Below are positions 1 to 64,000 of a stretch of DNA of 64,000 bases, piece by piece (within the stretch, counting starts at the first letter, position 1; each line of letters opens with the position of its first letter). Where the stretch lies: positions 57,101 through 121,100 of the forward strand of contig CAZTWS010000003.1 in assembly GCA_964618225.1 (NCBI GenBank). The letters run 5' to 3'. The notes under the pieces were generated by a model. The model did no database searches and had not been told where the DNA came from. It saw only the letters and a program-made list of their open reading frames with translations. The translations under genes and the position numbers were made by a program. The stretch is from an uncultured Planctomycetaceae bacterium (GTDB taxonomy: Bacteria; Planctomycetota; Planctomycetia; Pirellulales; Lacipirellulaceae).

Positions 1-843
1 CCCATGAATGCACTAGAGTTGTAGCTTGATGCGTGGTTACTTGGCCGTGTTCGATCAAGCTCATCGAATCGATCGGCTGATGGTACTTATTGGACCTAGC
101 ATCATTCGGAACTACCACTATGCATACTTGATCATTTTTACTACACATACGCTGCAAAACATTAGCCGGATGAGCACAGTCCAATTTCGCCCAATATGCT
201 GTATGACGGGTGTGCAAGCGTGGGAGATGATTGGGGCTGCTGGTATCGTCTCGTGCATGGAGGAATGAGATCAGGAAGGCCGCTGTAATCGCAATGTATT
301 GTTGAGACCCTCTTTATCAAACACCACGGCCATGACTGTCGGAACTGGTCAGGAGTGCTGGATTCTCCTCGCTTTGCACAACTGGCAAGCCAGCCTCGTA
401 TCGAGTATTCTCTTCCCCTGCCAGAGGATGAGAAGCTCGAAGGGAATCTGCCAAACGTGGTGCATTAGGAACTGATGTCTACCAACCGCACCATACTGAA
501 CACCAGACGATAGAAGTTCCAACGAGCCTGAGGGGAATTGCCGAAGCCTGTTCTGCGGTGCTGTTCAGGCAAGAATTTGAGTGCTTCTTCATTAGACAAT
601 TCGATACCGTTCGAACCAGTTATACGCTTTCTAATGTGAAGAATCATCGTCTTCTTGTGGGCCGGTTGGCTGGCACGTCGAGCATTTGAGCGGTCGATGC
701 AATCGCCTCAGAATTGTGACCACAACGCAATTACTGAAAACAAAACAAGTTACGCACAACAATGCCATTAAGGTTTAACGCTCGTCTTTTTCCGCGGGCG
801 CGCACAATACCTTGGTTACATTGTCTTGGTTTTCTCTACGATA

Positions 844-3800
844 GCTTCAATGTGGCCGCGACTGATCTGCCGCGGAAAGCAACAAATGAAAGGGCTGCCA
901 ACATGCTGCGTCTGCTTCAATGTGGCCGCGACTGATCTGCCGCGGAAAGACTAAGGAATCTATAATAAATGAATTAAATATAGAAGCTTCAATGTGGCCG
1001 CGACTGATCTGCCGCGGAAAGACTCGTGGCCGCGTTACTGCTATTAGGGAGCTTACCGCTTCAATGTGGCCGCGACTGATCTGCCGCGGAAAGCCTCTTA
1101 CGGGCAGCGACTGCCCACCTGCAGGGACGCTTCAATGTGGCCGCGACTGATCTGCCGCGGAAAGCAGTTCGTCAACGAGCAGGGGGCCACGCTGCCGCTG
1201 GCTTCAATGTGGCCGCGACTGATCTGCCGCGGAAAGCTGCGCAGGTGCCGGTTGAGTGTTGCGGAACAGGCGGCTTCAATGTGGCCGCGACTGATCTGCC
1301 GCGGAAAGTGCCCCGTGATGCGAGCAAATTACATGGCGGGGAGGCTTCAATGTGGCCGCGACTGATCTGCCGCGGAAAGAGCCCACCGCCTACGTGGTTC
1401 TGAACCACGATTTCGCCCTTCAATGTGGCCGCGACTGATCTGCCGCGGAAAGCATAAACAATTTCCAGATGTGTGGCGATGGTTAGACCCTTCAATGTGG
1501 CCGCGACTGATCTGCCGCGGAAAGCCGACGTTCCGCTTCCTGCTCTTTGCGCTGCTGCTCCCTTCAATGTGGCCGCGACTGATCTGCCGCGGAAAGAAAA
1601 TTATGGAAGCAATCTGTACATACTTCACCTCCCTTCAATGTGGCCGCGACTGATCTGCCGCGGAAAGAGAGATTCGCTGATCGACCACGAGCTAGAGCAC
1701 CTTCCTTCAATGTGGCCGCGACTGATCTGCCGCGGAAAGACCGGATTTGGTTTACTCCACGCTGCTCGCGAATCCCCTTCAATGTGGCCGCGACTGATCT
1801 GCCGCGGAAAGTTGCGGAGCATTTAATCGGTAGTGCAAGTCCTGATGCCTTCAATGTGGCCGCGACTGATCTGCCGCGGAAAGACTTCCACCACCAGAAT
1901 TACCGGAAGAGGAAGAGGAGCCTTCAATGTGGCCGCGACTGATCTGCCGCGGAAAGGTCGAGATCATTCGTCAGGCGCAGTCGAATACAATCGCCTTCAA
2001 TGTGGCCGCGACTGATCTGCCGCGGAAAGCGATGCGATTATGGAAGCCCTAGGCATGACCTCTCCGCCTTCAATGTGGCCGCGACTGATCTGCCGCGGAA
2101 AGCCGGTAATGGCGTGGATGATTGGCAATACATCGGTCCTTCAATGTGGCCGCGACTGATCTGCCGCGGAAAGAACACATCAAGCACCTGCGGCAAGAAG
2201 AAGAGCGGACCTTCAATGTGGCCGCGACTGATCTGCCGCGGAAAGAAGTACAACGGCAGAACATCTAAAACAATCCGAGACACCTTCAATGTGGCCGCGA
2301 CTGATCTGCCGCGGAAAGTGCCGGTGGATACTTGGTTCCAACGCCGCTGGCTCCCTTCAATGTGGCCGCGACTGATCTGCCGCGGAAAGCTAACCCTGCC
2401 CGCTTTCCCAGTTTGGAAAACACCCCTCCTTCAATGTGGCCGCGACTGATCTGCCGCGGAAAGGAAATCGACGCTCTGCGTGCGGAGTTGGCCGAAGTGC
2501 CTTCAATGTGGCCGCGACTGATCTGCCGCGGAAAGCGTGGTAACAAATGTACGCCAGCGAAGAACGACGACCTTCAATGTGGCCGCGACTGATCTGCCGC
2601 GGAAAGGTGCGTTCGGCGGATAGCACCCTTACCACAGAAAGGCCTTCAATGTGGCCGCGACTGATCTGCCGCGGAAAGCATATTTGAACATCGGGTGGCG
2701 TTTCTCACCAAAGCCCTTCAATGTGGCCGCGACTGATCTGCCGCGGAAAGAGTAACTGCTAGGCAAGCAAAGAAGCTTAATATCGCTCCTTCAATGTGGC
2801 CGCGACTGATCTGCCGCGGAAAGCAAAATCGGCGGGGGGCTGGTTAGCCTCGGGGCATGCCTTCAATGTGGCCGCGACTGATCTGCCGCGGAAAGCCATT
2901 CCACTCCTTCTATACGTTCAGGCTTGTCGACCTTCAATGTGGCCGCGACTGATCTGCCGCGGAAAGCTGTGCCGCGTGCCGGCGTGGTGGAAGCAAGGGC
3001 CCCTTCAATGTGGCCGCGACTGATCTGCCGCGGAAAGGACGCTAAGCAGTATGGGCTCGACTTTGAGAGCGCCTCTTCAATGTGGCCGCGACTGATCTGC
3101 CGCGGAAAGGTTTTACGGTATAGCGCATCGCCAACCAATGGCATTTCTTCAATGTGGCCGCGACTGATCTGCCGCGGAAAGGTGAAGTCCTCGGACAGAA
3201 ACGAGAACGGCAAATCTCTTCAATGTGGCCGCGACTGATCTGCCGCGGAAAGATAGCCGCAAGAGCCTGCACTACATCTATACTCTGCTCTTCAATGTGG
3301 CCGCGACTGATCTGCCGCGGAAAGGACGCTGGACAGGCCCGATGGCCCCTCACCAGCAGGTCTTCAATGTGGCCGCGACTGATCTGCCGCGGAAAGGCCA
3401 AAGGTGAAGGAAGTCTGCTTTGGTGGAGTGATTCTTCAATGTGGCCGCGACTGATCTGCCGCGGAAAGACGAAGTCGCGAGCTGAACTGCGGCGCGCCAG
3501 CCGTCTTCAATGTGGCCGCGACTGATCTGCCGCGGAAAGGCCTTCGGCATTATAAGCATCGGGCGGAGAAAAGGTTGGTCTTCAATGTGGCCGCGACTGA
3601 TCTGCCGCGGAAAGCGTAGTTGATGGCCTACTCATTGCGTTAGCGGACCGGTCTTCAATGTGGCCGCGACTGATCTGCCGCGGAAAGATTCTTCGATTGT
3701 CCCCCGTATCTCCGCGCTCGCGAGTCTTCAATGTGGCCGCGACTGATCTGCCGCGGAAAGATTCGCGAAATGCGGTATCTACGCGAGAAATTCATGTCTT

Positions 3801-6800
3801 CAATGTGGCCGCGACTGATCTGCCGCGGAAAGCGAACTCAACTGTGAACCTATCGAGATTCAAAGCGTCTCTTCAATGTGGCCGCGACTGATCTGCCGCG
3901 GAAAGTGCTGCCCGTTTTCGCAAACGATTGCACTTCCGTGTCTTCAATGTGGCCGCGACTGATCTGCCGCGGAAAGCGTAGTTGATGGCCTACTCATTGC
4001 GTTAGCGGACCGGTCTTCAATGTGGCCGCGACTGATCTGCCGCGGAAAGCTGTGGTTCTCCTTTCAAGGGTTATGCAGGGAATCGCGCGGTCTTCAATGT
4101 GGCCGCGACTGATCTGCCGCGGAAAGGCATCCGTCACACTCAGAGGCTTCAACAAACGTATCGTCTTCAATGTGGCCGCGACTGATCTGCCGCGGAAAGG
4201 TAAGCCTCGGAAATGAACTTTCTCCAAGAATCTAGTTTCTTCAATGTGGCCGCGACTGATCTGCCGCGGAAAGGTCGGCGCGAGCAAGGATGCCGACACG
4301 ATCTTCAGTCTTCAATGTGGCCGCGACTGATCTGCCGCGGAAAGATGTACAAGGTGTGGTGGAGGTCAACACGCTATCGTCTTCAATGTGGCCGCGACTG
4401 ATCTGCCGCGGAAAGGTTCCGTAGTCGTATCCTGAGTCCTGGAGTTGAAATCGTCTTCAATGTGGCCGCGACTGATCTGCCGCGGAAAGTTATCGATGAA
4501 GAATGCGAAGCTATCAACCAGTTCGTCTTCAATGTGGCCGCGACTGATCTGCCGCGGAAAGGTAAAGTGGTACCGGCAATCCAAGCCTACGTTGACGATC
4601 TTCAATGTGGCCGCGACTGATCTGCCGCGGAAAGGTTTCTAAAAATGTCCAACATCTACCCGTTCTCCCTTCTTCAATGTGGCCGCGACTGATCTGCCGC
4701 GGAAAGCTCGCCGAGCTGCGTAGCATTGCCCACGTGCAAACCTCTTCAATGTGGCCGCGACTGATCTGCCGCGGAAAGCTGGAACAACAATGTCTGTCTT
4801 ATCTTCTAAAGATGATCTTCAATGTGGCCGCGACTGATCTGCCGCGGAAAGGCAAAACTCCGGGACAAAGTGGAAGATTTAGAAGATCTTCAATGTGGCC
4901 GCGACTGATCTGCCGCGGAAAGCCGTCCAGGTACGTCACGGGCCAGCGATCTGCGAAGTTCTTCAATGTGGCCGCGACTGATCTGCCGCGGAAAGTGCGC
5001 CCATCCACCGGCTTGCCCAGAATCCCCTAACTCTTCAATGTGGCCGCGACTGATCTGCCGCGGAAAGTGCCAAACGCGGTTGAATGGCGTCAACGAACTA
5101 CTGGTCTTCAATGTGGCCGCGACTGATCTGCCGCGGAAAGCGACCAAGCCGGTTTGAGACGACACGGCACGCTTAGTCTTCAATGTGGCCGCGACTGATC
5201 TGCCGCGGAAAGTGTTAACCCTTGCGTGCCCAGGGGGTTGCGTAGCAACTCTTCAATGTGGCCGCGACTGATCTGCCGCGGAAAGAACTGTAACCGACTG
5301 GGGCCCATCCTATTCCCCATTTCTTCAATGTGGCCGCGACTGATCTGCCGCGGAAAGTGCGGTCCAATAGCTGTGTGTCGCATGCCGTCGCTGTCTTCAA
5401 TGTGGCCGCGACTGATCTGCCGCGGAAAGCTGGCCAATTACTAATCGCTTGAATCCCATGTTAACGTCTTCAATGTGGCCGCGACTGATCTGCCGCGGAA
5501 AGCCCGCCAACTGAACCGGAGCGGCCTGTGTTTTCGCGTCTTCAATGTGGCCGCGACTGATCTGCCGCGGAAAGCAAATTGACGCAAGAGCAGGCTCGCC
5601 GGGAAGTTGTGTCTTCAATGTGGCCGCGACTGATCTGCCGCGGAAAGGGATAAAACGGCAGCAACAACGCTTTGCGGCTTACAGTCTTCAATGTGGCCGC
5701 GACTGATCTGCCGCGGAAAGGCTGAACTATCGGGAATCTACACGCTCGAAGAAATGTCTTCAATGTGGCCGCGACTGATCTGCCGCGGAAAGGATGGACT
5801 TGCTTTCGTCGAACACTCGACTGTTGGTCTTCAATGTGGCCGCGACTGATCTGCCGCGGAAAGATCCCCAGCATCATGGACGGCGGAGCCAATGCCGTCT
5901 CTTCAATGTGGCCGCGACTGATCTGCCGCGGAAAGCCCGTGATCACTTCCAAGTGAAACGGGCGGACGTAAGTCTTCAATGTGGCCGCGACTGATCTGCC
6001 GCGGAAAGGTCGAGCAGCCACACGAACGCCATCACCCCGACGACTGTCTTCAATGTGGCCGCGACTGATCTGCCGCGGAAAGGGCCGTGGCGATGGAAAG
6101 TATCAACTTCCATCGCCAGTCTTCAATGTGGCCGCGACTGATCTGCCGCGGAAAGGGTGCGAGCGAGGAGGAACTGCGGCACTTACTTGAGTCTTCAATG
6201 TGGCCGCGACTGATCTGCCGCGGAAAGAACGGTTGGCCAACTATCGCTATCGATCTCGTCGAATCTTCAATGTGGCCGCGACTGATCTGCCGCGGAAAGG
6301 GCGCAATGGTTTGGTGAGGCTTACTGGAACAAAGTTTCTTCAATGTGGCCGCGACTGATCTGCCGCGGAAAGCGCCAAACAGATCGGCATAAAGTTCCTT
6401 AACTACATTCTTCAATGTGGCCGCGACTGATCTGCCGCGGAAAGGTGTTGGCACCGAAAGGTGGCGGCGGAAGTGACCGTCTTCAATGTGGCCGCGACTG
6501 ATCTGCCGCGGAAAGCTTGTTTCACTAATATTTTTTGCAAATCTTCTTGAATCTTCAATGTGGCCGCGACTGATCTGCCGCGGAAAGAAAAAAGATAGTC
6601 TGGATTTTAATTCCCCCATCTGTCTTCAATGTGGCCGCGACTGATCTGCCGCGGAAAGGATCGTGCTGGCGACCCTTATTTCTTCATGGGTCTCGTCTTC
6701 AATGTGGCCGCGACTGATCTGCCGCGGAAAGGCAGATGCTCAACCCCCACCAGTTTCGCCGCCATCGTCTTCAATGTGGCCGCGACTGATCTGCCGCGGA

Positions 6801-9800
6801 AAGGATTGCCTTCCGTATCGAATTGAACATGCGGACTGTTTCTTCAATGTGGCCGCGACTGATCTGCCGCGGAAAGGCTACGGACTCAACAGCAAGTTGC
6901 GGAAGTGTTTGGGTCTTCAATGTGGCCGCGACTGATCTGCCGCGGAAAGCATCCTGATGTCGAAAAAGCCGCTGTTGTTATCGGGTCTTCAATGTGGCCG
7001 CGACTGATCTGCCGCGGAAAGCTGTGGTCCGTGGGAAGCGGTACCATTCCTATCCCCTCTTCAATGTGGCCGCGACTGATCTGCCGCGGAAAGCTCAGAA
7101 TGAAGGCGACGAATGATATAAGAAGAGAGTCTTCAATGTGGCCGCGACTGATCTGCCGCGGAAAGCTTTCATTGATGACCCTGAGGCCCTGAAGGGCTTC
7201 ATCTTCAATGTGGCCGCGACTGATCTGCCGCGGAAAGATCGCTTTGATGCTGGAGGGGATCATTGCTAAGTGCGTCTTCAATGTGGCCGCGACTGATCTG
7301 CCGCGGAAAGGCCGCACTTCGCCGCGCGTCTGCGATTGAGGCTGCTTCTTCAATGTGGCCGCGACTGATCTGCCGCGGAAAGGCCGACGATCCGCCATGT
7401 GCCACTTGCCGCGGAACTTTCTTCAATGTGGCCGCGACTGATCTGCCGCGGAAAGGCATCGAGCGAAGGTGCTCAACTCCCACTAGCTTCGTCTTCAATG
7501 TGGCCGCGACTGATCTGCCGCGGAAAGTGTGTCGGTAGATGGCCGTGTGCGGACCAGTAGCATCTTCAATGTGGCCGCGACTGATCTGCCGCGGAAAGAC
7601 TGCGTGGTACCCACGATGGAATGTGCGGACATCTCTTCAATGTGGCCGCGACTGATCTGCCGCGGAAAGGAGCTGTAGTCCCGGATGTCACAGGACTCAT
7701 GGATTCTTCAATGTGGCCGCGACTGATCTGCCGCGGAAAGCGCCCTGGAATTCTCGCTGGAATGGCCCCGCCGCGCTCTTCAATGTGGCCGCGACTGATC
7801 TGCCGCGGAAAGCACTGCCAATGGGTAGAGCGTTGGCGAGAGCGGTCAAACTTCAATGTGGCCGCGACTGATCTGCCGCGGAAAGAAACATATGAAAAAC
7901 ACGAAGGTTCTCCGGGTTTAACACTTCAATGTGGCCGCGACTGATCTGCCGCGGAAAGATTCGCTCGCTGGGATTCGATCCAGCCAATCCAATTACTTCA
8001 ATGTGGCCGCGACTGATCTGCCGCGGAAAGAAGCCGCTAAGCGCCAAGACCGCGAACTCAACGAAACTTCAATGTGGCCGCGACTGATCTGCCGCGGAAA
8101 GCACCCGGACCTCCGTTGTACATAGCAATGTCACGATTACTTCAATGTGGCCGCGACTGATCTGCCGCGGAAAGGCAGACTGCGAAGTAATTGCCTCCGA
8201 GTGTTCCCAACTTCAATGTGGCCGCGACTGATCTGCCGCGGAAAGATGGTTTTCATAGTTAAAAAACAGTGCGGCGATTAGACTTCAATGTGGCCGCGAC
8301 TGATCTGCCGCGGAAAGGGTAAGAGAGTTGCGCCGCCGTCCGCGTGTGGAATGACTTCAATGTGGCCGCGACTGATCTGCCGCGGAAAGATCCGCGCCGT
8401 GTCACGGTCCGAGCTACGCACGCTCACTTCAATGTGGCCGCGACTGATCTGCCGCGGAAAGGCGCGGCCCTCGTAGCATGTTCCGCCCGTGAGACACACT
8501 TCAATGTGGCCGCGACTGATCTGCCGCGGAAAGGCGATATGCGGCCAACATGGGTCACGATCAATGCCAAACTTCAATGTGGCCGCGACTGATCTGCCGC
8601 GGAAAGCGCAGTGCAGACACAGCTTAACGTCGGTGCGGTCGAACTTCAATGTGGCCGCGACTGATCTGCCGCGGAAAGCGCCACCCCGATAAGCTGCTGC
8701 TTTCGGATTTGATCGTACTTCAATGTGGCCGCGACTGATCTGCCGCGGAAAGCTACCAGAACGACAAAGGCGAAGCATTGATTTCAATACTTCAATGTGG
8801 CCGCGACTGATCTGCCGCGGAAAGGCCCCGACATCGCTTATTCGTTGCTCCTGGAGGGGCCACTTCAATGTGGCCGCGACTGATCTGCCGCGGAAAGCTA
8901 CACCATCGACTTCCTCACGCATTTGCACATGTTACTACTTCAATGTGGCCGCGACTGATCTGCCGCGGAAAGAATTACGTGGCTTTCCGTGGATCGCTGT
9001 AGCGTTGCACTTCAATGTGGCCGCGACTGATCTGCCGCGGAAAGAAGACTCGGCGCAGAACACCAAGAAAGCGTTATTGACTTCAATGTGGCCGCGACTG
9101 ATCTGCCGCGGAAAGTATTCCACCGTGACTCCCGCAGGATCAATCCCCGGTGACTTCAATGTGGCCGCGACTGATCTGCCGCGGAAAGGTAATAGCGGCG
9201 TGGTGTTTGTGCGCGTGTCTGAAAACTTCAATGTGGCCGCGACTGATCTGCCGCGGAAAGGTTATGAGCCTCGCCGAGATGTTTGTTGACGACCGTACTT
9301 CAATGTGGCCGCGACTGATCTGCCGCGGAAAGACCTCCCGTTTGTGCGGTGGAAGATCAAGCCGCCAACACTTCAATGTGGCCGCGACTGATCTGCCGCG
9401 GAAAGGGAATGATTTGTGTTGCCATTGGTTATTCAAACAGAGCACTTCAATGTGGCCGCGACTGATCTGCCGCGGAAAGGTGATAGCAGCCGCAACACCA
9501 GACGCGACGACTAAGACTTCAATGTGGCCGCGACTGATCTGCCGCGGAAAGTGATACTTGCCATCAATTACCGCGTCTCTGAATTGACTTCAATGTGGCC
9601 GCGACTGATCTGCCGCGGAAAGCCGGGAACGCGTTGCCACCAGCCATTACGCAATGCGACTTCAATGTGGCCGCGACTGATCTGCCGCGGAAAGACCTCG
9701 TCGGTATGCGGATGCGTTTTCTACCCGCTCACTTCAATGTGGCCGCGACTGATCTGCCGCGGAAAGGGTTCGAGGACCACGTCAGCGATTTGCTGATCTT

Positions 9801-12800
9801 CACTTCAATGTGGCCGCGACTGATCTGCCGCGGAAAGGCGCTCAGCCAAATAGGCTGCTTGGCGGTCGTCAACACTTCAATGTGGCCGCGACTGATCTGC
9901 CGCGGAAAGAAGCCCTACAAAAGTTCGCTGCAACCGGCGAAGTGACTTCAATGTGGCCGCGACTGATCTGCCGCGGAAAGGCGCCGATCCCGACTCGCTA
10001 CCCAAAGTCAAAGAGTTACTTCAATGTGGCCGCGACTGATCTGCCGCGGAAAGGTGGTGTGCAACAAATGCTGCACCGCATGGTTATTACTTCAATGTGG
10101 CCGCGACTGATCTGCCGCGGAAAGGCGCTCTTGCACCCACAGTTTCCAGTAGTCCGCGTCACTTCAATGTGGCCGCGACTGATCTGCCGCGGAAAGCTCC
10201 TCCGGATACGCCATCCCCGTTGCCGTCCGACCCACTTCAATGTGGCCGCGACTGATCTGCCGCGGAAAGCCTGGTCGACCCATTGGCCATGCCCCAATGC
10301 AGGCCCGACTTCAATGTGGCCGCGACTGATCTGCCGCGGAAAGCGCAATGGTTTGGTGAGGCTTACTGGAACAAAGTTGAACTTCAATGTGGCCGCGACT
10401 GATCTGCCGCGGAAAGCGCCCGGTGAACCAGGAGGGGGAGCCGGGCGTTTGGACTTCAATGTGGCCGCGACTGATCTGCCGCGGAAAGCAAGGTAGCCCC
10501 AAACGGGTCCACGTGTCCAGGACACTTCAATGTGGCCGCGACTGATCTGCCGCGGAAAGCTGCCAGGTGGTGAGGCTGCCCTTGCTGCCGAAAAAACTTC
10601 AATGTGGCCGCGACTGATCTGCCGCGGAAAGAAATTACGGCAACCACACTGGCTACCAACAGGTGTTACTTCAATGTGGCCGCGACTGATCTGCCGCGGA
10701 AAGCCTTTTATTTACAAAAGGATTTATATGACCAGCAAACTTCAATGTGGCCGCGACTGATCTGCCGCGGAAAGTCAAACCAACGGTTGAAGAAGTCACC
10801 GCCTACTGCACCACTTCAATGTGGCCGCGACTGATCTGCCGCGGAAAGGATGCGCCACCACGCAGGGGGGGTGGTTTTTTTCCAAGCACTTCAATGTGGC
10901 CGCGACTGATCTGCCGCGGAAAGCCACCCCCATATCGCAATGGGCCGTGGGGTAGTGCTACTTCAATGTGGCCGCGACTGATCTGCCGCGGAAAGACGTG
11001 CCATCTACGGCATCCCGATTAAAACCGACTTTGACTTCAATGTGGCCGCGACTGATCTGCCGCGGAAAGGCTGCGGGCGGTATCCGGGTGCGACGCCAGG
11101 CCATTACTTCAATGTGGCCGCGACTGATCTGCCGCGGAAAGAGGGCCTGCCGTTCACCTTCTGGGTTGTTCGTGCTGACTTCAATGTGGCCGCGACTGAT
11201 CTGCCGCGGAAAGAGGCGTTGTTTCCTTAACATCGACATTGCTAGCTCCTAACTTCAATGTGGCCGCGACTGATCTGCCGCGGAAAGTGGGTGGAGTCTT
11301 CGAGAACGGCACCTTTACTGAAGACTTCAATGTGGCCGCGACTGATCTGCCGCGGAAAGGAAAATCATTCGCACAATTTATGCTTGACGCAAAAAAGACT
11401 TCAATGTGGCCGCGACTGATCTGCCGCGGAAAGCGATTTATGATACGGGTTTAAATTGCTGGGATCATCACTTCAATGTGGCCGCGACTGATCTGCCGCG
11501 GAAAGAGCTCATAAACACCTCCTCCACTCTATATAACAATACTTCAATGTGGCCGCGACTGATCTGCCGCGGAAAGTCGTGTCATGGTGAGCGATCCCCG
11601 ACCAATCGAGCACTTCAATGTGGCCGCGACTGATCTGCCGCGGAAAGCCAGCACTGCTGATCCATGGAGAATTAGTTCCGATAAACTTCAATGTGGCCGC
11701 GACTGATCTGCCGCGGAAAGCTTCATTGCTCCATGGCAAGACACCGCCCTCAGCGTACTTCAATGTGGCCGCGACTGATCTGCCGCGGAAAGTTCCATCT
11801 CCTCTCGGCGCTCGACTGCAGCACCTGACTTCAATGTGGCCGCGACTGATCTGCCGCGGAAAGGTAGGTTTGCGACAGATTCAACGCGCGGCTAAGCTCT
11901 ACTTCAATGTGGCCGCGACTGATCTGCCGCGGAAAGACTTCTAGCGTCCACTGTGTACGGACATTTTTAGGGCACTTCAATGTGGCCGCGACTGATCTGC
12001 CGCGGAAAGTTGCCGATGCCGTGTCATTGGACGATGCCAGAGATACTTCAATGTGGCCGCGACTGATCTGCCGCGGAAAGGGTTAGACACCCTCGACTCA
12101 GTTGTTATTGTGACTACTTCAATGTGGCCGCGACTGATCTGCCGCGGAAAGGCCGCCTCCCACGAGCAGTAGAACCGTCACCGAAAGACTTCAATGTGGC
12201 CGCGACTGATCTGCCGCGGAAAGCAATTGGGCAATGGTGGTAGCTCATGTTCATCACTTTCACTTCAATGTGGCCGCGACTGATCTGCCGCGGAAAGGTG
12301 GCCTCAGTCGGGTGGCCGTCGATTTGTCAGCAAACTTCAATGTGGCCGCGACTGATCTGCCGCGGAAAGGCACATGCCTTGAGATGCGCTAAGTTGCGAG
12401 TGTCGACTTCAATGTGGCCGCGACTGATCTGCCGCGGAAAGCCAGAGAAGTAAAGCAAACCCAAGTCACCCTTGCGACTTCAATGTGGCCGCGACTGATC
12501 TGCCGCGGAAAGGTCGTAGCCGCAGTGAATCACCTCGAACCTGTCCAGACTTCAATGTGGCCGCGACTGATCTGCCGCGGAAAGGGCCAAGGCAGCTTGA
12601 GTTCTTTCGATGGCCATGATTCACTTCAATGTGGCCGCGACTGATCTGCCGCGGAAAGGGAAGCTGATCATTGGCGGTGACAAAGCGGACAAACTTCAAT
12701 GTGGCCGCGACTGATCTGCCGCGGAAAGTCCTCGGACCTGATATGACCCATCATGGAAAGGTAACTTCAATGTGGCCGCGACTGATCTGCCGCGGAAAGG

Positions 12801-13233
12801 CTCCAAACAAGAGGGGAAGCTCGCCCGGCATGTAAGACTTCAATGTGGCCGCGACTGATCTGCCGCGGAAAGATACCGCCACTCGGCTTTGTACCCCGCA
12901 CCGTCCGGACTTCAATGTGGCCGCGACTGATCTGCCGCGGAAAGATCCGGTCTGGTGGCTAGGCTTGGCATATCGGACCAACTTCAATGTGGCCGCGACT
13001 GATCTGCCGCGGAAAGGTCCGCGAAGATTACATGCGGGACGAGTGCCAGCGCGACTTCAATGTGGCCGCGACTGATCTGCCGCGGAAAGCGAGCGGCTAA
13101 TGAAGACGGGCCGCAAATGGTTCGAACTTCAATGTGGCCGCGACTGATCTGCCGCGGAAAGCTCCACCCCTTGGCGACTTCCAGCCAATAGGTGTTCACT
13201 TCAATGTGGCCGCGACTGATCTGCCGCGGAAAG
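844..13233 (-). CRISPR. CRISPR array with 172 direct repeats of 36 nt and 171 spacers of 34-41 nt. Repeat on the minus strand is 5'-CTTTCCGCGGCAGATCAGTCGCGGCCACATTGAAGN-3'.
   Basis: I located every CTTCAATGTGGCCGCGACTGATCTGCCGCGGAAAG core by hand, from the first at 845 to the last at 13199-13233, with a period of 70-77 nt. No core mismatch was seen. The minus-strand orientation is inferred from the ATTGAAG-type 3' end typical of type I repeats and from co-orientation with the cas operon. The repeat has an internal 5-bp CCGCG/CGCGG stem. Confidence 0.97.
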
Positions 13234-13449
13234 CCCTCTCTCGTAAGTTCTGAATTGCCAAGGAGCGCAGATCAAACATGCGAGCGGCCCGGACCGCAGC
13301 CGACAGTTCAATGTCATAACACGTTGAGGGGGCATTGGAAAGCATTACGGGATAACAAGTTCTGGGCCGCGAGCGGTGCCCGGGGATTTCACTGCACCTC
13401 GCTGCTCGCGAGAGTCAAACTGACGAAAAAACAATAGCGACAGACACCG
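13234..13449 (-). promoter_or_regulatory. Putative CRISPR leader between the cas4-cas1 stop and the first repeat
   Basis: This is 216 nt of non-coding sequence directly upstream of the array in the inferred transcription direction. No promoter hexamers were confidently identified. It contains a weak repeat-like relic at 13305-13342. Confidence 0.5.
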
Positions 13450-15225
13450 CTATCGAGTAACGAAGACCGGATACGAGGCGATTTCCCCGGTCAATACTCG
13501 GGCCAGCAATCGGGCTTGAATCTCCAACAGCCGACGATAATTCACACGATACCCAAACAATGGATGCGTGACTAGAGTATCCATTCGTTGTTCATACGCT
13601 CTAAAAAACGACTTACGGCCCTCTGGCCGCAGCGCCACGGCGTCGCCGGTGCGGATGAAGTCGGCCGGCGTGATCATACGTGTATTGATCGCCGACAGCA
13701 CTGCGGAATCCGCGATCAATGGTCGAAACGGCTCCATGAGATCGAGGGCGAGCGCTGCCCGACCGAAACGTGGCTGATGGTAGAATCCAAGAAATGGATC
13801 GAAGCCGACCGCGTGGCAGACGATCGTTAGGTCCTTTGCCAACACACTGTAAGCCAACGATAGTAAAGCATTCACGGCATCGCGCGGCGGGCGACGATTG
13901 CGGCGGAGAAAATCGAACGTGAACTCGGCGGCACCGTTGGCCGGTGTGCCGTCCGCCGCTTCGGCCTTAATCATGCCCGCGAAGTTCTCGAAGTAGATCT
14001 TGGCTGCGAAGCCCTCGATGCCCAGCAATTCTTCGATCGATGAAGCGCGCTCGGAATCCTGTTGCATGCACTTTAACAGGGCGATTGGATGAGCGGGCGG
14101 CTCAACATGATTTCGCTGCAACATGGTGCGTTGATTGCGAATCTTTCCAGACACCAACATGCGAGCTAGTCGCAGGCAAAACGATGGCACATCGGCTAGT
14201 CGAAATTGATCGCGACGCAAATAAATATTGCGGACACCAAGGCCATGAGTCACTCCGTAAAACCAACCGCCCATCGAAAAGTACGCGATCGGTACTTCAC
14301 CTTCACACAATGCCTGAACAGCCTGCGTGGAGAGCTGAATGTTGCCGAATAGATTGACCTGGCAGGTTTCGCCAATACGCACCTCCTGGACAACCTTTTC
14401 TTTCTCCTTCACTTTCAGCACGTTGCCGGACTTACCAACGTATAGGCCCTGAGCATTCAAATACAGTGGCCTCAAATCGTCGCGGGCAGCAACCAACCGG
14501 CGCGGCTCATGACCGTTTTCTATGCCGGCATTGGAGGACAGCCCTATGTCGAATAGCACTCGTTGCGGCGATTGGCCGGCAACGGTGCCAGCCGAGCGAC
14601 AACTCCACGTTTCATCAGGCAGACAAATCCCGACGAGCGAACAACGCGGGCATTTGGGACTGTCAACGAGCGGCGGTGGGATTTGATCGGATGCGGCCGC
14701 TGCCCGGGCGTCGGCCAGGGCTTGCAAGGTTTGCGAGATCATTGCCTCGTCCATCGGCACGCGCACTCGCTGCTTGGTCGCGACATAATAGATGACTCCT
14801 TCTTCGCAGGTGTAGCCATTATCGCGCAACACCAGCGCCTGTGCGGCTAACTGTACGCGGTCCGCGTCCCAAGCTTCGAGCTCTCCGGTATCGGAATTCT
14901 TTCGCGGTGCGCCACGTTTATAATCTACCGGAGTGGCCGTGCGATCCGAAACTTCGATCAGGTCGAGCTTCGCAATCAAACCGTGCGTATCGCTCGAAAG
15001 CGTGACCGATCGTGAGTGAAGCTTGTCTTCGGCGGAGAGCTCAGCGGCCGGCACCAACTCGTCCTGTCGGTCGTCGAGCTTCGCATGCCGCAGCGCGCCT
15101 TCGGTGGTTTCGCGATTATGGACAAATACGCCTTCGACCCACTCGTAGTAAAACAGCCGAGGGCAGTAAACGTACTCATTAAGCATTCGTGCCGGCAGAT
15201 AGTCTGGCGTTTCGGCTTTGATCAT
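13450..15225 (-). CDS. cas4-cas1: Cas4-Cas1 fusion protein (adaptation integrase with N-terminal RecB-type Cas4 nuclease)
   Basis: 591 aa. The N-terminus has YVYCPRLFYYEW plus a C-terminal Cys cluster CPRCSLVGIC (Cas4 Fe-S cluster pattern). The C-terminal ~380 aa shows Cas1-like blocks (IRNQRTMLQRN, RRNRRPPRDAVNALLSLAYSVL, LGFYHQPRFGRAALALDLMEPFRP). This fusion is a hallmark of type I-U/I-G. Confidence 0.93.
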   Translation of the reverse strand: MIKAETPDYLPARMLNEYVYCPRLFYYEWVEGVFVHNRETTEGALRHAKLDDRQDELVPAAELSAEDKLHSRSVTLSSDTHGLIAKLDLIEVSDRTATPVDYKRGAPRKNSDTGELEAWDADRVQLAAQALVLRDNGYTCEEGVIYYVATKQRVRVPMDEAMISQTLQALADARAAAASDQIPPPLVDSPKCPRCSLVGICLPDETWSCRSAGTVAGQSPQRVLFDIGLSSNAGIENGHEPRRLVAARDDLRPLYLNAQGLYVGKSGNVLKVKEKEKVVQEVRIGETCQVNLFGNIQLSTQAVQALCEGEVPIAYFSMGGWFYGVTHGLGVRNIYLRRDQFRLADVPSFCLRLARMLVSGKIRNQRTMLQRNHVEPPAHPIALLKCMQQDSERASSIEELLGIEGFAAKIYFENFAGMIKAEAADGTPANGAAEFTFDFLRRNRRPPRDAVNALLSLAYSVLAKDLTIVCHAVGFDPFLGFYHQPRFGRAALALDLMEPFRPLIADSAVLSAINTRMITPADFIRTGDAVALRPEGRKSFFRAYEQRMDTLVTHPLFGYRVNYRRLLEIQARLLARVLTGEIASYPVFVTR

Positions 15226-15313
15226 TACAGGACACCCTTATTGGAGAAAAGATGGCGTCCTTGCGAGTCGGTTGTGCTCTTCCCGTGCAAGCCTCAAGTG
15301 AATCGACTGGTCA

Positions 15314-15604
15314 TCAAACGACAATGCACGGCGCATTGATCGGCGAATAAGGTTGCCCAAGCGCGGCAATCACGCGCTCGCCGCGACCTTCGGTCGGCCC
15401 AAGGTCGACGAACAGCACTTGGTCTTCGTTGTGCTTGATGATCTCAGAAAGCGTATGCCGACATCGCGCCAAATCGATCGGCGTAAACTGGCACTCGAAA
15501 ATGGAGTACTGCAAGTGGTCGCCAAAATCGCGCATGGTCTTGTAGACCTTGCGAAGACGTTTGTCGTTGCGGATGTCGTAGCAGACAAGAAAAGTGTTTC
15601 GCAT
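15314..15604 (-). CDS. cas2: Cas2
   Basis: 96 aa. FLVCYDIRNDKRLRKVYKTMRDFGDHLQYSIFEC matches the canonical Cas2 N-terminal beta-alpha pattern. It lies next to cas4-cas1. Confidence 0.9.
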   Translation of the reverse strand: MRNTFLVCYDIRNDKRLRKVYKTMRDFGDHLQYSIFECQFTPIDLARCRHTLSEIIKHNEDQVLFVDLGPTEGRGERVIAALGQPYSPINAPCIVV

Positions 15605-15887
15605 GTCGGCCCCCTGCGCCGTGGAAATAGGCGTCCCGGTGCCGTTCTTTAATCCTGCGCACTACTGTACTTCCCGAGTTTTTGAAAAGCAACGTCTTCA
15701 AGACGGCAAGCAGTCAGACCATTCGCTCCCGTCCGACCCGCGGCCACGCCCGGCGCAGCCGCGAACCGAACGGAAAGCAAGCTTCCGCGACCTATCGGTT
15801 TGGACAAACTGCTGAATTGCCAAAGAACATGCCCCAGCCGGCGGCACTTGCCATGCCAGCGCCACTGGTTCCGACAGTTTTGGTGTT

Positions 15888-17441
15888 TTATGGACCTACC
15901 CGTTCCACCGCCGCCATCAGGCCGAAGCCACAATGGCGACCGGCGCCGAGAGCCAAAGGGCCGGGGACCTGCAATCCATCGTTGAATCGCAATGTCAAAT
16001 GAACTGCCGTTTGATTGAGCAAATAGCCGGGGCGAATGTAACCCGTTGGTCGCCCCTGTCGATCGTATTTGTGGGCAGAGAACGATTTTGGAAATCTCGA
16101 AAAGGCGTTCCATTCAAATTCGCATGGTTGCTCGAGGCCGGACTGTTGCAAGGCTTTGCGGATGAGCGACCGGGTCTTCTCGGGCTTGTGGTCGTCGTGG
16201 CCAGGAAGGATGACTGGCGTCACGCTTGCCCAAGTGGCCGAAGTACGGAGATACCCGGCGCGGACACCGTCCCGGCGATGGTCGTCGATGCGTTCGAGGT
16301 GCGTGCCCGGCGGAAGCGTCGTGTTGGGTAGGGGGTTGAGGAGCGCGCCGTCGATCTGGCGTGCAAGATGTTCGAGCCAGGTGTCGTCGCCGAGAGGCGC
16401 AACGATCATAACGCGGCGAACGCCGGGGTCAGTGTTGGGATTGCCAATCGACTGCAGCGGAATGTAGGAAAACTGTGTGTGCGGAATCCCTTGCGATTTG
16501 TCCTGCGGCGACTGGTGCCCCGACACGTACGCGCGAAGCCACTCGGCCGAGTTTCGCCCGCACAATTCTCGCGGTGGATTGCGCTCCATCGCCCCAATCG
16601 CCAGATGACGAACCATTCCGGCGATGTGGATGAGCTTGGATGGGGGATAGGAAACGGTGTCGTCATTTTCGTCAATGAGCTTGAAAACTGCGTGGGGACG
16701 GGGAGCGGGATCGCTGTCGTGGCGGTAACAAATCTGATCCATCGCGCTCAACGGAGGAACGGGCGTCCAGTCGCCGTTGATCAAGCGATTGAGGAACTTG
16801 TCATGTCGCGCAGTAAGGGCGTCGAGCGAGCCATTGCGATGAACGCGAAGTCGCCTGCCGCCGCGCGGCGTGGGCATCCATCTCTCGCCGTTGGGTTGCC
16901 TTGATGCAGACTCGACAAGCGTTGCGTCCGCGATGACCTGATCGATCCCCCACCCGAGGCAGTGGATCGAGCGGGCGGAGGGGCGAATAGCATTCAGTAA
17001 TTCGGTCGGATCGGCATTGGTTGCGTCGAGTAGGTATAGGTAGTGGATTGCGGGGAGTTCGTCGCCGATAGTTTCAATAAGGTGTGGGCGGAAATCCTTT
17101 TCGATACGGTGAGAGGCAATGCTGGCATCGGCATTGCCACGGTTCCAGGCGGCCGTCACGAGGTCGGTCTGATTATGAGGCACGTACGCGCGATGACCGA
17201 TAGTGCTGAGAGTGGCGCGCGGCGCAATGATAGAAGGCCGCAACACTTCGAGCGTTTGAAGGGCCGATCGCACGTCGGGCGGCAGAGGCTTGCCGCGCAT
17301 GCACAGACAGGCGGCGTTGAGCAGCGCCTGAAACGCCCGCATCGGCGACGGCGGCCATTCGGGGTCGTCACCGTCGGCGCGGCCATGATAAACAGGATAT
17401 GGCTGGATGAAGCGGAAGCTGATGCAGAGAATATTCGACAT
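15888..17441 (-). CDS. csb2: Csb2 family protein (type I-U/I-G Cas5u-Cas6u fusion)
   Basis: 517 aa. The N-terminal block ISFRF..YHGR....EWPPSPMRAFQALLNAA resembles the Csb2 signature (EWPPSP.R...AL). There is a C-terminal glycine-rich RAMP loop LGAGRHCGFGLM. The start lies 2 nt after the csb1 stop, with GGAG inside the csb1 end. Confidence 0.8.
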   Translation of the reverse strand: MSNILCISFRFIQPYPVYHGRADGDDPEWPPSPMRAFQALLNAACLCMRGKPLPPDVRSALQTLEVLRPSIIAPRATLSTIGHRAYVPHNQTDLVTAAWNRGNADASIASHRIEKDFRPHLIETIGDELPAIHYLYLLDATNADPTELLNAIRPSARSIHCLGWGIDQVIADATLVESASRQPNGERWMPTPRGGRRLRVHRNGSLDALTARHDKFLNRLINGDWTPVPPLSAMDQICYRHDSDPAPRPHAVFKLIDENDDTVSYPPSKLIHIAGMVRHLAIGAMERNPPRELCGRNSAEWLRAYVSGHQSPQDKSQGIPHTQFSYIPLQSIGNPNTDPGVRRVMIVAPLGDDTWLEHLARQIDGALLNPLPNTTLPPGTHLERIDDHRRDGVRAGYLRTSATWASVTPVILPGHDDHKPEKTRSLIRKALQQSGLEQPCEFEWNAFSRFPKSFSAHKYDRQGRPTGYIRPGYLLNQTAVHLTLRFNDGLQVPGPLALGAGRHCGFGLMAAVERVGP

Positions 17442-17443
17442 GA

Positions 17444-18610
17444 TTACTCCGGCTTGGGTTCCGCGGCAGCCTTGGCAGTCTTCTTACGCGTCGCCTTCAC
17501 GTCGCCTTCACCAGTGATGTCTTTCTTCGCAAGGTTGGAGTCGAACTTCACCGATTGTGCTTCGCCGATGCCGAATTCCTTCGCTGCCTGCTTAGCAAAA
17601 GCAATGGCCTGTTCGTGCGTGAGGTTAAAATCCTCGCGCGAGCCATCGGCATTGACCAGCGTGACCTTGCGCGGGTTGTTGATATCTGGCACCAAATTGC
17701 AGCCTTGGCGGAGATACGCCTGCGGCGGTGCGGTGAGTGCGACGAGTGAAAGGCCAAGCACGTACCTGCGGAGTGCAAGGTTTTGTTTTGCGTCGTCGCC
17801 TGCCGAGAGCAAGCGGAGAGCGGCGAGACTGAGAGTAACGTCGCGACGGATGCCGCCATTGGCGATCACGCCACCGTGGGAGCCAGTCGCAGGAACATGA
17901 ATGAAGCCGCGTTCGGCATAAGCGTCTTTGGTCTTTTTGTCAGCCGTGTCTTCTAACAATCCGAGCCCGATATAGTCGGCCGACGGATTAAACTGTGCGG
18001 AACGTGTCAGCTTCTGGACGTTAAATGCGCGAATCGTTGACGCAACAAGGCGAGGTAGTTTGGCCTGCGTGTCGCGCGAATCCCACGCGCCGAAGACTAG
18101 CGAAGTTGGGGCTACCTTCGCCATCTGGAGCGCGTTGCCTTGCAGCACAGCTTTGAACGCGTCTTGTAGAGTCTTCTGGAGCGGCGTGCAACGGACAATC
18201 GCATCGCCCGCGCGGTGGCCGGCTTCGAGCAAATTCACAGACTTTTCGCCGGCGGTGATCACAACCTGCGGCACGAGGCCCGCATACTCCGGCTTGGCAA
18301 AGATGGGCTCGATACGATTGGCTTGCGAACCAACGCTATCAACAAGGCAGACGTTCCTTTCGCTGATCTTCGCCTCTACCGTGACTTTCTTGGACCCATC
18401 TTTATCAACCTCGACGATAGTCGTTGTTGTCTCCGGCGGCGGGTCAATATTGTACCCGCCCGGAAACACCTTCTTGTCCTCAGCAGCGGCAAAGGTTGCG
18501 GGAAAGATTACCCCGTCCGCGCCTTCGACGGGCACGAGCGGCTCACGGATGACGATCGCGGCAGTGAAGTCGCTCGTTAGCCAATTGTCGTACTTGTTCA
18601 GGTCACTCAT
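17444..18610 (-). CDS. csb1: Csb1 family protein (type I-U/I-G Cas7u backbone subunit)
   Basis: 389 aa counted from the internal ATG at 18610 (MSDLNKYDNW...), which is preceded by GGAGAA. The longer track ORF starting at 18703 overlaps the upstream gene. The LVPVEGADGVIFPATFA block and the position between the Cas8u-like gene and csb2 fit Csb1. Confidence 0.8.
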   Translation of the reverse strand: MSDLNKYDNWLTSDFTAAIVIREPLVPVEGADGVIFPATFAAAEDKKVFPGGYNIDPPPETTTTIVEVDKDGSKKVTVEAKISERNVCLVDSVGSQANRIEPIFAKPEYAGLVPQVVITAGEKSVNLLEAGHRAGDAIVRCTPLQKTLQDAFKAVLQGNALQMAKVAPTSLVFGAWDSRDTQAKLPRLVASTIRAFNVQKLTRSAQFNPSADYIGLGLLEDTADKKTKDAYAERGFIHVPATGSHGGVIANGGIRRDVTLSLAALRLLSAGDDAKQNLALRRYVLGLSLVALTAPPQAYLRQGCNLVPDINNPRKVTLVNADGSREDFNLTHEQAIAFAKQAAKEFGIGEAQSVKFDSNLAKKDITGEGDVKATRKKTAKAAAEPKPE

Positions 18611-19487
18611 TACGTTCTCCTTGGAATGGAATAGCAGGCAAGAAATTTTTGAGGTATTTGGTTCGATAGAGCAATTTGAACTCCTGCAACAATTCATCGC
18701 CAATGTCTATCGCGCCGCATGCGACTGCCGACGCGACGGATGGCGACAATGGACAGCGCCAGGCAGCGTACACGAAGCGGTTTTCTCGCGGAATCTCGCG
18801 CGGACGGAATCGTTGAAGCCCGATGAAGCAGAGGAACTCAAGGGCAGGTTTGCAAGTGCCTTCAATACGCGTCGCTTCACTGCCCGCAAGTGGATCAAAG
18901 CTGAAGCCAATGTCGAGCGCTGAGCCTTGCCCGCCAAGATCGGAATCGAAGTTGAACGGCAGACCGATGCCGCGTGCGTTACTCCACAGCGATGAATCGG
19001 ATTCGCTTATCGTACCAGCCATTCCGCGATGCATGGCTCTGGCAATATCCAACACGGACTGCTGCCCCGCCCATGTCTTGAATCGGGATCCGCCAGCAAA
19101 CTCGTCGCAAAACCAGTCGATGAGAAACGAGACGGTGCCAGTGAGTATGATCGGCAATTCACGACGGAGCGATTCAAGCAACTTCTTTTCGTTTTCCAGA
19201 CCAAGCACCGCTTCACGCTGTTTTTTCTTCATTGCCGATAATTCTTCGAGCCGCGCGTTTTGCACCGGTGTCATCGTGTTGACTACGGTGGATTCCGTGA
19301 GCGCTTTTAGCAGCGTGGATAGCGAACATTCCTGAGGGCCTGAGATCAGAAAGTGGTCGTCATTAAACCACCCCTCCGCCCCCCGCCACAGCCGATCCGC
19401 CAACTCCAACAACCCGCAGCAGGCGAAGAACTGGCCGGGGTTGGTCAGGTCGACGGGGACCCTAATGTTGGGTTCCTTGTTGCTCAT
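18603..19487 (-). CDS. Small Cas8u-class large-subunit candidate (Csb3-like), 294 aa
   Basis: I place the start at ATG 19487 (MSNKEPNIRVPVDLTNPGQFFACCGLLELADRLW), preceded by GGGAGG. It overlaps the upstream stop as ATGA. The NPGQFFACCGLLELADRLW block is what I recall for the Csb3 family, and the gene sits in the slot normally held by Csx17/Cas8u2. The family assignment is not verified. Confidence 0.55.
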   Translation of the reverse strand: MSNKEPNIRVPVDLTNPGQFFACCGLLELADRLWRGAEGWFNDDHFLISGPQECSLSTLLKALTESTVVNTMTPVQNARLEELSAMKKKQREAVLGLENEKKLLESLRRELPIILTGTVSFLIDWFCDEFAGGSRFKTWAGQQSVLDIARAMHRGMAGTISESDSSLWSNARGIGLPFNFDSDLGGQGSALDIGFSFDPLAGSEATRIEGTCKPALEFLCFIGLQRFRPREIPRENRFVYAAWRCPLSPSVASAVACGAIDIGDELLQEFKLLYRTKYLKNFLPAIPFQGERNE

Positions 19488-20533
19488 TTTGCGCCTCCCT
19501 CTTCGGCCTTCGCGCTGGCGGCCCAGTCGGCGGTACGGACAAGGGATTCGAAGTAGGCTAGGCCCCACCGGCCATACTTTCGCTGGAGGCGGGCGAAGCG
19601 TCTTAGGACTTCGAGTGGCTGTTGACTTGCTGATTCTCCGCAGTGATTGTCGTCGAGACATTCATCCGGTGTGAAATGCGGCCGCGCCCGACCGTGGTGC
19701 GCGGAAATCAGGTGCAGAACCAGCTCGCGTGAATCGTCTGAGAGAGCTTTGAATGCCGGAAGGGTTTGGATGTCCAGCATCGATCCGAATTCGTGCCGGT
19801 ATGTTGAGCGTTCAATCCTTCCGCGTCGCTTGCCTGACTTAGCCCACGCCTTGGTCTGGGGATAGCCGGTATTGCCGATGCCACGCTGCCATCGCTCGCG
19901 TTCCTTGCCCAGATCGTGAAACTCCGCCGCGAGGATGACGGCTTTGCGTAATTCTGGGTCGAGAGAAAGTCCCAACACGAACTGTGTTGCCTCTTTTTTT
20001 GCGTCGCTTAGGTGTGGGACCAGTTCGTAGTGGGGCTTTCTACTTCGGGCATCGGTGTCGGCTGCCAAGATGCGGACGAACCAATGCCACATCCTGATCG
20101 GCTCGCTCTCTTCATCGTCAGTATCTGTCAATACGATCTGGGAGACGAGCTTCATCTTGGTGGGCGGATCAACTTCGTCTTCTGGCATCTTCCATTGACG
20201 TTCCCGCATTGGGCCCTTGTCGTCAGACCACTGATCAGAAACGTCATCATCGATAGCGGCAGGTGGCTCACCTTGTTTGGGTGACGGCGGAAAATCACCA
20301 TCGAGCATGCCTTGCTTGGTCAGTCCGCCGATGTCATGCGGAAGCAAGATAGTTTTGCTTCGGAGTCGCGATTCGGCCTGTTTGTTCTCCCAATTCGTGA
20401 GTTCTGCTATATGAGGCAGAACTTCGACCTCGCCCTGCTCATCTACAATCCACGCGGGCCGTTTCGGATGTCGCGCGGCCAGCTTGACGAACTCCTTCCA
20501 TACCACATGTGCGACGCCGAGGCGCGACGCCAC
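19484..20533 (-). CDS. cas3: Cas3 HD-nuclease domain protein without a helicase domain (C-terminal part of a type I-G Cas3, or a stand-alone Cas3'')
   Basis: 349 aa with a GTG start. The C-terminal ~180 aa carries the ordered HD motifs: VPHLSD, FHDLGK, YRHEFGS, SAHHGR, RTADWAAS. No Walker A / DEAD / helicase motifs are present. The reading frame is closed by a stop only 5 codons upstream (TAG at 20549-20551). Confidence 0.75.
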   Translation of the reverse strand: MASRLGVAHVVWKEFVKLAARHPKRPAWIVDEQGEVEVLPHIAELTNWENKQAESRLRSKTILLPHDIGGLTKQGMLDGDFPPSPKQGEPPAAIDDDVSDQWSDDKGPMRERQWKMPEDEVDPPTKMKLVSQIVLTDTDDEESEPIRMWHWFVRILAADTDARSRKPHYELVPHLSDAKKEATQFVLGLSLDPELRKAVILAAEFHDLGKERERWQRGIGNTGYPQTKAWAKSGKRRGRIERSTYRHEFGSMLDIQTLPAFKALSDDSRELVLHLISAHHGRARPHFTPDECLDDNHCGESASQQPLEVLRRFARLQRKYGRWGLAYFESLVRTADWAASAKAEEGGAK

Positions 20534-20651
20534 ATGGAAGGCTTGGATCTATTGGGAAATGCCGGCCAGCGGGTCACCGGCTCGTAAATGCCCCGCAATA
20601 ACTTGATTGGAGGACGTTCGGGCCGCCGAGAGATACGGCACCAATCCGCTC

Positions 20652-20689
20652 GATTGACCCAGTCATTGACTCAGTCGACTGGGTCAATC
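20652..20689. repeat. Three abutting 12-13 bp sites, ATTGAC(C/T)CAGTC in direct, direct, inverted order
   Basis: GATTGACCCAGTC (20652-20664), ATTGACTCAGTC (20665-20676) and GACTGGGTCAATC (20677-20689). The outer pair is a perfect 13-bp inverted repeat. The element lies between the tRNA 3' end and the cas operon start. Confidence 0.6.
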
Positions 20690-20747
20690 AAAAGCGTCAA
20701 CGCAACTAGCTGAAAAATCAGTACTTGCGATGACGGTGAGAAAGAAA

Positions 20748-20829
20748 GCGGAGGGCATGGGACTCGAACCCACAACCGGTTTCCCGGCACCACATTTCCA
20801 GTGTGGCCGCTAGCCATTCGCTTACCCTC
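20748..20829 (-). tRNA. tRNA-Ser(GGA)-like gene, class II with a long variable arm and no encoded CCA
   Basis: Folded by hand. The 7-bp acceptor is GGAGGGT/GCCCTCC. The anticodon stem is CCACA/TGTGG with loop CTGGAAA (anticodon GGA). The variable arm is CCGG-GAAA-CCGG. The T arm is GTGGG-TTCGAGT-CCCAT. The D stem pairs poorly (2 canonical pairs), so tRNAscan confirmation is needed. Confidence 0.7.
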
Positions 20830-21145
20830 CGAATGGAAGACTTAAGTCCTTATCTTAACACCATTTGGGCCGATGTCTACCGCAAGCCTCCCTACCGCTG
20901 TTTGCCGCAACGACACTTGGATTAACGCCTATTTGCAGTCCTGTGCGATTGAGGGACCGGCTCGATTCGCACGACCATCACCAACGCAATCCGTGAACAC
21001 GAACGGCACTGCTCGCACGGGGCTTTGCGGCAGCCACACTAGGCATCGAAAAATCCCAACCGCAGCAGCCACCTAGCGCTCAACAACACAAGCGTACGCG
21101 CACCGACAAAGAAGAGGATAAGAAGTTAAGTGAGTGGTGTGTGAG

Positions 21146-21310
21146 TGTCCGGGAATTCAACTCCTGTGGAGCCGTAGGAGGTTAACCGCGTGTGCCTCAA
21201 ACGCCTGTGACACACCTTTACGCGTCATTCCCGCGCAGGCTTGCCTTCACGCAGGCGGGGGCGGGAATTGACGACAGCGCGTAGCGTGCCATCTCGAATT
21301 CCCGGACACC
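21146..21310. repeat. Nested inverted-repeat element of about 165 bp
   Basis: The outer arms are a perfect 14-bp inverted repeat: GTGTCCGGGAATTC (21146-21159) and GAATTCCCGGACAC (21297-21310). The inner arms are imperfect: CGTCATTCCCGC (21224-21235) and GCGGGAATTGACG (21262-21274). Confidence 0.55.
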
Positions 21311-21593
21311 CTCAAAGCAAATCCGAGCAACCGGCAGCCATCCACGCGCTTAGCAGTCCACGTCACGCTCCTCCAAGCCAGCGGGATCGATCTCCGCACA
21401 TGCGCTGCGCATGCACATTAAAATTCCCTCCCAGGACAAAAAGCATGCAGACACTTCGACGCCCACCAACACACGATGCAGAACTTTTGCAAACAGCGAA
21501 AGCTCCCTTAAAACAGCCGCAACCCCCACAATGACGGTTATTCACCCCAAGTTACTTTGCGAAAAAACGAGAAAAAACTGCGCACAATTTCAT

Positions 21594-21621
21594 TTGCGTG
21601 GCTGACTACGCGGGTTATTCT
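21594..21621 (+). promoter_or_regulatory. Putative sigma70-type promoter (TTGCGT-N16-TATTCT) inside a conserved ~90-bp upstream module (21543-21632)
   Basis: The hexamers and their spacing are conserved with the 28292-28319 copy. The element lies about 80 nt upstream of ATG 21702. Confidence 0.4.
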
Positions 21622-21701
21622 GAAGATTAGGGCCATTTCGGTTGGAGCTCCCGCCGTAGCGGCTTATCCAGACAAATCCTGCATCGAGGGTGGAGAATCT
21701 A

Positions 21702-24137
21702 ATGAAACGTTGTACATGTTTGGTGGCGGGCTTACTGTGTTTGGCCCTGGCACCGGCCGCGGCGCTAGCGCAAAGCACCTTATATTGGGACGTCAATGGC
21801 TCGGCAGACGGGGGAAAGGATGAAGGCGGCTTCGGCGACGGTACTTGGAGTGGGACGGATGTCAACTGGAACACCGACCCCACGGGCGGTGCCGCTGGTA
21901 CCCTTTCTGCCTGGACCAACGCTCTAGATCATGCGGTTTTTTCAGCCGGCAGCAACGTGGTCGGCGATCCTGTTGTAGATGTCGATCTTACGGTTGCAGG
22001 CACTCAGAGTGCGGCCTCGGTACTGTTTGAAGAAGGGTACGTTAAGGTTCTCAGCGGTGTAATTGATACACCGCAAGTTACAATCAACACCGGTGCGAAA
22101 CTGGGCGTTACCACAGTAACCAACATCAGCGCTGCAGCCGGTAAAATCACGCTGGCCGGTGGTACTTATGAAATGAATAACTTCGGCCATGCGGGGAGTT
22201 TTATTTTCGCCGCGAAAGCCCTGGAAATTAACGGTAGCGGCACCATCCATTACGACGACACCGTTGCCCGAACCCCCACCGACTGCCAATGCACGATCTA
22301 TACTCCTGGCGTCGGCAACGGGATCCTCGGTGTTGGTGGCACGCCGACAGCCGGTGCCGGCACGCTGATTAAGACCGGTGCCGGCGAAGTCCGCGTCCAA
22401 GGCGCGCAACTTGCCAATTTCTCGTTTGAAAAGCTCGTGATCCAGGAAGGTCTGTATCGAGTTGGCAGTTCCGGCACGGCAGTCCCTGAGTGGGAACGAG
22501 GCTTTGGCGCGACGCCACCATCGTTATTGACTGACGCGATTACACTTGACGGTGGAGAAATCGGTTCGAGTGTCGCTCTGACTTTAAGCGCAAACCGCGG
22601 TGTCACCGTCACACCAAATGGTGGTACGTTCCAAAATGGCGGTGCCGGGGTGGTAAACTTCCAAGGCCCGCTGACTGGTTCGGGGACCATCACTGTGACT
22701 GGCACCCTACTCTCTCCCACCAGCCTAAATCATGGCGTCAGCACAGGTGGCACCACGCTGAGTAACGCCAGCAATGTGAGCACATTCAATGGGAACGTTG
22801 TGATTAGTAGCAGCACGCTCACACTCACCACGTCGCTGACAACCCCTAACTTTAGCGGCGGTGTTACGGTCACACCTCCGACCGGTAGTGCGGTACCAGG
22901 AGATGTAACTACTATCGGCACGGTCAGCATTGCTGCCGCCCAAACATTTACGGCCGGCTCAGATAATAACAGCACCAGCTACGCTGGGCGCGTGATTGGT
23001 GCCGGAACGTTCCGCAAAGTTGGCAGTGGCACGCTGACGCTGGACTCTAGCCAAACCGTACATGCGGAGGGCTCCACCGTCACCAACTACACCGGCGAGT
23101 GGTCGAACACCGGCGGCGTCATCATCGACGGTGGCACCATTCGGTTTGGTACTTCCCTCGCCGGCTTCGGCACGTTGACTCCAGTGACGGTGAACAACGG
23201 TGCCACGTTGGATATGAACAATATCAACGACACGTTCGGCGGCTTGGTAAGCGACGCCGGAAATACCACCGGCCAGGTTCTTCAAGGCAGTGGTAACTTG
23301 ACGCTGGCCGCCGCAACCGGCACGCGTACGTTTGCAGGCACCATTACAGGTAGCGGCAACTTCAATAAGGGACGAGCCCTGCCCGGCGGTGCTGCTGACG
23401 TGGCCACGCAAATCCTCACCGGCAACAATTCGCTCGGCCCGGTGAACGTCAACGCTGGTTCACTAATCTTCAACGGAACCAACACGACCGGTGCCGTGAC
23501 CGTCAACGGCGGTACTCTCGGTGGCACCGGTAGTGTCAGCGGCGCGGCAACTGTCAATTCCGACGCCCATGTCGCCCCAGGAAGTAGCGGTATCGGAACC
23601 TTGACCCTGAATGGTGGTCTCACGCTGAATGCGGGGTCCATTTTGGACTTCGAACTGGGTGCTCCCGGCACGAGCGACTTGCTCAACGTGACTCTGAGTA
23701 ACGGCCTCAACATCGCCGGTGCCACCACGGTTAACCTCAGCAATGCAGGTGGATTGGCAGTCGGCAACTACACTCTAATCGACTATGCCGGTTCGCTTGG
23801 CGGTAACTTCGCCAACTTGGCTCTAGGCACCACTCCATCTGGGTTTAGCTACGCTCTGAATAACACCGGAAGCGTCATCACGTTGTCAGTCACCGGCGCT
23901 TCAGCACCCGATGGCGACTACAATAACAACGGCGTGGTAGATGCGGCAGATTATGTTTTATGGCGTAAAAACCCCTCCGCTTTCGGTGGCGATCCCGCTG
24001 GCTTCAACACCTGGAAGACCACCTTCGGCCAAGCCTCCCCAGGTGCCGGCAGTGGTGGGGCGGTGCCAGAACCAGCCTCCTTCGCCATCATCATGCTCGG
24101 CCTCACTGCCTTCGCCGGCTTCCGCCGATCACGATAA
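21702..24137 (+). CDS. PEP-CTERM-anchored surface protein with autotransporter-associated beta-strand (PATR) repeats and a dockerin-like motif
   Basis: ATG 21702 is preceded by GGTGGAG. Signal peptide is MKRCTCLVAGLLCLALAPAAALA. Repeated G.GTLTL...N.YTG / GGTL blocks are present, along with DGDYNNNGVVDAADYVLWRKN. The C-terminus is VPEPASFAIIMLGLTAFAGFRRSR (PEP-CTERM sorting signal). Confidence 0.85.
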   Translation: MKRCTCLVAGLLCLALAPAAALAQSTLYWDVNGSADGGKDEGGFGDGTWSGTDVNWNTDPTGGAAGTLSAWTNALDHAVFSAGSNVVGDPVVDVDLTVAGTQSAASVLFEEGYVKVLSGVIDTPQVTINTGAKLGVTTVTNISAAAGKITLAGGTYEMNNFGHAGSFIFAAKALEINGSGTIHYDDTVARTPTDCQCTIYTPGVGNGILGVGGTPTAGAGTLIKTGAGEVRVQGAQLANFSFEKLVIQEGLYRVGSSGTAVPEWERGFGATPPSLLTDAITLDGGEIGSSVALTLSANRGVTVTPNGGTFQNGGAGVVNFQGPLTGSGTITVTGTLLSPTSLNHGVSTGGTTLSNASNVSTFNGNVVISSSTLTLTTSLTTPNFSGGVTVTPPTGSAVPGDVTTIGTVSIAAAQTFTAGSDNNSTSYAGRVIGAGTFRKVGSGTLTLDSSQTVHAEGSTVTNYTGEWSNTGGVIIDGGTIRFGTSLAGFGTLTPVTVNNGATLDMNNINDTFGGLVSDAGNTTGQVLQGSGNLTLAAATGTRTFAGTITGSGNFNKGRALPGGAADVATQILTGNNSLGPVNVNAGSLIFNGTNTTGAVTVNGGTLGGTGSVSGAATVNSDAHVAPGSSGIGTLTLNGGLTLNAGSILDFELGAPGTSDLLNVTLSNGLNIAGATTVNLSNAGGLAVGNYTLIDYAGSLGGNFANLALGTTPSGFSYALNNTGSVITLSVTGASAPDGDYNNNGVVDAADYVLWRKNPSAFGGDPAGFNTWKTTFGQASPGAGSGGAVPEPASFAIIMLGLTAFAGFRRSR

Positions 24138-24166
24138 CCCCTGCAGCTAACTGTTAAAACCTTTCA

Positions 24167-24202
24167 CCCCGGGATCATCTTCATGATGGTCCCGGGGTTT
24201 TT
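24167..24202 (+). terminator. Rho-independent terminator
   Basis: CCCCGGGATCAT..ATGATGGTCCCGGGG hairpin followed by TTTTT, 30 nt after the stop at 24137. Confidence 0.7.
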
Positions 24203-24279
24203 CATTGGTGCCCCAGCCGCTCGCGACTTAGCCCCCCTCTCGTTGCGCGAATGCGTGAAACCCCTGCGCGTCATTTTCG

Positions 24280-24309
24280 TTGCTTCTCATACCTGGAAGT
24301 GGATAGAAT
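24280..24309 (+). promoter_or_regulatory. Putative promoter (TTGCTT-N18-TAGAAT)
   Basis: The hexamers lie upstream of the first DUF1559 gene. They are preceded by AAACCCCTGCGCGTCATTTTCG, which resembles the AAACTGCGCA..TT.TCG box of the 21.6-kb and 28.3-kb modules. Confidence 0.35.
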
Positions 24310-24389
24310 AGTAAAAGCTGCTATTCCATCTGCGCAAGCACGGCTTTTCTCATTGCGCCCGGCATTCTATAGCAACAAGAGGTGTGAAG

Positions 24390-25625
24390 ATGAATCCAAG
24401 CTCGATGCGAGCAAACCACCAAAATTCGACCCACTCGAAACTTTCCCGAAGTGGTCCAGCATTTTTGGGCTTTACCCTGGTGGAGTTGTTGGTCGTTATC
24501 GCGATCATCGGCATCCTCGTAGCTTTGTTGTTACCCGCGATTCAGGCAGCGCGCGAAGCGGCGCGGCGCGCACAATGCACAAGCAACATCCATAATGCCG
24601 CATTGGCCGTCTTGAACTACGAATCGAGCAGGAGGATTCTTCCCGAGGGAATGACATTCGCTGACGCAAACGAGGATGGAGTTTCGGATACGGGCGGAAC
24701 GATCCAGACGCTCGATCGATATGGACCGAATTGGATCATCAAGGTTCTTCCATACATGGAAGAAGAGGTTTTGTTCAATGCCTTCGACTTTAGTGTCGGT
24801 GTCAACCAACCTGGTGCCGGGAATCGCAATGTCGAGGCGCGAGGAACGGTGATCCCTGCGTTGCTGTGCCCCAGCGATTCTTACAACCAAGTGAAATATC
24901 AAGGCCGCACGGGGTCCCCGCACGGGGCGCCAAACGGCAATTGGGCGCGTTCGAATTACGCGGCGAATGCAGGCCGGTCGTTCCTTGTTAAAGGTGTTGC
25001 TTCCACACCGACAGCGCAACTTTTTGGTCGCAGAAGTGAAGGCTGGAGCGGAAAGGACGCTGGCTGCTTTCGAGGAGTCATGGGACCAAACGTGGCGGTT
25101 AAGTTAAGTCAGATTATCGACGGTACCAGCAAGACGATGATGCTCGGTGAGATCCGCGCGGGTCTCACCGAGCAGGACGCTCGCGGCGTATGGGCGCTGG
25201 GGCATGCTGGCGCAAGCCTGCTTGCCATGCATGGCTCGGGCGGCGACGCCAACGGGCCTAATTTCTGCACGGCCAGCTCGGACGATGTCTATGCCGATCT
25301 CGTCGCCTCTACGGGAGGCGGCCTGACGTGCAACAATGCCGGTGCCCATCCTGTCGCGCACATCGAATGCATGAGCGTTAACGGCGGAACTGCATTCATG
25401 CAGGCAACGTCTCGAAGCAAGCACCCCGGCGGCGTCCACATCGCCATGGTGGACGGCAGTGTACAATTTATTTCAGAAGACGTGGAAACGAGCGGCTGTT
25501 ATGGCGAATGCTGCACCGTTTGGGACCAAATGCTCCTCAGCGCCGATGGTGAACGCGGCGGCCCTTGGAACGGCGTAGTTGCCGGTGGATCTCGAGGCGG
25601 GCCTGCTGGGTGTCCTAAACAATAG
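24390..25625 (+). CDS. DUF1559 / H-X9-DG protein with a prepilin-type N-terminal cleavage-methylation domain
   Basis: GFTLVELLVVIAIIGILVALLLPAIQAAREAARRAQC (type IV pilin-like N-terminus). The C-terminal HPGGVHIAMVDG matches H-X9-DG. This family is greatly expanded in Planctomycetes. Confidence 0.88.
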   Translation: MNPSSMRANHQNSTHSKLSRSGPAFLGFTLVELLVVIAIIGILVALLLPAIQAAREAARRAQCTSNIHNAALAVLNYESSRRILPEGMTFADANEDGVSDTGGTIQTLDRYGPNWIIKVLPYMEEEVLFNAFDFSVGVNQPGAGNRNVEARGTVIPALLCPSDSYNQVKYQGRTGSPHGAPNGNWARSNYAANAGRSFLVKGVASTPTAQLFGRRSEGWSGKDAGCFRGVMGPNVAVKLSQIIDGTSKTMMLGEIRAGLTEQDARGVWALGHAGASLLAMHGSGGDANGPNFCTASSDDVYADLVASTGGGLTCNNAGAHPVAHIECMSVNGGTAFMQATSRSKHPGGVHIAMVDGSVQFISEDVETSGCYGECCTVWDQMLLSADGERGGPWNGVVAGGSRGGPAGCPKQ

Positions 25626-25638
25626 CGATTGTGAAGTA

Positions 25639-26106
25639 ATGGCAGAACTTGAATTACAAAAGCGGTCCAGAATCAAGGATTGGCCGCGCGCCGCATTATT
25701 AGTCGTGCTGGCTTCGGCAACCCTATGTGCGATAGCGGGCTGCAATCACGGACCGCCGATGTCTCAAGTCAAAGGCAGCGTGTTTTACAAAGACGGCTCG
25801 GTGCCTCAAGGCGCGATAGCCCTCGTACGATTCCAGCCATCCCAGGACAGCACGGCCCAAGTGCGCAAGGGCGCTACCGGCACTATCAACGCGGACGGCA
25901 CGTTTGAGATGTTTACTCGTAAACAGGGTGATGGCGTACATCACGGCGAATATGTGGTAACGTTCCTTGTACAAAAAAGCCTATCGGATCAGAAATCACT
26001 GGTTCATGAAAAATACTCCATGCCGCACACAACGCCAATCAAGGTCTTGGTGGACGGCAACATCCGCGACCTAAAATTTGAGGTTGAGCCATCGCCGGGA
26101 ACCTGA
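25639..26106 (+). CDS. Small lipoprotein with a carboxypeptidase-regulatory-like beta-sandwich, partner of the DUF1559 gene
   Basis: Lipobox LCAIAGC, then VKGSVFYKDGSVPQGAIALVRFQP. It is paralogous in layout to 27319-27726. Confidence 0.6.
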   Translation: MAELELQKRSRIKDWPRAALLVVLASATLCAIAGCNHGPPMSQVKGSVFYKDGSVPQGAIALVRFQPSQDSTAQVRKGATGTINADGTFEMFTRKQGDGVHHGEYVVTFLVQKSLSDQKSLVHEKYSMPHTTPIKVLVDGNIRDLKFEVEPSPGT

Positions 26107-26160
26107 ATGTCAACGGCAACATACGATCTCCTCTCCGCCGACTGAAAAGGCAGGCAGTTC

Positions 26161-27246
26161 ATGAAACGAACAAAATCAACCAATCGAAGCCAACATCGCA
26201 TGCACGTACAAGCTGGTTTTACGCTTGTCGAGCTGTTGGTAGTAATTGCCATCATCGGCATTCTCGTCGCACTCTTGCTGCCTGCTATTCAAGCTGCTCG
26301 CGAGGCCGCACGACGCTCTCAGTGCCAGAACAATCTTAAGAACATCGGCTTGGCATGTTTGAATTACGAGTCGTCGAAGAAAGAATTGCCCCCCGGCTCG
26401 ACGATAGCCAAGGGAGCACAACAAAGTGGTTTAGCGTGGACAGTCCTGATACTGCCCTACATAGAAGAAAGTACGGTCAGTGAAGATGCTATTGCCCGAT
26501 TTAAGGCAAGTGGCGACGCATATGGAGCGGGCATGGACGTTCTCAACTCGCTCCTGCTGCCAATGTATTTATGCCCCAGCGATCCTGAGCTACGCAATCA
26601 GCTCGAAAAATTTGGAAACCAAAATCGCAAGGGCATGAGCTATTCCGGTGTCGCAGGCTCGTATTATGCACGCGAAGGAAGGTGTCCTTCAGTAAAAACT
26701 CCAGGCCAATATTGTGTAAGCGCTAGCGCCGGAGGACTATTCGGTCCTAATAATTACGATGGATTACTAATCCAGGGATGGCCTGTGAAGCTTAAGCAAG
26801 CCACGGATGGCCTAAGTAAAACATTGATGGTAGGCGAACGATACTATCAAATCCGTGCGTGGATGATCGGTGCCTACTGGGTAGCACCAACCGACCCGCC
26901 TTCAGGCGGATCGCGAGGAGATAGTGCACCGCCGTCTGGCCCACAGCCGTCAACTGCATTTTTTGCCAGCAAGAATATCACGGATCGTTGGCCCGTTAAT
27001 CACGATCCCATGGTAAATGCCTATATGGATCATCAGAATGACATGGGCGATAGGCCAACCATCGGCCCAAGCAACCCTAAGCAGATATCCGTTAACGATC
27101 TACCCTTCGGCAGCATGCATCGAGGCGGTGCCAACTTTGTCATGGGCGATGGCGGCGTCAGATTCTTGCCGGACGATCTCGATACCAGAATATGGCTAGC
27201 CATGGCGTCGCGCAATGGCGATGAAGCCGTCGGCGACTCGTATTGA
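26161..27246 (+). CDS. DUF1559 / H-X9-DG protein with a prepilin-type N-terminus (second copy)
   Basis: GFTLVELLVVIAIIGILVALLLPAIQAAREAARRSQC. The C-terminal HRGGANFVMGDG matches H-X9-DG. Confidence 0.88.
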   Translation: MKRTKSTNRSQHRMHVQAGFTLVELLVVIAIIGILVALLLPAIQAAREAARRSQCQNNLKNIGLACLNYESSKKELPPGSTIAKGAQQSGLAWTVLILPYIEESTVSEDAIARFKASGDAYGAGMDVLNSLLLPMYLCPSDPELRNQLEKFGNQNRKGMSYSGVAGSYYAREGRCPSVKTPGQYCVSASAGGLFGPNNYDGLLIQGWPVKLKQATDGLSKTLMVGERYYQIRAWMIGAYWVAPTDPPSGGSRGDSAPPSGPQPSTAFFASKNITDRWPVNHDPMVNAYMDHQNDMGDRPTIGPSNPKQISVNDLPFGSMHRGGANFVMGDGGVRFLPDDLDTRIWLAMASRNGDEAVGDSY

Positions 27247-27318
27247 CCAGATGGAAGTGGAGGCCGCAGAGTGATCATCCCCACAGAAGATCCACGAAGA
27301 GGCTTCTTGTGTTTCCTT

Positions 27319-27726
27319 ATGTCTTTTCGAGGCCTGCCCAATTCTGGTTCGATCGTCGCGTGCCTTATCCTCTTAAGCAGCGCACTTGGTTGTGGCTCGT
27401 CAGATGGTACGGTCCCCGTCCAAGGACGCGTCATCTATCGCGAACAGGCGCTGGCGAATGGCTCGGTGACATTTTTTCCCGTAACCGGCCGGCCCGTCAA
27501 TGTTCCCCTTTCGGCTGAGGGGACCTACACCGCGAACCTTGCCCCGGGCGAATACACGGTCACCGTCAACTACACCGAGCCCCTGCCACCCGGTTACAAA
27601 GAAGGGGCCCCCCTCCCAAAGCCAAAAATCACGCTGCCTCCCGAGTACAACACTCGGGCAAAGAGCAAGCTCGCCGCCCAAGTGGCAGACGACCACTCCG
27701 AGCCCATCAACTTCGACCTGCAATAG
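27319..27726 (+). CDS. Small lipoprotein, partner of the second DUF1559 gene
   Basis: MSFRGLPNSGSIVACLILLSSALGC lipobox, then VQGRVIYREQALANGSVTFFPV. The track ORF begins at GTG 27271; ATG 27319 gives a cleaner signal peptide. Confidence 0.6.
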   Translation: MSFRGLPNSGSIVACLILLSSALGCGSSDGTVPVQGRVIYREQALANGSVTFFPVTGRPVNVPLSAEGTYTANLAPGEYTVTVNYTEPLPPGYKEGAPLPKPKITLPPEYNTRAKSKLAAQVADDHSEPINFDLQ

Positions 27727-27967
27727 GCCATTCAAATCTCGAAGGCATTGAGAGCAATTTTCAAGCTTGCATGCCGAAAACACCTCGTCGGGTAGCTGGG
27801 GCAACGCCCCAGGAGTTGAAAAAACCAATCGTAGCGCGTGTGCTTCCGCACCCACGAATTGTGGCTGCCAACCCATTTAGCCGCCGGTCTATGACCGGCG
27901 GGGAGCCTGGCGCTCTACCCACCAAGAATGCATCGTGGTGAATTGAACGCAATGCAAAACCCACATA

Positions 27968-28062
27968 CTTCGTGGTTCAAAAACTCTGCTTCTCTACTCC
28001 TTGCTCCACGCTCCCTGCTTCATCCTCCGTGCCCCGTGGTTAAATTCTCCCAATGGCCGAAA
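27968..28062 (+). repeat. Intergenic repeat family, copy A
   Basis: The core CTACTCCTTGCTCCACGCTCCCTGCTTCATCCTCCGTGCCCCGTGGT (27994-28040) matches 53950-53996 at 46 of 47 positions. The flanks CTTCGTGGTTCAAAAACTCT and GTGGTTAAATTCT match the reverse complement of 63769-63852. Confidence 0.65.
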
Positions 28063-28291
28063 ACAACCACTTGAAAACGGCCACCGAATGTGTATATTAG
28101 TACACATACGAAATGGCCACCCGAGCTTGCTGCCGCCCGAATACCCCTCCGCCGCTTGCGGCTTAGCGCCCCCAATACGTAACCCCGATTCCACCCCAAT
28201 GCCCCCTAACCTCTGTCGTCTCACCGCTCACCTCTGGCAAAGCACCCCAATTTCCCTGCGAAATAACGAGAATAAACTGCGCAGATTATCG

Positions 28292-28319
28292 TTGCATTAA
28301 CGGTTCCACTGGTTATTCT
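28292..28319 (+). promoter_or_regulatory. Putative promoter (TTGCAT-N16-TATTCT) inside a conserved upstream module (28243-28330)
   Basis: The module is collinear with 21543-21632. For example, GCGAAATAACGAGAATAAACTGCGCA and GCGAAAAAACGAGAAAAAACTGCGCA agree at 24 of 26 positions. Confidence 0.4.
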
Positions 28320-28406
28320 CAAGGATAGGACTATGCCCTCGGGGGGCTTGGCTCCACACTTCGATTGACGAACACTGTAACCCTTTTTGGTTGGGAGAAT
28401 TTGCTA

Positions 28407-29171
28407 ATGAAAAGCCTCACATTACTAACCGCGGCGTTCCTCGCCGCCCTCTGCGGCCTACCCGCCGCAAACGCCGCCTTTATTGTTGAACCGCACGCAA
28501 ACGGTAAAGCCTACGCCAACTTTTCCAGCCCAGATGGGGCACCAAATGTCTCGGCAGTTGGTACTGCGGCTGGCCTTAGTGGCGTACAAAGCGCTCTTGG
28601 TACCACAGCTGCGGGGTTTTCCCCAGCTAATATTAACGGTTGGACTTTCTCGTACACGCCCGGAGTGGATGCGGATAATACCGTATATACCGCAGGGCAA
28701 GCACTTGGTGACAGACGAATCGATCCTCCAGGCAATCCAAGTGGCGTAACTGTTCAACCTCAAACCGCTACTGGCTTAGTGGGTGGAGTGTCAGGTATTT
28801 ATAATGTGTATATCACTTGGCCAGGCTCCGCAAACGTCAATGTTGCAGGCTCAACAATTACGGTTACCAGCGATGACGCGCCAATTGTTCTCAACCCGGT
28901 CGATGTGAACGGTAATGCTGGTGGTCCCAATCCTTTCACCCCTTCAGGCCAAGGTGGTACGAATAGATGGTTACTGATTGGAACGGTTGATCTAACACAA
29001 GGCAATACTTACACAGTAAACATGAAAGCCAATAGCGCGTCTTTTACTTCTCAGCGCGCTTCGGGGGTGATGTGGGAATTGTTGAGTCCCGCCGTCATAC
29101 CCGAACCTGCAACCCTACTCATGTTAGGTCTCGGCATGATTGGTACTCTAGCGATTCGTCGCCGCAGCTAG
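28407..29171 (+). CDS. PEP-CTERM sorting-domain protein
   Basis: ATG 28407 follows GGGAGA. Signal peptide is MKSLTLLTAAFLAALCGLPAANA. The C-terminus is IPEPATLLMLGLGMIGTLAIRRRS. Confidence 0.8.
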   Translation: MKSLTLLTAAFLAALCGLPAANAAFIVEPHANGKAYANFSSPDGAPNVSAVGTAAGLSGVQSALGTTAAGFSPANINGWTFSYTPGVDADNTVYTAGQALGDRRIDPPGNPSGVTVQPQTATGLVGGVSGIYNVYITWPGSANVNVAGSTITVTSDDAPIVLNPVDVNGNAGGPNPFTPSGQGGTNRWLLIGTVDLTQGNTYTVNMKANSASFTSQRASGVMWELLSPAVIPEPATLLMLGLGMIGTLAIRRRS

Positions 29172-29193
29172 TCCCTTAAATCATCCTGTTTAT

Positions 29194-29225
29194 GCCGCGT
29201 CAGGCCCATCCTGGCGCGGCTTTTT
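29194..29225 (+). terminator. Rho-independent terminator
   Basis: 11-bp stem GCCGCGTCAGG / CCTGGCGCGGC (one G-U pair) with loop CCCAT, followed by TTTTT. Confidence 0.7.
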
Positions 29226-29309
29226 CATTTTTAGACTAACTTCAATTGCTCGACGGACCGAACTAAACCCACGACCCGGCTTTAATTTTTGTCCTCCCCC
29301 CAAGTTTCC

Positions 29310-29339
29310 TTGACTTTAGAAACAGCACCTCACTAGATT
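29310..29339 (+). promoter_or_regulatory. Putative promoter (TTGACT-N18-TAGATT)
   Basis: The hexamers lie about 35 nt upstream of ATG 29373. Confidence 0.4.
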
Positions 29340-29372
29340 GAGCAGCATCACTTCAAACCTTCGAGGCTGCTA

Positions 29373-30323
29373 ATGACCCATCAAAATAGCTCGAAACGCG
29401 TACTCGCTCGGCACGATCACATCAGATTCCGCAACATCTCATTGAGGCTCACTGTCGCCCTTGGGTTGGCAATCGTGCTTAGTTCCGGGTTTCTAACTTC
29501 AAACAGCGCGACCGCGGCGGTCATCGTCAACGACGACTTCGAGTACGCAAGCCAAGCTGCTTTCGAAGCCATTTGGGATCCCATCGGCTCGTCAGCCCCT
29601 GTGAGTGGGCAACTCTCTAATGAGCAATTCGTTAGCGCAAACCAATCCGTCAAGGTTCCAGGGACAACCTCTAACAACCAGTCACGCAATGCACTAATCC
29701 TAACCTCTCCCACTCCCGCGATCGGCATCGGCGATAAGTTGGTTTGGAGTTTTGATTTCTGGGATGACAACCCTACCGGCGAACCTCAACGCAATTACGC
29801 TCATTTGCAATTAGGCGCAAATCCTGGTCTTGCTCCAGTCGGCCAGACACTTTCCATGGGCCTCAGCAACAACCAGGGGGCCAGTAATAGCGGGGGCCAA
29901 TATTATATGGCCCGCATCCTCGGGTATGCCCACCCGATAGTGGACGCACAAGGAGGACCAAGTGAACACTCAAGCGGTACGGGATCGGGTGCTTTCTTCA
30001 AGCTAAATGATTTCGGCGTTGGCAATCGTTCCACCACAGCCGGATGGCGAAACCTGAAAGTTGAAATCTCGACCACCGGCACGAACACCATTTTCGATTA
30101 CTACGTGAATGGGATGCTTGCCGAACGTGAAATTGCTATTGCTAACGGCCCACAACAATACGACCGTATCTTGTTGGGCTCGGGTCTCGGCAATGAAAAC
30201 ACCCCGGCTTACTTCGATAACATGCGTCTGGAATTCATCCCGGCGATCCCCGAGCCAGCGTCGATCGCCCTACTTGGCCTAGGACTCGCCGCTACATGGC
30301 TCCATCGCCGACGACTCCTTTAG
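29373..30323 (+). CDS. PEP-CTERM sorting-domain protein with a jelly-roll / CBM-like body
   Basis: Signal/anchor LRLTVALGLAIVLSSGFL...ATA. The C-terminus is IPEPASIALLGLGLAATWLHRRRLL. The stop codon TAG (30321-30323) straddles the MITE insertion junction. Confidence 0.8.
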   Translation: MTHQNSSKRVLARHDHIRFRNISLRLTVALGLAIVLSSGFLTSNSATAAVIVNDDFEYASQAAFEAIWDPIGSSAPVSGQLSNEQFVSANQSVKVPGTTSNNQSRNALILTSPTPAIGIGDKLVWSFDFWDDNPTGEPQRNYAHLQLGANPGLAPVGQTLSMGLSNNQGASNSGGQYYMARILGYAHPIVDAQGGPSEHSSGTGSGAFFKLNDFGVGNRSTTAGWRNLKVEISTTGTNTIFDYYVNGMLAEREIAIANGPQQYDRILLGSGLGNENTPAYFDNMRLEFIPAIPEPASIALLGLGLAATWLHRRRLL

Positions 30324-30422
30324 GAACTCGAACCAAACCGGCGGGGACTGTCCGCAATTTCGCGGAGTCTTCGGAGCAAAATGGGACTGTCTCCCTCTCT
30401 CAGACGGTTTGGTTCGAGTTCC
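30323..30422 (+). mobile_element. MITE-like element of 100 bp with perfect 19-bp terminal inverted repeats, flanked by a TTA direct duplication
   Basis: The ends are GGAACTCGAACCAAACCGG (30323-30341) and CCGGTTTGGTTCGAGTTCC (30404-30422). TTA is present at both 30320-30322 and 30423-25. A second copy, about 92% identical and inverted, lies at 63897-63995. Confidence 0.75.
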
Positions 30423-30490
30423 TTAGAGATATTTGAGGCCGTCCGCTTTGAGCCCCCCAAAAAAACTTCTAGGAAATCGCAATAATTTTA

Positions 30491-30520
30491 TTGACTGTGT
30501 CATTAGCCTCTAACTAGAGT
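30491..30520 (+). promoter_or_regulatory. Putative promoter (TTGACT-N18-TAGAGT)
   Basis: The hexamers lie about 40 nt upstream of ATG 30562 and are preceded by an AT-rich stretch, CGCAATAATTTTA. Confidence 0.4.
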
Positions 30521-30561
30521 GGCCTGCGTAGCTTTTTCGTTTCCATCTAGGGAGGCCGCTA

Positions 30562-31251
30562 ATGAATTTCCAATCGAACTCGAAGTTAACCTCAATCCGT
30601 GTAGCGCGCTGTTTGATGCTTGCCGGCAGGCTGGTTTCCAAGCTACATCTCTGCCCGCTGGTGGCGGTGATAGGTTGGAGCCTGCTCACTGCAACTTCAG
30701 CCAATGCCGCGATCATCATCGAAAGTCGGCCTGGCGGCTTGAACTATGCAATGTATTCGGAAACCCCCAGTACTACCGATGTCCATTGGGCCGACAACTC
30801 AAACAAAAGCACGGCACCTGGCTTAACGCCCAATATTGGCTCACGAAGTGTCAGCACCTTTCTTGAGGGGGTCGGTGAACAGCACGCGATTTTCGCGCCC
30901 AATCTCCCAGACACCGGCCTGTATGAAGTCTTCGTAACCTGGGGACCGATTAGCAGCCGTCGTAATCCGATTCTCTACGAAGTCACGCACGCCGGCGGGG
31001 TCACCCAAATCGATATCGACCAATCGGCAGACCCCAACGAATGGGTCTCGTTAGGGACATTCGTATTCACAAGTGGCGTCGGCGGCATGGTCGATATGAG
31101 CAACCTGCACGTTAATACTTTCGGCAATATGCTGGCCGACGCCGTTAAATGGGAGCTCCTCGAAGTCATCAATGTTCCAGAACCAGCTTCGCTTCCACTG
31201 CTGAGCACTCTGCTTGCATTATGCAGCCGCAGGCGCTTCTCACGCCGATAA
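30562..31251 (+). CDS. PEP-CTERM sorting-domain protein
   Basis: GGGAGG Shine-Dalgarno sequence. Signal peptide ends TSANA. The C-terminus is VPEPASLPLLSTLLALCSRRRFSRR. Confidence 0.8.
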   Translation: MNFQSNSKLTSIRVARCLMLAGRLVSKLHLCPLVAVIGWSLLTATSANAAIIIESRPGGLNYAMYSETPSTTDVHWADNSNKSTAPGLTPNIGSRSVSTFLEGVGEQHAIFAPNLPDTGLYEVFVTWGPISSRRNPILYEVTHAGGVTQIDIDQSADPNEWVSLGTFVFTSGVGGMVDMSNLHVNTFGNMLADAVKWELLEVINVPEPASLPLLSTLLALCSRRRFSRR

Positions 31252-31287
31252 CCCGACGACGCGTCAAACGCGGAACGATCGATTTCC

Positions 31288-31326
31288 ATAGCCGCTTCGA
31301 ACTTCTGCTCGAAGCGGCTATTTTTG
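31288..31326. terminator. Hairpin terminator between convergent genes
   Basis: Perfect 13-bp stem ATAGCCGCTTCGA / TCGAAGCGGCTAT with an 8-nt loop, followed by TTTTT on the plus strand. It sits between the stops at 31251 (+) and 31332 (-). Confidence 0.7.
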
Positions 31327-31331
31327 TGGGG

Positions 31332-34112
31332 CTATCGCCGACGCCACGGTATCGAACTTGCCGCCCAAGCCACGAGAACCAGAAGCAAATTAGAGGGCTC
31401 AGGAACCGCTCCACCAGCCCCTGCCGTTGGGACACCCATCTTCCTCCAGAGCACGAAATCGGCCGCATCGACCACCCCGTCGCCATTGCCGTCCGCACCG
31501 GCACCAGGAGCGACCGATTGGCCGAACGCGTTTCGCCAGATGTCGTAATCCGCGGCTTCAACGACACCGTTACGGTCGTAATCGCCCGGAATATAGGCGG
31601 CCAGCATTCCATTCGGATTGTGAGAAACCGTATCCAAATAAATCTTAGCGTCGCCCGCGCCTTTGAACCAAATCGAGTCGATCGTCACGACTGCATTGTC
31701 GATTTGCCCGTTGGCCCCCCCCGCGAATGCAATCCATTCATTGGCGTCCGCCAGGTTCCATTGGTAGAGGTGCCACTCGTTGTCGGCAATAACCTCCAAC
31801 TCGGTTCCCCATTCCAAAGCCGTATTGTCTTGCGGATCATCAATGCCAATCCAGGCCGTGACGCCCGGATCAGCCGTCTTGAGCCAGAAACCAACGTAGC
31901 CGGTGGCCTGTAGCGGCACATTGCCATCCGGGTGGGCGATCGCACCGATCCCGGAATTATGGCGAAGCTGCCAATTCGCAGAACCATCGGATACAAGATT
32001 CAACTCTTGCGAGGCAATGCCAAACCCTTGATGCTCGGTTTCGACGCGGTCGATGGTGGTGGCATTCGATAGCCCAAACGTCTGGGAAACGGGAGAGAAG
32101 TTATAGTTTCGATTGAAATGACCTTCGTCGATTTCGAAGTCATCAAGCACATTGCCGAGCCCCGGCGGAGGTGGAGGCGGAGGAGTCGAAGTGACGTGGA
32201 GAAAACCGATGCCGGAAAGCAGCGAGCTTGTGAACTGGGCACCCGAGCCTTCCGCTCCCCAAATACCTTCCGGCTGTGGCAAGCCGTTGAGGACCAAGCC
32301 ACGCACGATATCGTTTCCGGCAAAACCGAGATGCAGCACCGAGCCTCCATGAACATACACATCGGCCGAATCCGCGAGGAACGGGTTCCCGATATTAAGC
32401 TGGCCTGCTTGTACCACGGTGTCGCCCAAATAAGAATTACTGCCCGTCAAAGCCAGCGTGCCGAAGCCGGTTTTCGTCAGACCGCCATTAGTAATTGGCA
32501 CCTGGATGGCCATGTCGATGGCAGACGCCCCGTTGGATACGCTGAAGATGCGAGGCTCGCCCCCTAAATCCAGAAAGCCGCTGGCACCGGCTCCGGCACC
32601 GTTGGCAATCGTTGCCGTGCCGTTTTCATACGGGTTGAAGTTCACATGCCCTGTCATCGTGATTGCCGCAGGCGTGGAAGCGTGCGGCATGAGGTCGATT
32701 TGGTTGAATGTCAGCGTGCCGCCACCTAGTGTGAACGCATTGCCCGCATCGACCTGCAAGCGATAGACGCTCATGCTAGCCGTCCCGCTCATGGAAACTG
32801 GCGCGGAGAATTGGGCTGAAATTGCAGTCGAGGACGGATCCCGAAGAGGATCATTCGCGGCGTACTTGGGGTTATCGTAATTGATCGTCAGCGTGCCGCC
32901 CGTGATGTTCAGTGCTTCGCGAACATACAGTTTCCGAATGTTGTGCGTGCCAGACGATAACGTAATCGTCGGGTTTGCCGCGCCGCGATCCAGGATCACG
33001 GTGTCGTTCTGGCCCGAAGTAACGCCCGACCCCGCCGCCCCCGGCAGGCGTGGAGTCGGCAGTGTTTGCGTACCGATCGGTGCCACCTGGCCGGGACCGG
33101 TTACTGGTGCCACTGGCGTCTGGCCACTATTCCACTTCGTCAGTTCACTCCAATCGCCACTGGAATCGCTCACCCACAACGCAGGCACCAGGTGGTCTTT
33201 CAGAAACTCGGTGCCGCCGTTGGCCACATCGAAATCGAGATTGCTTCCACCGTTGTTAAAGCTCTGCAAACGGCCCGTGCTGGCATACTGCCAAAAATCC
33301 CAGGGATGGGCGGGGTTTGGCGGGTCGTCCCACGGACCATAAACGCTGGTCGTGTAGTCTCCCGGATTTGCAGTCTGCACGGGAATGGAGTCAGGATTAG
33401 CTTGGTTTGGCCAACGGGCAATCCACAACGTTGGGTATGCAGCAACCAGAGTAGTTTCCGTTGCGGTGTTCGCTTCGTTCTGAATGTCGCTCGCGTAATT
33501 GCCACCGATGTAAACGCCGGGACGGATGCCATAAACCTCGTAAATACGGTTCGAGAAGTCGATCGCAAACTCGGCTAGCTCCTGCCCCGTGCGTTGGCTG
33601 ATACCAGCTTCCAAATCGAAGATCGGCACCAAATAGCCGGGACGCATCCAGGCACCTGCCATCTGCATAAAGTGGTCGGCTTCATCAATACCCGTGTTGC
33701 GAATCCCATTGGAATTCAATGTCGATTCGATAATGTCCATCCGGCCGAAGTGATACGACCCGGCAAAGATGCCGGCGGCCGTCGCGCGGTTGATGTTCTG
33801 CACGAAATAGGGATCATCGTACCGCTGCGACAGCGTGTTGAGCCCATTGTTGTTGTTGGCATCGCTCTGGTTGTAGTAACCGGTCGTGCCACCTCGGCTT
33901 GCACGTAGAAAAACGAACTGGCGGTTCTCGACGTTGCGGATGTTGTTCCACGTGGTTTGCGAGATGTTTCCCTGCCAAGCCGAGATGTCGATCCCCAACG
34001 CACGAGGCTGCTGAGCATTAAGTTTCCCCACGAATGGCTGCCAAGAAAGCATGAGACCAAGCACGGCCAACAACTGCGCCCCAACGATCAATTTCCGGCC
34101 TGACGAATTCAT
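31332..34112 (-). CDS. GH25 muramidase-domain surface protein with PATR repeats, a poly-Pro linker, a CBM-like domain, a dockerin-like motif and a PEP-CTERM anchor
   Basis: ATG 34112 follows GGAGAA. GIDISAWQGNI...FVFLRASRG...YHFGR is the GH25 pattern. PPPPPPP linker is present, then DYDRNGVVEAADYDIWRN and NGDGVVDAADFVLWRK. The C-terminus is VPEPSNLLLVLVAWAASSIPWRRR. Confidence 0.85.
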   Translation of the reverse strand: MNSSGRKLIVGAQLLAVLGLMLSWQPFVGKLNAQQPRALGIDISAWQGNISQTTWNNIRNVENRQFVFLRASRGGTTGYYNQSDANNNNGLNTLSQRYDDPYFVQNINRATAAGIFAGSYHFGRMDIIESTLNSNGIRNTGIDEADHFMQMAGAWMRPGYLVPIFDLEAGISQRTGQELAEFAIDFSNRIYEVYGIRPGVYIGGNYASDIQNEANTATETTLVAAYPTLWIARWPNQANPDSIPVQTANPGDYTTSVYGPWDDPPNPAHPWDFWQYASTGRLQSFNNGGSNLDFDVANGGTEFLKDHLVPALWVSDSSGDWSELTKWNSGQTPVAPVTGPGQVAPIGTQTLPTPRLPGAAGSGVTSGQNDTVILDRGAANPTITLSSGTHNIRKLYVREALNITGGTLTINYDNPKYAANDPLRDPSSTAISAQFSAPVSMSGTASMSVYRLQVDAGNAFTLGGGTLTFNQIDLMPHASTPAAITMTGHVNFNPYENGTATIANGAGAGASGFLDLGGEPRIFSVSNGASAIDMAIQVPITNGGLTKTGFGTLALTGSNSYLGDTVVQAGQLNIGNPFLADSADVYVHGGSVLHLGFAGNDIVRGLVLNGLPQPEGIWGAEGSGAQFTSSLLSGIGFLHVTSTPPPPPPPGLGNVLDDFEIDEGHFNRNYNFSPVSQTFGLSNATTIDRVETEHQGFGIASQELNLVSDGSANWQLRHNSGIGAIAHPDGNVPLQATGYVGFWLKTADPGVTAWIGIDDPQDNTALEWGTELEVIADNEWHLYQWNLADANEWIAFAGGANGQIDNAVVTIDSIWFKGAGDAKIYLDTVSHNPNGMLAAYIPGDYDRNGVVEAADYDIWRNAFGQSVAPGAGADGNGDGVVDAADFVLWRKMGVPTAGAGGAVPEPSNLLLVLVAWAASSIPWRRR

Positions 34113-34550
34113 CCGCGGTTTCTCCAATGTTCCCCAACCAGTTATGCCCTAAAGCTAGAGTAAGCATCCACGACAAAAGCGCCAATTCAACGACCGCCAC
34201 TCGATAGGAAACTAGAGGAAGTTTTGCCACCAACTTAGAACAGGCCAGCATTTAGCTGCGCGAATGCGCGAGCATGGTGCGCGATCCTAGCCAATCACTC
34301 GAAAATGTCTGAAAAAAACACGCTCCATCCCACCGCCCACCTGGCGTGATTTGCTTGCCCAAATAGGGCGTGCGGAACATAATCAAATTACGGGACAGGG
34401 TTGCGATGAGAGAGGCTACTTCAATCGCATGCCGCGGGCGACTCTTAACCGGCAGTGCCACACATCTGCTCTCCCCAGGGTCGCCTAACATCCCCCCCTT
34501 CAACCGCGCGTGCCGTCTACGATTAGATTGAAGTAACAGAGGAGAGAAGA

Positions 34551-37259
34551 GTGAGTTCGTTTTCCGCGCACAAGATTACCATCGTCGCAGTCATCATGGC
34601 GTGCATCGCGGCAGCCTGGACAAGCGCCGCCGCTCCCGCATTAGCCCAAAGAGCACTCGGCACAGACGTCTCGTACTGGCAAGGCGAGATCACGCAAACT
34701 GCTTGGAACTACGCTTATAACAACGGCAACCGGGTGTACGCATTCGTTCGTTCTACGCGGGGCGGTACCACAGGGCTGAGTCAAACCTCTGGGACTCCTT
34801 CTCCACATTCAAGTCAGGAAACTCTCTCTCGCCGCTACGACGATTCGCGGTTCATTCAGAACATGGTCCGAGCGACCAACGCTGGGTTGATGACCGCCCC
34901 TTATCATTTTGCACGCCCGGATATCCTCACGAATACCGGTGCCGATGAAGCTGACCACTTCATGCAGATGGCTGGCATTTACATGCGCCCCGGCTATATG
35001 CTGCCCATGTACGACCTCGAAGCGGGACAAAGCGAGCGCACCGGCCAGCAGTTAGCACAATTCTCGCTCGATTTTTCCAACCGTATCTACGAGGTCATGC
35101 AAATCCGCCCGTCGATTTATGCAAACGGAAATTACATGAACTACCTCTCGAATGCAAATGCTGCAACCCGGAATGCACTCGCTCAACCGTCTTCGAATGG
35201 GCCAAGCATGGTGTCGCCCGCCTTCCCGGTCCTCTTCGCAGCTCGATACCCGGCTGGTACCGGCAACCCCTACACCGGAGACATCCAAAACCAAAACCCT
35301 AAAGATGCTGGCGGCACGCTCAGTTGGTTCTTCGGCCCTTTCGATGACTACGGCAACAGCCAGCCTTGGCACTTCTGGCAATACAGCAGCGGCGAAGCAA
35401 TCTTCGGCCCGCACGGCGATCTCACCGTCGACGGCGATATTTCCCAAGGCGACATCGAGTTTGTGCGTGACACGCTCGTACCCGCTGTTTGGTGGAATGA
35501 CTCGAGCGGCGATTGGAGCTCGCTGGCCAACTGGAACAGTGGCCAATCGGTAGTTGCGCCCGTCCCCGGCCCAGGACAAGCAACGCCTTTTGCCAGTGGC
35601 CCTCTTCCTGTTCCCCGCCTTCCCGGTGCTGCCGGAACAGGCCCCACCTCCGGCCAGTACGATACGGTGATTCTTGAGCGTCCCAATGCAAATATCACCG
35701 TCACTATTTCGACTGGCACCCACAACATTCGCAAAATGTACATGCGCGAGGCGCTAGAGATCACTGGCGGTTCGCTTACGATCAACTACAACCCCAACTA
35801 CAACAACGATTTTGATAACAACCCGAACACCAATTTCCCGAACGCATTGCGATCCGGCCCGATCTCAGCACAGTTCTCTGGCCCTGTCACACTCAGCGGC
35901 GGCAGCTTGACGGTCCACACGGTGCAAGTCGATGCTCAGAGAGTATTTACTCTCGCCGGTGGCACGCTTACGTTTGATAAAATCAATCTCATCTCGAATG
36001 CCGCGACCAAGGTTGCCGTCACGGGCGATGTAATCATCAACCCCCTGAATAACGCCACGGCCACAATCACGCGATCTGCTGCTTCTGGCACGCTCGACCT
36101 CATGGGCGGCAATCGAACGTTCACGGTCGGAAACGGTTCCGCGGATGTCGATTTCTCTGTGGCCGTGCCGATTGCCAACGGCGGCTTCACGAAAGCTGGC
36201 CTCGGTATCATGCGACTCGATGCGGCCAATACGTTCACTGGTCCGGTCACGGTTAACGGCGGAACGCTTCGCTATGGTCATTCTTCGGGCTTGAACGATG
36301 CCACACTGGTTACGATCAATGCCGGAGCCCAACTCGACATGAACGGCATCAGCGATACGATCGCCGGTTTAGCCGGCACATCCGGCGGCATCCTGCAACG
36401 AGGAACTGCAAATCTGACGTTAGGTGGCACCGCTGGCAACACTACTTTTGCAGGCCTCATCACTGGTTCGGGAGCGCTAATTAAAAATGGCTCCGCCACG
36501 CAAACGCTTTCCGGAAACAATACGCTCGGCAATGTCACCGTGAACGCCGGTGGGCTTATGCTGAACGGTGTGAACACGACAAGCCTGGTAACCGTAAACG
36601 GCGGCGCGCTCGGCGGTTCCGGATCCGTTTCTGGCAACGTTACTTTGAACAATGGTTCAACGCTAACGCCCGGAAACGGCGTGGGCCTGTTCACTGTCGG
36701 CTCTCTTAACGTAAACGCCGGTTCGCAACTCCAGTTCGATGTAAGCACCAGCTTCAACCAAGACCTGCTGCTAGTCTTAAACCAACTTCAATTGAACGCC
36801 GGTTCTGTGAGCATCCTCGATTCGACCGGCGAACTATCGCCCGGCGTCTATCCGCTCATCGCCTATGGCAGCTTGGTTGGCGACGTTGCGAACCTGGGCA
36901 CACCCGTCGGTCCTGCGGGCTTCGAATACCAGTTGCTCGATTCCGGGACCGTCATCAGCCTGGCCGTGCTCCCCATCGGTGTCCCAGGAGATTTCAATAA
37001 CGATGGCACGGTTGACAGTGCCGATTACGTGATTTGGAAAAAGTACAACGGCACCGAACAAGAACTACCGAATAGCGGTAGCCTAAGCGGCACGGTTGGA
37101 GATGGTCATTACAACCTATGGCGCGAAAACTTCGGGCGAGTAGCTGAATCTGGCGGCGGCTCCAGTGGAAACGGAAACGTCCCCGAACCAACAAGTGCCC
37201 TCCTAGCCGCAGCCGCCATCTTGTTTGGGCTAACCCTCCGACGCCGAATAATTCGCTAG
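34551..37259 (+). CDS. GH25 muramidase-domain surface protein with PATR repeats, a dockerin-like motif and a PEP-CTERM anchor; paralog of 31332-34112
   Basis: GTDVSYWQGEI...YAFVRSTRG...YHFARPD (GH25). Long collinear identity with the paralog, for example ADHFMQMAG..MRPGY and LPGAAG.G.TSGQ.DTVIL. Also FNNDGTVDSADYVIWKK. The C-terminus is VPEPTSALLAAAAILFGLTLRRRIIR. Confidence 0.85.
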   Translation: MSSFSAHKITIVAVIMACIAAAWTSAAAPALAQRALGTDVSYWQGEITQTAWNYAYNNGNRVYAFVRSTRGGTTGLSQTSGTPSPHSSQETLSRRYDDSRFIQNMVRATNAGLMTAPYHFARPDILTNTGADEADHFMQMAGIYMRPGYMLPMYDLEAGQSERTGQQLAQFSLDFSNRIYEVMQIRPSIYANGNYMNYLSNANAATRNALAQPSSNGPSMVSPAFPVLFAARYPAGTGNPYTGDIQNQNPKDAGGTLSWFFGPFDDYGNSQPWHFWQYSSGEAIFGPHGDLTVDGDISQGDIEFVRDTLVPAVWWNDSSGDWSSLANWNSGQSVVAPVPGPGQATPFASGPLPVPRLPGAAGTGPTSGQYDTVILERPNANITVTISTGTHNIRKMYMREALEITGGSLTINYNPNYNNDFDNNPNTNFPNALRSGPISAQFSGPVTLSGGSLTVHTVQVDAQRVFTLAGGTLTFDKINLISNAATKVAVTGDVIINPLNNATATITRSAASGTLDLMGGNRTFTVGNGSADVDFSVAVPIANGGFTKAGLGIMRLDAANTFTGPVTVNGGTLRYGHSSGLNDATLVTINAGAQLDMNGISDTIAGLAGTSGGILQRGTANLTLGGTAGNTTFAGLITGSGALIKNGSATQTLSGNNTLGNVTVNAGGLMLNGVNTTSLVTVNGGALGGSGSVSGNVTLNNGSTLTPGNGVGLFTVGSLNVNAGSQLQFDVSTSFNQDLLLVLNQLQLNAGSVSILDSTGELSPGVYPLIAYGSLVGDVANLGTPVGPAGFEYQLLDSGTVISLAVLPIGVPGDFNNDGTVDSADYVIWKKYNGTEQELPNSGSLSGTVGDGHYNLWRENFGRVAESGGGSSGNGNVPEPTSALLAAAAILFGLTLRRRIIR

Positions 37260-37423
37260 CCGTTGCAATACTCTAGCTGGCGGCACCCGTATGCGCAATA
37301 ACGTGAGCAAGTTGCGCACTGCCCCCTGAAAAGCGCCTCGAAACTCAGTTATCCTAGAGGTCTTCAGCCCTCGGCACTCTGCCACGGGCGGCGCTCTGAG
37401 AACTGCGTTTCAAGAGGTACATC

Positions 37424-38947
37424 GTGAATCGAGCCAAATTCGTCGGAATCGTTCTCTTAGCCGCCTTAACAGGCCTTGTTAGCTTCACGGTACAAGCGGC
37501 CGAAGCGCCGCCCGAAGTACCCCGCGAATTTCGCGGCGTGTGGATCGCCACGGTCTCGAACATCGACTGGCCCTCGCGCCCAGGTCTGCCTGCCGACAAA
37601 CAGAAAGCCGAGCTGGTGGCGATGCTCGACAAAGCGGTCGAGCTCAACCTCAACGCGATCATCTTCCAAATCCGCCCCGCGGCCGATGCTCTCTACCCCT
37701 CGAAGCTCGAGCCGTGGTCCCCTTACCTTTCCGGCACCATGGGCAAACCGCCGGAGCCGTTTTACGATCCGCTCGAATTCGCCATCACCGAGGCCCATCG
37801 CCGTGGTTTGCAGTTGCACGTGTGGTTCAACCCGTACCGCGTACGCATGGCCGGCGCTCGCGAACAAGCATCGCCCGATCATTCGAGCAACACACGGAAA
37901 GATATCGTCCGCCAATACGGCGATTACCTGTGGTTCGACCCGGGCGAACCCGAGGCGGTCAAGCACTTCATCAACGTGCTCACCGATGTCGTGAAGCGTT
38001 ACGATATAGACGGCGTCCACATCGACGACTATTTCTATCCGTATCAAATCGTCAAGGACGGCAAAACGGTTCCGTTCCCCGATGATGAAAGCTATGCCCG
38101 CGCCACGAAGCGTGGCAAGAAAATCGAACGCGACGACTGGCGGCGGCAAAACGTGAATCAGCTCGTCGAGCAAATGTACGAAGCTGTAAAACGTGAGAAG
38201 TCTTGGGTGCAAGTCGGCATTAGCCCCTTCGGAATTTGGCGTCCGGGCCACCCCCCCGGCATCACCGGCCTCGATCAATACAGCACGCTCTATGCTGATG
38301 CACGCCTCTGGTTCCAGGAAGGCTGGCTCGACTACATGACCCCGCAGCTTTACTGGCAAGTCGATAGCAAAGGCCAAAGCTATCCCAAGCTGCTCGCCTG
38401 GTGGACAGAGCAAAACGCCAAGAATCGCCACCTGTGGCCGGGTAACTTCACGTCGAAAGTTCGCCGCTCGGCCAACACCCCCGAATCGAACTCCGCCTGG
38501 TCGGCCGAGGAAGTCATCCGGCAAATCGAAGCTACCCGCGCCCAGCCGGGCGCAACCGGCAACATCCATTTCAGCATGAAAGCACTGATGGGCAACTACG
38601 ACGGCCTGGCCGACAAACTCAAAGCAGGTGTTTACGCCGAACCGGCCCTCGTGCCCGATTCTCCCTGGCTAAGCCGCGAAACGCCCACCAAGCCGAAGAT
38701 CAACGTCGAAGGCCGCGGCAACTCGGTGGCGATCGATCTCGACGCCAGCGGCAAGCCGCCTTGGCAGTGGCTCATCCGCGTGCAGACTAACGATGGCTGG
38801 AAGAACCTCATCGTTCCCGGCTCTGAAGTCCACCAAGCCGTAACGCTCGACGACGGTAAACAAATCAAATCCGTAACCGTCGCCGGCGTATCGCGACTCG
38901 GCCGCGTCGGCCGCCCTGTGAAAACAACCATCAAGAACGCAAACTAA
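37424..38947 (+). CDS. Glycosyl-hydrolase-like 10 (GHL10) family protein, YddW/DigH-like
   Basis: REFRGVWIATVSNIDWPS...LNAIIFQIRPAADALYPS..EPWS..L.G...P..DPLEF...AHRRGLQLHVWFNPYR is the YddW/UPF0748 pattern. An N-terminal signal peptide is present. Confidence 0.8.
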   Translation: MNRAKFVGIVLLAALTGLVSFTVQAAEAPPEVPREFRGVWIATVSNIDWPSRPGLPADKQKAELVAMLDKAVELNLNAIIFQIRPAADALYPSKLEPWSPYLSGTMGKPPEPFYDPLEFAITEAHRRGLQLHVWFNPYRVRMAGAREQASPDHSSNTRKDIVRQYGDYLWFDPGEPEAVKHFINVLTDVVKRYDIDGVHIDDYFYPYQIVKDGKTVPFPDDESYARATKRGKKIERDDWRRQNVNQLVEQMYEAVKREKSWVQVGISPFGIWRPGHPPGITGLDQYSTLYADARLWFQEGWLDYMTPQLYWQVDSKGQSYPKLLAWWTEQNAKNRHLWPGNFTSKVRRSANTPESNSAWSAEEVIRQIEATRAQPGATGNIHFSMKALMGNYDGLADKLKAGVYAEPALVPDSPWLSRETPTKPKINVEGRGNSVAIDLDASGKPPWQWLIRVQTNDGWKNLIVPGSEVHQAVTLDDGKQIKSVTVAGVSRLGRVGRPVKTTIKNAN

Positions 38948-38949
38948 CT

Positions 38950-40842
38950 ATGGCCGTTGGTGCAGACTCTGCCGAAACACAGGTTGCCACTGGGCGTAGC
39001 CCTTGGTGGTGGGTGCCCAGTTTGTACTTTGCCCAAGGCGTGCCGTATGTCGTGGTGATGACCGTCGCCGTCATCATGTTCAAACGGCTTGGTGTCGGCA
39101 ACGCCGAAATCGCGCTCTACACAAGCTGGCTCTACCTGCCTTACGCGATCAAGCCACTCTGGAGCCCGCTCGTGCAACGCATCGGCACTCGCCGCGGCTG
39201 GGTCGTGGTGATGCAGATTTTCATCGCGGCCGGCTTGGCGTGTGCCGCCTTCTCCATTCCCCTCGATAGTTTTCTACGCTGGAGTCTCGTGGCGCTGGCA
39301 GGCGTGGCAATTTGTTCCGCCACACATGACATCGCGGCCGACGGCTTCTACCTGCTTTCGCTTACGAGCCATCAACAGGCTTGGTTCGTGGGCATTCGCA
39401 GCACTGCATACCGCGCCGCCATGATCTTCGGTCAAGGCCTGCTGGTCATGTTGGCCGGTTTGCTTGAATCGTCCACCGGTCTGCCTGTCGTACAAATTGA
39501 TGCGCGTGCTGTTGATCGCGAACCCACAGCAATCGCGTTTGCGCCCGAATCGCTGATTCAATCTAAAGCAGGCGACACGCAACAAATCATCATCGGCGAT
39601 GTTAGCGACCTCAGCTTTCGCGGCAGGCCGGTTGCTGACACTAAAACCGCTATCGATAGCGTACGCCAATGGAACGTGGACCACGGATTTTACAAAGCGC
39701 CAGAGAAAGCCGCCGTGTCCACCACAACGCCAGACAAACCGCCCGGTTGGCGTGTTGTTCTGGAAGATTTCCTACGCCGAAACTTTGGCCCCACGCAGCG
39801 AGCAACAGAAACCACAAACGACCGCGCGGGCGATGTCCTTATCGTTCCCATGCGGCTCACGAAAGAAGTTCCGCAAGGCGAACAACAGGTCGTGCAGTTT
39901 GGTCGCGCTAGCGGCGATGCCAGCTTCCAAGTTGCCGAAGGCGAGCGGTTCGTCGTGAACCATGAAAATTGGTCGCAACCGTTTTTCGCTGTCGTCCAGG
40001 TCGATTCGAAGCTCGATCGCCCCTCTCAAGCCACGTTCGACGTGCGCGCCGGAAATTTGAAACTGGCGTGGTCCATAACTTTTTTCTTCGTAGCTGCGTC
40101 GTTTGTCGCGTTTGCCATTTATCATTACTTCGCCATGCCGCGGCCCGCAGCCGATATCTCCATTTCCGCTGATGCCGCGAATGAAGGTGTCGTCGGCTTC
40201 CTCGTGCCGTTCGTCGATTTCTTTCGCAAGCCGCGGATTCTGGCCATACTCGCGTTCCTACTGCTCTATCGCTTCCCCGAAGCGCAGCTCGTAAAGCTCG
40301 CCACGCCGTTTTTGCTAGACACGCGCGAAGCGGGTGGCCTCGGCCTCACCACCGGCGAAGTCGGTTTCGTCTACGGCACGATCGGCGTCATTATGCTCAC
40401 GCTCGGCGGCATCATTGGCGGCTTCGTCGCGGCTCGCGACGGCCTCCGATTCTGGCTCTGGCCCATGGCACTCGCCATCCATCTGCCGAACTTGGCGTTT
40501 CTCTTCCTCGCCTACGCACAACCAGAAAACCTCGCCGTCATTACCGCGGCCGTGGGCGTTGAGCAATTCGGCTACGGCTTTGGCTTCACGGCCTATCTGC
40601 TCTATTGCGTGTACGTGGCGCGCGGAGAACACGAAACAGTTCACTACGCACTATGCACCGGCCTCATGGCGCTCGGCATGATGATCCCCGGCATGTGGAG
40701 CGGCTGGCTCGAAGAGCTCATCGGCTATCAACACTTTTTTGTTTGGATTATGTTGGCCATGATCCCCAGCCTGCTCGCAGTCATCTTCATTCAAGTTGAC
40801 CCGCAGTTCGGAAAAAAATCGGCCCACGAAGCCGCAGAATGA
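38950..40842 (+). CDS. ampG: MFS permease, AmpG-like muropeptide transporter, with a ~190-aa hydrophilic central insertion
   Basis: The N-terminal PWWWVPSLYFAQGVPYVVV and multiple hydrophobic spans fit an AmpG-type MFS. Residues ~186-372 (nt 39505-40065) are hydrophilic. The position between DigH-like and NagZ-like genes supports the assignment. Confidence 0.7.
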   Translation: MAVGADSAETQVATGRSPWWWVPSLYFAQGVPYVVVMTVAVIMFKRLGVGNAEIALYTSWLYLPYAIKPLWSPLVQRIGTRRGWVVVMQIFIAAGLACAAFSIPLDSFLRWSLVALAGVAICSATHDIAADGFYLLSLTSHQQAWFVGIRSTAYRAAMIFGQGLLVMLAGLLESSTGLPVVQIDARAVDREPTAIAFAPESLIQSKAGDTQQIIIGDVSDLSFRGRPVADTKTAIDSVRQWNVDHGFYKAPEKAAVSTTTPDKPPGWRVVLEDFLRRNFGPTQRATETTNDRAGDVLIVPMRLTKEVPQGEQQVVQFGRASGDASFQVAEGERFVVNHENWSQPFFAVVQVDSKLDRPSQATFDVRAGNLKLAWSITFFFVAASFVAFAIYHYFAMPRPAADISISADAANEGVVGFLVPFVDFFRKPRILAILAFLLLYRFPEAQLVKLATPFLLDTREAGGLGLTTGEVGFVYGTIGVIMLTLGGIIGGFVAARDGLRFWLWPMALAIHLPNLAFLFLAYAQPENLAVITAAVGVEQFGYGFGFTAYLLYCVYVARGEHETVHYALCTGLMALGMMIPGMWSGWLEELIGYQHFFVWIMLAMIPSLLAVIFIQVDPQFGKKSAHEAAE

Positions 40843-40843
40843 C

Positions 40844-42418
40844 ATGACTTCAACTACCGCAAATATCTCTGCACTGCCGAACGCCGCCGAGTTGAATCTG
40901 CGCGAAAAACTCGGGCAGCTCATCTTCGTTCGCATCGGTTCCAACCTCCCGCCCGTTCGACGCGTGGAAGAAGATGTCGATCGCATGGCGGAACTGCTGG
41001 AAGAGTGCCCCATCGGCGGCCTGCTGCTGTTCAACGGCGGGCCCGATACCCGAGCTTCGCTCGATCGCCTGCAAAAACTCTCGAAGATTCCGCTCCTCGT
41101 TGGTTCCGACATCGAGCGCGGCACCGGCCAGCAGGTACAGGGTTTCACGCTCTTCCCTCATGCGATGGCCTTCGACCGTCTCGGCAACAACGGCCCCGCC
41201 ATGGTTGCTCAATATGCCCAAGCGCTCGCACAAGAAGCACGCGAGGCCGGCATTCACATCACGTTCGCCCCGGTCACCGACGTCAACACGAACCCGAAAA
41301 ACCCCATCATCGCCACGCGTGCCTATAGCGAAAAGCCCCAGCGCGCGGCCGAACTCGCGCGGGCCTATATCGAAGCCGCTGAAGCGGCCGGCCTGATGAC
41401 CACCGCCAAGCACTTCCCCGGCCACGGCGATACGCATCAAGATTCCCACGACTCGCTTCCGAAAGTGATGCGCTCGCGCGAGCAGCTAGCCACCTGCGAA
41501 CTTGTGCCCTTTCAAGCGGCGATCGATGCCGGCTGCTCGCTCATCATGACGGCCCACGTGGCGTTCCCCAACATCGACCCCACGAACGCACCTGCCACGT
41601 TATCGAGCGTGCTCCTGCAAGATGTGCTGCGTGGCGAAATGGGCTTCGAAGGTGCCGTGTGCTCCGACAGCCTTCTCATGGCCGGCGTGCGCGATCGCTT
41701 TGCGAATGAAGAAGAAATGGCTCTCGCCACACTCCTCGCGGGTGTCGATGTGCTGCTCGACTTGCGTGAACCGTCGCGAGTGCTCGATTACCTGTGCGAC
41801 TCCGTTACGGAGGGCAAGCTGCCGCAAAGTCGAGTCGAGGAAGCCTTCCGCCGCGTTTGGACTCTCAAGCAACGAGCGTTCGAACGTACCGAGCAGTCTT
41901 CATCGTCGGAACACCAGGTCGAAAACATCCCCGCGCTTGCCACAAAAATCGCGACCGACGCGATCGAAGTCACCGCAACAGGCGATAAGTTCAGTGCCCC
42001 GTTCGATCGCGATAAACCCGTGGTCGCGATTCTGCTCAAGCCGTTCGAAACCGCGATCGATCCGCCCGAGCAACCTTTAGCGGCCGCGCTCAGGGAAACC
42101 TTTGCACGCGCGACCTACATTCAAATCGGTCCGAATGCCGACGCGCAGGCGTACACCAGCGCGCTGCAAGCCGCCAAAGACGCTCCCCAACTGCTCCTGG
42201 CGATGATCGTTCGCCCGGCCGCCTGGCATGCCTTCGGCTTGCGGCCCGAGCAAGCCGATTTTTCCCATCAAGTAATCGCCACGCGGCCCGACGCCATCTT
42301 GGCCTCGCTCGGCGTGCCTTACGCCCTGCAAGATTTTCCCGACGCCGCCGTCCGTATTTGCACCTACAGCGATGTCCCCGTCTCGCAACAAGCGCTCGCC
42401 CAATTCCTAACAAAATAG
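40844..42418 (+). CDS. nagZ: GH3 beta-N-acetylhexosaminidase (NagZ-like)
   Basis: KHFPGHGDTHQDSHDSLP and ITFAPVTDVN are the GH3/NagZ catalytic-region pattern. ATG 40844 lies 1 nt after the ampG-like stop. Confidence 0.85.
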   Translation: MTSTTANISALPNAAELNLREKLGQLIFVRIGSNLPPVRRVEEDVDRMAELLEECPIGGLLLFNGGPDTRASLDRLQKLSKIPLLVGSDIERGTGQQVQGFTLFPHAMAFDRLGNNGPAMVAQYAQALAQEAREAGIHITFAPVTDVNTNPKNPIIATRAYSEKPQRAAELARAYIEAAEAAGLMTTAKHFPGHGDTHQDSHDSLPKVMRSREQLATCELVPFQAAIDAGCSLIMTAHVAFPNIDPTNAPATLSSVLLQDVLRGEMGFEGAVCSDSLLMAGVRDRFANEEEMALATLLAGVDVLLDLREPSRVLDYLCDSVTEGKLPQSRVEEAFRRVWTLKQRAFERTEQSSSSEHQVENIPALATKIATDAIEVTATGDKFSAPFDRDKPVVAILLKPFETAIDPPEQPLAAALRETFARATYIQIGPNADAQAYTSALQAAKDAPQLLLAMIVRPAAWHAFGLRPEQADFSHQVIATRPDAILASLGVPYALQDFPDAAVRICTYSDVPVSQQALAQFLTK

Positions 42419-42583
42419 CCAACTCGCTCCGCGAGATGAAACCTTCCGCCCAATCATAACTCACAACCCAGCCCCCCCGCTAACCGCACTCAGTTGATAG
42501 CGTAGCGACCGTGCGGTTAAAATAACCCGACTCGATTGGATCTCTGACTAACCATAAGGCGAATTAGAAAGCCCCCTACTTAC

Positions 42584-43648
42584 ATGGCCGACCGACGTAT
42601 CGTGATTTTGACCGATGGCCGCACTAATCCGGTCAGCGCTAAAACTGCCGCGTGTGTAATTCGCTATAAGCCCGAAGAAGTAGTTGCCCTGCTCGATACT
42701 ACCCTGCCAGGCAAAACCGCGCAAGAAATGCTCGGCATCGGCGGCAACATCCCGATCGTCGATAAACTGGCCGACGCCCCGGCAGCCAACACGCTGCTCA
42801 TCGGCATCGCCCCTTCCGGCGGTAAACTGCCCGCCCATTGGCGAGCCATTCTGCTCGAAGCGATCGACCGCCGCATGAACCTCGTTTCCGGCCTGCACGA
42901 CTTCCTCGCCAACGATCCGGAAATCTCCGCGGCCGCCGCTAAGAAGGGCGTGCAAATTCACGACGTCCGCCGCAACAACGAACGCGACGTCTCGAACCGA
43001 CAAAACCTTCGCGAAGATTGCTTGCGAATCCACACCGTCGGCCAAGACTGCTCCGTCGGCAAAATGCTCACCTCGGTCGAAATCGCGATTGCTCTCAAAA
43101 AGCGCGGCCACGACGCCAAGTTCGTCGCCACGGGCCAAACCGGCATCATGGTCGAAGGCGATGGCTGCCCGATCGACACGGTCGTTTCCGATTTCGTCAA
43201 CGGTGCCGCCGAAAAGCTGGTCCTCGCCAACCAACATCACGATATCCTGGTCGTCGAAGGGCAAGGCTCGCTTACTCATCCGCGTTATTCGGCAGTCACG
43301 CTCGGTCTATTGCACGGCTGCGTTCCGCACGGCCTCATTCTGGTTTACGAGGCAGGCCGCAAGAACGTATTGGGCATGGATTACATCCCGCTGCAACCTC
43401 TCGAGAAGGTCGCGGAGATCAACGAAATGATGGCGCGCCTCAACGTGCCCAATTGCCGGATCATCGGCATCGCCATGAACAGCCGGCTGCTGAGCCCCGA
43501 AGAAGCCGAAGCCGAACGCGAACGAGTTCGTAAGCAATTCGGCGTGCCTGTATGCGACGTTATCCGCCACGGACCAGACGACATGGTCGACGCCATCCTT
43601 GCGTTCCAAAAAGAGTTGTTTCCACATCTCGCGGCAAAAGCCAGCTAA
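42584..43648 (+). CDS. DUF1611 family protein (DgcN-like candidate)
   Basis: 354 aa. RIVILTDGRTNPVSAKTAACVIRY..EEVVALLD at the N-terminus and a P-loop-like VGQDCSVGKM fit my recollection of DUF1611. It is adjacent to a dipeptide epimerase, as is typical for this family. Confidence 0.65.
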   Translation: MADRRIVILTDGRTNPVSAKTAACVIRYKPEEVVALLDTTLPGKTAQEMLGIGGNIPIVDKLADAPAANTLLIGIAPSGGKLPAHWRAILLEAIDRRMNLVSGLHDFLANDPEISAAAAKKGVQIHDVRRNNERDVSNRQNLREDCLRIHTVGQDCSVGKMLTSVEIAIALKKRGHDAKFVATGQTGIMVEGDGCPIDTVVSDFVNGAAEKLVLANQHHDILVVEGQGSLTHPRYSAVTLGLLHGCVPHGLILVYEAGRKNVLGMDYIPLQPLEKVAEINEMMARLNVPNCRIIGIAMNSRLLSPEEAEAERERVRKQFGVPVCDVIRHGPDDMVDAILAFQKELFPHLAAKAS

Positions 43649-43720
43649 TTCGTCTTTTTAACTTCCCGCAACCAACGGGTTCGGAGTCAACTTCCCCACA
43701 GGCGCATTGAAAACAACACC

Positions 43721-44758
43721 GTGCAACTCACTTACCAAAAATTCGAACTCCCCCTAAAGCACGTCTTCACCATTTCACGCGGGTCGGTGTCGGTGCAAGA
43801 AACACTCGTCGTTCAACTATCGGCCCACGGCCAGCATGGTTACGGCGAATCAACGACCAACAACTTTTACGGTGCTACGATCCCCAACATGACTTCGGCG
43901 ATCGAAAGCGTTCGCCCCATCATCGAAGGTGCGTTCCCCGACGACCCGCTGAAGCTTATTGCCAACATTGCCGATAAACTCCCGAACGAAAAATACGCGA
44001 AATTCGCGCTCAACGCGCTCGACGGTGCCATTCACGATCTCTGGGGCAAACTGCAAGGTGCCCCCGTGTATCGCCTGTGGGGACTCACGACCGACCGCAT
44101 CCCGATGTCCGACTACACGCTCGGCATCGATACGCCCGAGAAAATGGTCGCCAAGCTCAACGAAATGCCGGGTTGGCCCGTCTATAAAATCAAGCTCGGC
44201 ACACCAGACGACCTCGGCATCATCCGCGAACTACGCAAACATACCGATGCGCTGTTTCGCGTCGATGCTAATTGTGGGTGGACGGCCGAACAAACAATCG
44301 AATACGCACCGATCCTCAAGGATATGAACGTCGAGTTCATCGAACAGCCCCTCCCGCCGGAAGACGAAGAGGGTGCTCGCAAAGCCTACGAGGGTTCCGT
44401 GCTCCCGCTCATTGCCGATGAAAACTGCGTGTTCGAGGAAGACGTCGACCGCTGCGCCGGCAAGTTCCACGGCATCAACATCAAACTCGTCAAGTGCGGC
44501 GGTCTGACCACGGCCAGACGCATGGTCACACGCGCCCGAGAACTCGGATTGCAGGTCATGGCCGGTTGCATGACCGAATCCACCGTCGGCATCTCGGCGC
44601 TCGCGCAACTCCTGCCGCTCTTAGATTATGTAGACATGGACGGCGCGGTCCTGTTGGCGAAAGACATCGCCACCGGTGTCCGCTTGGAGCGCGGCCAGTG
44701 CATCTATCCGCCGCGCAATGGAACAGGCGTTGAACTGATCGATGGTCCGTTGAAGTAG
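43721..44758 (+). CDS. Enolase-superfamily dipeptide epimerase (L-Ala-D/L-Glu epimerase / DgcA-like)
   Basis: YKIKLG, FRVDANCGW, FIEQPL, IADE and NIKLVKCGG blocks match the muconate-lactonizing-enzyme subgroup (MLE) / dipeptide-epimerase (AEE) layout. Confidence 0.8.
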   Translation: MQLTYQKFELPLKHVFTISRGSVSVQETLVVQLSAHGQHGYGESTTNNFYGATIPNMTSAIESVRPIIEGAFPDDPLKLIANIADKLPNEKYAKFALNALDGAIHDLWGKLQGAPVYRLWGLTTDRIPMSDYTLGIDTPEKMVAKLNEMPGWPVYKIKLGTPDDLGIIRELRKHTDALFRVDANCGWTAEQTIEYAPILKDMNVEFIEQPLPPEDEEGARKAYEGSVLPLIADENCVFEEDVDRCAGKFHGINIKLVKCGGLTTARRMVTRARELGLQVMAGCMTESTVGISALAQLLPLLDYVDMDGAVLLAKDIATGVRLERGQCIYPPRNGTGVELIDGPLK

Positions 44759-44818
44759 TAGAACGAGCGCTTCGCGCCCGTTCGATCCCATTCCCAACTC
44801 ACGCTCGCTCATACAACC

Positions 44819-46879
44819 ATGCTGAAACACCTCCGCCCGAACGTCCGCGTCGCGGCCGCCGTATCCTGCGCGCTCGCTTTACTCATCGCCACCGTCTCAA
44901 TCGCTAAAGATAAAGACGCGCCCGCCAAACGCGCCATGGGCGATGTTCTACTCCCGCTCATCAAAGCCCACCAGGGCGACGTGGCCATCTTCATCAAAGA
45001 CCTCAAAACGGGCGAAACCTTCGAGTACGACGCCGATACCCCCATGCCCACGGCAAGCCTCATCAAGTTCCCCGTCATGGTCGCCGCGTACGATGCCGTG
45101 GAAAATGGCAAGCTCAACCTCGACGACATGCTCGAGCTCAAAGCCGAGGATAAAGTCCCCGGCTCCGGCATCCTCACCAACCACTTCTCGCCGGGCGCGA
45201 AAATTTCGCTCCGCGATGCCATCCACCTCATGATCGTGTATTCCGACAACACGGCCACCAACATGGTGCTCGATAAGCTCGGCATTCCGCCAACACGCGA
45301 GCTTATGGCCAAACTTGGCTACCCCGAAACCCAGGTCCACTCCAAAACCTTCCGCCGCGACACTTCGATCGACCTTGAACGCAGCAAGAAGTACGGCCTG
45401 GGCAGCACCACCGCTCGCGAAATGGCCGGCCTTGCCGAACAGGTCTACAACGGAAAAGTCGTCAGCAAAGACGCCTCCAAAAAAATGATGGCGCACCTCT
45501 TTGCCTGTGCCGACAAATCGAACGTCCCGCGCGACCTGCCACGCGATGCCAAAGTCGCCCACAAAACCGGTGCCATCGAAGTCGTCCGCACCGATGGCGG
45601 CATTATCGAAACACCGCACGGCCCCATCGCTTACTGCATCCTCACGAACAACAACAAAGACCAGCGCTGGACCAACGACAACGAAGGCGATGTGCTCTGT
45701 GCCCACATCGGACTTGCCACTTACAAATACTTCAACTCCAAAAACGATGCCTCGGTCGCTCCCGTAGCACGCACTTTGGAAATGGGGGCCAACGGCGAGC
45801 TCGTCGTCGCGTTGCAGCGCACACTGAATGCTCGCCTGAAAGGCGCTTCGATCGGCACCGACGGCGACTTCGGCCCCGAAACCGAAGGCGCGGTTAAAAA
45901 GTTCCAAGCTCAGGCCGGTCTCAAAGAAACCGGCGTCGTCGATGCGGCCACCTGGAAAGCGCTCGGCCCGCTTGTCATGGAAGAGCAGCCCGCCCCCGAG
46001 CCGGCCGTCATCAATGCCGAATCTCAAAAGAAGGCACCCCCCGATTCGCTCGATGGCCCCCCGTTCGTCACCGCCAAAGGTTGGGCCATCATCGACGGCA
46101 AAACCGGCAGGTTCCTCGCCGGCGACAATGAAAACGGCCCGCGCGAACCGGCCAGTACCACCAAAATCATGACGGCCTACCTCGTCTGTGAACTCGCCGA
46201 GAAGGATCCCAGCGTCCTCAATGAAATCGTCACCTTCTCCGAACGCGCCGATAAAACGCCCGGTTCCACCTCCGAAGTAAAGGCCGGCGAAAAACTGCCC
46301 GTCCGCGAACTTCTCTACGGCCTCATGCTTCCCTCGGGCAACGATGCGTCCGTCGCCATCGGCGAACATTTCGGCGACCGATTGGCCGACAAAAAGAAAA
46401 ATCCCCAAGACCAGGCTAAAGGTTACGATGGCTTCATCGAAGCCATGAATCGCAAAGCGAAACAGCTTGGCATGAAGAATACCCGTTACAAAAACACCGA
46501 TGGCCTGCCCAATAAAGAACACGTCACCACCGCGCGCGATCTTGCACGCCTCGCCTACGAGGCCTTCAAATTGCCGCTGTTCCGCAAAGTCGTCGCCACG
46601 CCTCAGCATGGCTACACTGTCGATTCGGTCTCCGGATACAAACGAAACATCGTTTGGCGGAACACCAATCAACTGCTAAAAACCAAAGGCTACGACGGCA
46701 TCAAAACCGGCACCACCAACGCCGCCGGCTGCTGCCTTGTTTCCACGGCCGAGCGCAATGGCAAACGCCTCATCATCGTGGTGCTCGGTTCCACTTCGAG
46801 CGATTCTCGCTACAGCGACTCGCGCAACCTCTATCGCTGGGCCTGGCGGGACCTGGTGAAACTTGGCAACCACGACTAA
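44819..46879 (+). CDS. Tripartite serine hydrolase: class A beta-lactamase-like domain + PG_binding_1 domain + S11 D-Ala-D-Ala carboxypeptidase domain
   Basis: Domain 1 has SLIK (SxxK), YSDN (SDN) and HKTG (KTG). The middle has LQRTLNARL..DGDFGPETEGAVKKFQ...GVVDAATWKAL. Domain 3 has STTK (SxxK), SGND (SxN) and KTGTT (KTG). Confidence 0.85.
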   Translation: MLKHLRPNVRVAAAVSCALALLIATVSIAKDKDAPAKRAMGDVLLPLIKAHQGDVAIFIKDLKTGETFEYDADTPMPTASLIKFPVMVAAYDAVENGKLNLDDMLELKAEDKVPGSGILTNHFSPGAKISLRDAIHLMIVYSDNTATNMVLDKLGIPPTRELMAKLGYPETQVHSKTFRRDTSIDLERSKKYGLGSTTAREMAGLAEQVYNGKVVSKDASKKMMAHLFACADKSNVPRDLPRDAKVAHKTGAIEVVRTDGGIIETPHGPIAYCILTNNNKDQRWTNDNEGDVLCAHIGLATYKYFNSKNDASVAPVARTLEMGANGELVVALQRTLNARLKGASIGTDGDFGPETEGAVKKFQAQAGLKETGVVDAATWKALGPLVMEEQPAPEPAVINAESQKKAPPDSLDGPPFVTAKGWAIIDGKTGRFLAGDNENGPREPASTTKIMTAYLVCELAEKDPSVLNEIVTFSERADKTPGSTSEVKAGEKLPVRELLYGLMLPSGNDASVAIGEHFGDRLADKKKNPQDQAKGYDGFIEAMNRKAKQLGMKNTRYKNTDGLPNKEHVTTARDLARLAYEAFKLPLFRKVVATPQHGYTVDSVSGYKRNIVWRNTNQLLKTKGYDGIKTGTTNAAGCCLVSTAERNGKRLIIVVLGSTSSDSRYSDSRNLYRWAWRDLVKLGNHD

Positions 46880-46904
46880 TCGCTCCCCAACGAAAGGCCC
46901 AGCC

Positions 46905-48161
46905 ATGTTTGCTCACCTAAAACCACTCGCCACCGCCATGCTACTCGCGCTCGCATGTAACTTTGCATCCGCCGATGAACCCAAGAAGCCCGTAAGCCGC
47001 GAGCCCATCGTCCTCACCGATGCCGCTCGCGAACTGCACCGCAAGTCGCTTCTCATCGACGGCCACAACGACATGCCCTGGGAAATCCGCAAACAGAGCA
47101 ATTCCAACTTCGATAAGCTCGACATTTCCCAAAAACAGCCCACGCTGCAAACCGATATCCCCAAGCTCCGCGAGGGCGGCGTCGGCGCACAGTTCTGGTC
47201 CGTGTGGGTTCCCGTCGAAGCCGGTTACCGTGGCGAAGCGCTCTCCACCACGCTCGAGCAAATCGACCTCGTCAAGCGAATGGTCGCCCGCTACCCCGAA
47301 ACGTTCGAACTCGCTTACACGGCAGACGACATCGAACGAATCCACAGCGAAGGAAAAATCGCCAGCCTCATTGGCATCGAAGGCGGCCACTGCATCGAGG
47401 AATCCCTCGTGGTGCTCCAAAAGCTCTACGACCTCGGTGCCCGCTACATGACACTCACCCACACCGACTCGCTCAATTGGGCCGACTCGGGCACCGACAA
47501 GGAAAAAGCCCACGGCCTCACGCCGTTTGGCAAAGATGTCGTCCGCAAAATGAACGAAATCGGCATGCTCGTCGATCTCTCGCACGTCTCCGCCAAAACC
47601 ATGCACGACGCGCTCGATGTCGCCACCGCCCCCGTCATCTTCTCCCATTCCTCTGCCGTGGGCGTCGCCGATCATCCCCGCAACGTGCCAGATGATGTGC
47701 TCAAACGCATCCAAGAAAAAGACGGCGTCGTCATGGTCAACTTCTTCTCCGGCTACATCGTCCCCGATGCGGTACGCACCGTGGCCGAGGGCATGGACCT
47801 CGAACGAAAACTTCTCCAGGTCGATAAGCTGAGCGACCAGGAAGTCGCCCGCGAAATGCGCCGCTGGAAGGCCAAAAACCCTTACCCTCGTGGCACCATC
47901 CACGACCTGCTCGACCACATCGACCACATCGCCAAAGTCGCCGGCGTCGAGCACGTCGGCATCGGCTCCGACTACGACGGCGTCTCCGTCCTGCCAACCC
48001 AACTTGAAGACGCCAGCACCTACCCCTACATCACGCAAGGTCTCCTCGATCGCGGTTATTCCGAGTCCGAAATCCAAGCCATCCTTGGCGGCAACCTGTT
48101 GCGTGTGTTCCAAAAAGCAGAAGCAGTCGCCGCCCAAACGCCTAAAAAACCTACGCCCTAG
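46905..48161 (+). CDS. M19 membrane dipeptidase
   Basis: The LIDGHNDMPWEIR signature and the rest of the TIM-barrel dipeptidase layout are present. Signal peptide is MFAHLKPLATAMLLALACNFASA. Confidence 0.85.
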   Translation: MFAHLKPLATAMLLALACNFASADEPKKPVSREPIVLTDAARELHRKSLLIDGHNDMPWEIRKQSNSNFDKLDISQKQPTLQTDIPKLREGGVGAQFWSVWVPVEAGYRGEALSTTLEQIDLVKRMVARYPETFELAYTADDIERIHSEGKIASLIGIEGGHCIEESLVVLQKLYDLGARYMTLTHTDSLNWADSGTDKEKAHGLTPFGKDVVRKMNEIGMLVDLSHVSAKTMHDALDVATAPVIFSHSSAVGVADHPRNVPDDVLKRIQEKDGVVMVNFFSGYIVPDAVRTVAEGMDLERKLLQVDKLSDQEVAREMRRWKAKNPYPRGTIHDLLDHIDHIAKVAGVEHVGIGSDYDGVSVLPTQLEDASTYPYITQGLLDRGYSESEIQAILGGNLLRVFQKAEAVAAQTPKKPTP

Positions 48162-48174
48162 CCGGAGTAGCCAC

Positions 48175-49872
48175 GTGCTCGAACGCGCAGAATACGATCG
48201 ATTCCGAGTCGCACCAACCGACCCGTCCACGGTCCGTTGCAGCGATGTCGAAACCACGCTCAAAAAGTTGGCCGATTCCTCGAGCGGCCAACTAAAAATC
48301 GAACGCTTTTCAGAATCGCTCGAAAAACGCCCCATCTATTTGGCAACGCTCGGCACCGGCCCCAAGCGCGTCTTCCTCTGGTCGCAAATGCACGGCGATG
48401 AGCCCACGCACACCTCCGTGCTGCTCGACCTCATGAGTTACCTGCTGCAAACGCCAGCCGAGCCGCTGGCCGAGGAGATCCTCTCGAACTGCACGCTGCT
48501 CATGATCCCCATGCTCAACCCCGACGGTGCCGAGCGCTACCAGCGCTTCAACGCCCAGGGCATCGATATCAACCGCGACTGGCGACGCCTCGCCACGCCC
48601 GAAGGCCGCACGCTGCTTCGCGCCGCTAAAACACTCAAGCCGCAGTTCGGCTTCAATCTGCACAACCAAAACGCCCGCACCACGGTCGGCCGCCCTCCCC
48701 TGCCCGCCGCCGTTTCGGTGCTCGCCCCCGCGCCAGATGCCTCGCGCAAAGTACCGCCCTCCATGCAAGCCGCCAAACAAATGTGTACCGTCTTCGTCGA
48801 GGCCGTGCGGCCGCACGCCAAAGGCATGATCTCCCGTTACGACGACTCGCACGAACCACGCGCCTTCGGCGATGGCATCCAATCGCTCGGCATCTCCACC
48901 ATGCTTGTCGAAGCGGGCGGTTGGCCCGAGGCCGACGTCGAGCCCATGACCCGGCTCCACTTTCACGGCCTGCTCAACACGCTCCACGCCATCGCCACCG
49001 ATCGCCACCTCACGGCCGACGCTAAAGTTTACGAAGACCTGCCCGAGTCGAGCTCCCGTCGCCTCAACGATTGCTACATCACCAAGGCCCAAGTGTACGA
49101 TGCAAAAATCGGCGAACCGTTCACCGCCGATCTGCTCATCAACCAAACCCACTCATCGCGTCTCTGGGTCACCAATCATCGCGACGGCAAAATCATCGAC
49201 TTCGGCGACGTGCCCCCTGCCCCCGCCGCCGTCACCATCAATGCCGACAATTCCCTCCTGCTTCCCGGCCAGTTCACGCTCGTCGCCGATTGGAAACCCG
49301 GCACCCAGCTCAGCGAACAACAAATCAATAATCTCCTCGCCCACGGCACCACCACGGTCATCGGCTTGGTAAACCTTGCTGATCAGGCCGCCATCGAGGC
49401 CATGACCAAGCCGCTCTCGCTACCCTTCAATTGGGCCTATGTGGGCGATGCCGACCACATGGACGATCTCAACGGCACCGAGCTCCTCGAACGCATCGCG
49501 CTCGCCGCCACCCATGGCATACTGGCCGTCGTTTCCGTCGGCACCGACGAAACCCTGTGGCGATACGTCACCAACTTCAACCTGTCGCTTCTCAAACCCA
49601 ACCCACTCGCCGCCAGCCCAGCCACCACGTTCGAGGCGGCCGCCCGCCAAAGCTGGGCCACCGCCAACGCGCTCAAGCTCGGCGCTCTACGTGGCCACAT
49701 CAATCGCGACTGCATCGCCGACCTGGCCTTCGTCACCGCGCCCAACCCGGCCGATGTTGCCGCCCCACTCGATTGGTCCAAGCTCAACCGCGTCATGGTC
49801 GCCGGCGAAACGGTTTGGGAACACGGCAAACGCACCGGCCCACCTTGCGGTATCCAACTCCGCCGCGCCTAA
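48175..49872 (+). CDS. M14 zinc carboxypeptidase (MpaA-like) with an additional ~260-aa C-terminal domain
   Basis: WSQMHGDEPT (HxxE zinc site), MLNPDGAERY and GIDINRDW are present. GTG 48175 follows GGAG; the longer track ORF from 47890 overlaps the dipeptidase gene. The C-terminal half resembles an amidohydrolase fold that lacks the HxH motif. Confidence 0.75.
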   Translation: MLERAEYDRFRVAPTDPSTVRCSDVETTLKKLADSSSGQLKIERFSESLEKRPIYLATLGTGPKRVFLWSQMHGDEPTHTSVLLDLMSYLLQTPAEPLAEEILSNCTLLMIPMLNPDGAERYQRFNAQGIDINRDWRRLATPEGRTLLRAAKTLKPQFGFNLHNQNARTTVGRPPLPAAVSVLAPAPDASRKVPPSMQAAKQMCTVFVEAVRPHAKGMISRYDDSHEPRAFGDGIQSLGISTMLVEAGGWPEADVEPMTRLHFHGLLNTLHAIATDRHLTADAKVYEDLPESSSRRLNDCYITKAQVYDAKIGEPFTADLLINQTHSSRLWVTNHRDGKIIDFGDVPPAPAAVTINADNSLLLPGQFTLVADWKPGTQLSEQQINNLLAHGTTTVIGLVNLADQAAIEAMTKPLSLPFNWAYVGDADHMDDLNGTELLERIALAATHGILAVVSVGTDETLWRYVTNFNLSLLKPNPLAASPATTFEAAARQSWATANALKLGALRGHINRDCIADLAFVTAPNPADVAAPLDWSKLNRVMVAGETVWEHGKRTGPPCGIQLRRA

Positions 49873-49902
49873 CCTTCTTCTCGATCCACCAAGGCAAGCC
49901 CC

Positions 49903-50658
49903 ATGCTCAATAAAATCTGGTTCTGCCTGCTGTGCATCGGCATCGTTTACGGCTTCGCCAAAGCATCGTACCAAACCGCAACCGGCCAATTGCCTCCGGC
50001 TCCTGCCGCGGAAGCTTCAGACGCCGCTCCCGCGGAAACAGCACAAGATCAATCCGCTTACACCATCATGGGCCGCAGCCTGACCGATGCTTCGCTCAAT
50101 GCGGCAGAATCAGCGGTCAAAATTTGCATCACTCTCATCGGCATCATGGCGCTCTGGCTCGGCCTCATGAACATCGCCAAAGATGCCGGCCTCATCGATG
50201 CCTTTGCCCGTCTCCTGAACCCGCTCATGCGATGGTTATTCCCAGGCATCCCCGATGGCCACCCGGCTCAAGGTGCCATCCTCATGAATCTCTCGGCCAA
50301 CATGATCGGCCTCGACAACGCGGCCACGCCCATGGGCCTCAAAGCCATGACCGAGCTGCAAACCCTCAACCCCGTCAAAGACACCGCCACCAACAGCATG
50401 GCCATGTTCCTGGCCATCAACAACAGCAGCGTCACGATCATTCCCATCGCCGTCATCGGCTACCGAGCGGCCGAGGGCAGCCTCAATCCTACCGAGCCGC
50501 TGGCCGGCACGATCATCGCCACCACCATCAGCACCGTGGCAGCCGTCCTCATCACCAAATGGCTCGCACACCGGCCTGGCTACTACGTCCCACCCGAGCG
50601 CGTGCCTCAATCGAGCGATGAAACGCTCTCCGAAAACGAAGGAGAGTCGCTTGCCTGA
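49903..50658 (+). CDS. spmA: SpmA-like nucleoside-recognition (Gate) domain membrane protein
   Basis: The MLNKIWFCLLCIGIVYG N-terminus and polytopic hydrophobic profile are as in SpmA. Confidence 0.7.
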   Translation: MLNKIWFCLLCIGIVYGFAKASYQTATGQLPPAPAAEASDAAPAETAQDQSAYTIMGRSLTDASLNAAESAVKICITLIGIMALWLGLMNIAKDAGLIDAFARLLNPLMRWLFPGIPDGHPAQGAILMNLSANMIGLDNAATPMGLKAMTELQTLNPVKDTATNSMAMFLAINNSSVTIIPIAVIGYRAAEGSLNPTEPLAGTIIATTISTVAAVLITKWLAHRPGYYVPPERVPQSSDETLSENEGESLA

Positions 50659-51214
50659 AATACGCCCCATCCTCGATTTCATCAGCAGTTGGGCCATTCC
50701 CGCGCTCATGCTGCTCATCATCGTTTGGGGGGCCGTCAAACGCGTCCCTCTCTACGAATCCTTTGTCACCGGTGCCAAGGAAGGATTCAACATCGCGATC
50801 ATGATCATTCCCTACCTGGTCGCCATGCTGTTCGTCGTCAAAGTGTTCATGGCAAGCGGCATCTTCGACGACATCAAATACGGGTTCGTACTTGCCATGC
50901 AATCTGTTGGCCTCGGTAGTTATGCCGAAACATTCGACCTATTACCGCTTGCACTCACCAAGCCCCTAACCGGCGGCGGTGCGAGAGCCGTCATGGTCGA
51001 TATGTTCCAACAGCACGGCCCCGACAGCTTCCTCGGAATGACCGCCTCGATCATGATGGGCAGCACCGAAACCACCTTCTACGTCCTCACCGTCTACTAC
51101 GGCTCGATCCAAGTCAAGAAAATCCGCCATACGCTTGCCGCCTGCTTACTGACCGATGTCATTGCCGTCGTCACCGCAATCATTCTCGGCTATGTGCTAT
51201 TCGGCAACCGCTAA
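50651..51214 (+). CDS. spmB: SpmB-like nucleoside-recognition domain membrane protein
   Basis: ISSWAIPALMLLIIVWGAVKRVPLYESFVTGAKEGFNIAI closely follows the SpmB N-terminal pattern. TTG 50651 follows GGAGAG. The track start at 50618 is also possible. Confidence 0.7.
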   Translation: MPEIRPILDFISSWAIPALMLLIIVWGAVKRVPLYESFVTGAKEGFNIAIMIIPYLVAMLFVVKVFMASGIFDDIKYGFVLAMQSVGLGSYAETFDLLPLALTKPLTGGGARAVMVDMFQQHGPDSFLGMTASIMMGSTETTFYVLTVYYGSIQVKKIRHTLAACLLTDVIAVVTAIILGYVLFGNR

Positions 51215-51252
51215 CGAACGAACACTCGCACTAAAAACATCGATTTCCACTC

Positions 51253-52284
51253 GTGCAATTGACGAAACCCAAAGCACTCCGTCCCGGCGATACCATCGGC
51301 GTTGTCGTCCCCGCTAGCCCGATCGACCCCGAACGCATCGAACGGGCATTTGGCCGCGTCCGCGATCTCGGCTACCAACTGAAAACCTACGGCGACATCT
51401 ACCGCCGCACCGGCTACCTCGCCGGAGATGATGACACCCGCGCCGCCGAACTCATGGCCGCCTTCGCCGACCCGCAAACCTCGGCCGTCTGGTGCGCTCG
51501 CGGCGGCTACGGCGTCACGCGGCTCCTCAACCGAATCGACTTCGACACGATCCGCCACAACCCAAAAACCTTCGTCGGCTTCAGCGACATCACCCTCCTA
51601 CACGTCGCTATCCAACAGCGGGCCCAGCTAATCACCTTCCACGGCCCCAACCTGCAAGACGGCTTCGGCAAACCCGAACCCATGCCCTCCGCCACCGCCA
51701 CCACCCTCTGGCAAATGGTCAGCGCATCCCCGTCGATCCCCACCGACTCGCTCTCCCAGCCGCTTGCCGGCTTAGCTCAGAACTCCCCCATCCCCTACGA
51801 CTTCACCAACATCCACCCCCTCGACCTCCGCACCATCACCCCCGGCATCGCCCGCGGCCCACTCACCGGCGGAAACCTGGCCGTGTTCAACAGCCTCCTC
51901 GGTACGCCCTTCGAGCCCGACACCACGGGCCACATCCTCTTCCTCGAAGATGTCAGCGAACGTGCCTATCGCATCGACCGTTATCTCTCGCAACTCACGC
52001 TTGCCGGCAAACTGCAATCCGCCGCCGGCATACTCCTCGGCACGTTCTCCTACGACGACGATGAACCAGCCGACACTCAGGAAGCCGTCAACGAAGTGCT
52101 AAACCACTACTGCCGACCCCTCGGCATCCCCGTCCTCGCCGGCTTCCCCGCCGGCCATGCCCAATACAACCTCGCACTCCCCATGGGTGCCGAAATAGAA
52201 ATAGACGCCACCCATCACCAAGTCCAAATCTGCCAACCACCTGCCGTAACTTCCGCCCCCCAGCCCCCAGCCCCTAGCCCCTAG
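51253..52284 (+). CDS. ldcA: LD-carboxypeptidase (peptidase S66, LdcA-like)
   Basis: PGDTIGVVVPASP, GYLAGDDDTRAAELMAAFADP, ARGGYGVTRLL and GFSDITLLH (nucleophile Ser) are present, with a C-terminal GFPAGH. Confidence 0.85.
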   Translation: MQLTKPKALRPGDTIGVVVPASPIDPERIERAFGRVRDLGYQLKTYGDIYRRTGYLAGDDDTRAAELMAAFADPQTSAVWCARGGYGVTRLLNRIDFDTIRHNPKTFVGFSDITLLHVAIQQRAQLITFHGPNLQDGFGKPEPMPSATATTLWQMVSASPSIPTDSLSQPLAGLAQNSPIPYDFTNIHPLDLRTITPGIARGPLTGGNLAVFNSLLGTPFEPDTTGHILFLEDVSERAYRIDRYLSQLTLAGKLQSAAGILLGTFSYDDDEPADTQEAVNEVLNHYCRPLGIPVLAGFPAGHAQYNLALPMGAEIEIDATHHQVQICQPPAVTSAPQPPAPSP

Positions 52285-52289
52285 CCCCC

Positions 52290-53678
52290 ATGGATTCCCT
52301 TCATACCTTCATCGAGAAAGCCGCCAACCAGTTCTCGATCCCCCTGGTGATCGTCCTGCTGGTCACCAGCGTTTACTTCACGATCCGGCTTCGCTTCATT
52401 CAAATCTTTCGCTTCCGCGACGCCATTCGCGAAACGATCGCCAGCCAGCAGTCGGGCGCGAACGGCCCCCTCTCGCCGCTCCAAGCATTTCTCACATCAC
52501 TCGCCGCCACCATCGGTGTCGGCAACATCGCCGGCGTTGCCACGGCCATCGTCCAAGGTGGCCCAGGTGCCATGTTTTGGATCTGGTGCTATGGCTTTCT
52601 CGCCATGCCCACCAAGTTTGCCGAAGCATCGCTCGGCATGCACTTTCGCGTCGCCAAAGGCGATGTCGTCCTCGCCGGCCCCATGTACTACTTGCGCGAT
52701 GGCCTGCGTTCCCCCTCGCTCGCTTGGATCTACGCACTACTTGCCGGCATGTCGGTCCTCTTCACCACGCCGTTCACCCAACCAAACTCCGTCGCCGATG
52801 CAGTCGGCAGCCAACTTGCTGAACAAGATATTTCTCTCGGCACATCGCAAATCGGCCCGTTCACCGTCAATCTCGATCATCTCACGATCGGCCTCGTGCT
52901 CGGCGTCCTCACTTGGCTCGTCACCATTCGAGGTGTGAAAGCACTGGGTCGCGCCGCCGAAAAACTGGCTCCGCTCAAAGTCGGCCTCTATCTCCTCGGC
53001 GGCCTCATCGTGTTCGTCACGCACATTGGTAACTTGCCCGAGGTATTCCGACTCATCTTCACCGAAGCCTTTTCGCTTCGCGCCGCCACGGGCGGAACCT
53101 TTGGCTACGCCATCATCGTCGCCATGCGCTACGGCGTAGCCCGCGGTGTATATGCCAACGAAGCAGGCTACGGCACCGCCGCCGTCGCCTACGGCACGGC
53201 CAAAAGCCAGCATCCCGAACAACAAGGCCTCGCCGCCATGACCGAGGTGTTCATCATCTCGTTCATCACCTCCACGATCAGCGGCCTCTCCATCCTGCTC
53301 ACCGGCGTCTGGAACTCCGGACCCACCGGCTCTGCCGTCGTCGCCCGCGCCTTCAACCAGCCCATGCCCGGCATCGGCGGATGGATGGTCGCCGTCTCCA
53401 TGTTCCTGTTCGGCTACACCGTGCTCATCGGCTGGGGATACTACGGCGAACAATTCTTCGAATACATCTTCGGCCCCCGCTCCGTCGTGCCATACCGCTG
53501 GATCTACATCCTGCTCATCCCCTTCGGCGCTCTCTTCAAAGTCGACCTCGTTTGGAATTGGGGCGACATCGTCAACGGCCTCCAAGTCTTCCCCAACATC
53601 ATCGGCCTCTTCGCCCTCAGCGGCCTCGCCGCCATGTACGCCAAACGCAAATCGCCAACCGAGCTAGAATCCATATGA
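52290..53678 (+). CDS. Alanine/glycine:cation symporter (AGCS family)
   Basis: FQAFLTSLAATIGVGNIAGVATAIVQGGPGAMFWIW is the AGCS signature region. The protein is a polytopic membrane protein. Confidence 0.85.
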   Translation: MDSLHTFIEKAANQFSIPLVIVLLVTSVYFTIRLRFIQIFRFRDAIRETIASQQSGANGPLSPLQAFLTSLAATIGVGNIAGVATAIVQGGPGAMFWIWCYGFLAMPTKFAEASLGMHFRVAKGDVVLAGPMYYLRDGLRSPSLAWIYALLAGMSVLFTTPFTQPNSVADAVGSQLAEQDISLGTSQIGPFTVNLDHLTIGLVLGVLTWLVTIRGVKALGRAAEKLAPLKVGLYLLGGLIVFVTHIGNLPEVFRLIFTEAFSLRAATGGTFGYAIIVAMRYGVARGVYANEAGYGTAAVAYGTAKSQHPEQQGLAAMTEVFIISFITSTISGLSILLTGVWNSGPTGSAVVARAFNQPMPGIGGWMVAVSMFLFGYTVLIGWGYYGEQFFEYIFGPRSVVPYRWIYILLIPFGALFKVDLVWNWGDIVNGLQVFPNIIGLFALSGLAAMYAKRKSPTELESI

Positions 53679-53804
53679 GCCAGGGCGTCCCCACCCCCGT
53701 GTACCAAGACAACCCCTTAGCGGCGGCGGCAACGCCGTCCAACCAGCGAACGGCATAATAACAGAACGGTAAACCTAAAAACGCTCTACTATTGAGCCTT
53801 GAAG

Positions 53805-54016
53805 GGTGAACCACGAGGCACCAAGACACAAAGAAGAATTACTGATTTAGGATTCAGGATGATGGATGCGGGGGACAGGGACAAGGCATTCAGTAGGATA
53901 CCCCTACCCCCCTGCATCCACTATCCCGCATCCTATCAAATCCTTCTCCCTACTCCTTGCTCCACGCTCCCTGCTTCCTCCTCCGTGCCCCGTGGTGAAA
54001 CCAAAGTGGCCGAAAA
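53805..54016 (+). repeat. Intergenic repeat family, copy B (composite with inverted arms)
   Basis: The left arm is GGTGAACCACGAGGCACCAAGACACAAAGAAG (53805-53836). The core 53950-53996 matches copy A at 46 of 47 positions. The right end, GTGCCCCGTGGTGAAA, is an imperfect inverse of the left arm. Confidence 0.55.
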
Positions 54017-54422
54017 TTGATACTATACATTCGATCACAATTCCATTACACTACGGGTCACAAATTTAACCCGTATCTTCAGCCCGATTCCCACATCGCC
54101 GGCCCCATTTCCCCATGCGCCAATCCCGCTCTCACCCCCTCGGCACCCCTCGAGCAGAGGCCTCAAATAACTTGTCCCCTTCCCCCTCTCAATCCTCAAG
54201 CCTCGCCCTCCCTGCGCGAAAGCGATACAACCCAATACCCCCTAGAGGCGCAAAACCCCAGTGGATAATTTAGAGCATCTACGAACCATCCCCGGCGAAT
54301 TCGCGGCAGGCTGCGTCGCGGCCCAGGCGGCTGCGGACCGCTTCGATACCCTCGAAGCCGCAGCTCTCCGCGCAACGTCCACCCAAGCAGTTTTTCGGTT
54401 TACTGACTATCGGAGACCTTCC

Positions 54423-55196
54423 ATGCCCCGCCTTTCCCGCTCGCTCACACTATTGCTATTACTCACGCTTACCACCCTCTCCAACGCCGCCGAAGAAGCC
54501 AAATCCATCTTCAACGGCAAGGACCTCACCGGCTGGGAAGGTAACCCCGAAATTTGGAGCGTTGAAGACGGTGCCATCGTCGGCCGCACCGTCGCCGACA
54601 AACCGATCGAAAACAACACCTTCCTCGTGTGGAAAGACGGCAAGCCCGATAACTTCCGTCTCACCTTCGAATACAAAATCGAAGGCGGCAACAGCGGCGT
54701 GCAATATCGCAGCAAAGTGGTCGATCCCGAAAAATTCATCGTCGCCGGTTACCAGGCCGACATCGACTCCACGCCCACTTACTCCGGCATTAACTACGAC
54801 GAACGAGGCCGCGGCATTCTCGCCAAACGTGGCGAACGCGCCCGCATCAATCGCGAAGGCAAATCCGAAATCGTCATCTTCGGCGATGCCGAGAAACTGC
54901 AGAAAAACATCAAAGCCAACGATTGGAACCAATACACGATCGAAGCCGTCGGCCCGCGTCTGCGACACACGATCAACGGCAAACTCATGAGCGTCGTTCG
55001 AGACCACGATGCTAAACAGGCCGAGAAAGAAGGCGTGCTCGCCTTCCAGGTTCATACAGGCCCGCCGATGGTCGTCCGCTTCCGCAATATCAAGCTCGAA
55101 AAAGTCGACCCCAAGGAAATGGCCTCGCAAAAGAAAAAGGCCAACGAGAAAGCCAAAGCAAAGGCGGAAACCAAAGCGGAAGAAAAATCCGAATGA
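54423..55196 (+). CDS. DUF1080 (3-keto-disaccharide-hydrolase-like) secreted protein
   Basis: Signal peptide is MPRLSRSLTLLLLLTLTTLSNA. IFNGKDLTGWEG....W.VEDGAIVG, NSGVQYRS and LAFQVH.GPPMVVRFRNIKL form the DUF1080 pattern. The tail is Lys-rich. Confidence 0.8.
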   Translation: MPRLSRSLTLLLLLTLTTLSNAAEEAKSIFNGKDLTGWEGNPEIWSVEDGAIVGRTVADKPIENNTFLVWKDGKPDNFRLTFEYKIEGGNSGVQYRSKVVDPEKFIVAGYQADIDSTPTYSGINYDERGRGILAKRGERARINREGKSEIVIFGDAEKLQKNIKANDWNQYTIEAVGPRLRHTINGKLMSVVRDHDAKQAEKEGVLAFQVHTGPPMVVRFRNIKLEKVDPKEMASQKKKANEKAKAKAETKAEEKSE

Positions 55197-56356
55197 CGAT
55201 GCACACTCATATTCTTGTTGACTCCGCCCAGGCGATCGTTGCCGATGGTGCCGTGTTCCAAGGCAATATGGGCAACGATTCGCCTCCGTGGCAAGCAAAG
55301 CTCCGCGTTTACCGCGGCGGCCGCTCCGAAGGCGTCGGGGTCGTCGAAATCGATAACGGTGCCATGACCATCGACGTGCTGCCCACGCGCGGCATGGGAA
55401 TCTGGCGTGTCCGCCGTGGCGACCAAACCTTGGGCTGGCAAGCGCCCGCGCGCAATCCGGTCCACCCGGCATTCGTTCCTCTCACAGAGCCTTCCGGCCT
55501 CGGGTGGCTCGACGGTTTCAACGAACTCCTGTGCCGCTGCGGACTCGAAAGCAACGGAGCGCCCGTCCATAACGAAGATTGCCAGCTCGTTTATCCGCTC
55601 CACGGTCGCATCGCCAACTCGCCGGCCCACCGTGTGGAACTCGAAGTCGACGACGAAAAGAGTACCATCACCCTTCGCGGCATCGTCGATGAGGCCAGAA
55701 TCTTCTTCCAAAGCCTTCGGCTTACCTCCACGCTCACCACCTCGATCGGCTCGAACCACTTCACGTGGACCGATGAAGTCGAAAACATCGGCGGGCGCGA
55801 TGCTTCCATGCAGATGCTCTACCACTTCAACGTCGGCCTGCCACTGCTGCGTGCCGGTGCTCGCGTCGCAGCGCCGATCGCGGCCGTAGCCCCCAAAACC
55901 GATGTGGCGGCCAGCGCCGGCATCGACACCTGGAACATCATCCCACCACCACGGGCCGATTCGTCGGAGCAGGTCTACGTTGCCGATCTTGCCGCCGATA
56001 CCAGCGGCGACACGCGAGTGCTGCTCAACGACCTCGCCAACGGACAGGCTGTCAGCCTCAGTTGGAACAAGGCCTCGCTGCCCTGCTTTACGCTGTGGCG
56101 AAATACGCTGCCAGAAGTAGACGGCTACGTCGTAGGCCTCGAACCGGCAACCAACTACCCCAACCCGCGCCCGTTCGAAAAACAGCACGGCCGCGTCGTT
56201 GAACTGAAGCCCGGCCAAAAATGGAAAACCTCGGTCACCGCCACGTGGCACGCCGAGCCTTCATCCATCACCGCCGAACAAGAAGCGATCCGCACCATCC
56301 AGAATCGCACAGAACCACAAGTTTTCGCGCAACCCCGACCAGAATGGTCGGCGTAA
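55193..56356 (+). CDS. Aldose-1-epimerase-like protein (DUF4432-like)
   Basis: 387 aa with an ATGA overlap on the upstream gene. GVGVVEIDNGAMTIDVLPTRGMGIW fits the DUF4432/mutarotase-like fold as I recall it. Confidence 0.6.
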   Translation: MTMHTHILVDSAQAIVADGAVFQGNMGNDSPPWQAKLRVYRGGRSEGVGVVEIDNGAMTIDVLPTRGMGIWRVRRGDQTLGWQAPARNPVHPAFVPLTEPSGLGWLDGFNELLCRCGLESNGAPVHNEDCQLVYPLHGRIANSPAHRVELEVDDEKSTITLRGIVDEARIFFQSLRLTSTLTTSIGSNHFTWTDEVENIGGRDASMQMLYHFNVGLPLLRAGARVAAPIAAVAPKTDVAASAGIDTWNIIPPPRADSSEQVYVADLAADTSGDTRVLLNDLANGQAVSLSWNKASLPCFTLWRNTLPEVDGYVVGLEPATNYPNPRPFEKQHGRVVELKPGQKWKTSVTATWHAEPSSITAEQEAIRTIQNRTEPQVFAQPRPEWSA

Positions 56357-56405
56357 TCAAATACGACTTGGCTGCCAGCCACCCAAGCAAATAACCCAAG
56401 GAGGA

Positions 56406-57545
56406 CTATTGCTGCACATTCACCCACTGGCCGCTCTTCGCGCTAGCCAGCACGGCATCGCACACCTTTTGCGTTTCCAACGCTTCGCGAAACGTCGGCG
56501 ACGTCGGCTTGTTCTCGGCCACGTTTGCTAAGAAGTCGGCCACCTGATGTACGAATGTGTGTTCGTAACCAATTTGCAAACCGGGCACCCACCAACGGCT
56601 CATGTACGGCATGTCGCCGTCCGTCACGTGTACGCTTCGCCAACCACGCACGAGCGAATCATCCGCATGATCGAAGTAGCTCAATCGATGCAAATCGTGC
56701 AAGTCCCACGCAATCGAAGCATCCGCGCCGTTGATTTCCAGCGTGTACAGCGCCTTGTGCCCACGGGCGTAGCGGGTCGACTCGAAGATCGCCATCGAAC
56801 CGTTCTCGAAATGACACAAAAACGCACACGCATCGTCGATTTCGACCGGCTCGACCTTGCCAGATTCCTGGTGCTTCCGCTCCTTCACAAACGTCTCGGT
56901 CATCGCCGTCACGTTTTTGATCGGCCCGTTGAGCCACAATGCGGTGTCGATGCAATGTGCCAGCAAGTCGCCCGTCACGCCGCTTCCAGCCACCTTTGCA
57001 TCGATGCGCCACAAACCCGCCCCGCCTTGAGGCAAGTCTTCCGAAATGGTCCAGTCCTGCAAAAAATTAGATCTGTAGTGGTAGATACGCCCCAAGCGCC
57101 CCTCGTCCACAAGCTGCTTGGCCAACGTCACGGCCGGCACACGGCGGTAGTTGTACCAAACCGTGTTCGGAACGCCGGCTTTCTCGACGGCTTCCACCAT
57201 CTCCAACCCTTCGGCCGTGTTCATGGCCAGCGGCTTTTCGCACAAGACCATCTTGCCCGCCTCGGCCGCCGCGATGGCAATGTCGTGATGCAAATTGTTC
57301 GGCGTGCAAATGTCGATCGCGTCGATGTCTTTTCGCTCGATCAGCTTTCGCCAATCGGTTTCTACCGACTGATAGCCCCACACATCGGCAAACCTCTGAG
57401 CCTTTTCCGCATCGCGAGCCGCCACGGCTTGCAGCACCGGTTTGTACTTCAGGTCAAAAAAATTGTTCACTCGATTGTAAGCATTCGAGTGCGCGCGACC
57501 CATGAAGCCGTAACCGACCATGCCAATACGAAGCGGAGTTGCCAT
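56406..57545 (-). CDS. Gfo/Idh/MocA family oxidoreductase
   Basis: [15 protein letters not shown] Rossmann N-terminus, EKPLA motif and typical length. ATG 57545 is preferred over the track's TTG at 57563. Confidence 0.85.
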
Positions 57546-57599
57546 TGAATACCTTTTGTTCAAATAGATTTAGATTGCCAACCATGAACGTGCTGCGGC

Positions 57600-58637
57600 T
57601 TATGCCCAACCGTGCGCATCGCGAACGGCGATCATGGTGGCCAGAATATCGTTCCACGTTTGCGGCTTCATCAGAGTTTCGTTCGGAAACATGCAGCCGT
57701 CCCAGCAAATGTGTTCGAACCGCTTGGCTGGCTTGTCGTTCTCGCGCAACCAGTAACCGGCATATTTCACCACGTCCAACTTGCCATCCGGCGCGTTCGG
57801 CAAACAGTGCCGCCCCGTTTTATCGTGCGACCCGGAGCCGAATACTTCGCCATTGTTTTGAGCCACATGGAAGTCGATCGTCCACGGGCGCAACATGTCG
57901 GTCAGCCGTTTGTAAGCCGCGCCAAACGCCTCGGCATCTTCCCAGCGAAAGTCGGCGCTCACGAGTCGATCATCAGGAGCGTTGTGACCCAGCATGAACA
58001 GCAACGTGTGGGCCATGTCGGCTTGGAAACCGAGCGTTTTGGGGCGGTTCACCGTTTCCAGGAGTTCCACCATCCGCTGGGCACTGTGCATGCCGCCCCA
58101 GCAGATTTCACCTTCCGCGGCCAAACGCTCGCCGTATTCGTCGGCCACGTCGCACGCGCGGCGGAATGTGTCGGCAATTCGTTGCGTGTTCTTTCGAGGC
58201 TCGGCCGACCAGTCCGTTGGCGAGCAGGCCGAGTCGATGCGAACAACACCATACGGCCGAATGCCCAACTGCTTCAATGCGCGGGCAATGTGGCATCCCT
58301 TCCGCACCTGGGTTACAAACTGCTCGCGGGCCGATTCATCGCCCATCGCCGAACCGCCGCCGGTTGGCGGCCAAACGGGCGCGACCACCGAGCCAACGAC
58401 CAACCCGCGCGATCGAACCTTTTCCGCAAGTTCTTCGAGTTGCTGGTCAGTCGAATCGATGCTCACATGCGGATCGAACAGAAACAGATCCACGCCGTCG
58501 AACTTCTGGCCGTTCACTTCCGCCGCGGCGGTCAGATCGAGCATCGTATCCAAACCGATCGGTGGTTCACTTCCCTCGCCTTTGCCAACCACGCCGGGCC
58601 AGGCTGCGTTATGCAACTTCGGAGCACTATGCGACAT
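57600..58637 (-). CDS. Xylose-isomerase-like TIM-barrel protein (sugar phosphate isomerase/epimerase family)
   Basis: 345 aa with an alternating beta/alpha pattern. The position between two sugar-metabolism genes supports the call. The assignment is at family level only. Confidence 0.7.
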
Positions 58638-58688
58638 GAATACCCTTCCAATTTGTTAATCACATCCACCGCAAGTAACCGCCCGACC

Positions 58689-59951
58689 TTACTTGTTGGC
58701 ATCGCCGATCTTCGGTAAGTTGCCATGCACATCGGGGCCAAAATACCGCAAGCCTACGAGCGGTTCGCTGCCCGTGTTTTCGATTTTCACGCCGGCGCGG
58801 GCCGCCTCGTGGCTAATGAACACTTCGTCCTCGGTTCGTGCCCCGAAACGAATCATGACGGGCGTTTGAATGTTGAGCGAGCCCATGCGGCCACGGCCTT
58901 GCACCGTAATCCAGCCGCTCGCGCCCGGGTCTTTCAGTGTGCAGCTTGCGCCCGGCTCGATCGTCAGTTCCTTGGAGCTAAAGAGCTGTTCGCCATCGAC
59001 CGTGCCGTACACGATCCAGCGATCGGTGTAGCCATCACCGCTACGTTCCTTGTCGATGATTGGCTCAAGGTAGTTGTGCTCCTTGAAATGCGTATCGACG
59101 TTCTTTTCCCAATCGAGTTGGCCGACGATGAAATCGAGGTCGCGGTGCTTATCCTGCGGCATGTCCTTCACAAGCAACGACCAAGGCACTTCGCGTCCCT
59201 CGACGAGCGACTGATACATACCGAATACGTCGGAACCCCATTGGGGCTCGTACGTGCAGAGCGAGCCCGGCGCGTGCAACACGCCGGGAGGAATCAACCA
59301 GCCGGTGCCCCGCTTCAACCGGTAAGCCCGCGACAAGTCGAGAATGCCGTTGTCGCCCTTGCTCCAATCTTCGAGACACTTGCGAACCTGTTCTTTGGTC
59401 GTGCCCGGCTCCAAACCCATGAACGTGTAGGCGAAATTATTGTCCACGTTGTTGAGTTGCGGCGGGAAGTAGTAGCTCTCGGGCTTTCCTTCTTGACCGA
59501 CGAGCTTGGCATCTTCAAAGCGCTGGTGCATATGATGCGGAATCGGGCCCATGTTGTCGAAGAACTTCGAGTACACGGGCCAGCGATCGTATTTCTTGAA
59601 CATCGATTCGCCGATGAGCTTCGTACCGGCTTCGGCAACCGCGTCTTTGAGCAGGAACTCTTCGTCCTCGAACTCACAGAAGCTGAGCCCTTCGTGCCAC
59701 ACGCGGCCTTCGTTCGCCGCTTCGGTGGTGCTGGCAAACCAGCGTTCATCGATACCACCACGATGCGCGCCGTAGGCATAGTAATCGCTCGGATGGAGCT
59801 TGATGCGTTTGCCTGGGTGCAGAAACGAACGCGGCACCCAGGTTGGAGTCAGCCGCAACAAACCGCCGTTCGCATCGAGTGCTCGATCGAGCACCGCGGC
59901 CACGTTATCGCGTTTCGACACTTTTTCGGTCTTCTTTTCCACCGTTGCCAT
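58689..59951 (-). CDS. Conserved hypothetical protein, cupin-type sugar-isomerase-like
   Basis: A 420-aa intact ORF. GPIPHHMHQRFEDA and LIPPGVLHAPGSL resemble the two cupin metal-binding motifs. The function is not established. Confidence 0.5.
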   Translation of the reverse strand: MATVEKKTEKVSKRDNVAAVLDRALDANGGLLRLTPTWVPRSFLHPGKRIKLHPSDYYAYGAHRGGIDERWFASTTEAANEGRVWHEGLSFCEFEDEEFLLKDAVAEAGTKLIGESMFKKYDRWPVYSKFFDNMGPIPHHMHQRFEDAKLVGQEGKPESYYFPPQLNNVDNNFAYTFMGLEPGTTKEQVRKCLEDWSKGDNGILDLSRAYRLKRGTGWLIPPGVLHAPGSLCTYEPQWGSDVFGMYQSLVEGREVPWSLLVKDMPQDKHRDLDFIVGQLDWEKNVDTHFKEHNYLEPIIDKERSGDGYTDRWIVYGTVDGEQLFSSKELTIEPGASCTLKDPGASGWITVQGRGRMGSLNIQTPVMIRFGARTEDEVFISHEAARAGVKIENTGSEPLVGLRYFGPDVHGNLPKIGDANK

Positions 59952-60035
59952 GAAACTTACCTTCGCTTGAAATCTGATCTGCTAACGCGAAAACCATTAA
60001 AAACGGGGACGCCGCCGACTTGTTCTACCGTAAAG

Positions 60036-62006
60036 CTAGGGCGACGTCAGCGCCTTGGCCCGGTCGGCCAGTTCCTGCGGCGGCGAGGCTTTCAGAGCCT
60101 TTTCGGCGGCTGCTTTTGCAGCGGCCGGTTCCTTGTCTTTGATCTTTTCGCCGATAAAAATGGCTGCCTGCACAGCTCGAGGCCGCAACTGCTCGTCGTC
60201 GACCAGCGACGTGGCCAACTCGATCGATTCTGCCGAGGGGCAGCGCTCGAGCACGTCGATTGCAAGCTCACGTTCCTCCTGCCGCTGAGCAACTTTCAAC
60301 GCCTCTCGCGCCATGGCGATTCGTTCCGAATCGGGCAGTTGCTTCAACTGTCGAGCAATACGAAGGTAACCACGCAGAGCGCGAACTTGGTACTTCTTGC
60401 TGTTCGGGTCTTGAGAAATTTCGAGGAGCACCGGCCCCGCATCGGCCGTCATCCATTCGCCCAGCACGCGCGTGCCGACGTCTTTGAGATTATCGTCGCC
60501 GTTCTTGACGGCTTCGGAAATCGTTTCGAGCGCGGTCGGTCCGCCCATGGCACCGAGTGTTGCAAGCAGGCTTGCTTTGGCTTCGGGCGAGGCGTTCGAT
60601 ATTGCCTCGGCGAGCTTGGCGGCGGTTGCTTCGCGATTGGGCATGCGAATGGCCGCTTCGTGCAACGCATGCGCGGGTTCCAACGTTTCACCGCTGTTGG
60701 CTTCGACGAGCGATTCAATCAACACGTTCAAATCCTCCGGCCCCACCGTGGCACCAAGCGCTGCATACGCGGCCTTGCGAATCGAGGCATCGGAGTTGCC
60801 CAGTGCTTTGACCAATTCGGGCGTTGCTTCGATGCGTCGTTGGCCGACCAGTTCAATAAGCGTGGCCAACGATTTGCCTTTCGCATGGGACAACCGCGTA
60901 GCCAACTCGCGATCGACTTCCTTGCCGGCAAGACCAGCCAACGATTTTTTGGCAGTTTCGGAAAGTTCCGCATCCGACTCGCCAGCAATTTCGAGCAGCG
61001 CCGGTACGACCGACGCGTTCCCCAATCGGCCAACCAGTCTGATCGCGGCCAACCGCACTGCTTTATCACCGGTGCTTGCTGCTTTAATGATCGACGGTGT
61101 GAGAGCCACATCCGGCCGGTCGCCGATGGCATACACGATCAGCGACGCTCGCTCGGGCTCGGCGCTGGCAAGTTGCTCAGACAATGCACCCACGACGCCT
61201 TTGCCCGCCAACTCGCGGGCCGTGCTCAGGCCCATTCGGAACAAAGCCTCATCGTTGGAATTCAACAATTCGACGAGCAGCGGGGTGCCCTGTTCTCCGC
61301 GGGCAATGATCGCTCCGCGCGTGGCATCGAGCTTTCGCTGCTTGGGCACATTTGCCTCGCGAACGATTTCGTAAAGTTTGGCCGCCTCGCCGTTGTTGCC
61401 ATCCGCAAGCAGTTTCTCGGCACACAGCACGCATCCTTCGGCCACCGCCGATCGTACTTTCGCATCGCTTGTGGCAATCGCATCGCGAAGTACCTTGGTG
61501 GCTTGCTCGCCGCCAATTTTTCCCAGGGCAACGGCTGCCGACGCGGCGACCTCCAGGTCTTTATCGCCGAGGCGCTGCACGAGTGGCTCGACGCCCTCGG
61601 CCGATTGCCTGGCACCGATCGAATTAATCACGCCCACGAGCAACTTGCCTTGCAGATTCTTCGAAGCATCGACAAGCGCCTTATCGGCAACGGGGTCTGG
61701 AATCGCTTCGAGAGCAATGCGTGCCCAGCTTGCTAATTTTTCGTCGCTCAGCAGCTTCGCCAATTCGGGCACCGCCGCCGCGGAGCCGTAAATCGACAGT
61801 TGTTTGCAAGCCATCGCTTTACCTTGTGGCGGCGCTGAGCGCAGTTGCTCGATGAGTTCGGTTTCGGTTTGCGCCGCCGGAAAGGGCGATGCCAATTCCG
61901 ACGCCTGCCAATCCATTTTTTGTGCGAAAGACGCGTTGAAAAAAGCAAGCAATGCGACTATTGCCAAAGTTGATACGCCGCGAAACGACAGGCTAAATTT
62001 AGTCAT
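60036..62006 (-). CDS. Secreted HEAT-repeat (PBS-lyase-like) protein
   Basis: Signal peptide is MTKFSLSFRGVSTLAIVALLAFFNASFA. It is followed by about 15 repeats of the A..AL..IG...A...L...L.D pattern. Confidence 0.75.
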   Translation of the reverse strand: MTKFSLSFRGVSTLAIVALLAFFNASFAQKMDWQASELASPFPAAQTETELIEQLRSAPPQGKAMACKQLSIYGSAAAVPELAKLLSDEKLASWARIALEAIPDPVADKALVDASKNLQGKLLVGVINSIGARQSAEGVEPLVQRLGDKDLEVAASAAVALGKIGGEQATKVLRDAIATSDAKVRSAVAEGCVLCAEKLLADGNNGEAAKLYEIVREANVPKQRKLDATRGAIIARGEQGTPLLVELLNSNDEALFRMGLSTARELAGKGVVGALSEQLASAEPERASLIVYAIGDRPDVALTPSIIKAASTGDKAVRLAAIRLVGRLGNASVVPALLEIAGESDAELSETAKKSLAGLAGKEVDRELATRLSHAKGKSLATLIELVGQRRIEATPELVKALGNSDASIRKAAYAALGATVGPEDLNVLIESLVEANSGETLEPAHALHEAAIRMPNREATAAKLAEAISNASPEAKASLLATLGAMGGPTALETISEAVKNGDDNLKDVGTRVLGEWMTADAGPVLLEISQDPNSKKYQVRALRGYLRIARQLKQLPDSERIAMAREALKVAQRQEERELAIDVLERCPSAESIELATSLVDDEQLRPRAVQAAIFIGEKIKDKEPAAAKAAAEKALKASPPQELADRAKALTSP

Positions 62007-62076
62007 GATATGTATATCCAACCGAGAGAGAACTTATTCGCAAGAGTTAAGAGAGGTATCCTGGAAGCCGGGGGCA

Positions 62077-63372
62077 CTAGATACGCCACGGTTCGCGTAA
62101 CGCTTCTGACCGCAGGCGGTTGGCCTGGGCGTCGTTCACGAACTCGTGCTTCTTCAGGTCGTAAGTGACCTTGCGATTGAGGGCGAGCGCGATATTGGCC
62201 GAGTGGCAGGCGATATGCGCGAAGCATGCTGCGTCGGCGTTGCCCTTGGGCTGGCTGCGTGTTTTCACGCAATCGAGGAAGTCGCGTACGTGGAATGTGG
62301 CCGGGTATCCGCCAATTTCCGCCACTTCGCGACCGGCGATAAGCTCTGGCGAGCTGAGCACGAGCTTACCGCTGTCGCCCGCTTCGACCCAACCGGTTTC
62401 GCCTTCGAACCGCACGGGGCAGGAGCCCAGCGGAATCCACCCCGTTTCGCGGAGGATGAGCTTCACGCCGTTTTCGTAGCGGGCGACCATTTCGCCGTTT
62501 TCTGGCGGGTTGTATTCCACCGGCGCGGTGCCATCGGCATCCGCGGCCCACTGACACAGATCGACACAGTGGGAACCCCATTCGAGCACGCCACCGCCGA
62601 CGAGGCCGCCGCCTTTTTCGAAGTTGAAGCCATCGAGGAGTTTGCCGTTGAACGGCCGCCAGGCGGCGGGGCCGAGGTACATATTCCAATCAACGACTTC
62701 TTTATTAGGCTCTGGTTCGGCAGGAAGCCAACCGCTCATCAGCGCCTGCATACCGGCCGGATGGGCGTACACGGTGTGTAACTTTCCGAGTTTGCCCGTG
62801 CGAGCCAGTTCACATGCGAAAGCGAAGTGCGGCAGATTGCGGCGTTGCGTACCCGCCTGGAAAATGCGGCCCGTGCGACGCATCGTGTTCGCCAGTTCGA
62901 GGCTTTGGGCGATGTTCTTGGTACACGGCTTTTCGCAGTACATATCTTTGCCGGCGCGGGCCGCGTACATGGCGGCCGTTGCGTGCCAGTTCGGACCGGT
63001 GGCAATGAGCACGGCGTCGATGTCATCGCGATCGAGCAGGTCGCGGAAGTCGCGATAGGTGGCGCAATCCTGGTTTCCTTGTTTGTCGTCGGCTATTTTT
63101 TTGACCGCGTCGCGACGATTGGCTTTGATGTCGCACACGGCAAGGAATTGCACGTCGTCTTGTTCGAGAAAGCAGCTTAGGTCGTAGGTGCCCCGGCTAC
63201 CGATGCCGATGCCGCCGAGCGTGATTCGTTCGCTGGGCGCGACGTGGCCATCGCGGCCTAACGCGGAACTTGGAATGGGCATGGCTCCGAAAGCCGTTGC
63301 GGCCAATCCCGCGCCGACAGAGCTCCGCAAAAAACCACGACGCGACAATGGACCCAACCGTCTGCTGCTCAT
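62077..63372 (-). CDS. Gfo/Idh/MocA family oxidoreductase with a twin-arginine (Tat) signal
   Basis: MSSRRLGPLSRRGFLRSSVGAGLAATAFGA is a Tat-type signal. ITLGGIGIGSRG is a Rossmann motif, and EKP is present. ATG 63372 follows GGAGA; the track start at 63468 is less likely. Confidence 0.85.
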   Translation of the reverse strand: MSSRRLGPLSRRGFLRSSVGAGLAATAFGAMPIPSSALGRDGHVAPSERITLGGIGIGSRGTYDLSCFLEQDDVQFLAVCDIKANRRDAVKKIADDKQGNQDCATYRDFRDLLDRDDIDAVLIATGPNWHATAAMYAARAGKDMYCEKPCTKNIAQSLELANTMRRTGRIFQAGTQRRNLPHFAFACELARTGKLGKLHTVYAHPAGMQALMSGWLPAEPEPNKEVVDWNMYLGPAAWRPFNGKLLDGFNFEKGGGLVGGGVLEWGSHCVDLCQWAADADGTAPVEYNPPENGEMVARYENGVKLILRETGWIPLGSCPVRFEGETGWVEAGDSGKLVLSSPELIAGREVAEIGGYPATFHVRDFLDCVKTRSQPKGNADAACFAHIACHSANIALALNRKVTYDLKKHEFVNDAQANRLRSEALREPWRI

Positions 63373-63768
63373 ACCAACTATCTCCGCGGTTAGAAGGAAT
63401 GCAGGTTTCCGCCCTACCTGCTTTGACGCCAGCCACAAAGTGCGGCTAGGATTCACCACCTGACTCACTGATTCATGTATGCCGGCCTCGGCGAGACCCT
63501 CGAAGGGGAGAGTGCGCTGCGCAAAAGCGGGAGCACAACCCTAAAGCCCTTATATCTTAGGGGTTTAGCCACCGCAAGTATCTGGCAGGGAGTGCGACCA
63601 GCAGCACTGATGTGCGTGGGGTTATTGAGATTATGAGGAACCCGCTCGCAAAGTGCTGTGACCGCGGATTTTTTGAGGGTGACTGCGTGGTTGAAGTGTC
63701 TCGCGAACCGGGCGGTTCTCCGTTCCGACGGGGCCGAGGACGCCCCGGCTCGCTGAAAAATAAATAGT

Positions 63769-63852
63769 AGAATATAACCACAGGGACACGGAGGGCACGG
63801 AGAAGACCCTAGAAGAGTTTTTTGAACCACCAAGACTCAAAAGACACGAAGG
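63769..63852 (-). repeat. Intergenic repeat family, copy C (inverted, shorter)
   Basis: The reverse complement reads CCTTCGTGTCTTTTGAGTCTTGGTGGTTCAAAAAACTCTTCTAGGGTCTTCTCCGTGCCCTCCGTGTCCCTGTGGTTATATTC. This is collinear with the ends of copy A. Confidence 0.55.
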
Positions 63853-63896
63853 TTTATGAACGAACCTCTACGGCATGGAATGATATTTCTTTCTAA

Positions 63897-63995
63897 GGAA
63901 CTCTAACAAAACCGTCTGAGAGAGGGAGACAGTCCCATTTTGCTGCGAAGACTCCGCAAAATCGGGACAGTCCCCGCCGGTTTTGTTCGAGTTCC
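63897..63995 (-). mobile_element. Second copy of the MITE-like element (99 bp), inverted relative to 30323-30422 and flanked by a TAA direct duplication
   Basis: The ends are GGAACTCTAACAAAACCGT and CCGGTTTTGTTCGAGTTCC. TAA is present at both 63894-96 and 63996-98. The internal GGGACTGTC boxes are shared with copy 1. Confidence 0.75.
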
Positions 63996-64000
63996 TAAAT

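Follow-up and report, generated by a model that had tools for sequence, protein, structure and literature searches.

We analysed a 64,000-nt stretch of a contig from an uncultured Planctomycetaceae bacterium (the window), in which cas genes on the minus strand adjoin a long CRISPR array in the order cas3 remnant, cas8g2, cas7g, csb2, cas2, cas4/cas1, leader, array (Table 1). Judged by its gene content, this is a type I-G (formerly I-U) CRISPR-Cas system on a Planctomycetota chromosome. The score of the Cas4-Cas1 fusion exceeds the cut-off of 560 bits that marks an I-G-type Cas4-Cas1, and the matches of csb2, cas7g and cas8g2 all exceed the cut-offs of their models; neither a separate cas6 or cas11 nor any further cas ORF was found between the effector genes. 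The gene set (cas3g, cas8g2, cas7g, csb2, cas4/cas1, cas2) resembles that of the known type I-G systems of Geobacter sulfurreducens (GSU0051-0058), Thioalkalivibrio sulfidiphilus and Methanosarcina barkeri (Cas4/1), but here cas2 lies upstream of cas4/1, cas3 is 5'-truncated, and the array, with 172 repeats, is unusually long. The full-length Cas3g by which type I-G is also recognized was not found. The remnant covers model positions 547-854 of 854 with 183 bits against a cut-off of 400, it aligns at ~540-880 of homologues that are mostly 860-940 aa long, and no match to the N-terminal part of Cas3 was detected anywhere in the window. We take it to be what is left of the family's cas3 after decay and not to indicate another subtype; given this truncation, present-day interference cannot be assumed. 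The tRNA-Ser(GGA) gene that borders the locus may mark a site of rearrangement.

The leader, aligned with those of 13 relatives, shares with relatives the motifs GCTCGCA, TTGGCAATTCAG and ACTTACGA. A terminator-like hairpin that closes the cas operon (13455-13432) overlaps the cas-proximal end of the leader. A sigma-70 promoter scan of the leader returned nothing; planctomycete promoters may differ.

Table 1. Features of the type I-G locus (positions within the 64,000-nt window).
Feature	Position	Strand	Description
CRISPR array	844..13233	-	172 repeats of 36 nt, 171 spacers; exact extraction
Repeat, transcribed strand			CTTTCCGCGGCAGATCAGTCGCGGCCACATTGAAG+N, N = position 36
Block 1, trailer end, oldest	844..1379	-	8 repeats (1-8), terminal C (+ strand G); family-consensus state
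Block 2	1417..3037	-	23 repeats (9-31), terminal G (+ strand C)
Block 3	3074..7812	-	66 repeats (32-97), terminal A (+ strand T)
Block 4, leader-proximal, youngest	7850..13233	-	75 repeats (98-172), terminal T/U (+ strand A)
Leader, 216 bp	13234..13449	-	cas4/cas1 stop codon to first repeat
cas4g/cas1g fusion, 591 aa, full length	13450..15225	-	NF049935, 751 bits, model 1-546 of 546
cas2, 96 aa	15314..15604	-	TIGR01573; 78-92% identity to relatives' Cas2
csb2, Cas5-Cas6 fusion	15888..17441	-	crRNA-processing subunit; TIGR02165, 230 bits
cas7g / csb1	17444..18703	-	TIGR02570
cas8g2	18603..19661	-	large subunit; TIGR04106, 289 bits
cas3g remnant	19484..20533	-	C-terminal third: helicase end + HD domain; 5' two-thirds missing
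tRNA-Ser(GGA)	20748..20830	-	215 bp upstream of cas3 remnant; marks locus edge

Programmatic extraction recovered 172 exact copies of the 35-nt core CTTCAATGTGGCCGCGACTGATCTGCCGCGGAAAG on the plus strand, the first beginning at 845 and the last finishing at 13233, which bears out the original prediction that 35 of the 36 repeat positions are invariant. It also reproduced all the coordinates of the four predicted blocks: the base immediately 5' of the core reads, in plus-strand order, G×8, C×23, T×66 and A×75, unmixed within blocks and with zero interleaving. Labels in these numbers can be arranged in 10^82.2 ways, and perfect blocks would arise by chance with P ~24/10^82. No degenerate copies of the core (up to six substitutions) occur elsewhere in the window on either strand, and Rfam CRISPR-DR16 matches the array on the minus strand with a score below its gathering threshold. 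The spacers are 34-41 nt long (mode 36), and all 171 are unique except that sp39 equals sp44; the array is therefore no expansion artefact. No spacer matches the remainder of the window, and self-targeting was therefore rejected. Two independent public metagenomes contain pieces of the array, namely a 101-nt unitig identical to 2068-2168 in run X5 (a unit of the plus-strand C block) and a unitig identical to 4244-4344 in run X6 (a unit of the plus-strand T block), while none of the public sequencing runs queried with positions 6900-8800 contains that region.

The cas operon and the conserved leader lie on the 13234+ side, which agrees with transcription from the minus strand and makes the variable base the 3'-terminal base of the repeat, as had been proposed. 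The repeat RNA is predicted to fold into a hairpin (nt 5-11 pairing with 18-24) followed by a 12-nt tail in which CCAC precedes AUUGAAGN. In type I-G, the Csb2 cleavage site lies 4 nt 3' of the stem, and the crRNA retains an 8-nt handle (PMC9638904). The fold agrees with this rule, and the predicted handle is thus AUUGAAG-N, supporting an assignment of the variable base, repeat position 36, to position -1 of the crRNA 5' handle. Known type I-G systems are alike in the 36-nt repeat ending in ATTGAAG-N, the hairpin base 4 nt upstream of the cut and the 8-nt handle. The same geometry (36 nt, hairpin, ...AUUGAAG-N, with cleavage predicted) recurs in 50 related loci, whose arrays follow directly downstream of cas4/1, share the orientation and carry 36-nt repeats that end in ATTGAAGC. 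Position 36 is C in about 45 of these 50 arrays (~90%; several phyla), and here the family-consensus C occupies the block furthest from the leader, which places the ancestral base at the trailer end and the derived states towards the leader. The polarity of the array is supported by the leader on the cas side, the consensus C in the trailer block and a TTN PAM on the side of the variable base.

This PAM was read from 13 protospacers on a co-occurring phage of ~34.5-46 kb, which is represented by a Logan contig in runs X1/X2 and by NCBI CAYNOT010000025.1. TT stands at -3/-2 in 10 of the 13, and the other three (sp64, sp81, sp119) show it in the +1 register; the commonest PAM is TTC (5 or 6/13). 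5'-TTN is the published I-G PAM, in which position -1 is N, and, as in known type I-G systems, the PAM end of the spacer is joined to the spacer side of the repeat. The PAM location also agrees with the handle assignment given above. In only 2/13 cases (chance expectation ~3) is the variable base identical to the target base that adjoins the spacer, and all four bases occur at PAM -1 regardless of block. The variable base therefore comes with the copied repeat and does not derive from the PAM. Spacers from the G, A and T blocks (named here by the transcribed strand) target the same phage, at least 12 spacers of the T block matching its contig, and one protospacer region was sampled twice, by sp76 in the A era and, offset by 2 nt, by sp132 in the T era, each behind its own era's base. 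Target mismatches concentrate in the seed (7/13 at positions 1-8, p = 0.012), which suggests immune pressure from crRNAs with non-C handles. Beyond this contig, a megablast of the array against GenBank phages gave no match, nor did exact scans of IMG/VR with sp158 and the boundary spacers sp97, sp31 and sp8; attempts to extend the phage contig by a two-protein composite query found only 69%-identical relatives.

We consider it very probable that the blocks arose by in-situ change of the terminal base in the leader-proximal repeat, followed by propagation through repeat duplication, as the original prediction of polarized growth had it; the copying of the base and the consensus C at the trailer end both agree with this reading. 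New spacers would join at the leader end, where Cas4/1-Cas2 would cut the leader-proximal repeat at both ends in a staggered manner and gap filling would duplicate it, such that the base at position 36 of that repeat would be inherited by all later repeats. The changes would have run from ancestral C to G, then A, then T, with 23, 66 and 75 units added respectively, and each may have originated as a point mutation or as a by-product of imprecise spacer-side integration; in vitro, I-G spacer-side integration is site-accurate only 60-70% of the time (PMC10274657). The relative chronology of three sweeps proposed earlier holds, the ordered blocks acting as a clock for a record of 171 spacers and an identifiable phage. 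The further claim that the array had not been shuffled survives in part, in that the clean order excludes events that interleave blocks, but deletions and within-block events would be invisible.

Import of the blocks, in which the leader-proximal part of the array was replaced three times by recombination with strains of other terminal base, is in our view unlikely. Recombination between arrays is documented (PMC4524480), the identical 35-nt core would offer sites for it throughout, and related strains in public runs show that other states exist: a compost sister strain (runs X3 and X7) has a C-type array with different spacers. A strain in run X2 with identical flanks yields a contig that joins trailer flank, one repeat and leader. 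However, import only shifts the problem, donors needing the same propagation mechanism; no G-, A- or T-type donor arrays with other spacers were found, the three derived blocks target one phage, and in-situ change would leave the ancestral C at the trailer end, as observed. Neither a time series nor arrays of sister strains that share spacers were found in public runs or in JGI metagenome contigs, the latter giving no match to a 30-nt repeat core or to the phage fragment. Roughly half as probable as import is an assembly chimera, in which the shared repeat linked the arrays of several co-existing strains, each with its own terminal base, into one path. The array is indeed collapsed in short-read de Bruijn assemblies, as in the X2 contig, and the three block junctions lack independent read support, but the spacers include a single duplicate, there is one leader and one trailer, units in two blocks were recovered from unrelated runs, the order of the blocks agrees with the ancestral state in the family, and four arrays would be unlikely to be chained without separate leaders and trailers. 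Least credible is templating of the terminal base by the PAM of each spacer, with the blocks recording three switches of PAM preference: the consensus C is indeed the last base of the commonest PAM, a C derived from the PAM TTC was proposed for I-C repeats by Vink et al. (PMC8482600), and singleton position-36 variants in two related arrays (L058, L062) look per-spacer, but agreement with the target is below chance, PAM -1 is independent of block, and blocks of 23, 66 and 75 units are 100% uniform.

In-situ change and propagation, our preferred reading, leaves the choice of position to be accounted for. Three changes fell on one site and none on the 6,020 other repeat bases, a coincidence of site of (1/36)^2. 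Among relatives, position 36 is likewise the repeat position most often polymorphic (4/46 arrays versus an average of 0.5 for each internal position, Poisson p = 0.002), and it is replaced outright by T in L025 and L062 and by G in L069, with the distal C remaining in L062 and L069. A site-specific mechanism, producing more change than uniform mutation gives, is likely. The conserved C argues against simple neutrality as the cause of three serial replacements; selection or mechanism normally keeps C. The changes would have persisted through weak constraint on position 36 in type I-G, which we infer because any base is allowed at PAM -1 (N) and no Cas5 sits on the handle in the published I-G Cascade.

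A second feature touches the repeat-spacer boundary: C is the first base of 36 of the 66 A-era spacers (p = 2e-6). A tentative explanation, which we rate as possible but rather doubtful, is that the I-G boundary is plastic and that a leading spacer C is co-duplicated when position 36 is not C. Cas4/1-Cas2 would place its spacer-side cut by means of a 36-nt ruler together with a preference for the ancestral terminal C; without C at position 36, the first C of the newest spacer would sometimes be read as the repeat end and co-duplicated, and the next spacer would receive a non-templated leading C. With such imprecision, position 36 would become a hot spot of mutation, and three serial replacements could follow. 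Spacers in the 'C after C' configuration are ~0.8 nt longer (36.83 versus 35.92 and 36.17 nt, p = 0.016 to 0.02), those of the G era measure 37, 37 and 37 nt versus ~36, and the sister strain in run X3 (98%-related) has a fixed 37-nt unit ending in ...GAAGCG. The leading C of sp64 is unmatched by the phage; that of sp81 lies at PAM -1. Against co-duplication stand the weak dependence on a neighbouring C (23/36 versus 13/29, p = 0.10) and sp72, which is canonical; the leading-C effect was seen neither in the T era nor in 38 related arrays. An alternative is PAM slipping at TTC sites. PAM-end slipping is known from Cas4-dependent adaptation (PMC5416893, PMC10274657) and resembles the three +1-register protospacers and the shift of sp132 relative to sp76, but alone it leaves unexplained why the extra leading base is specifically C and why the pattern is absent from the T era when it marks the A era and perhaps the G era.

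Other versions of a slipping boundary were rejected. Co-duplication of any first spacer base fails in the A era, where non-C bases are not inherited (4/29), and in the 38 related arrays, where same-base neighbours number 296 versus 265 expected, with no length effect. A simple slip that turns the first spacer base into base 36 predicts short boundary spacers, and those observed measure 37, 36 and 37 nt. An A inserted before a retained C and copied as a 37-nt repeat would lose the C after one round to the 36-nt ruler.

The block pattern is what known array growth predicts; the principle is known, and the array is a tidy natural experiment and not a new kind of system. In the ruler/anchor model (Goren 2016, PMC5039180; Wang 2016, PMC4872114), rulers from internal motifs set the repeat cut sites by distance and not by end-base identity, and a change in the first repeat likewise spreads to later repeats, giving contiguous blocks, of which the one at the trailer keeps the ancestral form. 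Here, by contrast, one position changed three times serially, through all four bases, with 35 positions fixed, and these three replacements of the terminal base also set the array apart from known type I-G systems. In E. coli I-E, the last repeat base (G of AAG) is PAM-derived (Swarts 2012, PMC3338789; Diez-Villasenor 2013, PMC3737337). There, as in the I-C proposal, the PAM-proximal last base behaves unlike the remaining repeat, as it does here, but the I-E base enters with each spacer, whereas in this array it passes on with the repeat, irrespective of PAM -1.

The understanding of CRISPR array growth is thus unchanged by the block pattern, and the array serves as a natural mutagenesis experiment on one type I-G repeat position. 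It answers for this I-G system the question raised for I-C and I-E, as the terminal base comes from the repeat and not from the PAM. The earlier claim that all four bases are tolerated stands for integration, given the 23, 66 and 75 later units; for crRNA function in interference we infer as much, and C is conserved family-wide. Four-base tolerance agrees with an I-G PAM that ignores -1 and with a Cascade that does not clamp the handle through Cas5. Integration continued with each of the four bases at handle position -1, for 23 to 75 further acquisitions, and crRNA function was probably retained as well; for the engineering of I-G guides the data suggest that this position is freely choosable.

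Script-based extraction recovered 172 exact plus-strand copies of the 35-nt core CTTCAATGTGGCCGCGACTGATCTGCCGCGGAAAG, the first starting at 845 and the last ending at 13233, and no degenerate copies with up to six substitutions were found elsewhere in the window on either strand. The one variable base of the 36-nt repeat is sorted into four clean blocks, at intervals identical to those in the original prediction, which read, on the transcribed strand from the trailer towards the leader, C (8 repeats), G (23), A (66) and T/U (75), hereafter termed eras. The chance of perfect sorting of 8, 23, 66 and 75 labels is about 24/10^82. The spacers, numbered sp1 to sp171 from the trailer end, are 34–41 nt long (mode 36) and unique except that sp39 is identical to sp44, which excludes a repeat-expansion artefact.

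Coordinates of the repeat blocks, spacers, cas genes and other features discussed in the text
Feature	Coordinates	Strand	Detail
Repeats 1-8	844-1379		plus-strand base G, 8 copies
Repeats 9-31	1417-3037		plus-strand base C, 23 copies
Repeats 32-97	3074-7812		plus-strand base T, 66 copies
Repeats 98-172	7850-13233		plus-strand base A, 75 copies
sp39	3615-3651
sp44	3977-4013
sp76	6300-6336		A era
sp132	10344-10380		T era
Terminator-like hairpin	13432-13455	minus	with T-run
cas4g/cas1g fusion	13450-15225	minus	NF049935, 751 bits
cas2	15314-15604	minus	TIGR01573
csb2	15888-17441	minus	score above cut-off
cas7g	17444-18703	minus	score above cut-off
cas8g2	18603-19661	minus	score above cut-off
cas3g fragment	19484-20533	minus	partial match only
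Peptidoglycan/muropeptide-turnover cluster	31332-49872

Two units, 2068–2168 and 4244–4344, are present with their block-specific bases in identical form in the unrelated public metagenome runs X5 and X6, respectively. In two other runs, X1 and X2, the sequences of the trailer flank and of the leader/cas1 region are 100% identical to the window, and no unitigs of window spacers were found in either. In X2, a contig of 1,660 nt joins window positions 600–844 to 13199–13720 (trailer flank, single C-type repeat, leader), the product of either a collapsed k=31 de Bruijn assembly or a genuine variant that lacks the array and coexists with the phage. No sister arrays with common spacers were found in the public metagenome contigs, and no public sequencing runs covering the block boundaries were found that could serve as an independent read check of the junctions.

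Four independent lines of evidence, from the array position, leader, repeat fold and PAM side, concur in identifying the variable base as repeat position 36, the 3'-terminal base and hence the crRNA 5'-handle base adjoining the spacer (handle −1), in agreement with the assignment made originally. Of 80 related I-G loci, 50 have an array with a 36-nt repeat (CTTTCC...ATTGAAGC) that begins about 200 bp downstream of cas4/1 and is oriented like that gene, and the 216 bp separating cas4/1 from the first repeat, that is, the leader, contain the motifs GCTCGCA, TTGGCAATTCAG and ACTTACGA, which are common to the relatives. The minus-strand repeat RNA is predicted to form a 7-bp hairpin (nt 5–11/18–24), with the cut falling between CCAC and AUUGAAGN; this predicted fold fits the published geometry of I-G processing, where Csb2 cleavage 4 nt 3' of the stem produces an 8-nt 5' handle (PMC9638904). 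The Rfam model CRISPR-DR16 hits only the minus strand, with sub-gathering scores of 26.6 bits (C-type repeats) and 20 bits (G-type repeats), and the I-G PAM of the protospacers is on the variable-base side. About 45 of the 50 related arrays (from Planctomycetota, Verrucomicrobiota, Acidobacteriota and Bifidobacterium) have C at position 36, so that the block farthest from the leader carries the ancestral base, as predicted by polarized growth, and this reading of the blocks, put forward in the original prediction, is right. Separately, the terminator-like hairpin overlapping the cas4/1 stop codon implies a putative promoter of the array's own within the leader; a scan of the leader found no sigma-70 consensus, from which planctomycete promoters may differ.

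Comparing the array with Logan contigs of public metagenome runs, we found a 34,458-bp contig in X1 and X2, whose two strands together match at least 18 spacers belonging to the G, A and T blocks, at a depth of 20–37x versus ~6–12x for the host flanks (about 2–4 times). This contig and 8.6–11.7-kb contigs from the same runs represent a co-occurring phage-like element. Several protospacer flanks were read from loose contig ends and others via a composite peptide query leading to the closely related phage contig L081 (NCBI CAYNOT010000025.1, 46.4 kb), in which a 20.9-kb stretch encodes RecT, YqaJ exonuclease, HNH, phage metallopeptidase and thymidylate kinase, and is matched by nine spacers. Read 5' to 3' in the crRNA sense, the 13 protospacers are preceded by TTC (sp12, sp72, sp105, sp121, sp133), TTG (sp75, sp84, sp166), TTA (sp20), TTT (sp158) or, in a +1 slipped register, NTT (sp64, sp81, sp119), the PAM thus being the published type I-G TTN. 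The variable base equals the target base adjoining the protospacer (PAM −1) in only 2 of these 13 cases, and PAM −1 varies freely inside blocks. The terminal base is thus not imported with each spacer but inherited with the repeat, in contrast to E. coli I-E, where the last repeat base comes with each spacer (PMC3338789), and to I-C, for which a spacer-borne last base has been proposed (PMC8482600). Furthermore, sp76 and sp132 correspond to one protospacer region, shifted by 2 nt, and each adjoins the repeat base characteristic of the era in which it was acquired. Both this pair and sp39/sp44 look like repeated sampling of single target sites.

Cas1–Cas2 cuts both 5' ends of the leader-proximal repeat, at sites measured from internal repeat motifs, and gap repair duplicates the repeat (PMC5039180, PMC4872114); in I-G, the spacer side receives the PAM end (PMC10274657). 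A changed position 36 in the first repeat would be copied into both daughter repeats and hence into all later ones, and such change and propagation would have occurred three times. This position is probably weakly constrained, PAM −1 being N and the handle not being clamped by Cas5: the structure of I-G Cascade shows no Cas5 subunit holding the handle and no binding of it by Csb2 (PMC9638904). Inaccurate spacer-side integration might also provide site-specific mutational input at position 36; the site accuracy of I-G Cas4/1–Cas2 in vitro is only 60–70% on the spacer side, compared with 80–90% on the leader side (PMC10274657). In the relatives, repeat polymorphism is commonest at position 36 (4 of 46 arrays versus a mean of 0.5 per internal position, Poisson p = 0.002), followed by position 1 (3 arrays). 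Position 36 is wholly replaced by T in loci L025 and L062 and by G in L069, with a distal C retained in L062 and L069. A simple slip, converting the first base of the incoming spacer into repeat base 36, predicts short boundary spacers and is rejected, those observed being 37, 36 and 37 nt long. The three base changes may be point mutations or integration errors. Other forms of repeat variation were seen in related loci: in L033, whose array is downstream of cas4/1, the 12 leader-proximal repeats vary at position 1, whereas all 23 distal repeats have C there; L027 contains a contiguous 18-repeat block with a 3-nt variant at positions 26–28; and in L070, repeated strings in the columns flanking repeats suggest segmental duplication of spacer-repeat units.

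C is the first base of 36/66 A-era spacers, an enrichment over the background frequency of 0.27 (binomial p = 2e-6); the counts for the G and T eras are 7/23 and 22/75. A-era C-start spacers with a C-start older neighbour have a mean length of 36.83 nt, an excess of ~0.8 nt over those whose older neighbour does not start with C (35.92 nt) and over spacers with another first base (36.17 nt; p = 0.016 and 0.022, respectively), and in the G era the three spacers of the C-after-C kind are all 37 nt, versus ~36; the T era lacks the leading-C and length effect. The integrase may sometimes cut after a leading C, taken as the ancestral repeat end, and co-duplicate it, or Cas4 may slip at TTC PAMs. Among spacers with a C-start older neighbour, the leading C of sp64 is unmatched, the phage T there putting TT[T] in register, that of sp81 is at PAM −1 of a TTC, and that of sp72 is canonical, as is that of sp84, which has a non-C older neighbour. 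Dependence of a leading C on the older neighbour in the A era is weak (23/36 against 13/29, p = 0.10), inheritance of non-C first bases was not seen in the array, and 38 related arrays showed no comparable effect. A sister strain in compost runs X3, X4 and X7, ~98% identical in cas1, carries other spacers, separated by about 50 repeats that are of the ancestral C type. Its repeat unitig in X3, present at ~50 times genome depth, is 37 nt long (...GAAGCG), and spacers start with G in 4/4 recovered units, a suggestive observation with regard to the repeat-spacer boundary. This strain has either T or C at repeat position 1, and its leader-proximal repeat differs in the first base (13233 G>A).

Spacer integration clearly continued after the base changes. 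Two observations would indirectly point to interference with changed handles: one phage is targeted by many spacers from three eras, as is typical of primed adaptation, and spacer mismatches to the L081 phage variant are concentrated in positions 1–8, the PAM-proximal seed (7/13, p = 0.012), a pattern of escape from real immune pressure.

The locus is otherwise an ordinary type I-G (formerly I-U) system, with the cas genes directly to the right of the array, the exception being its decayed cas3. The cas3g gene is a 5'-truncated remnant, which argues against present-day function: its 349 aa correspond to just the final third of the Cas3g of relatives (~880 aa) and cover only positions 547–854 of an 854-position model, homologues are mostly 860–940 aa long with the matching region at about residues 540–880, and no N-terminal helicase sequence was found anywhere in the window. 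A tRNA-Ser(GGA) gene is located 215 bp upstream of the remnant (region 19484–20830). The adaptation genes (cas2, cas4/1) and effector genes look intact, and the locus may still take up spacers while no longer being able to degrade targets. The closest Cas4/1 relatives come from Pirellulales and Planctomycetaceae MAGs (72–86% identity); both they and the DUF1559/H-X9-DG pilin-like genes indicate an origin in Planctomycetota, probably in Pirellulales. Compared with related loci L002–L016, Cas2 and Cas4/1 are 74–92% identical, whereas Csb2, Cas7g, Cas8g2 and Cas3 are only 31–65% identical (13450–20533), suggesting that modules have been shuffled or that the effectors evolve much faster. Elsewhere, the window contains a chromosomal peptidoglycan/muropeptide-turnover cluster, unrelated to the repeat blocks, encoding two GH25 proteins with PATR repeats, GHL10, GH3, an MFS transporter, a beta-lactamase-like/S11 carboxypeptidase fusion with a peptidoglycan-binding domain, and an M14 carboxypeptidase.

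The block structure is real, and the underlying principle, that polarized growth with duplication of the first repeat yields blocks of variants whose ancestral form lies at the trailer end, is established. The unusual feature is that a single, normally conserved base has been replaced serially until all four nucleotides were represented. The array thereby serves as a clean natural experiment, which shows that position 36 of the I-G repeat is copied, not PAM-derived, and is dispensable for adaptation.

Follow-up and report, generated by a model that had tools for sequence, protein, structure and literature searches.

An HD-only cas3 at the head of a type I-G CRISPR-Cas operon is probably the 3' relic of a truncated cas3g

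Derivatives of type I CRISPR-Cas systems in which Cas3 is missing or degraded include orphan arrays, cas pseudogenes, the transposon-associated I-F3 and I-B systems, and type IV. In the type I-G system of Thioalkalivibrio sulfidiphilus, Cas3 is a stable subunit of Cascade and is bound via Cas8g (PMC9638904). Protection from plasmid and phage persists with helicase-dead forms of this Cas3 (K39A and D164A), and nicking alone leads to immunity and to short deletions (Shangguan & White 2023; PMC10482374). Type I-A has a split Cas3 (PMC10482374).

The locus described here is contained in a window of 64 kb, by which is meant the whole stretch of DNA that was analysed, and is composed of the following features.

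19484..20503, minus strand: 3' part of cas3g, a probable remnant corresponding to residues 557-897 of the Cas3 of the relative L004; pre-HD region and complete HD nuclease domain
18603..19487, minus strand: cas8g2 (GSU0052/Csx17 family), 294 aa from ATG 19487; TIGR04106, 289 bits, full model coverage
17444..18703, minus strand: cas7g (csb1, GSU0053 family); PF09617, 5e-37; TIGR02570, 7.5e-45
15888..17441, minus strand: csb2 (Cas5-Cas6 fusion, GSU0054 family); TIGR02165, 230 bits, positions 2-492 of 492; PF09609
15314..15604, minus strand: cas2; PF09827, 5.1e-19
13450..15225, minus strand: cas4-cas1 fusion (Cas4g/Cas1g); NF049935, 751 bits, positions 1-546 of 546
13234-13449: CRISPR leader
844..13233, transcribed on the minus strand: CRISPR array of 172 repeats and 171 spacers

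The type I-G gene set is complete in TIGR02165, TIGR02570, TIGR04106, NF049935 and PF09827, all matched above their cutoffs, with the array adjacent. The cas genes other than cas3 cover their models in full and are all intact, as is the array, for which the count of 172 repeats agrees with the 171 spacers given in the preliminary description of this DNA; the repeat ends in ...ATTGAAGN. The cas2 gene is situated upstream of cas4-cas1 and not between cas1 and the array, and the exact 294-aa Cas8g is also present as a gene call in a public protein collection. Around the locus, Pfam scans of 35 large open reading frames revealed planctomycete housekeeping and surface proteins. A self-targeting spacer was considered as the cause of the cas3 loss and rejected, the spacers having only chance 11-16-mers in common with the non-array part of the 64-kb window.

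The first gene of the operon is an open reading frame (ORF) of 349 aa at 19484..20533 on the minus strand, with a GTG start; its frame is closed by an in-frame TAG six codons 5' of GTG 20533, leaving five codons in between. Its stop codon overlaps the cas8g start in an ATGA (19484-19487), also as previously described. The ORF matches TIGR02621 (Cas3g) over model positions 547-854 of 854 only, with 182.7 bits, below the curated whole-protein cutoff of 400 bits. It also matches Cas3_HD (PF18019) and TIGR01596, in the latter case with 44.4 bits, narrowly above the domain cutoff of 43.45. In the profile search, DEAD, ResIII and Helicase_C gave no match in the ORF, which is without the N-terminal SF2 helicase core (RecA1 and RecA2, with Walker A and B). 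The comparison with Cas3 models that had been proposed as a check thus returns a C-terminal Cas3g match without DEAD or Helicase_C, and the description of the protein as HD-only holds. Public data list the ORF as a normal protein.

Within the surviving part, conservation is high. The residues of the HD motifs (H, HD, H, HH, D) are kept at H174, H206-D207, H247, H279-H280 and D336, in accordance with the earlier reading, and the motifs are conserved in an alignment of the ORF with 34 full-length homologues. The ORF retains 65 of the 68 columns in which conservation among full-length homologues reaches 90% or more, and its dN/dS against the closest relative, L004, is 0.19. Furthermore, approximately 160 residues of Cas3g-specific pre-HD sequence are still joined to the HD domain. 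Orthology by descent to full-length Cas3g is indicated by 79% amino-acid and 82% nucleotide identity to the 3' part of the L004 cas3, with collinearity as far as the start of cas8g.

Full-length cas3 genes with ResIII, DEAD, Helicase_C and HD domains are present in the two nearest genomic relatives, 897 aa long in L004 (79% amino-acid identity) and 925 aa long in L005 (64%). In blastn comparisons, DNA homology to both begins abruptly at exactly window base 20503 and continues from there at 82% (L004) and 71% (L005) nucleotide identity; directly after 20503 the identity is approximately 92%, and before it there is none. In the alignment to full-length Cas3 that had been suggested, homology starts at ORF residue 11, which aligns to residue 557 of the L004 Cas3. 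In an AlphaFold2 model of the full-length relative (mean pLDDT 83), the breakpoint is located within a predicted helix, 554-567, with a pLDDT of approximately 94, and not in the low-confidence linker of the same model (473-505); the break takes away residues ~506-556 of the relative, part of a confidently folded region. The DNA on the far side of the breakpoint has the following features.

20504..20533, minus strand: ORF codons 1-10 (VASRLGVAHV), junction DNA and not cas3; includes GTG 20533 and a second in-frame GTG, 20506-20504
20504..20747: 244 nt of non-cas3 DNA, from the tRNA 3' end to the breakpoint
20748..20830, minus strand: tRNA-Ser(GGA) (ARAGORN; Rfam RF00005, 34 bits, E = 1.2e-4)
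20852..20879, minus strand: sigma-70-like promoter match TAGACA-16-TAAGAT, with TG, directly upstream of the tRNA (consensus scan)

The first ten codons have no homology to any Cas3g or to L004 and L005 5' of 20503. The tRNA gene, recognized by both ARAGORN and Rfam, is co-oriented with the cas operon, its 3' end facing the cas3 part, and 214 nt lie between it and GTG 20533, close to the ~215 bp first estimated. Read as minus-strand RNA, the 244-nt segment is strongly structured (fold of -97.9 kcal/mol, z = -4.8). It contains a hairpin at ~20695-20735 followed by a U-rich run, which may together form the tRNA terminator, and a second hairpin at ~20649-20692 formed from a perfect 11-bp inverted repeat. 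The segment belongs to no Rfam family and has no match among phages, plasmids or any of the fetched loci. A consensus scan found no promoter-like site on its minus strand; the only such site that it gives close to the start of the truncated operon is 20852..20879, a putative promoter.

The 349-aa ORF is most plausibly, with a probability of about 0.8, what is left at the 3' end of a type I-G cas3 (cas3g) that was formerly full length, produced by deletion or rearrangement just past the tRNA gene. On this reading, the surviving part is the last 38% of a normal cas3, and the case is one of ordinary gene decay and not of a new helicase-free design. A deletion or other rearrangement fused the interior of cas3 to DNA situated 244 bp past the 3' end of tRNA-Ser(GGA), with a breakpoint between 20504 and 20503 at what would be codon ~557 of a ~900-codon gene. 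The event removed ~1.67 kb coding for both RecA-like helicase domains and the inter-domain linker, together with any promoter before cas3; this can be read directly from the sequence comparisons. What looks like the GTG start was supplied by chance from junction DNA, as were codons 1-10 as a whole. The truncation is probably recent, since the HD catalytic residues are kept, amino-acid changes are not in excess, and neither the array nor any other cas gene is damaged. Both a deletion in place and the acquisition of an already truncated locus fit, because the relatives compared are L004 and L005, neither of which is of the same species.

The preliminary description had called the gene intact and not decayed, which is borne out for the ORF body (dN/dS 0.19, motifs kept) but not for the 5' end, where codons 1-10 are not cas3. 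Its suggestion that the helicase half was deleted at an island boundary is likewise upheld in one part, the deletion, by the end of homology at 20503 and the relatives of 897 and 925 aa, but not in the other: no integrase or transposase gene was found in the window, no second copy of the 24-nt tRNA 3' end (an att repeat, with up to three mismatches allowed) was present there, and no GC or compositional step was found at the junction.

At such a locus, canonical processive degradation driven by the Cas3 helicase would no longer be possible. Any transcription of the operon might start at an internal promoter or result from read-through of the tRNA gene. If the operon is transcribed, Csb2, Cas7 and Cas8g could still make and hold crRNA, and Cas4-Cas1 and Cas2 could still acquire spacers; interference would most likely be lost or severely weakened.

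The first alternative is a working helicase-less effector, in which the HD-only fragment is translated, docks on Cascade via Cas8g and nicks the displaced R-loop strand, the nick being enough for immunity and the locus being under selection. The intact ORF with its HD motifs and 65 conserved columns, the low dN/dS, the translational coupling to cas8g through the ATGA overlap, and the intactness of the remaining cas genes and of the 171-spacer array fit a fragment that is still used equally well as they fit a relic. The stable, Cas8g-bound Cas3 of T. sulfidiphilus and the protection given by its helicase-dead mutants point in the same direction, as does the finding that I-G immunity in E. coli proceeds without a need for Cas3 helicase activity (PMC10482374). 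Furthermore, the natural Cas3g-Cas8g fusion proteins P0138, P0213 and P0253 set the HD end beside Cas8g; a search by sequence found no solved I-G Cas3 structure for the Cas8g interface.

However, the K39A and D164A mutants retain the whole helicase body and are therefore no proof that a helicase-less fragment binds or is positioned, and a low dN/dS is expected from a recent truncation as well. The start codon and first ten residues are an accident of the junction, the consensus scan shows no promoter-like site in front of the ORF, and the break takes away residues ~506-556, part of a confidently folded region of the relative. The survey of related loci also speaks against this alternative, the HD-only architecture being peculiar to this genome. 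The nearest relatives are full length, which is the outcome of the comparison with related genomes that had been called for, and all of the ~60 metagenome loci and 7 genome loci with enough upstream DNA retain helicase-coding sequence, intact or frameshifted. An HD-only cas3 was found in 0 of the ~60 surveyed I-G loci with upstream DNA, and the idea of a helicase-less variant as a family finds no backing there.

The apparent HD-only homologues were also considered as a natural family and rejected, most being fragments at contig edges or long-read assemblies with frameshifts, in which helicase sequence lies directly upstream. A first protein search, whose results seemingly extended to targets of at most ~1.75 times the query length, gave short proteins alone and missed the 79%-identical full-length protein of L004; among 1.84 billion representative proteins searched, relatives of full length (860-940 aa) were recovered, whose residues ~540-880 align to the ORF. 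Two loci, L018 and the contig encoding P0073, may also start their I-G operon with an HD-only cas3, which would favour a working effector over a relic; as a second independent truncation L018 is an ambiguous candidate, with 109 nt of upstream DNA present and faint similarity that continues past an in-frame TAG. Taken with the evidence above, a working effector of this kind seems unlikely. A nick-only function of the HD fragment is likewise unlikely, and it is conceivable because published I-G immunity survives the loss of helicase activity. The broader proposition, that a natural I-G effector without the Cas3 helicase body continues to protect the cell, or to help maintain the spacers, by means of an HD-only fragment docked on Cas8g that merely nicks R-loop DNA, is quite doubtful.

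The second alternative is a split cas3'/cas3'' arrangement, by design or after rearrangement, with the helicase half elsewhere in the genome and acting in trans as in type I-A. Besides the type I-A precedent, it draws on the metagenomic I-G locus L013, where cas3 is interrupted at the corresponding point by an in-frame TAA, with a GTG restart after it; there, the helicase ORF is directly upstream, as the helicase part always is in the frameshifted or split cas3 genes observed at other loci. In the present window, tblastn with 81 full-length Cas3g proteins detected no helicase-part match anywhere in the 64 kb, and no helicase-like ORF lies on the far side of tRNA-Ser(GGA), confirming the earlier observation that no helicase is encoded between the ORF and the tRNA or past it. 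Against 5.8 billion proteins, a collection that includes the gene calls of the window's own assembly, the helicase half of L004 found nothing above 70% identity except L004 itself, and its best matches are all near-full-length Cas3g from other samples; the GTDB species representatives that were scanned do not include the genome of the window. The break falls inside a helix and not in a domain linker, the ORF takes its start codon from junction DNA, and a stand-alone architecture is not conserved, the relatives being full length or frameshifted full length. A split gene is thus very improbable here.

An assembly or binning artefact, in which ~1.7 kb coding for the helicase would be concealed by a mis-join close to the tRNA, is scarcely tenable: the source appears to be a metagenome-type assembly and tRNA genes are classic mis-join sites, but the break lies 244 nt from the tRNA and not at it, there is no compositional step, and the junction recurs in an independent Logan assembly of run SRR16798009, where a contig matches at 100% identity over 1345 nt, from within the tRNA across the junction and the entire ORF into the beginning of cas8g, which answers the earlier concern about a hidden assembly error.

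Read as a truncated relic, the locus is an example of CRISPR-Cas decay in which the interference nuclease-helicase is disabled while the array, effector and adaptation genes are still pristine, and a dated snapshot of the onset of type I system loss beside a tRNA gene. It also carries a caveat for annotation, since the ORF is listed as a normal protein though its 'start' is junction DNA. If the fragment were active, it would be a natural minimal nickase module for the I-G Cascade, relevant to genome editing with helicase-deficient I-G systems; an HD-only working effector would be the natural counterpart of the engineered helicase-dead I-G Cas3.

Compared with Cas3g (Geobacter GSU0051, TIGR02621; T. 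sulfidiphilus Cas3), the fragment shares the orthologous C-terminal HD region (182.7 bits), the operon-head position before cas8g-cas7g-csb2 and the ATGA-type coupling to cas8g; it differs in being without the N-terminal ~556 residues, in scoring below the 400-bit cutoff and in its unrelated first 10 residues. Like the stand-alone Cas3'' of type I-A and some I-B systems (TIGR01596), it is an HD domain protein without a helicase. However, a true Cas3'' is a conserved separate gene paired with a cas3' helicase gene, whereas here no partner was found, the relatives are fused and full-length, and ~160 residues of Cas3g-specific pre-HD sequence are attached. In the case of the K39A and D164A mutants, an HD nuclease is likewise available without helicase activity, but the point mutants retain the full helicase fold and its contacts, while in the remnant, known from its sequence, 62% of the protein is physically lost. 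Like the degraded or Cas3-less type I derivatives, the locus keeps an array and a Cascade-type effector although a functional Cas3 helicase-nuclease is missing; the co-opted ones among them no longer have any cas3 and are tied to transposition or to other partner genes, none of which occur here, whereas this locus retains an HD fragment.

On its minus strand, the window carries a CRISPR-Cas locus of type I-G (formerly I-U), which appears complete and is arranged as follows:

Type I-G locus and adjacent tRNA gene
20748–20830, tRNA-Ser(GGA), directly upstream of the 349-aa ORF, same orientation
19484–20533, minus, 349-aa ORF, first gene of the locus
18603–19487, minus, cas8g2
17444–18703, minus, cas7g/csb1
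15888–17441, minus, csb2
15314–15604, minus, cas2
13450–15225, minus, cas4-cas1 fusion
~215 nt between the cas4-cas1 fusion and the array, minus, leader
844–13233, minus, CRISPR array with 172 repeats and 171 spacers

The locus is a type I-G member, and all of its cas genes other than cas3 span their family models from end to end. The remainder of the window consists of ordinary planctomycete genes, including those for DUF1559 and PEP-CTERM proteins, glycosidases, and peptidoglycan-recycling enzymes.

The match of the 349-aa protein to the Cas3g model TIGR02621 is confined to model positions 547–854 of 854, and its score, 182.7 bits, falls short of the curated cutoff of 400. Cas3 HD domain models are also matched, and the domain model search returns no helicase domain. 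Alignment with 34 full-length homologues shows that no HD residue is missing (H174, H206-D207, H247, H279-H280, and D336) and that 65 of the 68 highly conserved columns are kept. When 81 full-length Cas3g proteins are compared with the whole 64 kb by tblastn, the C-terminal region alone is recovered and the N-terminal ~540 residues have no match (best spurious E > 0.02), confirming the preliminary description of an HD-only ORF without a helicase. The in-frame TAG upstream of the GTG start, the short gap between ORF and tRNA (214 nt), the ATGA overlap with cas8g, and the lack of a long minus-strand ORF on the far side of the tRNA are likewise borne out.

Among the 1.84 billion representative proteins searched, typical relatives are 860–940 aa long and align to the ORF through their residues ~540–880. 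The two closest relative loci, L004 (a Planctomycetaceae MAG, 79% amino acid identity to the ORF) and L005 (64%), contain cas3 genes of 897 and 925 aa, respectively, both with ResIII/DEAD, Helicase_C/Cas3-like_C_2, and HD domains. The DNA identity of the window is 82% to L004 and 71% to L005, and both alignments start exactly at base 20503; identity to L004 is ~92% just downstream of this base and absent upstream. ORF residue 11 aligns with L004 Cas3 residue 557. An unrelated 244-nt junction segment (20504–20747) supplies the codons for residues 1–10 (VASRLGVAHV), including the GTG at 20533 and another in-frame GTG at 20506. Because the homology starts at 20503 and codons 1–10 come from the junction DNA, the 349-aa ORF is, judged from these alignments, a 5'-truncated cas3g, whose reading frame happens to be open for ten codons into the junction. 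Among the readings previously proposed, deletion of the helicase half is thus the one supported by the sharp homology start against full-length L004 and L005. In L004, the cas8g 5' sequence (window 19475–19379) occurs twice, ~735 nt apart (10001–11094 and 11829–11925), which suggests an insertion or duplication in that region near the contig end.

The conclusion is that cas3 was truncated by a deletion or rearrangement, either in place or at acquisition, which joined its codon ~557 to a point 244 bp downstream of the tRNA. The rest of the window contains no integrase, transposase, or helicase gene; the tRNA 3' end occurs only once in the window, and no GC discontinuity is found. The fold of the 244-nt segment is unusually strong (z = −4.8), with a hairpin and then a U-rich run directly after the tRNA, and a second hairpin beyond, built on a perfect 11-bp inverted repeat; searches of Rfam, phages, plasmids, and the fetched loci give no match to the segment. 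Its portion nearest the tRNA, at the least, is probably native tRNA flank. Read from the sequence, the inverted repeat (TTGACCCAGTC ... GACTGGGTCAA, 20649–20692) is perfect and sits within four alternating TTGAC[C/G/T]C motifs, and the repeat finder reports there an overlapping 16-nt palindrome, 94% complementary, at 20665–20688. This element, for which no match was found elsewhere, could be operator-like or recombination-site-like. Upstream of the tRNA, ~860 nt (20831–21690) contain no convincing ORF, and a 24-nt imperfect inverted repeat lies at 21135–21158/21296–21319.

Several other, unrelated I-G loci contain a same-orientation tRNA gene (Ser, Leu, or Arg) 0.9–2.5 kb upstream of cas3 (L063 1940–2024; L065 513–597; L028 652–736; L080 1934–2009; L046/L048 739–815); hence, the tRNA-adjacent position is not unusual for I-G, and such loci may tend toward these sites. 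In addition, three metagenomic loci carry extra partial cas3 5'-end copies (residues ~4–168) just upstream of an intact full-length cas3 (L052 2242–2781; L080 2272–2517; L097 2790–3038). These copies mirror the 5'-end loss in the window, a hint that the start of I-G operons is rearranged repeatedly.

Compared with L004, the cas3 remnant has dN = 0.114 and dS = 0.615 (dN/dS = 0.19), with no region of relaxed constraint and no internal stop codons. Together with the full-coverage cas genes and the 34-nt core identical in 172/172 repeats, these values point to a truncation that is recent on the scale of the divergence from L004, or else to a fragment still under selection. Along the array, the nucleotide at the repeat/spacer boundary forms four uninterrupted blocks (plus strand): G in 8 repeats (oldest), C in 23, T in 66, and A in 75 next to the leader. 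Since these three successive changes fall at one position and nowhere else, boundary slippage during spacer integration is suggested over random mutation. Two spacer pairs are 100% identical (3615–3651 and 3977–4013; 6300–6336 and 10344–10380, ~4 kb apart), and the stretch past the array's old end (positions 1–843) is richer in AT (48% GC).

Neither the helicase body nor the native DNA upstream is left at the remnant, and the only promoter-like site nearby lies in front of the tRNA. With the helicase missing, canonical Cas3-driven processive degradation is impossible. Given continued operon transcription, Csb2 could still process crRNA, Cascade could still assemble, and Cas4-Cas1/Cas2 could still acquire spacers. 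Participation of the remnant in a working nick-only system is improbable. Published work nevertheless lends it some weight: in T. sulfidiphilus, Cas8g holds Cas3g as a stable subunit of Cascade (PMC9638904), and in Walker A and B mutants of this Cas3, nicking alone is enough for protection of E. coli against plasmid and phage (PMC10482374). Cas3g-Cas8g fusions also occur naturally. However, those mutants retain the whole helicase fold, whereas the window remnant lacks 62% of the protein, has a partly cut folded region, and starts at an accidental codon. Three protein clusters of 1165–1232 aa (P0138, P0213, and P0253) resemble such fusions and are collinear with window 20503–18624, covering both the cas3 remnant and cas8g.

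A conserved helicase-less variant, another of the earlier readings, is not upheld. Short HD-only homologues are numerous in the first protein search, but context look-ups show most of them to be either fragments at contig edges or products of long-read assemblies whose helicase-coding sequence is found immediately upstream, out of frame or past a stop codon. Among 80 metagenomic I-G loci, ~60 have sufficient upstream DNA to judge; all contain helicase-coding sequence upstream of the HD region (in L072, homology begins only at residue ~210) and none is HD-only. Meanwhile, cas3 is full length in seven of seven further genome loci. Possible exceptions are the contig encoding the homologue P0073 and L018, an ambiguous candidate with only 109 nt of upstream DNA and an in-frame TAG.

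The proposed split cas3'/cas3'' arrangement is not supported, since residues 1–540 of the L004 Cas3 find no partner half among 5.8 billion proteins, including the gene calls of this assembly: the best match besides L004 itself has 70% identity, and the top matches all come from other samples and are Cas3g proteins close to full length. The AlphaFold2 model of the L004 Cas3 (mean pLDDT 83) is similar to solved Cas3 and SF2 helicase structures and has a low-confidence linker at residues 473–505; the breakpoint (residue 557) lies within a helix (554–567, pLDDT ~94), which in this model is not the expected place for a designed split. In the metagenomic locus L013, cas3 is interrupted at the equivalent position by an in-frame TAA, with a GTG one codon further on (5990–6005), giving ORFs of 573 and 335 aa; either a nonsense mutation or a true split gene could account for this. 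An assembly artefact is made very unlikely by an independently assembled Logan contig (run SRR16798009), identical to the window over 1345 nt, which starts inside the tRNA, spans the 244-nt junction and the complete ORF, and reaches into cas8g.

The truncated cas3g is not a Cas3''-type stand-alone gene. By descent, it is orthologous to the Cas3g family, but it lacks the helicase core and falls below the score cutoff, two features that define the family. The event itself, a cas operon decaying in part, is of a known kind; its place is new.

Follow-up and report, generated by a model that had tools for sequence, protein, structure and literature searches.

A 22-kb block at positions 31332-53678 of the analysed window (a 64,000-nt stretch of the genome of a soil or water planctomycete of the Lacipirellulaceae) is probably a peptidoglycan/muropeptide catabolic locus that operates in two compartments. 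Its 14 open reading frames (g1 to g14) comprise one divergent gene on the minus strand (g1, 31332-34127) and 13 genes on the plus strand (g2 to g14), separated by gaps of 0 to 166 bp. Pfam and NCBIfam searches and motif reading place every frame in the family named in a preliminary description of this DNA, including the GH25-like, GHL10-like, M14, and S66 proteins, with catalytic motifs intact; the equivalog cut-offs of NCBIfam are mostly unmet (AmpG, NagZ, DgcN, DgcA, and LdcA). A run of 13 co-oriented neighbours whose families all concern the cell wall or D-amino acids, and whose order recurs in relatives, is far beyond chance. The arrangement of the block is new, and its parts are known.

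Signal peptides divide the enzymes into a predicted exported set, consisting of two GH25 muramidases (g1 and g2), a GHL10 glycosidase (g3), a beta-lactamase/PG-binding/S11 fusion (g8), and an M19 dipeptidase (g9), and a set in which none is seen, consisting of a GH3 enzyme (g5), DgcN-like and DgcA-like proteins (g6 and g7), an M14 peptidase (g10), and LdcA (g13). The same pattern holds in homologues.

Exported enzymes

The two muramidases, g1 (31332..34127, minus strand, 931 aa) and g2 (34551..37259, plus strand, 902 aa), are paralogues sharing 50% identity across 580 aa. Both match Pfam GH25 (1.6e-18 and 2.2e-12, respectively), PATR, and Dockerin_1, the PATR matches lying in a beta-helix region in g1 and forming repeats in g2, and both contain D-x-S-x-W-Q-G and D-L-E (DISAWQG and FDLEAG in g1, DVSYWQG and YDLEAG in g2). 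Each begins with a signal peptide and ends in VPEP-hydrophobic-RRR (VPEPS in g1, VPEPT in g2), a PEP-CTERM-like terminus that scores 18.7 bits in g2, just under the model cut-off of 20.7, and does not score in g1. The signal peptides and these C-terminal ends agree with the earlier description of the lysozymes as surface proteins, placing both, by prediction, outside the cell. The GH25 gene is single and co-oriented in three relatives (L001, L003, and L005) and occurs in two copies here.

Downstream, g3 (37424..38947, plus strand; Pfam GHL10, 1e-67) is homologous to DigH/YddW of E. coli (385 aa aligned at 34% identity, E 4e-67), an enzyme that degrades denuded glycans (PMC12288456), and has a signal peptide here and in seven homologues.

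The exported 686-aa protein g8 (44819..46879, plus strand) joins three domains: a class-A beta-lactamase/PBP-A-like domain (Beta-lactamase2, 3.3e-73; motifs SLIK, SDN, and KTG), PG_binding_1 (1.1e-15), and an S11 DD-carboxy/endopeptidase (Peptidase_S11, 7.8e-68; motifs STTK, SGN, and KTG). Its C-terminal domain matches DD-carboxypeptidases in the PDB and its N-terminal domain matches 4EWF and Tll2115; the signal peptide is conserved among homologues. Of 80 loci, 16 have a full-length fusion of this type after the DUF1611-epimerase pair. Next to it, g9 (46863..48161, plus strand, with ATG 46905 the likely start; Peptidase_M19, 3.7e-118) aligns with Streptomyces Sco3058 (PDB 3ID7, 360 bits), including the HxD, E, H, H, and D metal/catalytic residues. 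All nine homologues inspected have an N-terminal signal peptide, so the predicted site of action lies outside the cytoplasm, unlike that of PepD; a reading of this protein as a stand-in for PepD is not supported.

Transporters

The AmpG-family MFS permease g4 (38950..40842, plus strand, 630 aa) matches TIGR00901 in two stretches (3.7e-54, 184 bits, cut-off 350), with an insert of ~190 aa in its central loop (residues about 178-368) flanked by TM-like segments. The insert, which has no PDB match by sequence, is present in L001, L005, L009, L012, and L016 and lacking in L003, L015, L087, and L088. E. coli AmpG takes anhydro-muropeptides, and GH25 products are not anhydro, which is a point against the catabolic reading.

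Two Gate-domain membrane proteins follow farther downstream: g11 (49903..50658, plus strand; SpmA/YjiH-like, four TM-like segments; Gate 2.3e-14, over the cut-off), putatively half of a small-solute transporter, and g12 (50618..51214, plus strand; SpmB/YjiG-like, three TM-like segments; Gate 4.4e-05, under the cut-off; NCBIfam PRK10519 [YjiG] 7.4e-06). The two are kept together in six relatives (L001, L003, L004, L015, L087, and L088). The last gene, g14 (52290..53678, plus strand), encodes an AgcS-family sodium:alanine symporter (Na_Ala_symp, 3.8e-105; TIGR00835, 381.9 bits, over the cut-off of 272.65).

Cytoplasmic enzymes

The GH3 beta-N-acetylhexosaminidase g5 (40796..42418, plus strand, with ATG 40844 probably the true start; GH3, 1.4e-81) is of NagZ type: its best NCBIfam match, NF003740 (187.8 bits, cut-off 207), scores ~100 bits over every other GH3 model, and it carries the NagZ motif KHFPGHGDTHQDSH. 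No signal peptide is found here or in homologues. The S66 LD-carboxypeptidase g13 (51253..52284, plus strand; N domain 7.5e-39, C domain 3.4e-38) is LdcA-like, matches the NCBIfam muramoyltetrapeptide carboxypeptidase (6.1e-55, 186 bits, cut-off 378), has the motifs GFSD, LED, and GHA, and is likewise without a signal peptide.

The pair g6-g7 had been described as DUF1611 plus a dipeptide epimerase; the families stand, and the top NCBIfam matches are DgcN and DgcA rather than YcjG. The DUF1611 protein g6 (42584..43648, plus strand; DUF1611_N 5.8e-30, DUF1611 7.9e-67) is a putative D-glutamate N-acetyltransferase: it matches DgcN (1.9e-85, 286.7 bits, cut-off 480), is 36 to 37% identical over its full length to the proteins that PGAP annotates as DgcN in Vibrio tritonius and Ruegeria TM1040, and has homologues (79 to 83% identical) of which some carry the JGI label "D-glutamate N-acetyltransferase." The enolase-superfamily protein g7 (43721..44758, plus strand; MR_MLE_N/C) scores 228.5 bits for DgcA (cut-off 400) versus 150.2 bits for YcjG (cut-off 343), with BT1313 (3IJI, 217.8 bits) as its best PDB match and an identity of 32 to 36% that is alike for DgcA, YcjG, and BT1313. 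It would act on an N-acyl-glutamate, either as a DgcA-like N-acetyl-D-Glu racemase or as an L-Ala-D/L-Glu epimerase. Sequence alone cannot separate DgcA-type from YcjG-type function for the pair, but since the best scores are those of DgcN and DgcA, the substrate leans toward free D-glutamate over L-Ala-D-Glu. The DgcN/DgcA route converts D-glutamate to N-acetyl-D-Glu and then to N-acetyl-L-Glu. Among 65 loci with room for it, 51 have a g7-type gene immediately 3′ of the DUF1611 gene, and the Vibrio dgcN-dgcA pair lies beside an alanine racemase and an alanine symporter, the latter, on a V. tritonius plasmid, being of the same family as g14.

The two-domain protein g10 (48175..49872, plus strand, 565 aa) starts at GTG 48175, with GGAG 7 nt upstream, rather than at 47890. 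Its M14 domain (residues 1-290; Pfam Peptidase_M14, 2.3e-16 to 3e-16) is intact (HxxE, H, and E), with H73, E76, H163, and E246 invariant in 32 homologues, and groups with M14 carboxypeptidases by Foldseek (E 3e-13). Residues 295-565 form, by AlphaFold modelling (pLDDT 85.7, and 88.4 for the C-terminal model), a truncated domain of the amidohydrolase-like kind in which no His ligand is conserved: the fold resembles those of D-aminoacylase, N-acyl-D-Glu deacylase, CRMP, and NagA (TM 0.5-0.65, E about 1e-9), 8 of the 32 homologues match Amidohydro_1/3, and no His beyond residue 295 is invariant among the 32. The label "MpaA-like" is not supported, given this extra domain and a score of 16.3 bits for the NCBIfam MpaA model (cut-off 157). 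In six relatives (L001, L003, L004, L014, L087, and L088), g10 co-occurs with LdcA, as expected of consecutive steps.

Conservation among relatives

The block is kept as a block, so that neither the family searches nor the comparison with relatives refutes the preliminary description. It is fully colinear in L001, L003, L087, and L088, and also on the cut contigs L002, L004, and L005; in more distant Pirellulales (L009, L012, L015, and L016), the core from g3 to g9 (GHL10-AmpG-GH3-DUF1611-epimerase-Bla/PGB/S11-M19) is retained at 49 to 64% identity with different flanks. In L016, a SpoIID-plus-dockerin protein occupies the GH25 position, a non-orthologous replacement. Smaller units are DgcN-DgcA-Bla/PGB/S11 triads (L025, L032, L041, L059, and L069) and a DgcN-DgcA-M19 triad (L007). 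Sugar genes next to the block (DUF1080, DUF4432, and GFO) are likewise syntenic in the closest relatives, so conservation at that distance is not block-specific.

Proposed pathway and alternatives

We infer the substrates of all the enzymes, the order in which they act, and where the peptidoglycan comes from, and assign compartments from signal peptides and PEP-CTERM ends. Outside the cytoplasm, the surface-anchored muramidases would cut the glycan and the DigH-like g3 the peptide-free strands, while g8, a PG-binding double serine peptidase, would trim D-Ala-D-Ala ends and cross-links and g9, closest to Sco3058, would hydrolyse small peptides with a D-amino-acid end. At the membrane, AmpG would import GlcNAc-MurNAc-peptides, AgcS would import alanine, and the Gate pair probably takes in some further small product. 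In the cytoplasm, g5, of NagZ type, would remove GlcNAc, and LdcA would take the terminal D-Ala off tetrapeptides; diaminopimelate would most likely be released from the tripeptide by the g10 M14 domain, and g6 and g7 would make D-glutamate usable, as free D-Glu via N-acetyl-D-Glu or as L-Ala-D-Glu.

The preliminary description called this pathway complete while recognising neither an AmpD/AmiD-type amidase nor an anhydro-MurNAc kinase/etherase. The second observation is borne out, and the pathway is not complete: the block contains no MurNAc-L-Ala amidase, MurNAc kinase/etherase (MurK/MurQ), or AnmK, either in this genome or in six block-bearing relatives, and no Mpl here or in relatives. The step from MurNAc-peptide to free peptide is thus without a block enzyme, and the genes for the amidase reaction and for MurNAc breakdown must lie outside the block. 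Furthermore, M19 is exported, whereas L-Ala-D-Glu would be made by M14 and LdcA in the cytoplasm, so the release of D-Glu has no place in the scheme.

Could the block instead be a housekeeping one that recycles and remodels the cell's own wall, with the AmpG-NagZ-LdcA route gathered in one place and GH25 and GHL10 as autolysins? The intracellular steps all match self-recycling, DigH and S11 enzymes serve housekeeping in E. coli, and the DgcN-DgcA-S11 fusion triad occurs widely across Planctomycetota with no lysozyme beside it. We nevertheless consider this unlikely: the muramidases combine PEP-CTERM ends with dockerins and long beta-helix regions, as is typical of proteins displayed at the surface, their gene is present twice, and the usual enzymes of self-turnover are lytic transglycosylases; moreover, the block lacks an Mpl ligase and any other step for re-use and ends in catabolic steps (D-Glu conversion and an alanine symporter). 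Distinctly unlikely, in our judgement, is a set of adjacent modules with no common pathway, namely, secreted lysozymes for antagonism or predation, AmpG-NagZ for amino sugars, and DgcN, DgcA, S11, M19, M14, LdcA, and AgcS for scavenging dissolved D-amino-acid peptides. Gaps of 165 bp precede g3 and g6, there are a terminator-like hairpin (42234-42258) and a promoter-like site (42494-42523), sub-blocks occur apart in L007, L014, L025, and L069, and unrelated downstream genes share the synteny in the closest relatives; but the promoter scan found 4 sites versus 5.9 expected from shuffled sequence, the g3-g9 core crosses the proposed border and persists between different flanks in distant relatives, and all modules target one polymer.

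Beta-lactam sensing and defence, with AmpG and NagZ supplying an inducer, the class-A-like domain of g8 acting as a beta-lactamase, and M19 hydrolysing carbapenems on the model of renal dipeptidase, is highly improbable. AmpC induction in enterobacteria does require AmpG and NagZ, and the g8 domain has SxxK, SDN, and KTG and matches the class A beta-lactamase model (1.5e-35), but at 122.6 it falls under the cut-off of 200, and PBP-A Tll2115, which is not a lactamase, is among the structures closest to it. Neither an AmpR-type regulator nor AmpD is in the block, and the lysozymes, DgcN/DgcA, LdcA, M14, and AgcS would have no role.

For such a catabolic locus, we favour a role in feeding on foreign cell-wall material over one in housekeeping recycling, and surface-anchored muramidases together with catabolic end-steps make an exogenous source of peptidoglycan plausible. 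The block resembles a kit for eating bacterial cell wall, down to alanine and D-glutamate.

Gene content and compartments of the block

Fourteen long ORFs (g1 to g14) occupy positions 31332 to 53678 of the window. In order, they encode two GH25 proteins, a GHL10 protein, an AmpG-family permease, a GH3 protein, a DUF1611 protein, an enolase-superfamily epimerase, a fusion of beta-lactamase-like, peptidoglycan-binding, and S11 domains (Bla/PGB/S11), an M19 dipeptidase, an M14 fusion protein, a pair of Gate-domain proteins, an S66 protein (LdcA), and an AgcS symporter. Pfam and NCBIfam searches return, for every ORF, the family that the preliminary description had named, with catalytic motifs intact. 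The plus-strand genes g2 through g14 follow one another with gaps of 0 to 166 bp; g1, on the minus strand, is transcribed divergently from g2. The start of the GH3 gene is probably at 40844, and that of the M14 gene is a GTG at 48175, the 90 codons upstream of it being a spurious overlap with the M19 gene.

N-termini, read both here and in homologs, include signal peptides in the two GH25 proteins, the GHL10 protein, the Bla/PGB/S11 fusion, and the M19 dipeptidase and lack them in the GH3, DUF1611, epimerase, M14, and S66 proteins. The products of the locus thus fall into three groups: exported enzymes; membrane proteins, comprising AmpG, the Gate pair, and AgcS; and cytoplasmic enzymes. An Rfam scan of 28 to 55 kb returned no riboswitch and no other RNA family, and promoter-like sites in a promoter/terminator scan did not exceed the shuffled expectation. 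Between 42000 and 58000, the plus (coding) strand has a strongly negative GC skew (-0.14 to -0.27 in 2-kb windows), much stronger than elsewhere in the window.

Conservation among relatives

Anchoring on the DUF1611 protein, we collected 80 loci, one genome per species, and compared all window proteins with them by tblastn; two more loci, L087 and L088, were reached via homologs of the M14 fusion. The closest homologs are in Lacipirellulaceae/Pirellulales metagenome-assembled genomes (MAGs). The block is conserved as a block: the complete colinear series GH25-GHL10-AmpG-GH3-DUF1611-epimerase-Bla/S11-M19-M14-Gate-Gate-S66-AgcS is present in L001, L003, L087, and L088, and fragments of it occur on the cut contigs of L002, L004, and L005. 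In more distant Pirellulales (L009, L012, L015, and L016; 49 to 64% identity), the core from GHL10 through M19 is kept, with differing flanks and inserted genes. Farther out, only submodules are found, namely, DUF1611-epimerase-Bla/S11 (L025, L032, L041, L059, and L069), DUF1611-epimerase-M19 (L007), and DUF1611-Bla/S11-M14-S66 (L014, from Aeoliella). In the closest relatives, downstream sugar genes unrelated to the block are also syntenic; selective retention of the block shows in the more distant loci.

Two features of individual loci deserve mention. Upstream of GHL10, at the position occupied by GH25 in the window, L016 encodes a SpoIID-domain protein with a dockerin (1944 to 3569), which looks like a nonorthologous swap of the secreted glycan-cleaving enzyme. 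In the long-contig MAGs of L087 and L088, the GH3, DUF1611, M19, AgcS, and S11 fusion genes are split into two to three ORFs each, most likely through frameshifts in long-read assembly rather than as pseudogenes.

Exported enzymes

Both GH25 proteins score above the Pfam cut-off of 27 bits (68.1 for g1 and 48.1 for g2), contain the motifs DISAWQG/FDLEAG and DVSYWQG/YDLEAG, respectively, and carry PATR and dockerin domains (Pfam). Along with their signal peptides, they possess PEP-CTERM-type C-termini characteristic of surface proteins (VPEPS...WRRR in g1 and VPEPT...RRRIIR in g2); the Pfam PEP-CTERM model scores 18.7 bits in g2, below its cut-off of 20.7, and does not match g1. The two proteins are 50% identical, and because GH25 is single and co-oriented in the closest relatives, the window carries a duplication in which one copy is inverted.

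The GHL10 protein (228.9 bits; cut-off, 27.9) is a homolog of DigH/YddW, has a signal peptide, and is 34% identical to Escherichia coli DigH over 385 aa (E = 4e-67). E. coli DigH, a divisome-associated housekeeping enzyme, hydrolyzes denuded (peptide-free) glycan strands (PMC12288456). The two proteins thus have family and export in common; unlike DigH, the block protein heads a catabolic block and has an additional C-terminal region of ~110 aa.

In the Bla/PGB/S11 fusion, the S11 domain (STTK, SGN, and KTG motifs; Pfam, 228.9 bits versus 27.6) is a predicted DD-carboxypeptidase that matches DD-carboxypeptidases in the PDB (best, 8e-41). Its class-A-like domain scores 122.6 bits against NF033103 (cut-off, 200) and has SLIK, SDN, and KTG, with the equivalent of Glu166, the deacylating residue of the omega loop, not placeable by eye; PBP-A Tll2115 is among its close PDB matches. 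The predicted M19 dipeptidase (394.8 bits; cut-off, 26) conserves the binuclear-zinc ligands and aligns with Streptomyces coelicolor Sco3058 at 360 bits, including HND, EGGH, LSH, SHS, and SDYDG. All metal and catalytic residues align with those of Sco3058, an M19 enzyme of the renal dipeptidase type; a point of difference is the signal peptide on the block protein and on all of its homologs in these loci. Sco3058 reportedly prefers L-Xaa-D-Xaa dipeptides. The conserved ligands set the block protein apart from the PvdM-type M19 subfamily, which is inactive (PMC9305348).

Permease, NagZ-type protein, and other transporters

The permease falls below all AmpG cut-offs (TIGR00901, 184 versus 350; AmpG equivalogs, 110.5 versus 656 and 98.9 versus 756 bits); AmpG is nonetheless its best-scoring family (E = 3.7e-54), the match being interrupted by a 190-aa insert in the central loop (39480 to 40055, residues ~178 to 368). 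This insert has neither a Pfam match nor a PDB sequence match; L001, L005, L009, L012, and L016 have it, and L003, L015, L087, and L088 lack it. For the GH3 protein, we took the motif KH(F/I)PG(H/L)GxxxxD(S/T)H plus a cytoplasmic location as diagnostic of NagZ: the protein has KHFPGHGDTHQDSH at residue 205 and no signal peptide, and its best NCBIfam model, beta-N-acetylhexosaminidase (NF003740; 187.8 bits, cut-off 207), leads all others by ~100 bits.

The AgcS sodium:alanine symporter exceeds the cut-off of its family model (TIGR00835, 381.9 bits; cut-off, 272.65). Of the Gate pair, g11 exceeds the Pfam cut-off (54.2 versus 29.6 bits) and g12 (24.3 bits) does not; g12 weakly matches the YjiG model, and in pairwise comparison the pair has only weak similarity to E. 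coli YjiH/YjiG. The block's putative transporter pair can be compared with E. coli yjiH-yjiG-iadA, in which the Gate-domain genes are linked to one for an amidohydrolase-fold dipeptidase, and with Bacillus subtilis dacB-spmA-spmB, in which they are linked to one for an S11 carboxypeptidase; no transport function is known for any of these pairs. In the Bythopirellula-type core, a 560-aa Na_H_antiporter-family (NhaC-like) protein lies between Bla/PGB/S11 and M19 (L009, 14271 to 15950; L015, 14318 to 16000) and could be a transporter for a product of the neighboring exported peptidases.

The DUF1611-epimerase pair

The preliminary description had read these genes as DUF1611 plus a dipeptide epimerase. 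Both families stand, and the YcjG type is not the best-scoring one: the epimerase scores 150.2 bits against the YcjG model NF011708 (cut-off, 343), and the top NCBIfam models are DgcN for the DUF1611 protein (NF041892, 286.7 bits) and DgcA for the epimerase (NF042940, 228.5 bits), each below its equivalog cut-off (480 and 400, respectively). The DUF1611 protein is 36 to 37% identical over its full length to PGAP-annotated DgcN of Vibrio and Ruegeria. For the epimerase, sequence does not discriminate: identities of 32 to 34% to DgcA, 32% to E. coli YcjG, 36% to BT1313, and 41% to a Persicobacter epimerase do not bear out a closer relationship to DgcA than to dipeptide epimerases, and its best PDB match is BT1313 (3IJI), a structurally characterized L-Ala-D/L-Glu epimerase. 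The D-x-D motif (VDMDG in the block protein), which in dipeptide epimerases binds the amino group of the dipeptide, was rejected as a discriminator: annotated DgcA proteins, which are 46 to 47% identical to YcjG, keep it as DLDG.

Gene arrangement is more telling. The epimerase gene starts 73 bp 3' of the DUF1611 gene in the same orientation, the pair is retained in 51 of the 65 loci with room for it, and its order is that of dgcN-dgcA in Vibrio and Ruegeria (PGAP annotated). Because the epimerase is constantly paired with DUF1611, we consider the Dgc route its probable function, and regard a role as dipeptide epimerase as less likely. The Dgc route leads from D-Glu to N-acetyl-D-Glu to N-acetyl-L-Glu, catalyzed by EC 2.3.1.312 and EC 5.1.1.25 (PMC11747546, PMC10845958).

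Two relatives occur in other settings. The Persicobacter epimerase, the nearest nonplanctomycete relative, adjoins a GH3 gene, without DUF1611. On Vibrio tritonius plasmid pMA35 (L081, 1475 to 7844), genes for a sodium:alanine symporter and an alanine racemase stand back to back with dgcN-dgcA and a D-amino-acid transaminase gene, forming a compact cluster for D-amino-acid catabolism whose AgcS link recurs in the window.

The M14 fusion protein and LdcA

The M14 protein had been described as MpaA-like, which is not supported: although it has the M14 fold with its zinc-binding and catalytic residues, it scores 16.3 bits against the MpaA model NF007897 (cut-off, 157) and is 28% identical to E. 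coli MpaA over 108 aa. The M14 residues HxxE, H, and E are invariant in 32 homologs, and Foldseek recovers a full M14 domain from the AlphaFold model (pLDDT, 85.7). Fused to it is a truncated amidohydrolase fold (49057 to 49872, residues 295 to 565), an architecture conserved at ~565 aa in >100 homologs. Modeled separately, residues 291 to 565 (pLDDT, 88.4) match the folds of D-aminoacylase, N-acyl-D-Glu deacylase, the inactive CRMPs, and NagA. In metal-dependent amidohydrolases, a complete (beta/alpha)8 barrel carries the metal ligands HxH, His, His, and Asp; here, the domain spans only ~270 aa, and no His past residue 295 is invariant or nearly so in the 32 homologs. A role as canonical metal hydrolase is therefore improbable for this domain, and being truncated and devoid of conserved His ligands, it was rejected as the missing amidase despite its amidohydrolase-like fold.

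The fusion was also considered as an N-acetyl-L-Glu deacetylase that would complete the DgcN-DgcA route. Some homologs are named "predicted deacylase" by JGI, and there is a weak match to an M14-type acetylornithine deacetylase; however, the fusion accompanies LdcA and is missing from the core loci, where DgcN-DgcA is retained, leaving this role a minor possibility. Its co-occurrence with LdcA, and not with DgcN/DgcA, would fit action directly after LdcA, with removal of diaminopimelate from the tripeptide. The S66 protein itself is a predicted LdcA, with S66 domains scoring 133.1 and 131.4 bits and the Ser, Glu, and His residues in the motifs GFSD, LED, and GHA, although it scores 186 against a cut-off of 378 for the LdcA equivalog NF008424.

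Steps without a recognized gene

The block had been described as a complete pathway, which is more than it encodes: neither the block nor L087 and L088 contain a MurNAc-peptide amidase or a MurNAc kinase/etherase. Within the block, and in the precomputed Pfam labels of all neighbors in L087/L088, there is no Amidase_2/3, NlpC/P60, AnmK, MurK/MurQ, or Mpl. Family searches thus agree with the earlier reading that no AmpD-type amidase or anhydro-MurNAc kinase is recognizable in the block. No ORF of any size there is left unassigned to a family. Nor is there an amidase among the extra genes in relatives' blocks, which encode an NhaC-family transporter, a GT2 with DUF4922, DUF1559 and PEP-CTERM proteins, and the SpoIID-dockerin protein. 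GH25 enzymes are hydrolases, and because their products are not anhydro-muropeptides, AnmK may be unnecessary here. With M19 exported but LdcA and M14 cytoplasmic, the reaction that frees D-Glu has no assigned place in the scheme.

Genomic surroundings

The window is typically planctomycete in content, with DUF1559/N-methyl proteins, many PEP-CTERM proteins, and DUF1080 and GFO oxidoreductases. Positions 845 to 13233 hold a CRISPR array of very large size, in which 172 perfectly identical 35-nt repeats (CTTCAATGTGGCCGCGACTGATCTGCCGCGGAAAG) recur every ~72 bp, giving ~171 spacers. Adjoining it on the minus strand is a type I-U/I-G-like cas operon (13450 to 20533) that encodes a Cas4-Cas1 fusion (13450 to 15225), GSU0054-family (15888 to 17441) and GSU0053-family (17444 to 18703) proteins, and two further ORFs (18603 to 19661 and 19484 to 20533). 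Secreted or surface proteins are encoded in a row 5' of the block (21690 to 31251), namely, an 815-aa PEP-CTERM protein, two DUF1559/N-terminal-methylation proteins, and three PEP-CTERM proteins (28365 to 31251), one of which has a Golvesin_C domain; in L001, GH25 is preceded by homologs of the last two. The downstream genes (54261 to 58637), whose synteny with the block extends to L087 and L088, encode DUF1080 (3-keto-disaccharide hydrolase family), DUF4432, a GFO/IDH/MocA oxidoreductase, and a xylose-isomerase-like TIM-barrel protein.

Relation to known systems

With E. coli recycling, the block shares an AmpG-family permease, a NagZ-type GH3 protein (Asp-His motif), an S66 LdcA, an M14 protein, and an enolase-superfamily N-acyl-Glu epimerase, as well as the predicted cytoplasmic location of the intracellular enzymes. 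The E. coli genes are scattered, whereas those of the block are clustered, and the block lacks AmpD, AnmK, MurQ, and Mpl. Furthermore, its M14 protein is a two-domain fusion, its epimerase is paired with DUF1611, its dipeptidase is an exported M19, and secreted hydrolytic muramidases stand in place of lytic transglycosylases.

The DgcN-DgcA pathway of marine Proteobacteria and haloarchaea has the gene pair and its order in common with the block, and in Vibrio an alanine symporter is likewise nearby. In contrast, the block proteins fall short of the equivalog cut-offs, no D-amino-acid transaminase is adjacent, the pair sits inside a cell-wall degradation block, and the epimerase is no closer to DgcA than to YcjG and BT1313. 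A third point of comparison is the route proposed for Bacteroides (AmiA, YkfC, and the BT1313 epimerase), whose epimerase is the best structural-database match of the block's. That route is partly extracytoplasmic, with enzymes that differ from those of E. coli (PMC4600125); NlpC/P60 amidases adjoin the epimerase there, and neither NlpC/P60 nor DUF1611 is common to the two loci.

Role and significance

As read from the sequence, all parts belong to known families, and inside the cell the block follows the logic of E. coli recycling; its novelty lies in the arrangement, in which one conserved block is headed by surface-displayed lysozymes and ends in catabolic rather than re-use steps, along with the embedded DgcN/DgcA-like pair and three unstudied protein architectures. 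The literature on Planctomycetota yielded no description of such a locus, which, given incomplete coverage, is weak evidence of absence. Because the muramidases are of PEP-CTERM/dockerin type, the muramidase gene is duplicated, and re-use genes are lacking, we lean slightly toward foraging over housekeeping as the role of the block. Tentatively, and with less assurance, the parts could be joined into a Lacipirellulaceae peptidoglycan utilization locus for feeding on the walls of other bacteria (prey or necromass), in which surface lysozymes would be coupled to import and full mineralization and DgcN-DgcA would be the missing link between wall degradation and D-glutamate catabolism. At least one of the M14/amidohydrolase-like fusion, the 190-aa AmpG insert, and the Gate pair would then perform a step without a recognized gene, e.g., freeing the stem peptide from MurNAc or importing fragments that contain D-Glu.

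Peptidoglycan and its D-amino acids make up a large, slow-turning share of bacterial necromass in soil and sea; to our knowledge, the organisms that degrade them, and the genes involved, are poorly known. For carbon and nitrogen cycling, the block bears on who degrades peptidoglycan necromass and by which genes, and its combination of secreted lysozymes, a muropeptide importer, and D-Glu/D-Ala handling offers a concrete marker set for metagenomes. The operon is testable in cultivable relatives, as Aeoliella and Bythopirellula carry parts of it, and the Bla/PGB/S11 fusion, the M14 protein with its amidohydrolase-like domain, and the AmpG with its insert are candidates for biochemistry. The block would also tie the recently described DgcN-DgcA route to the most obvious natural source of D-glutamate.
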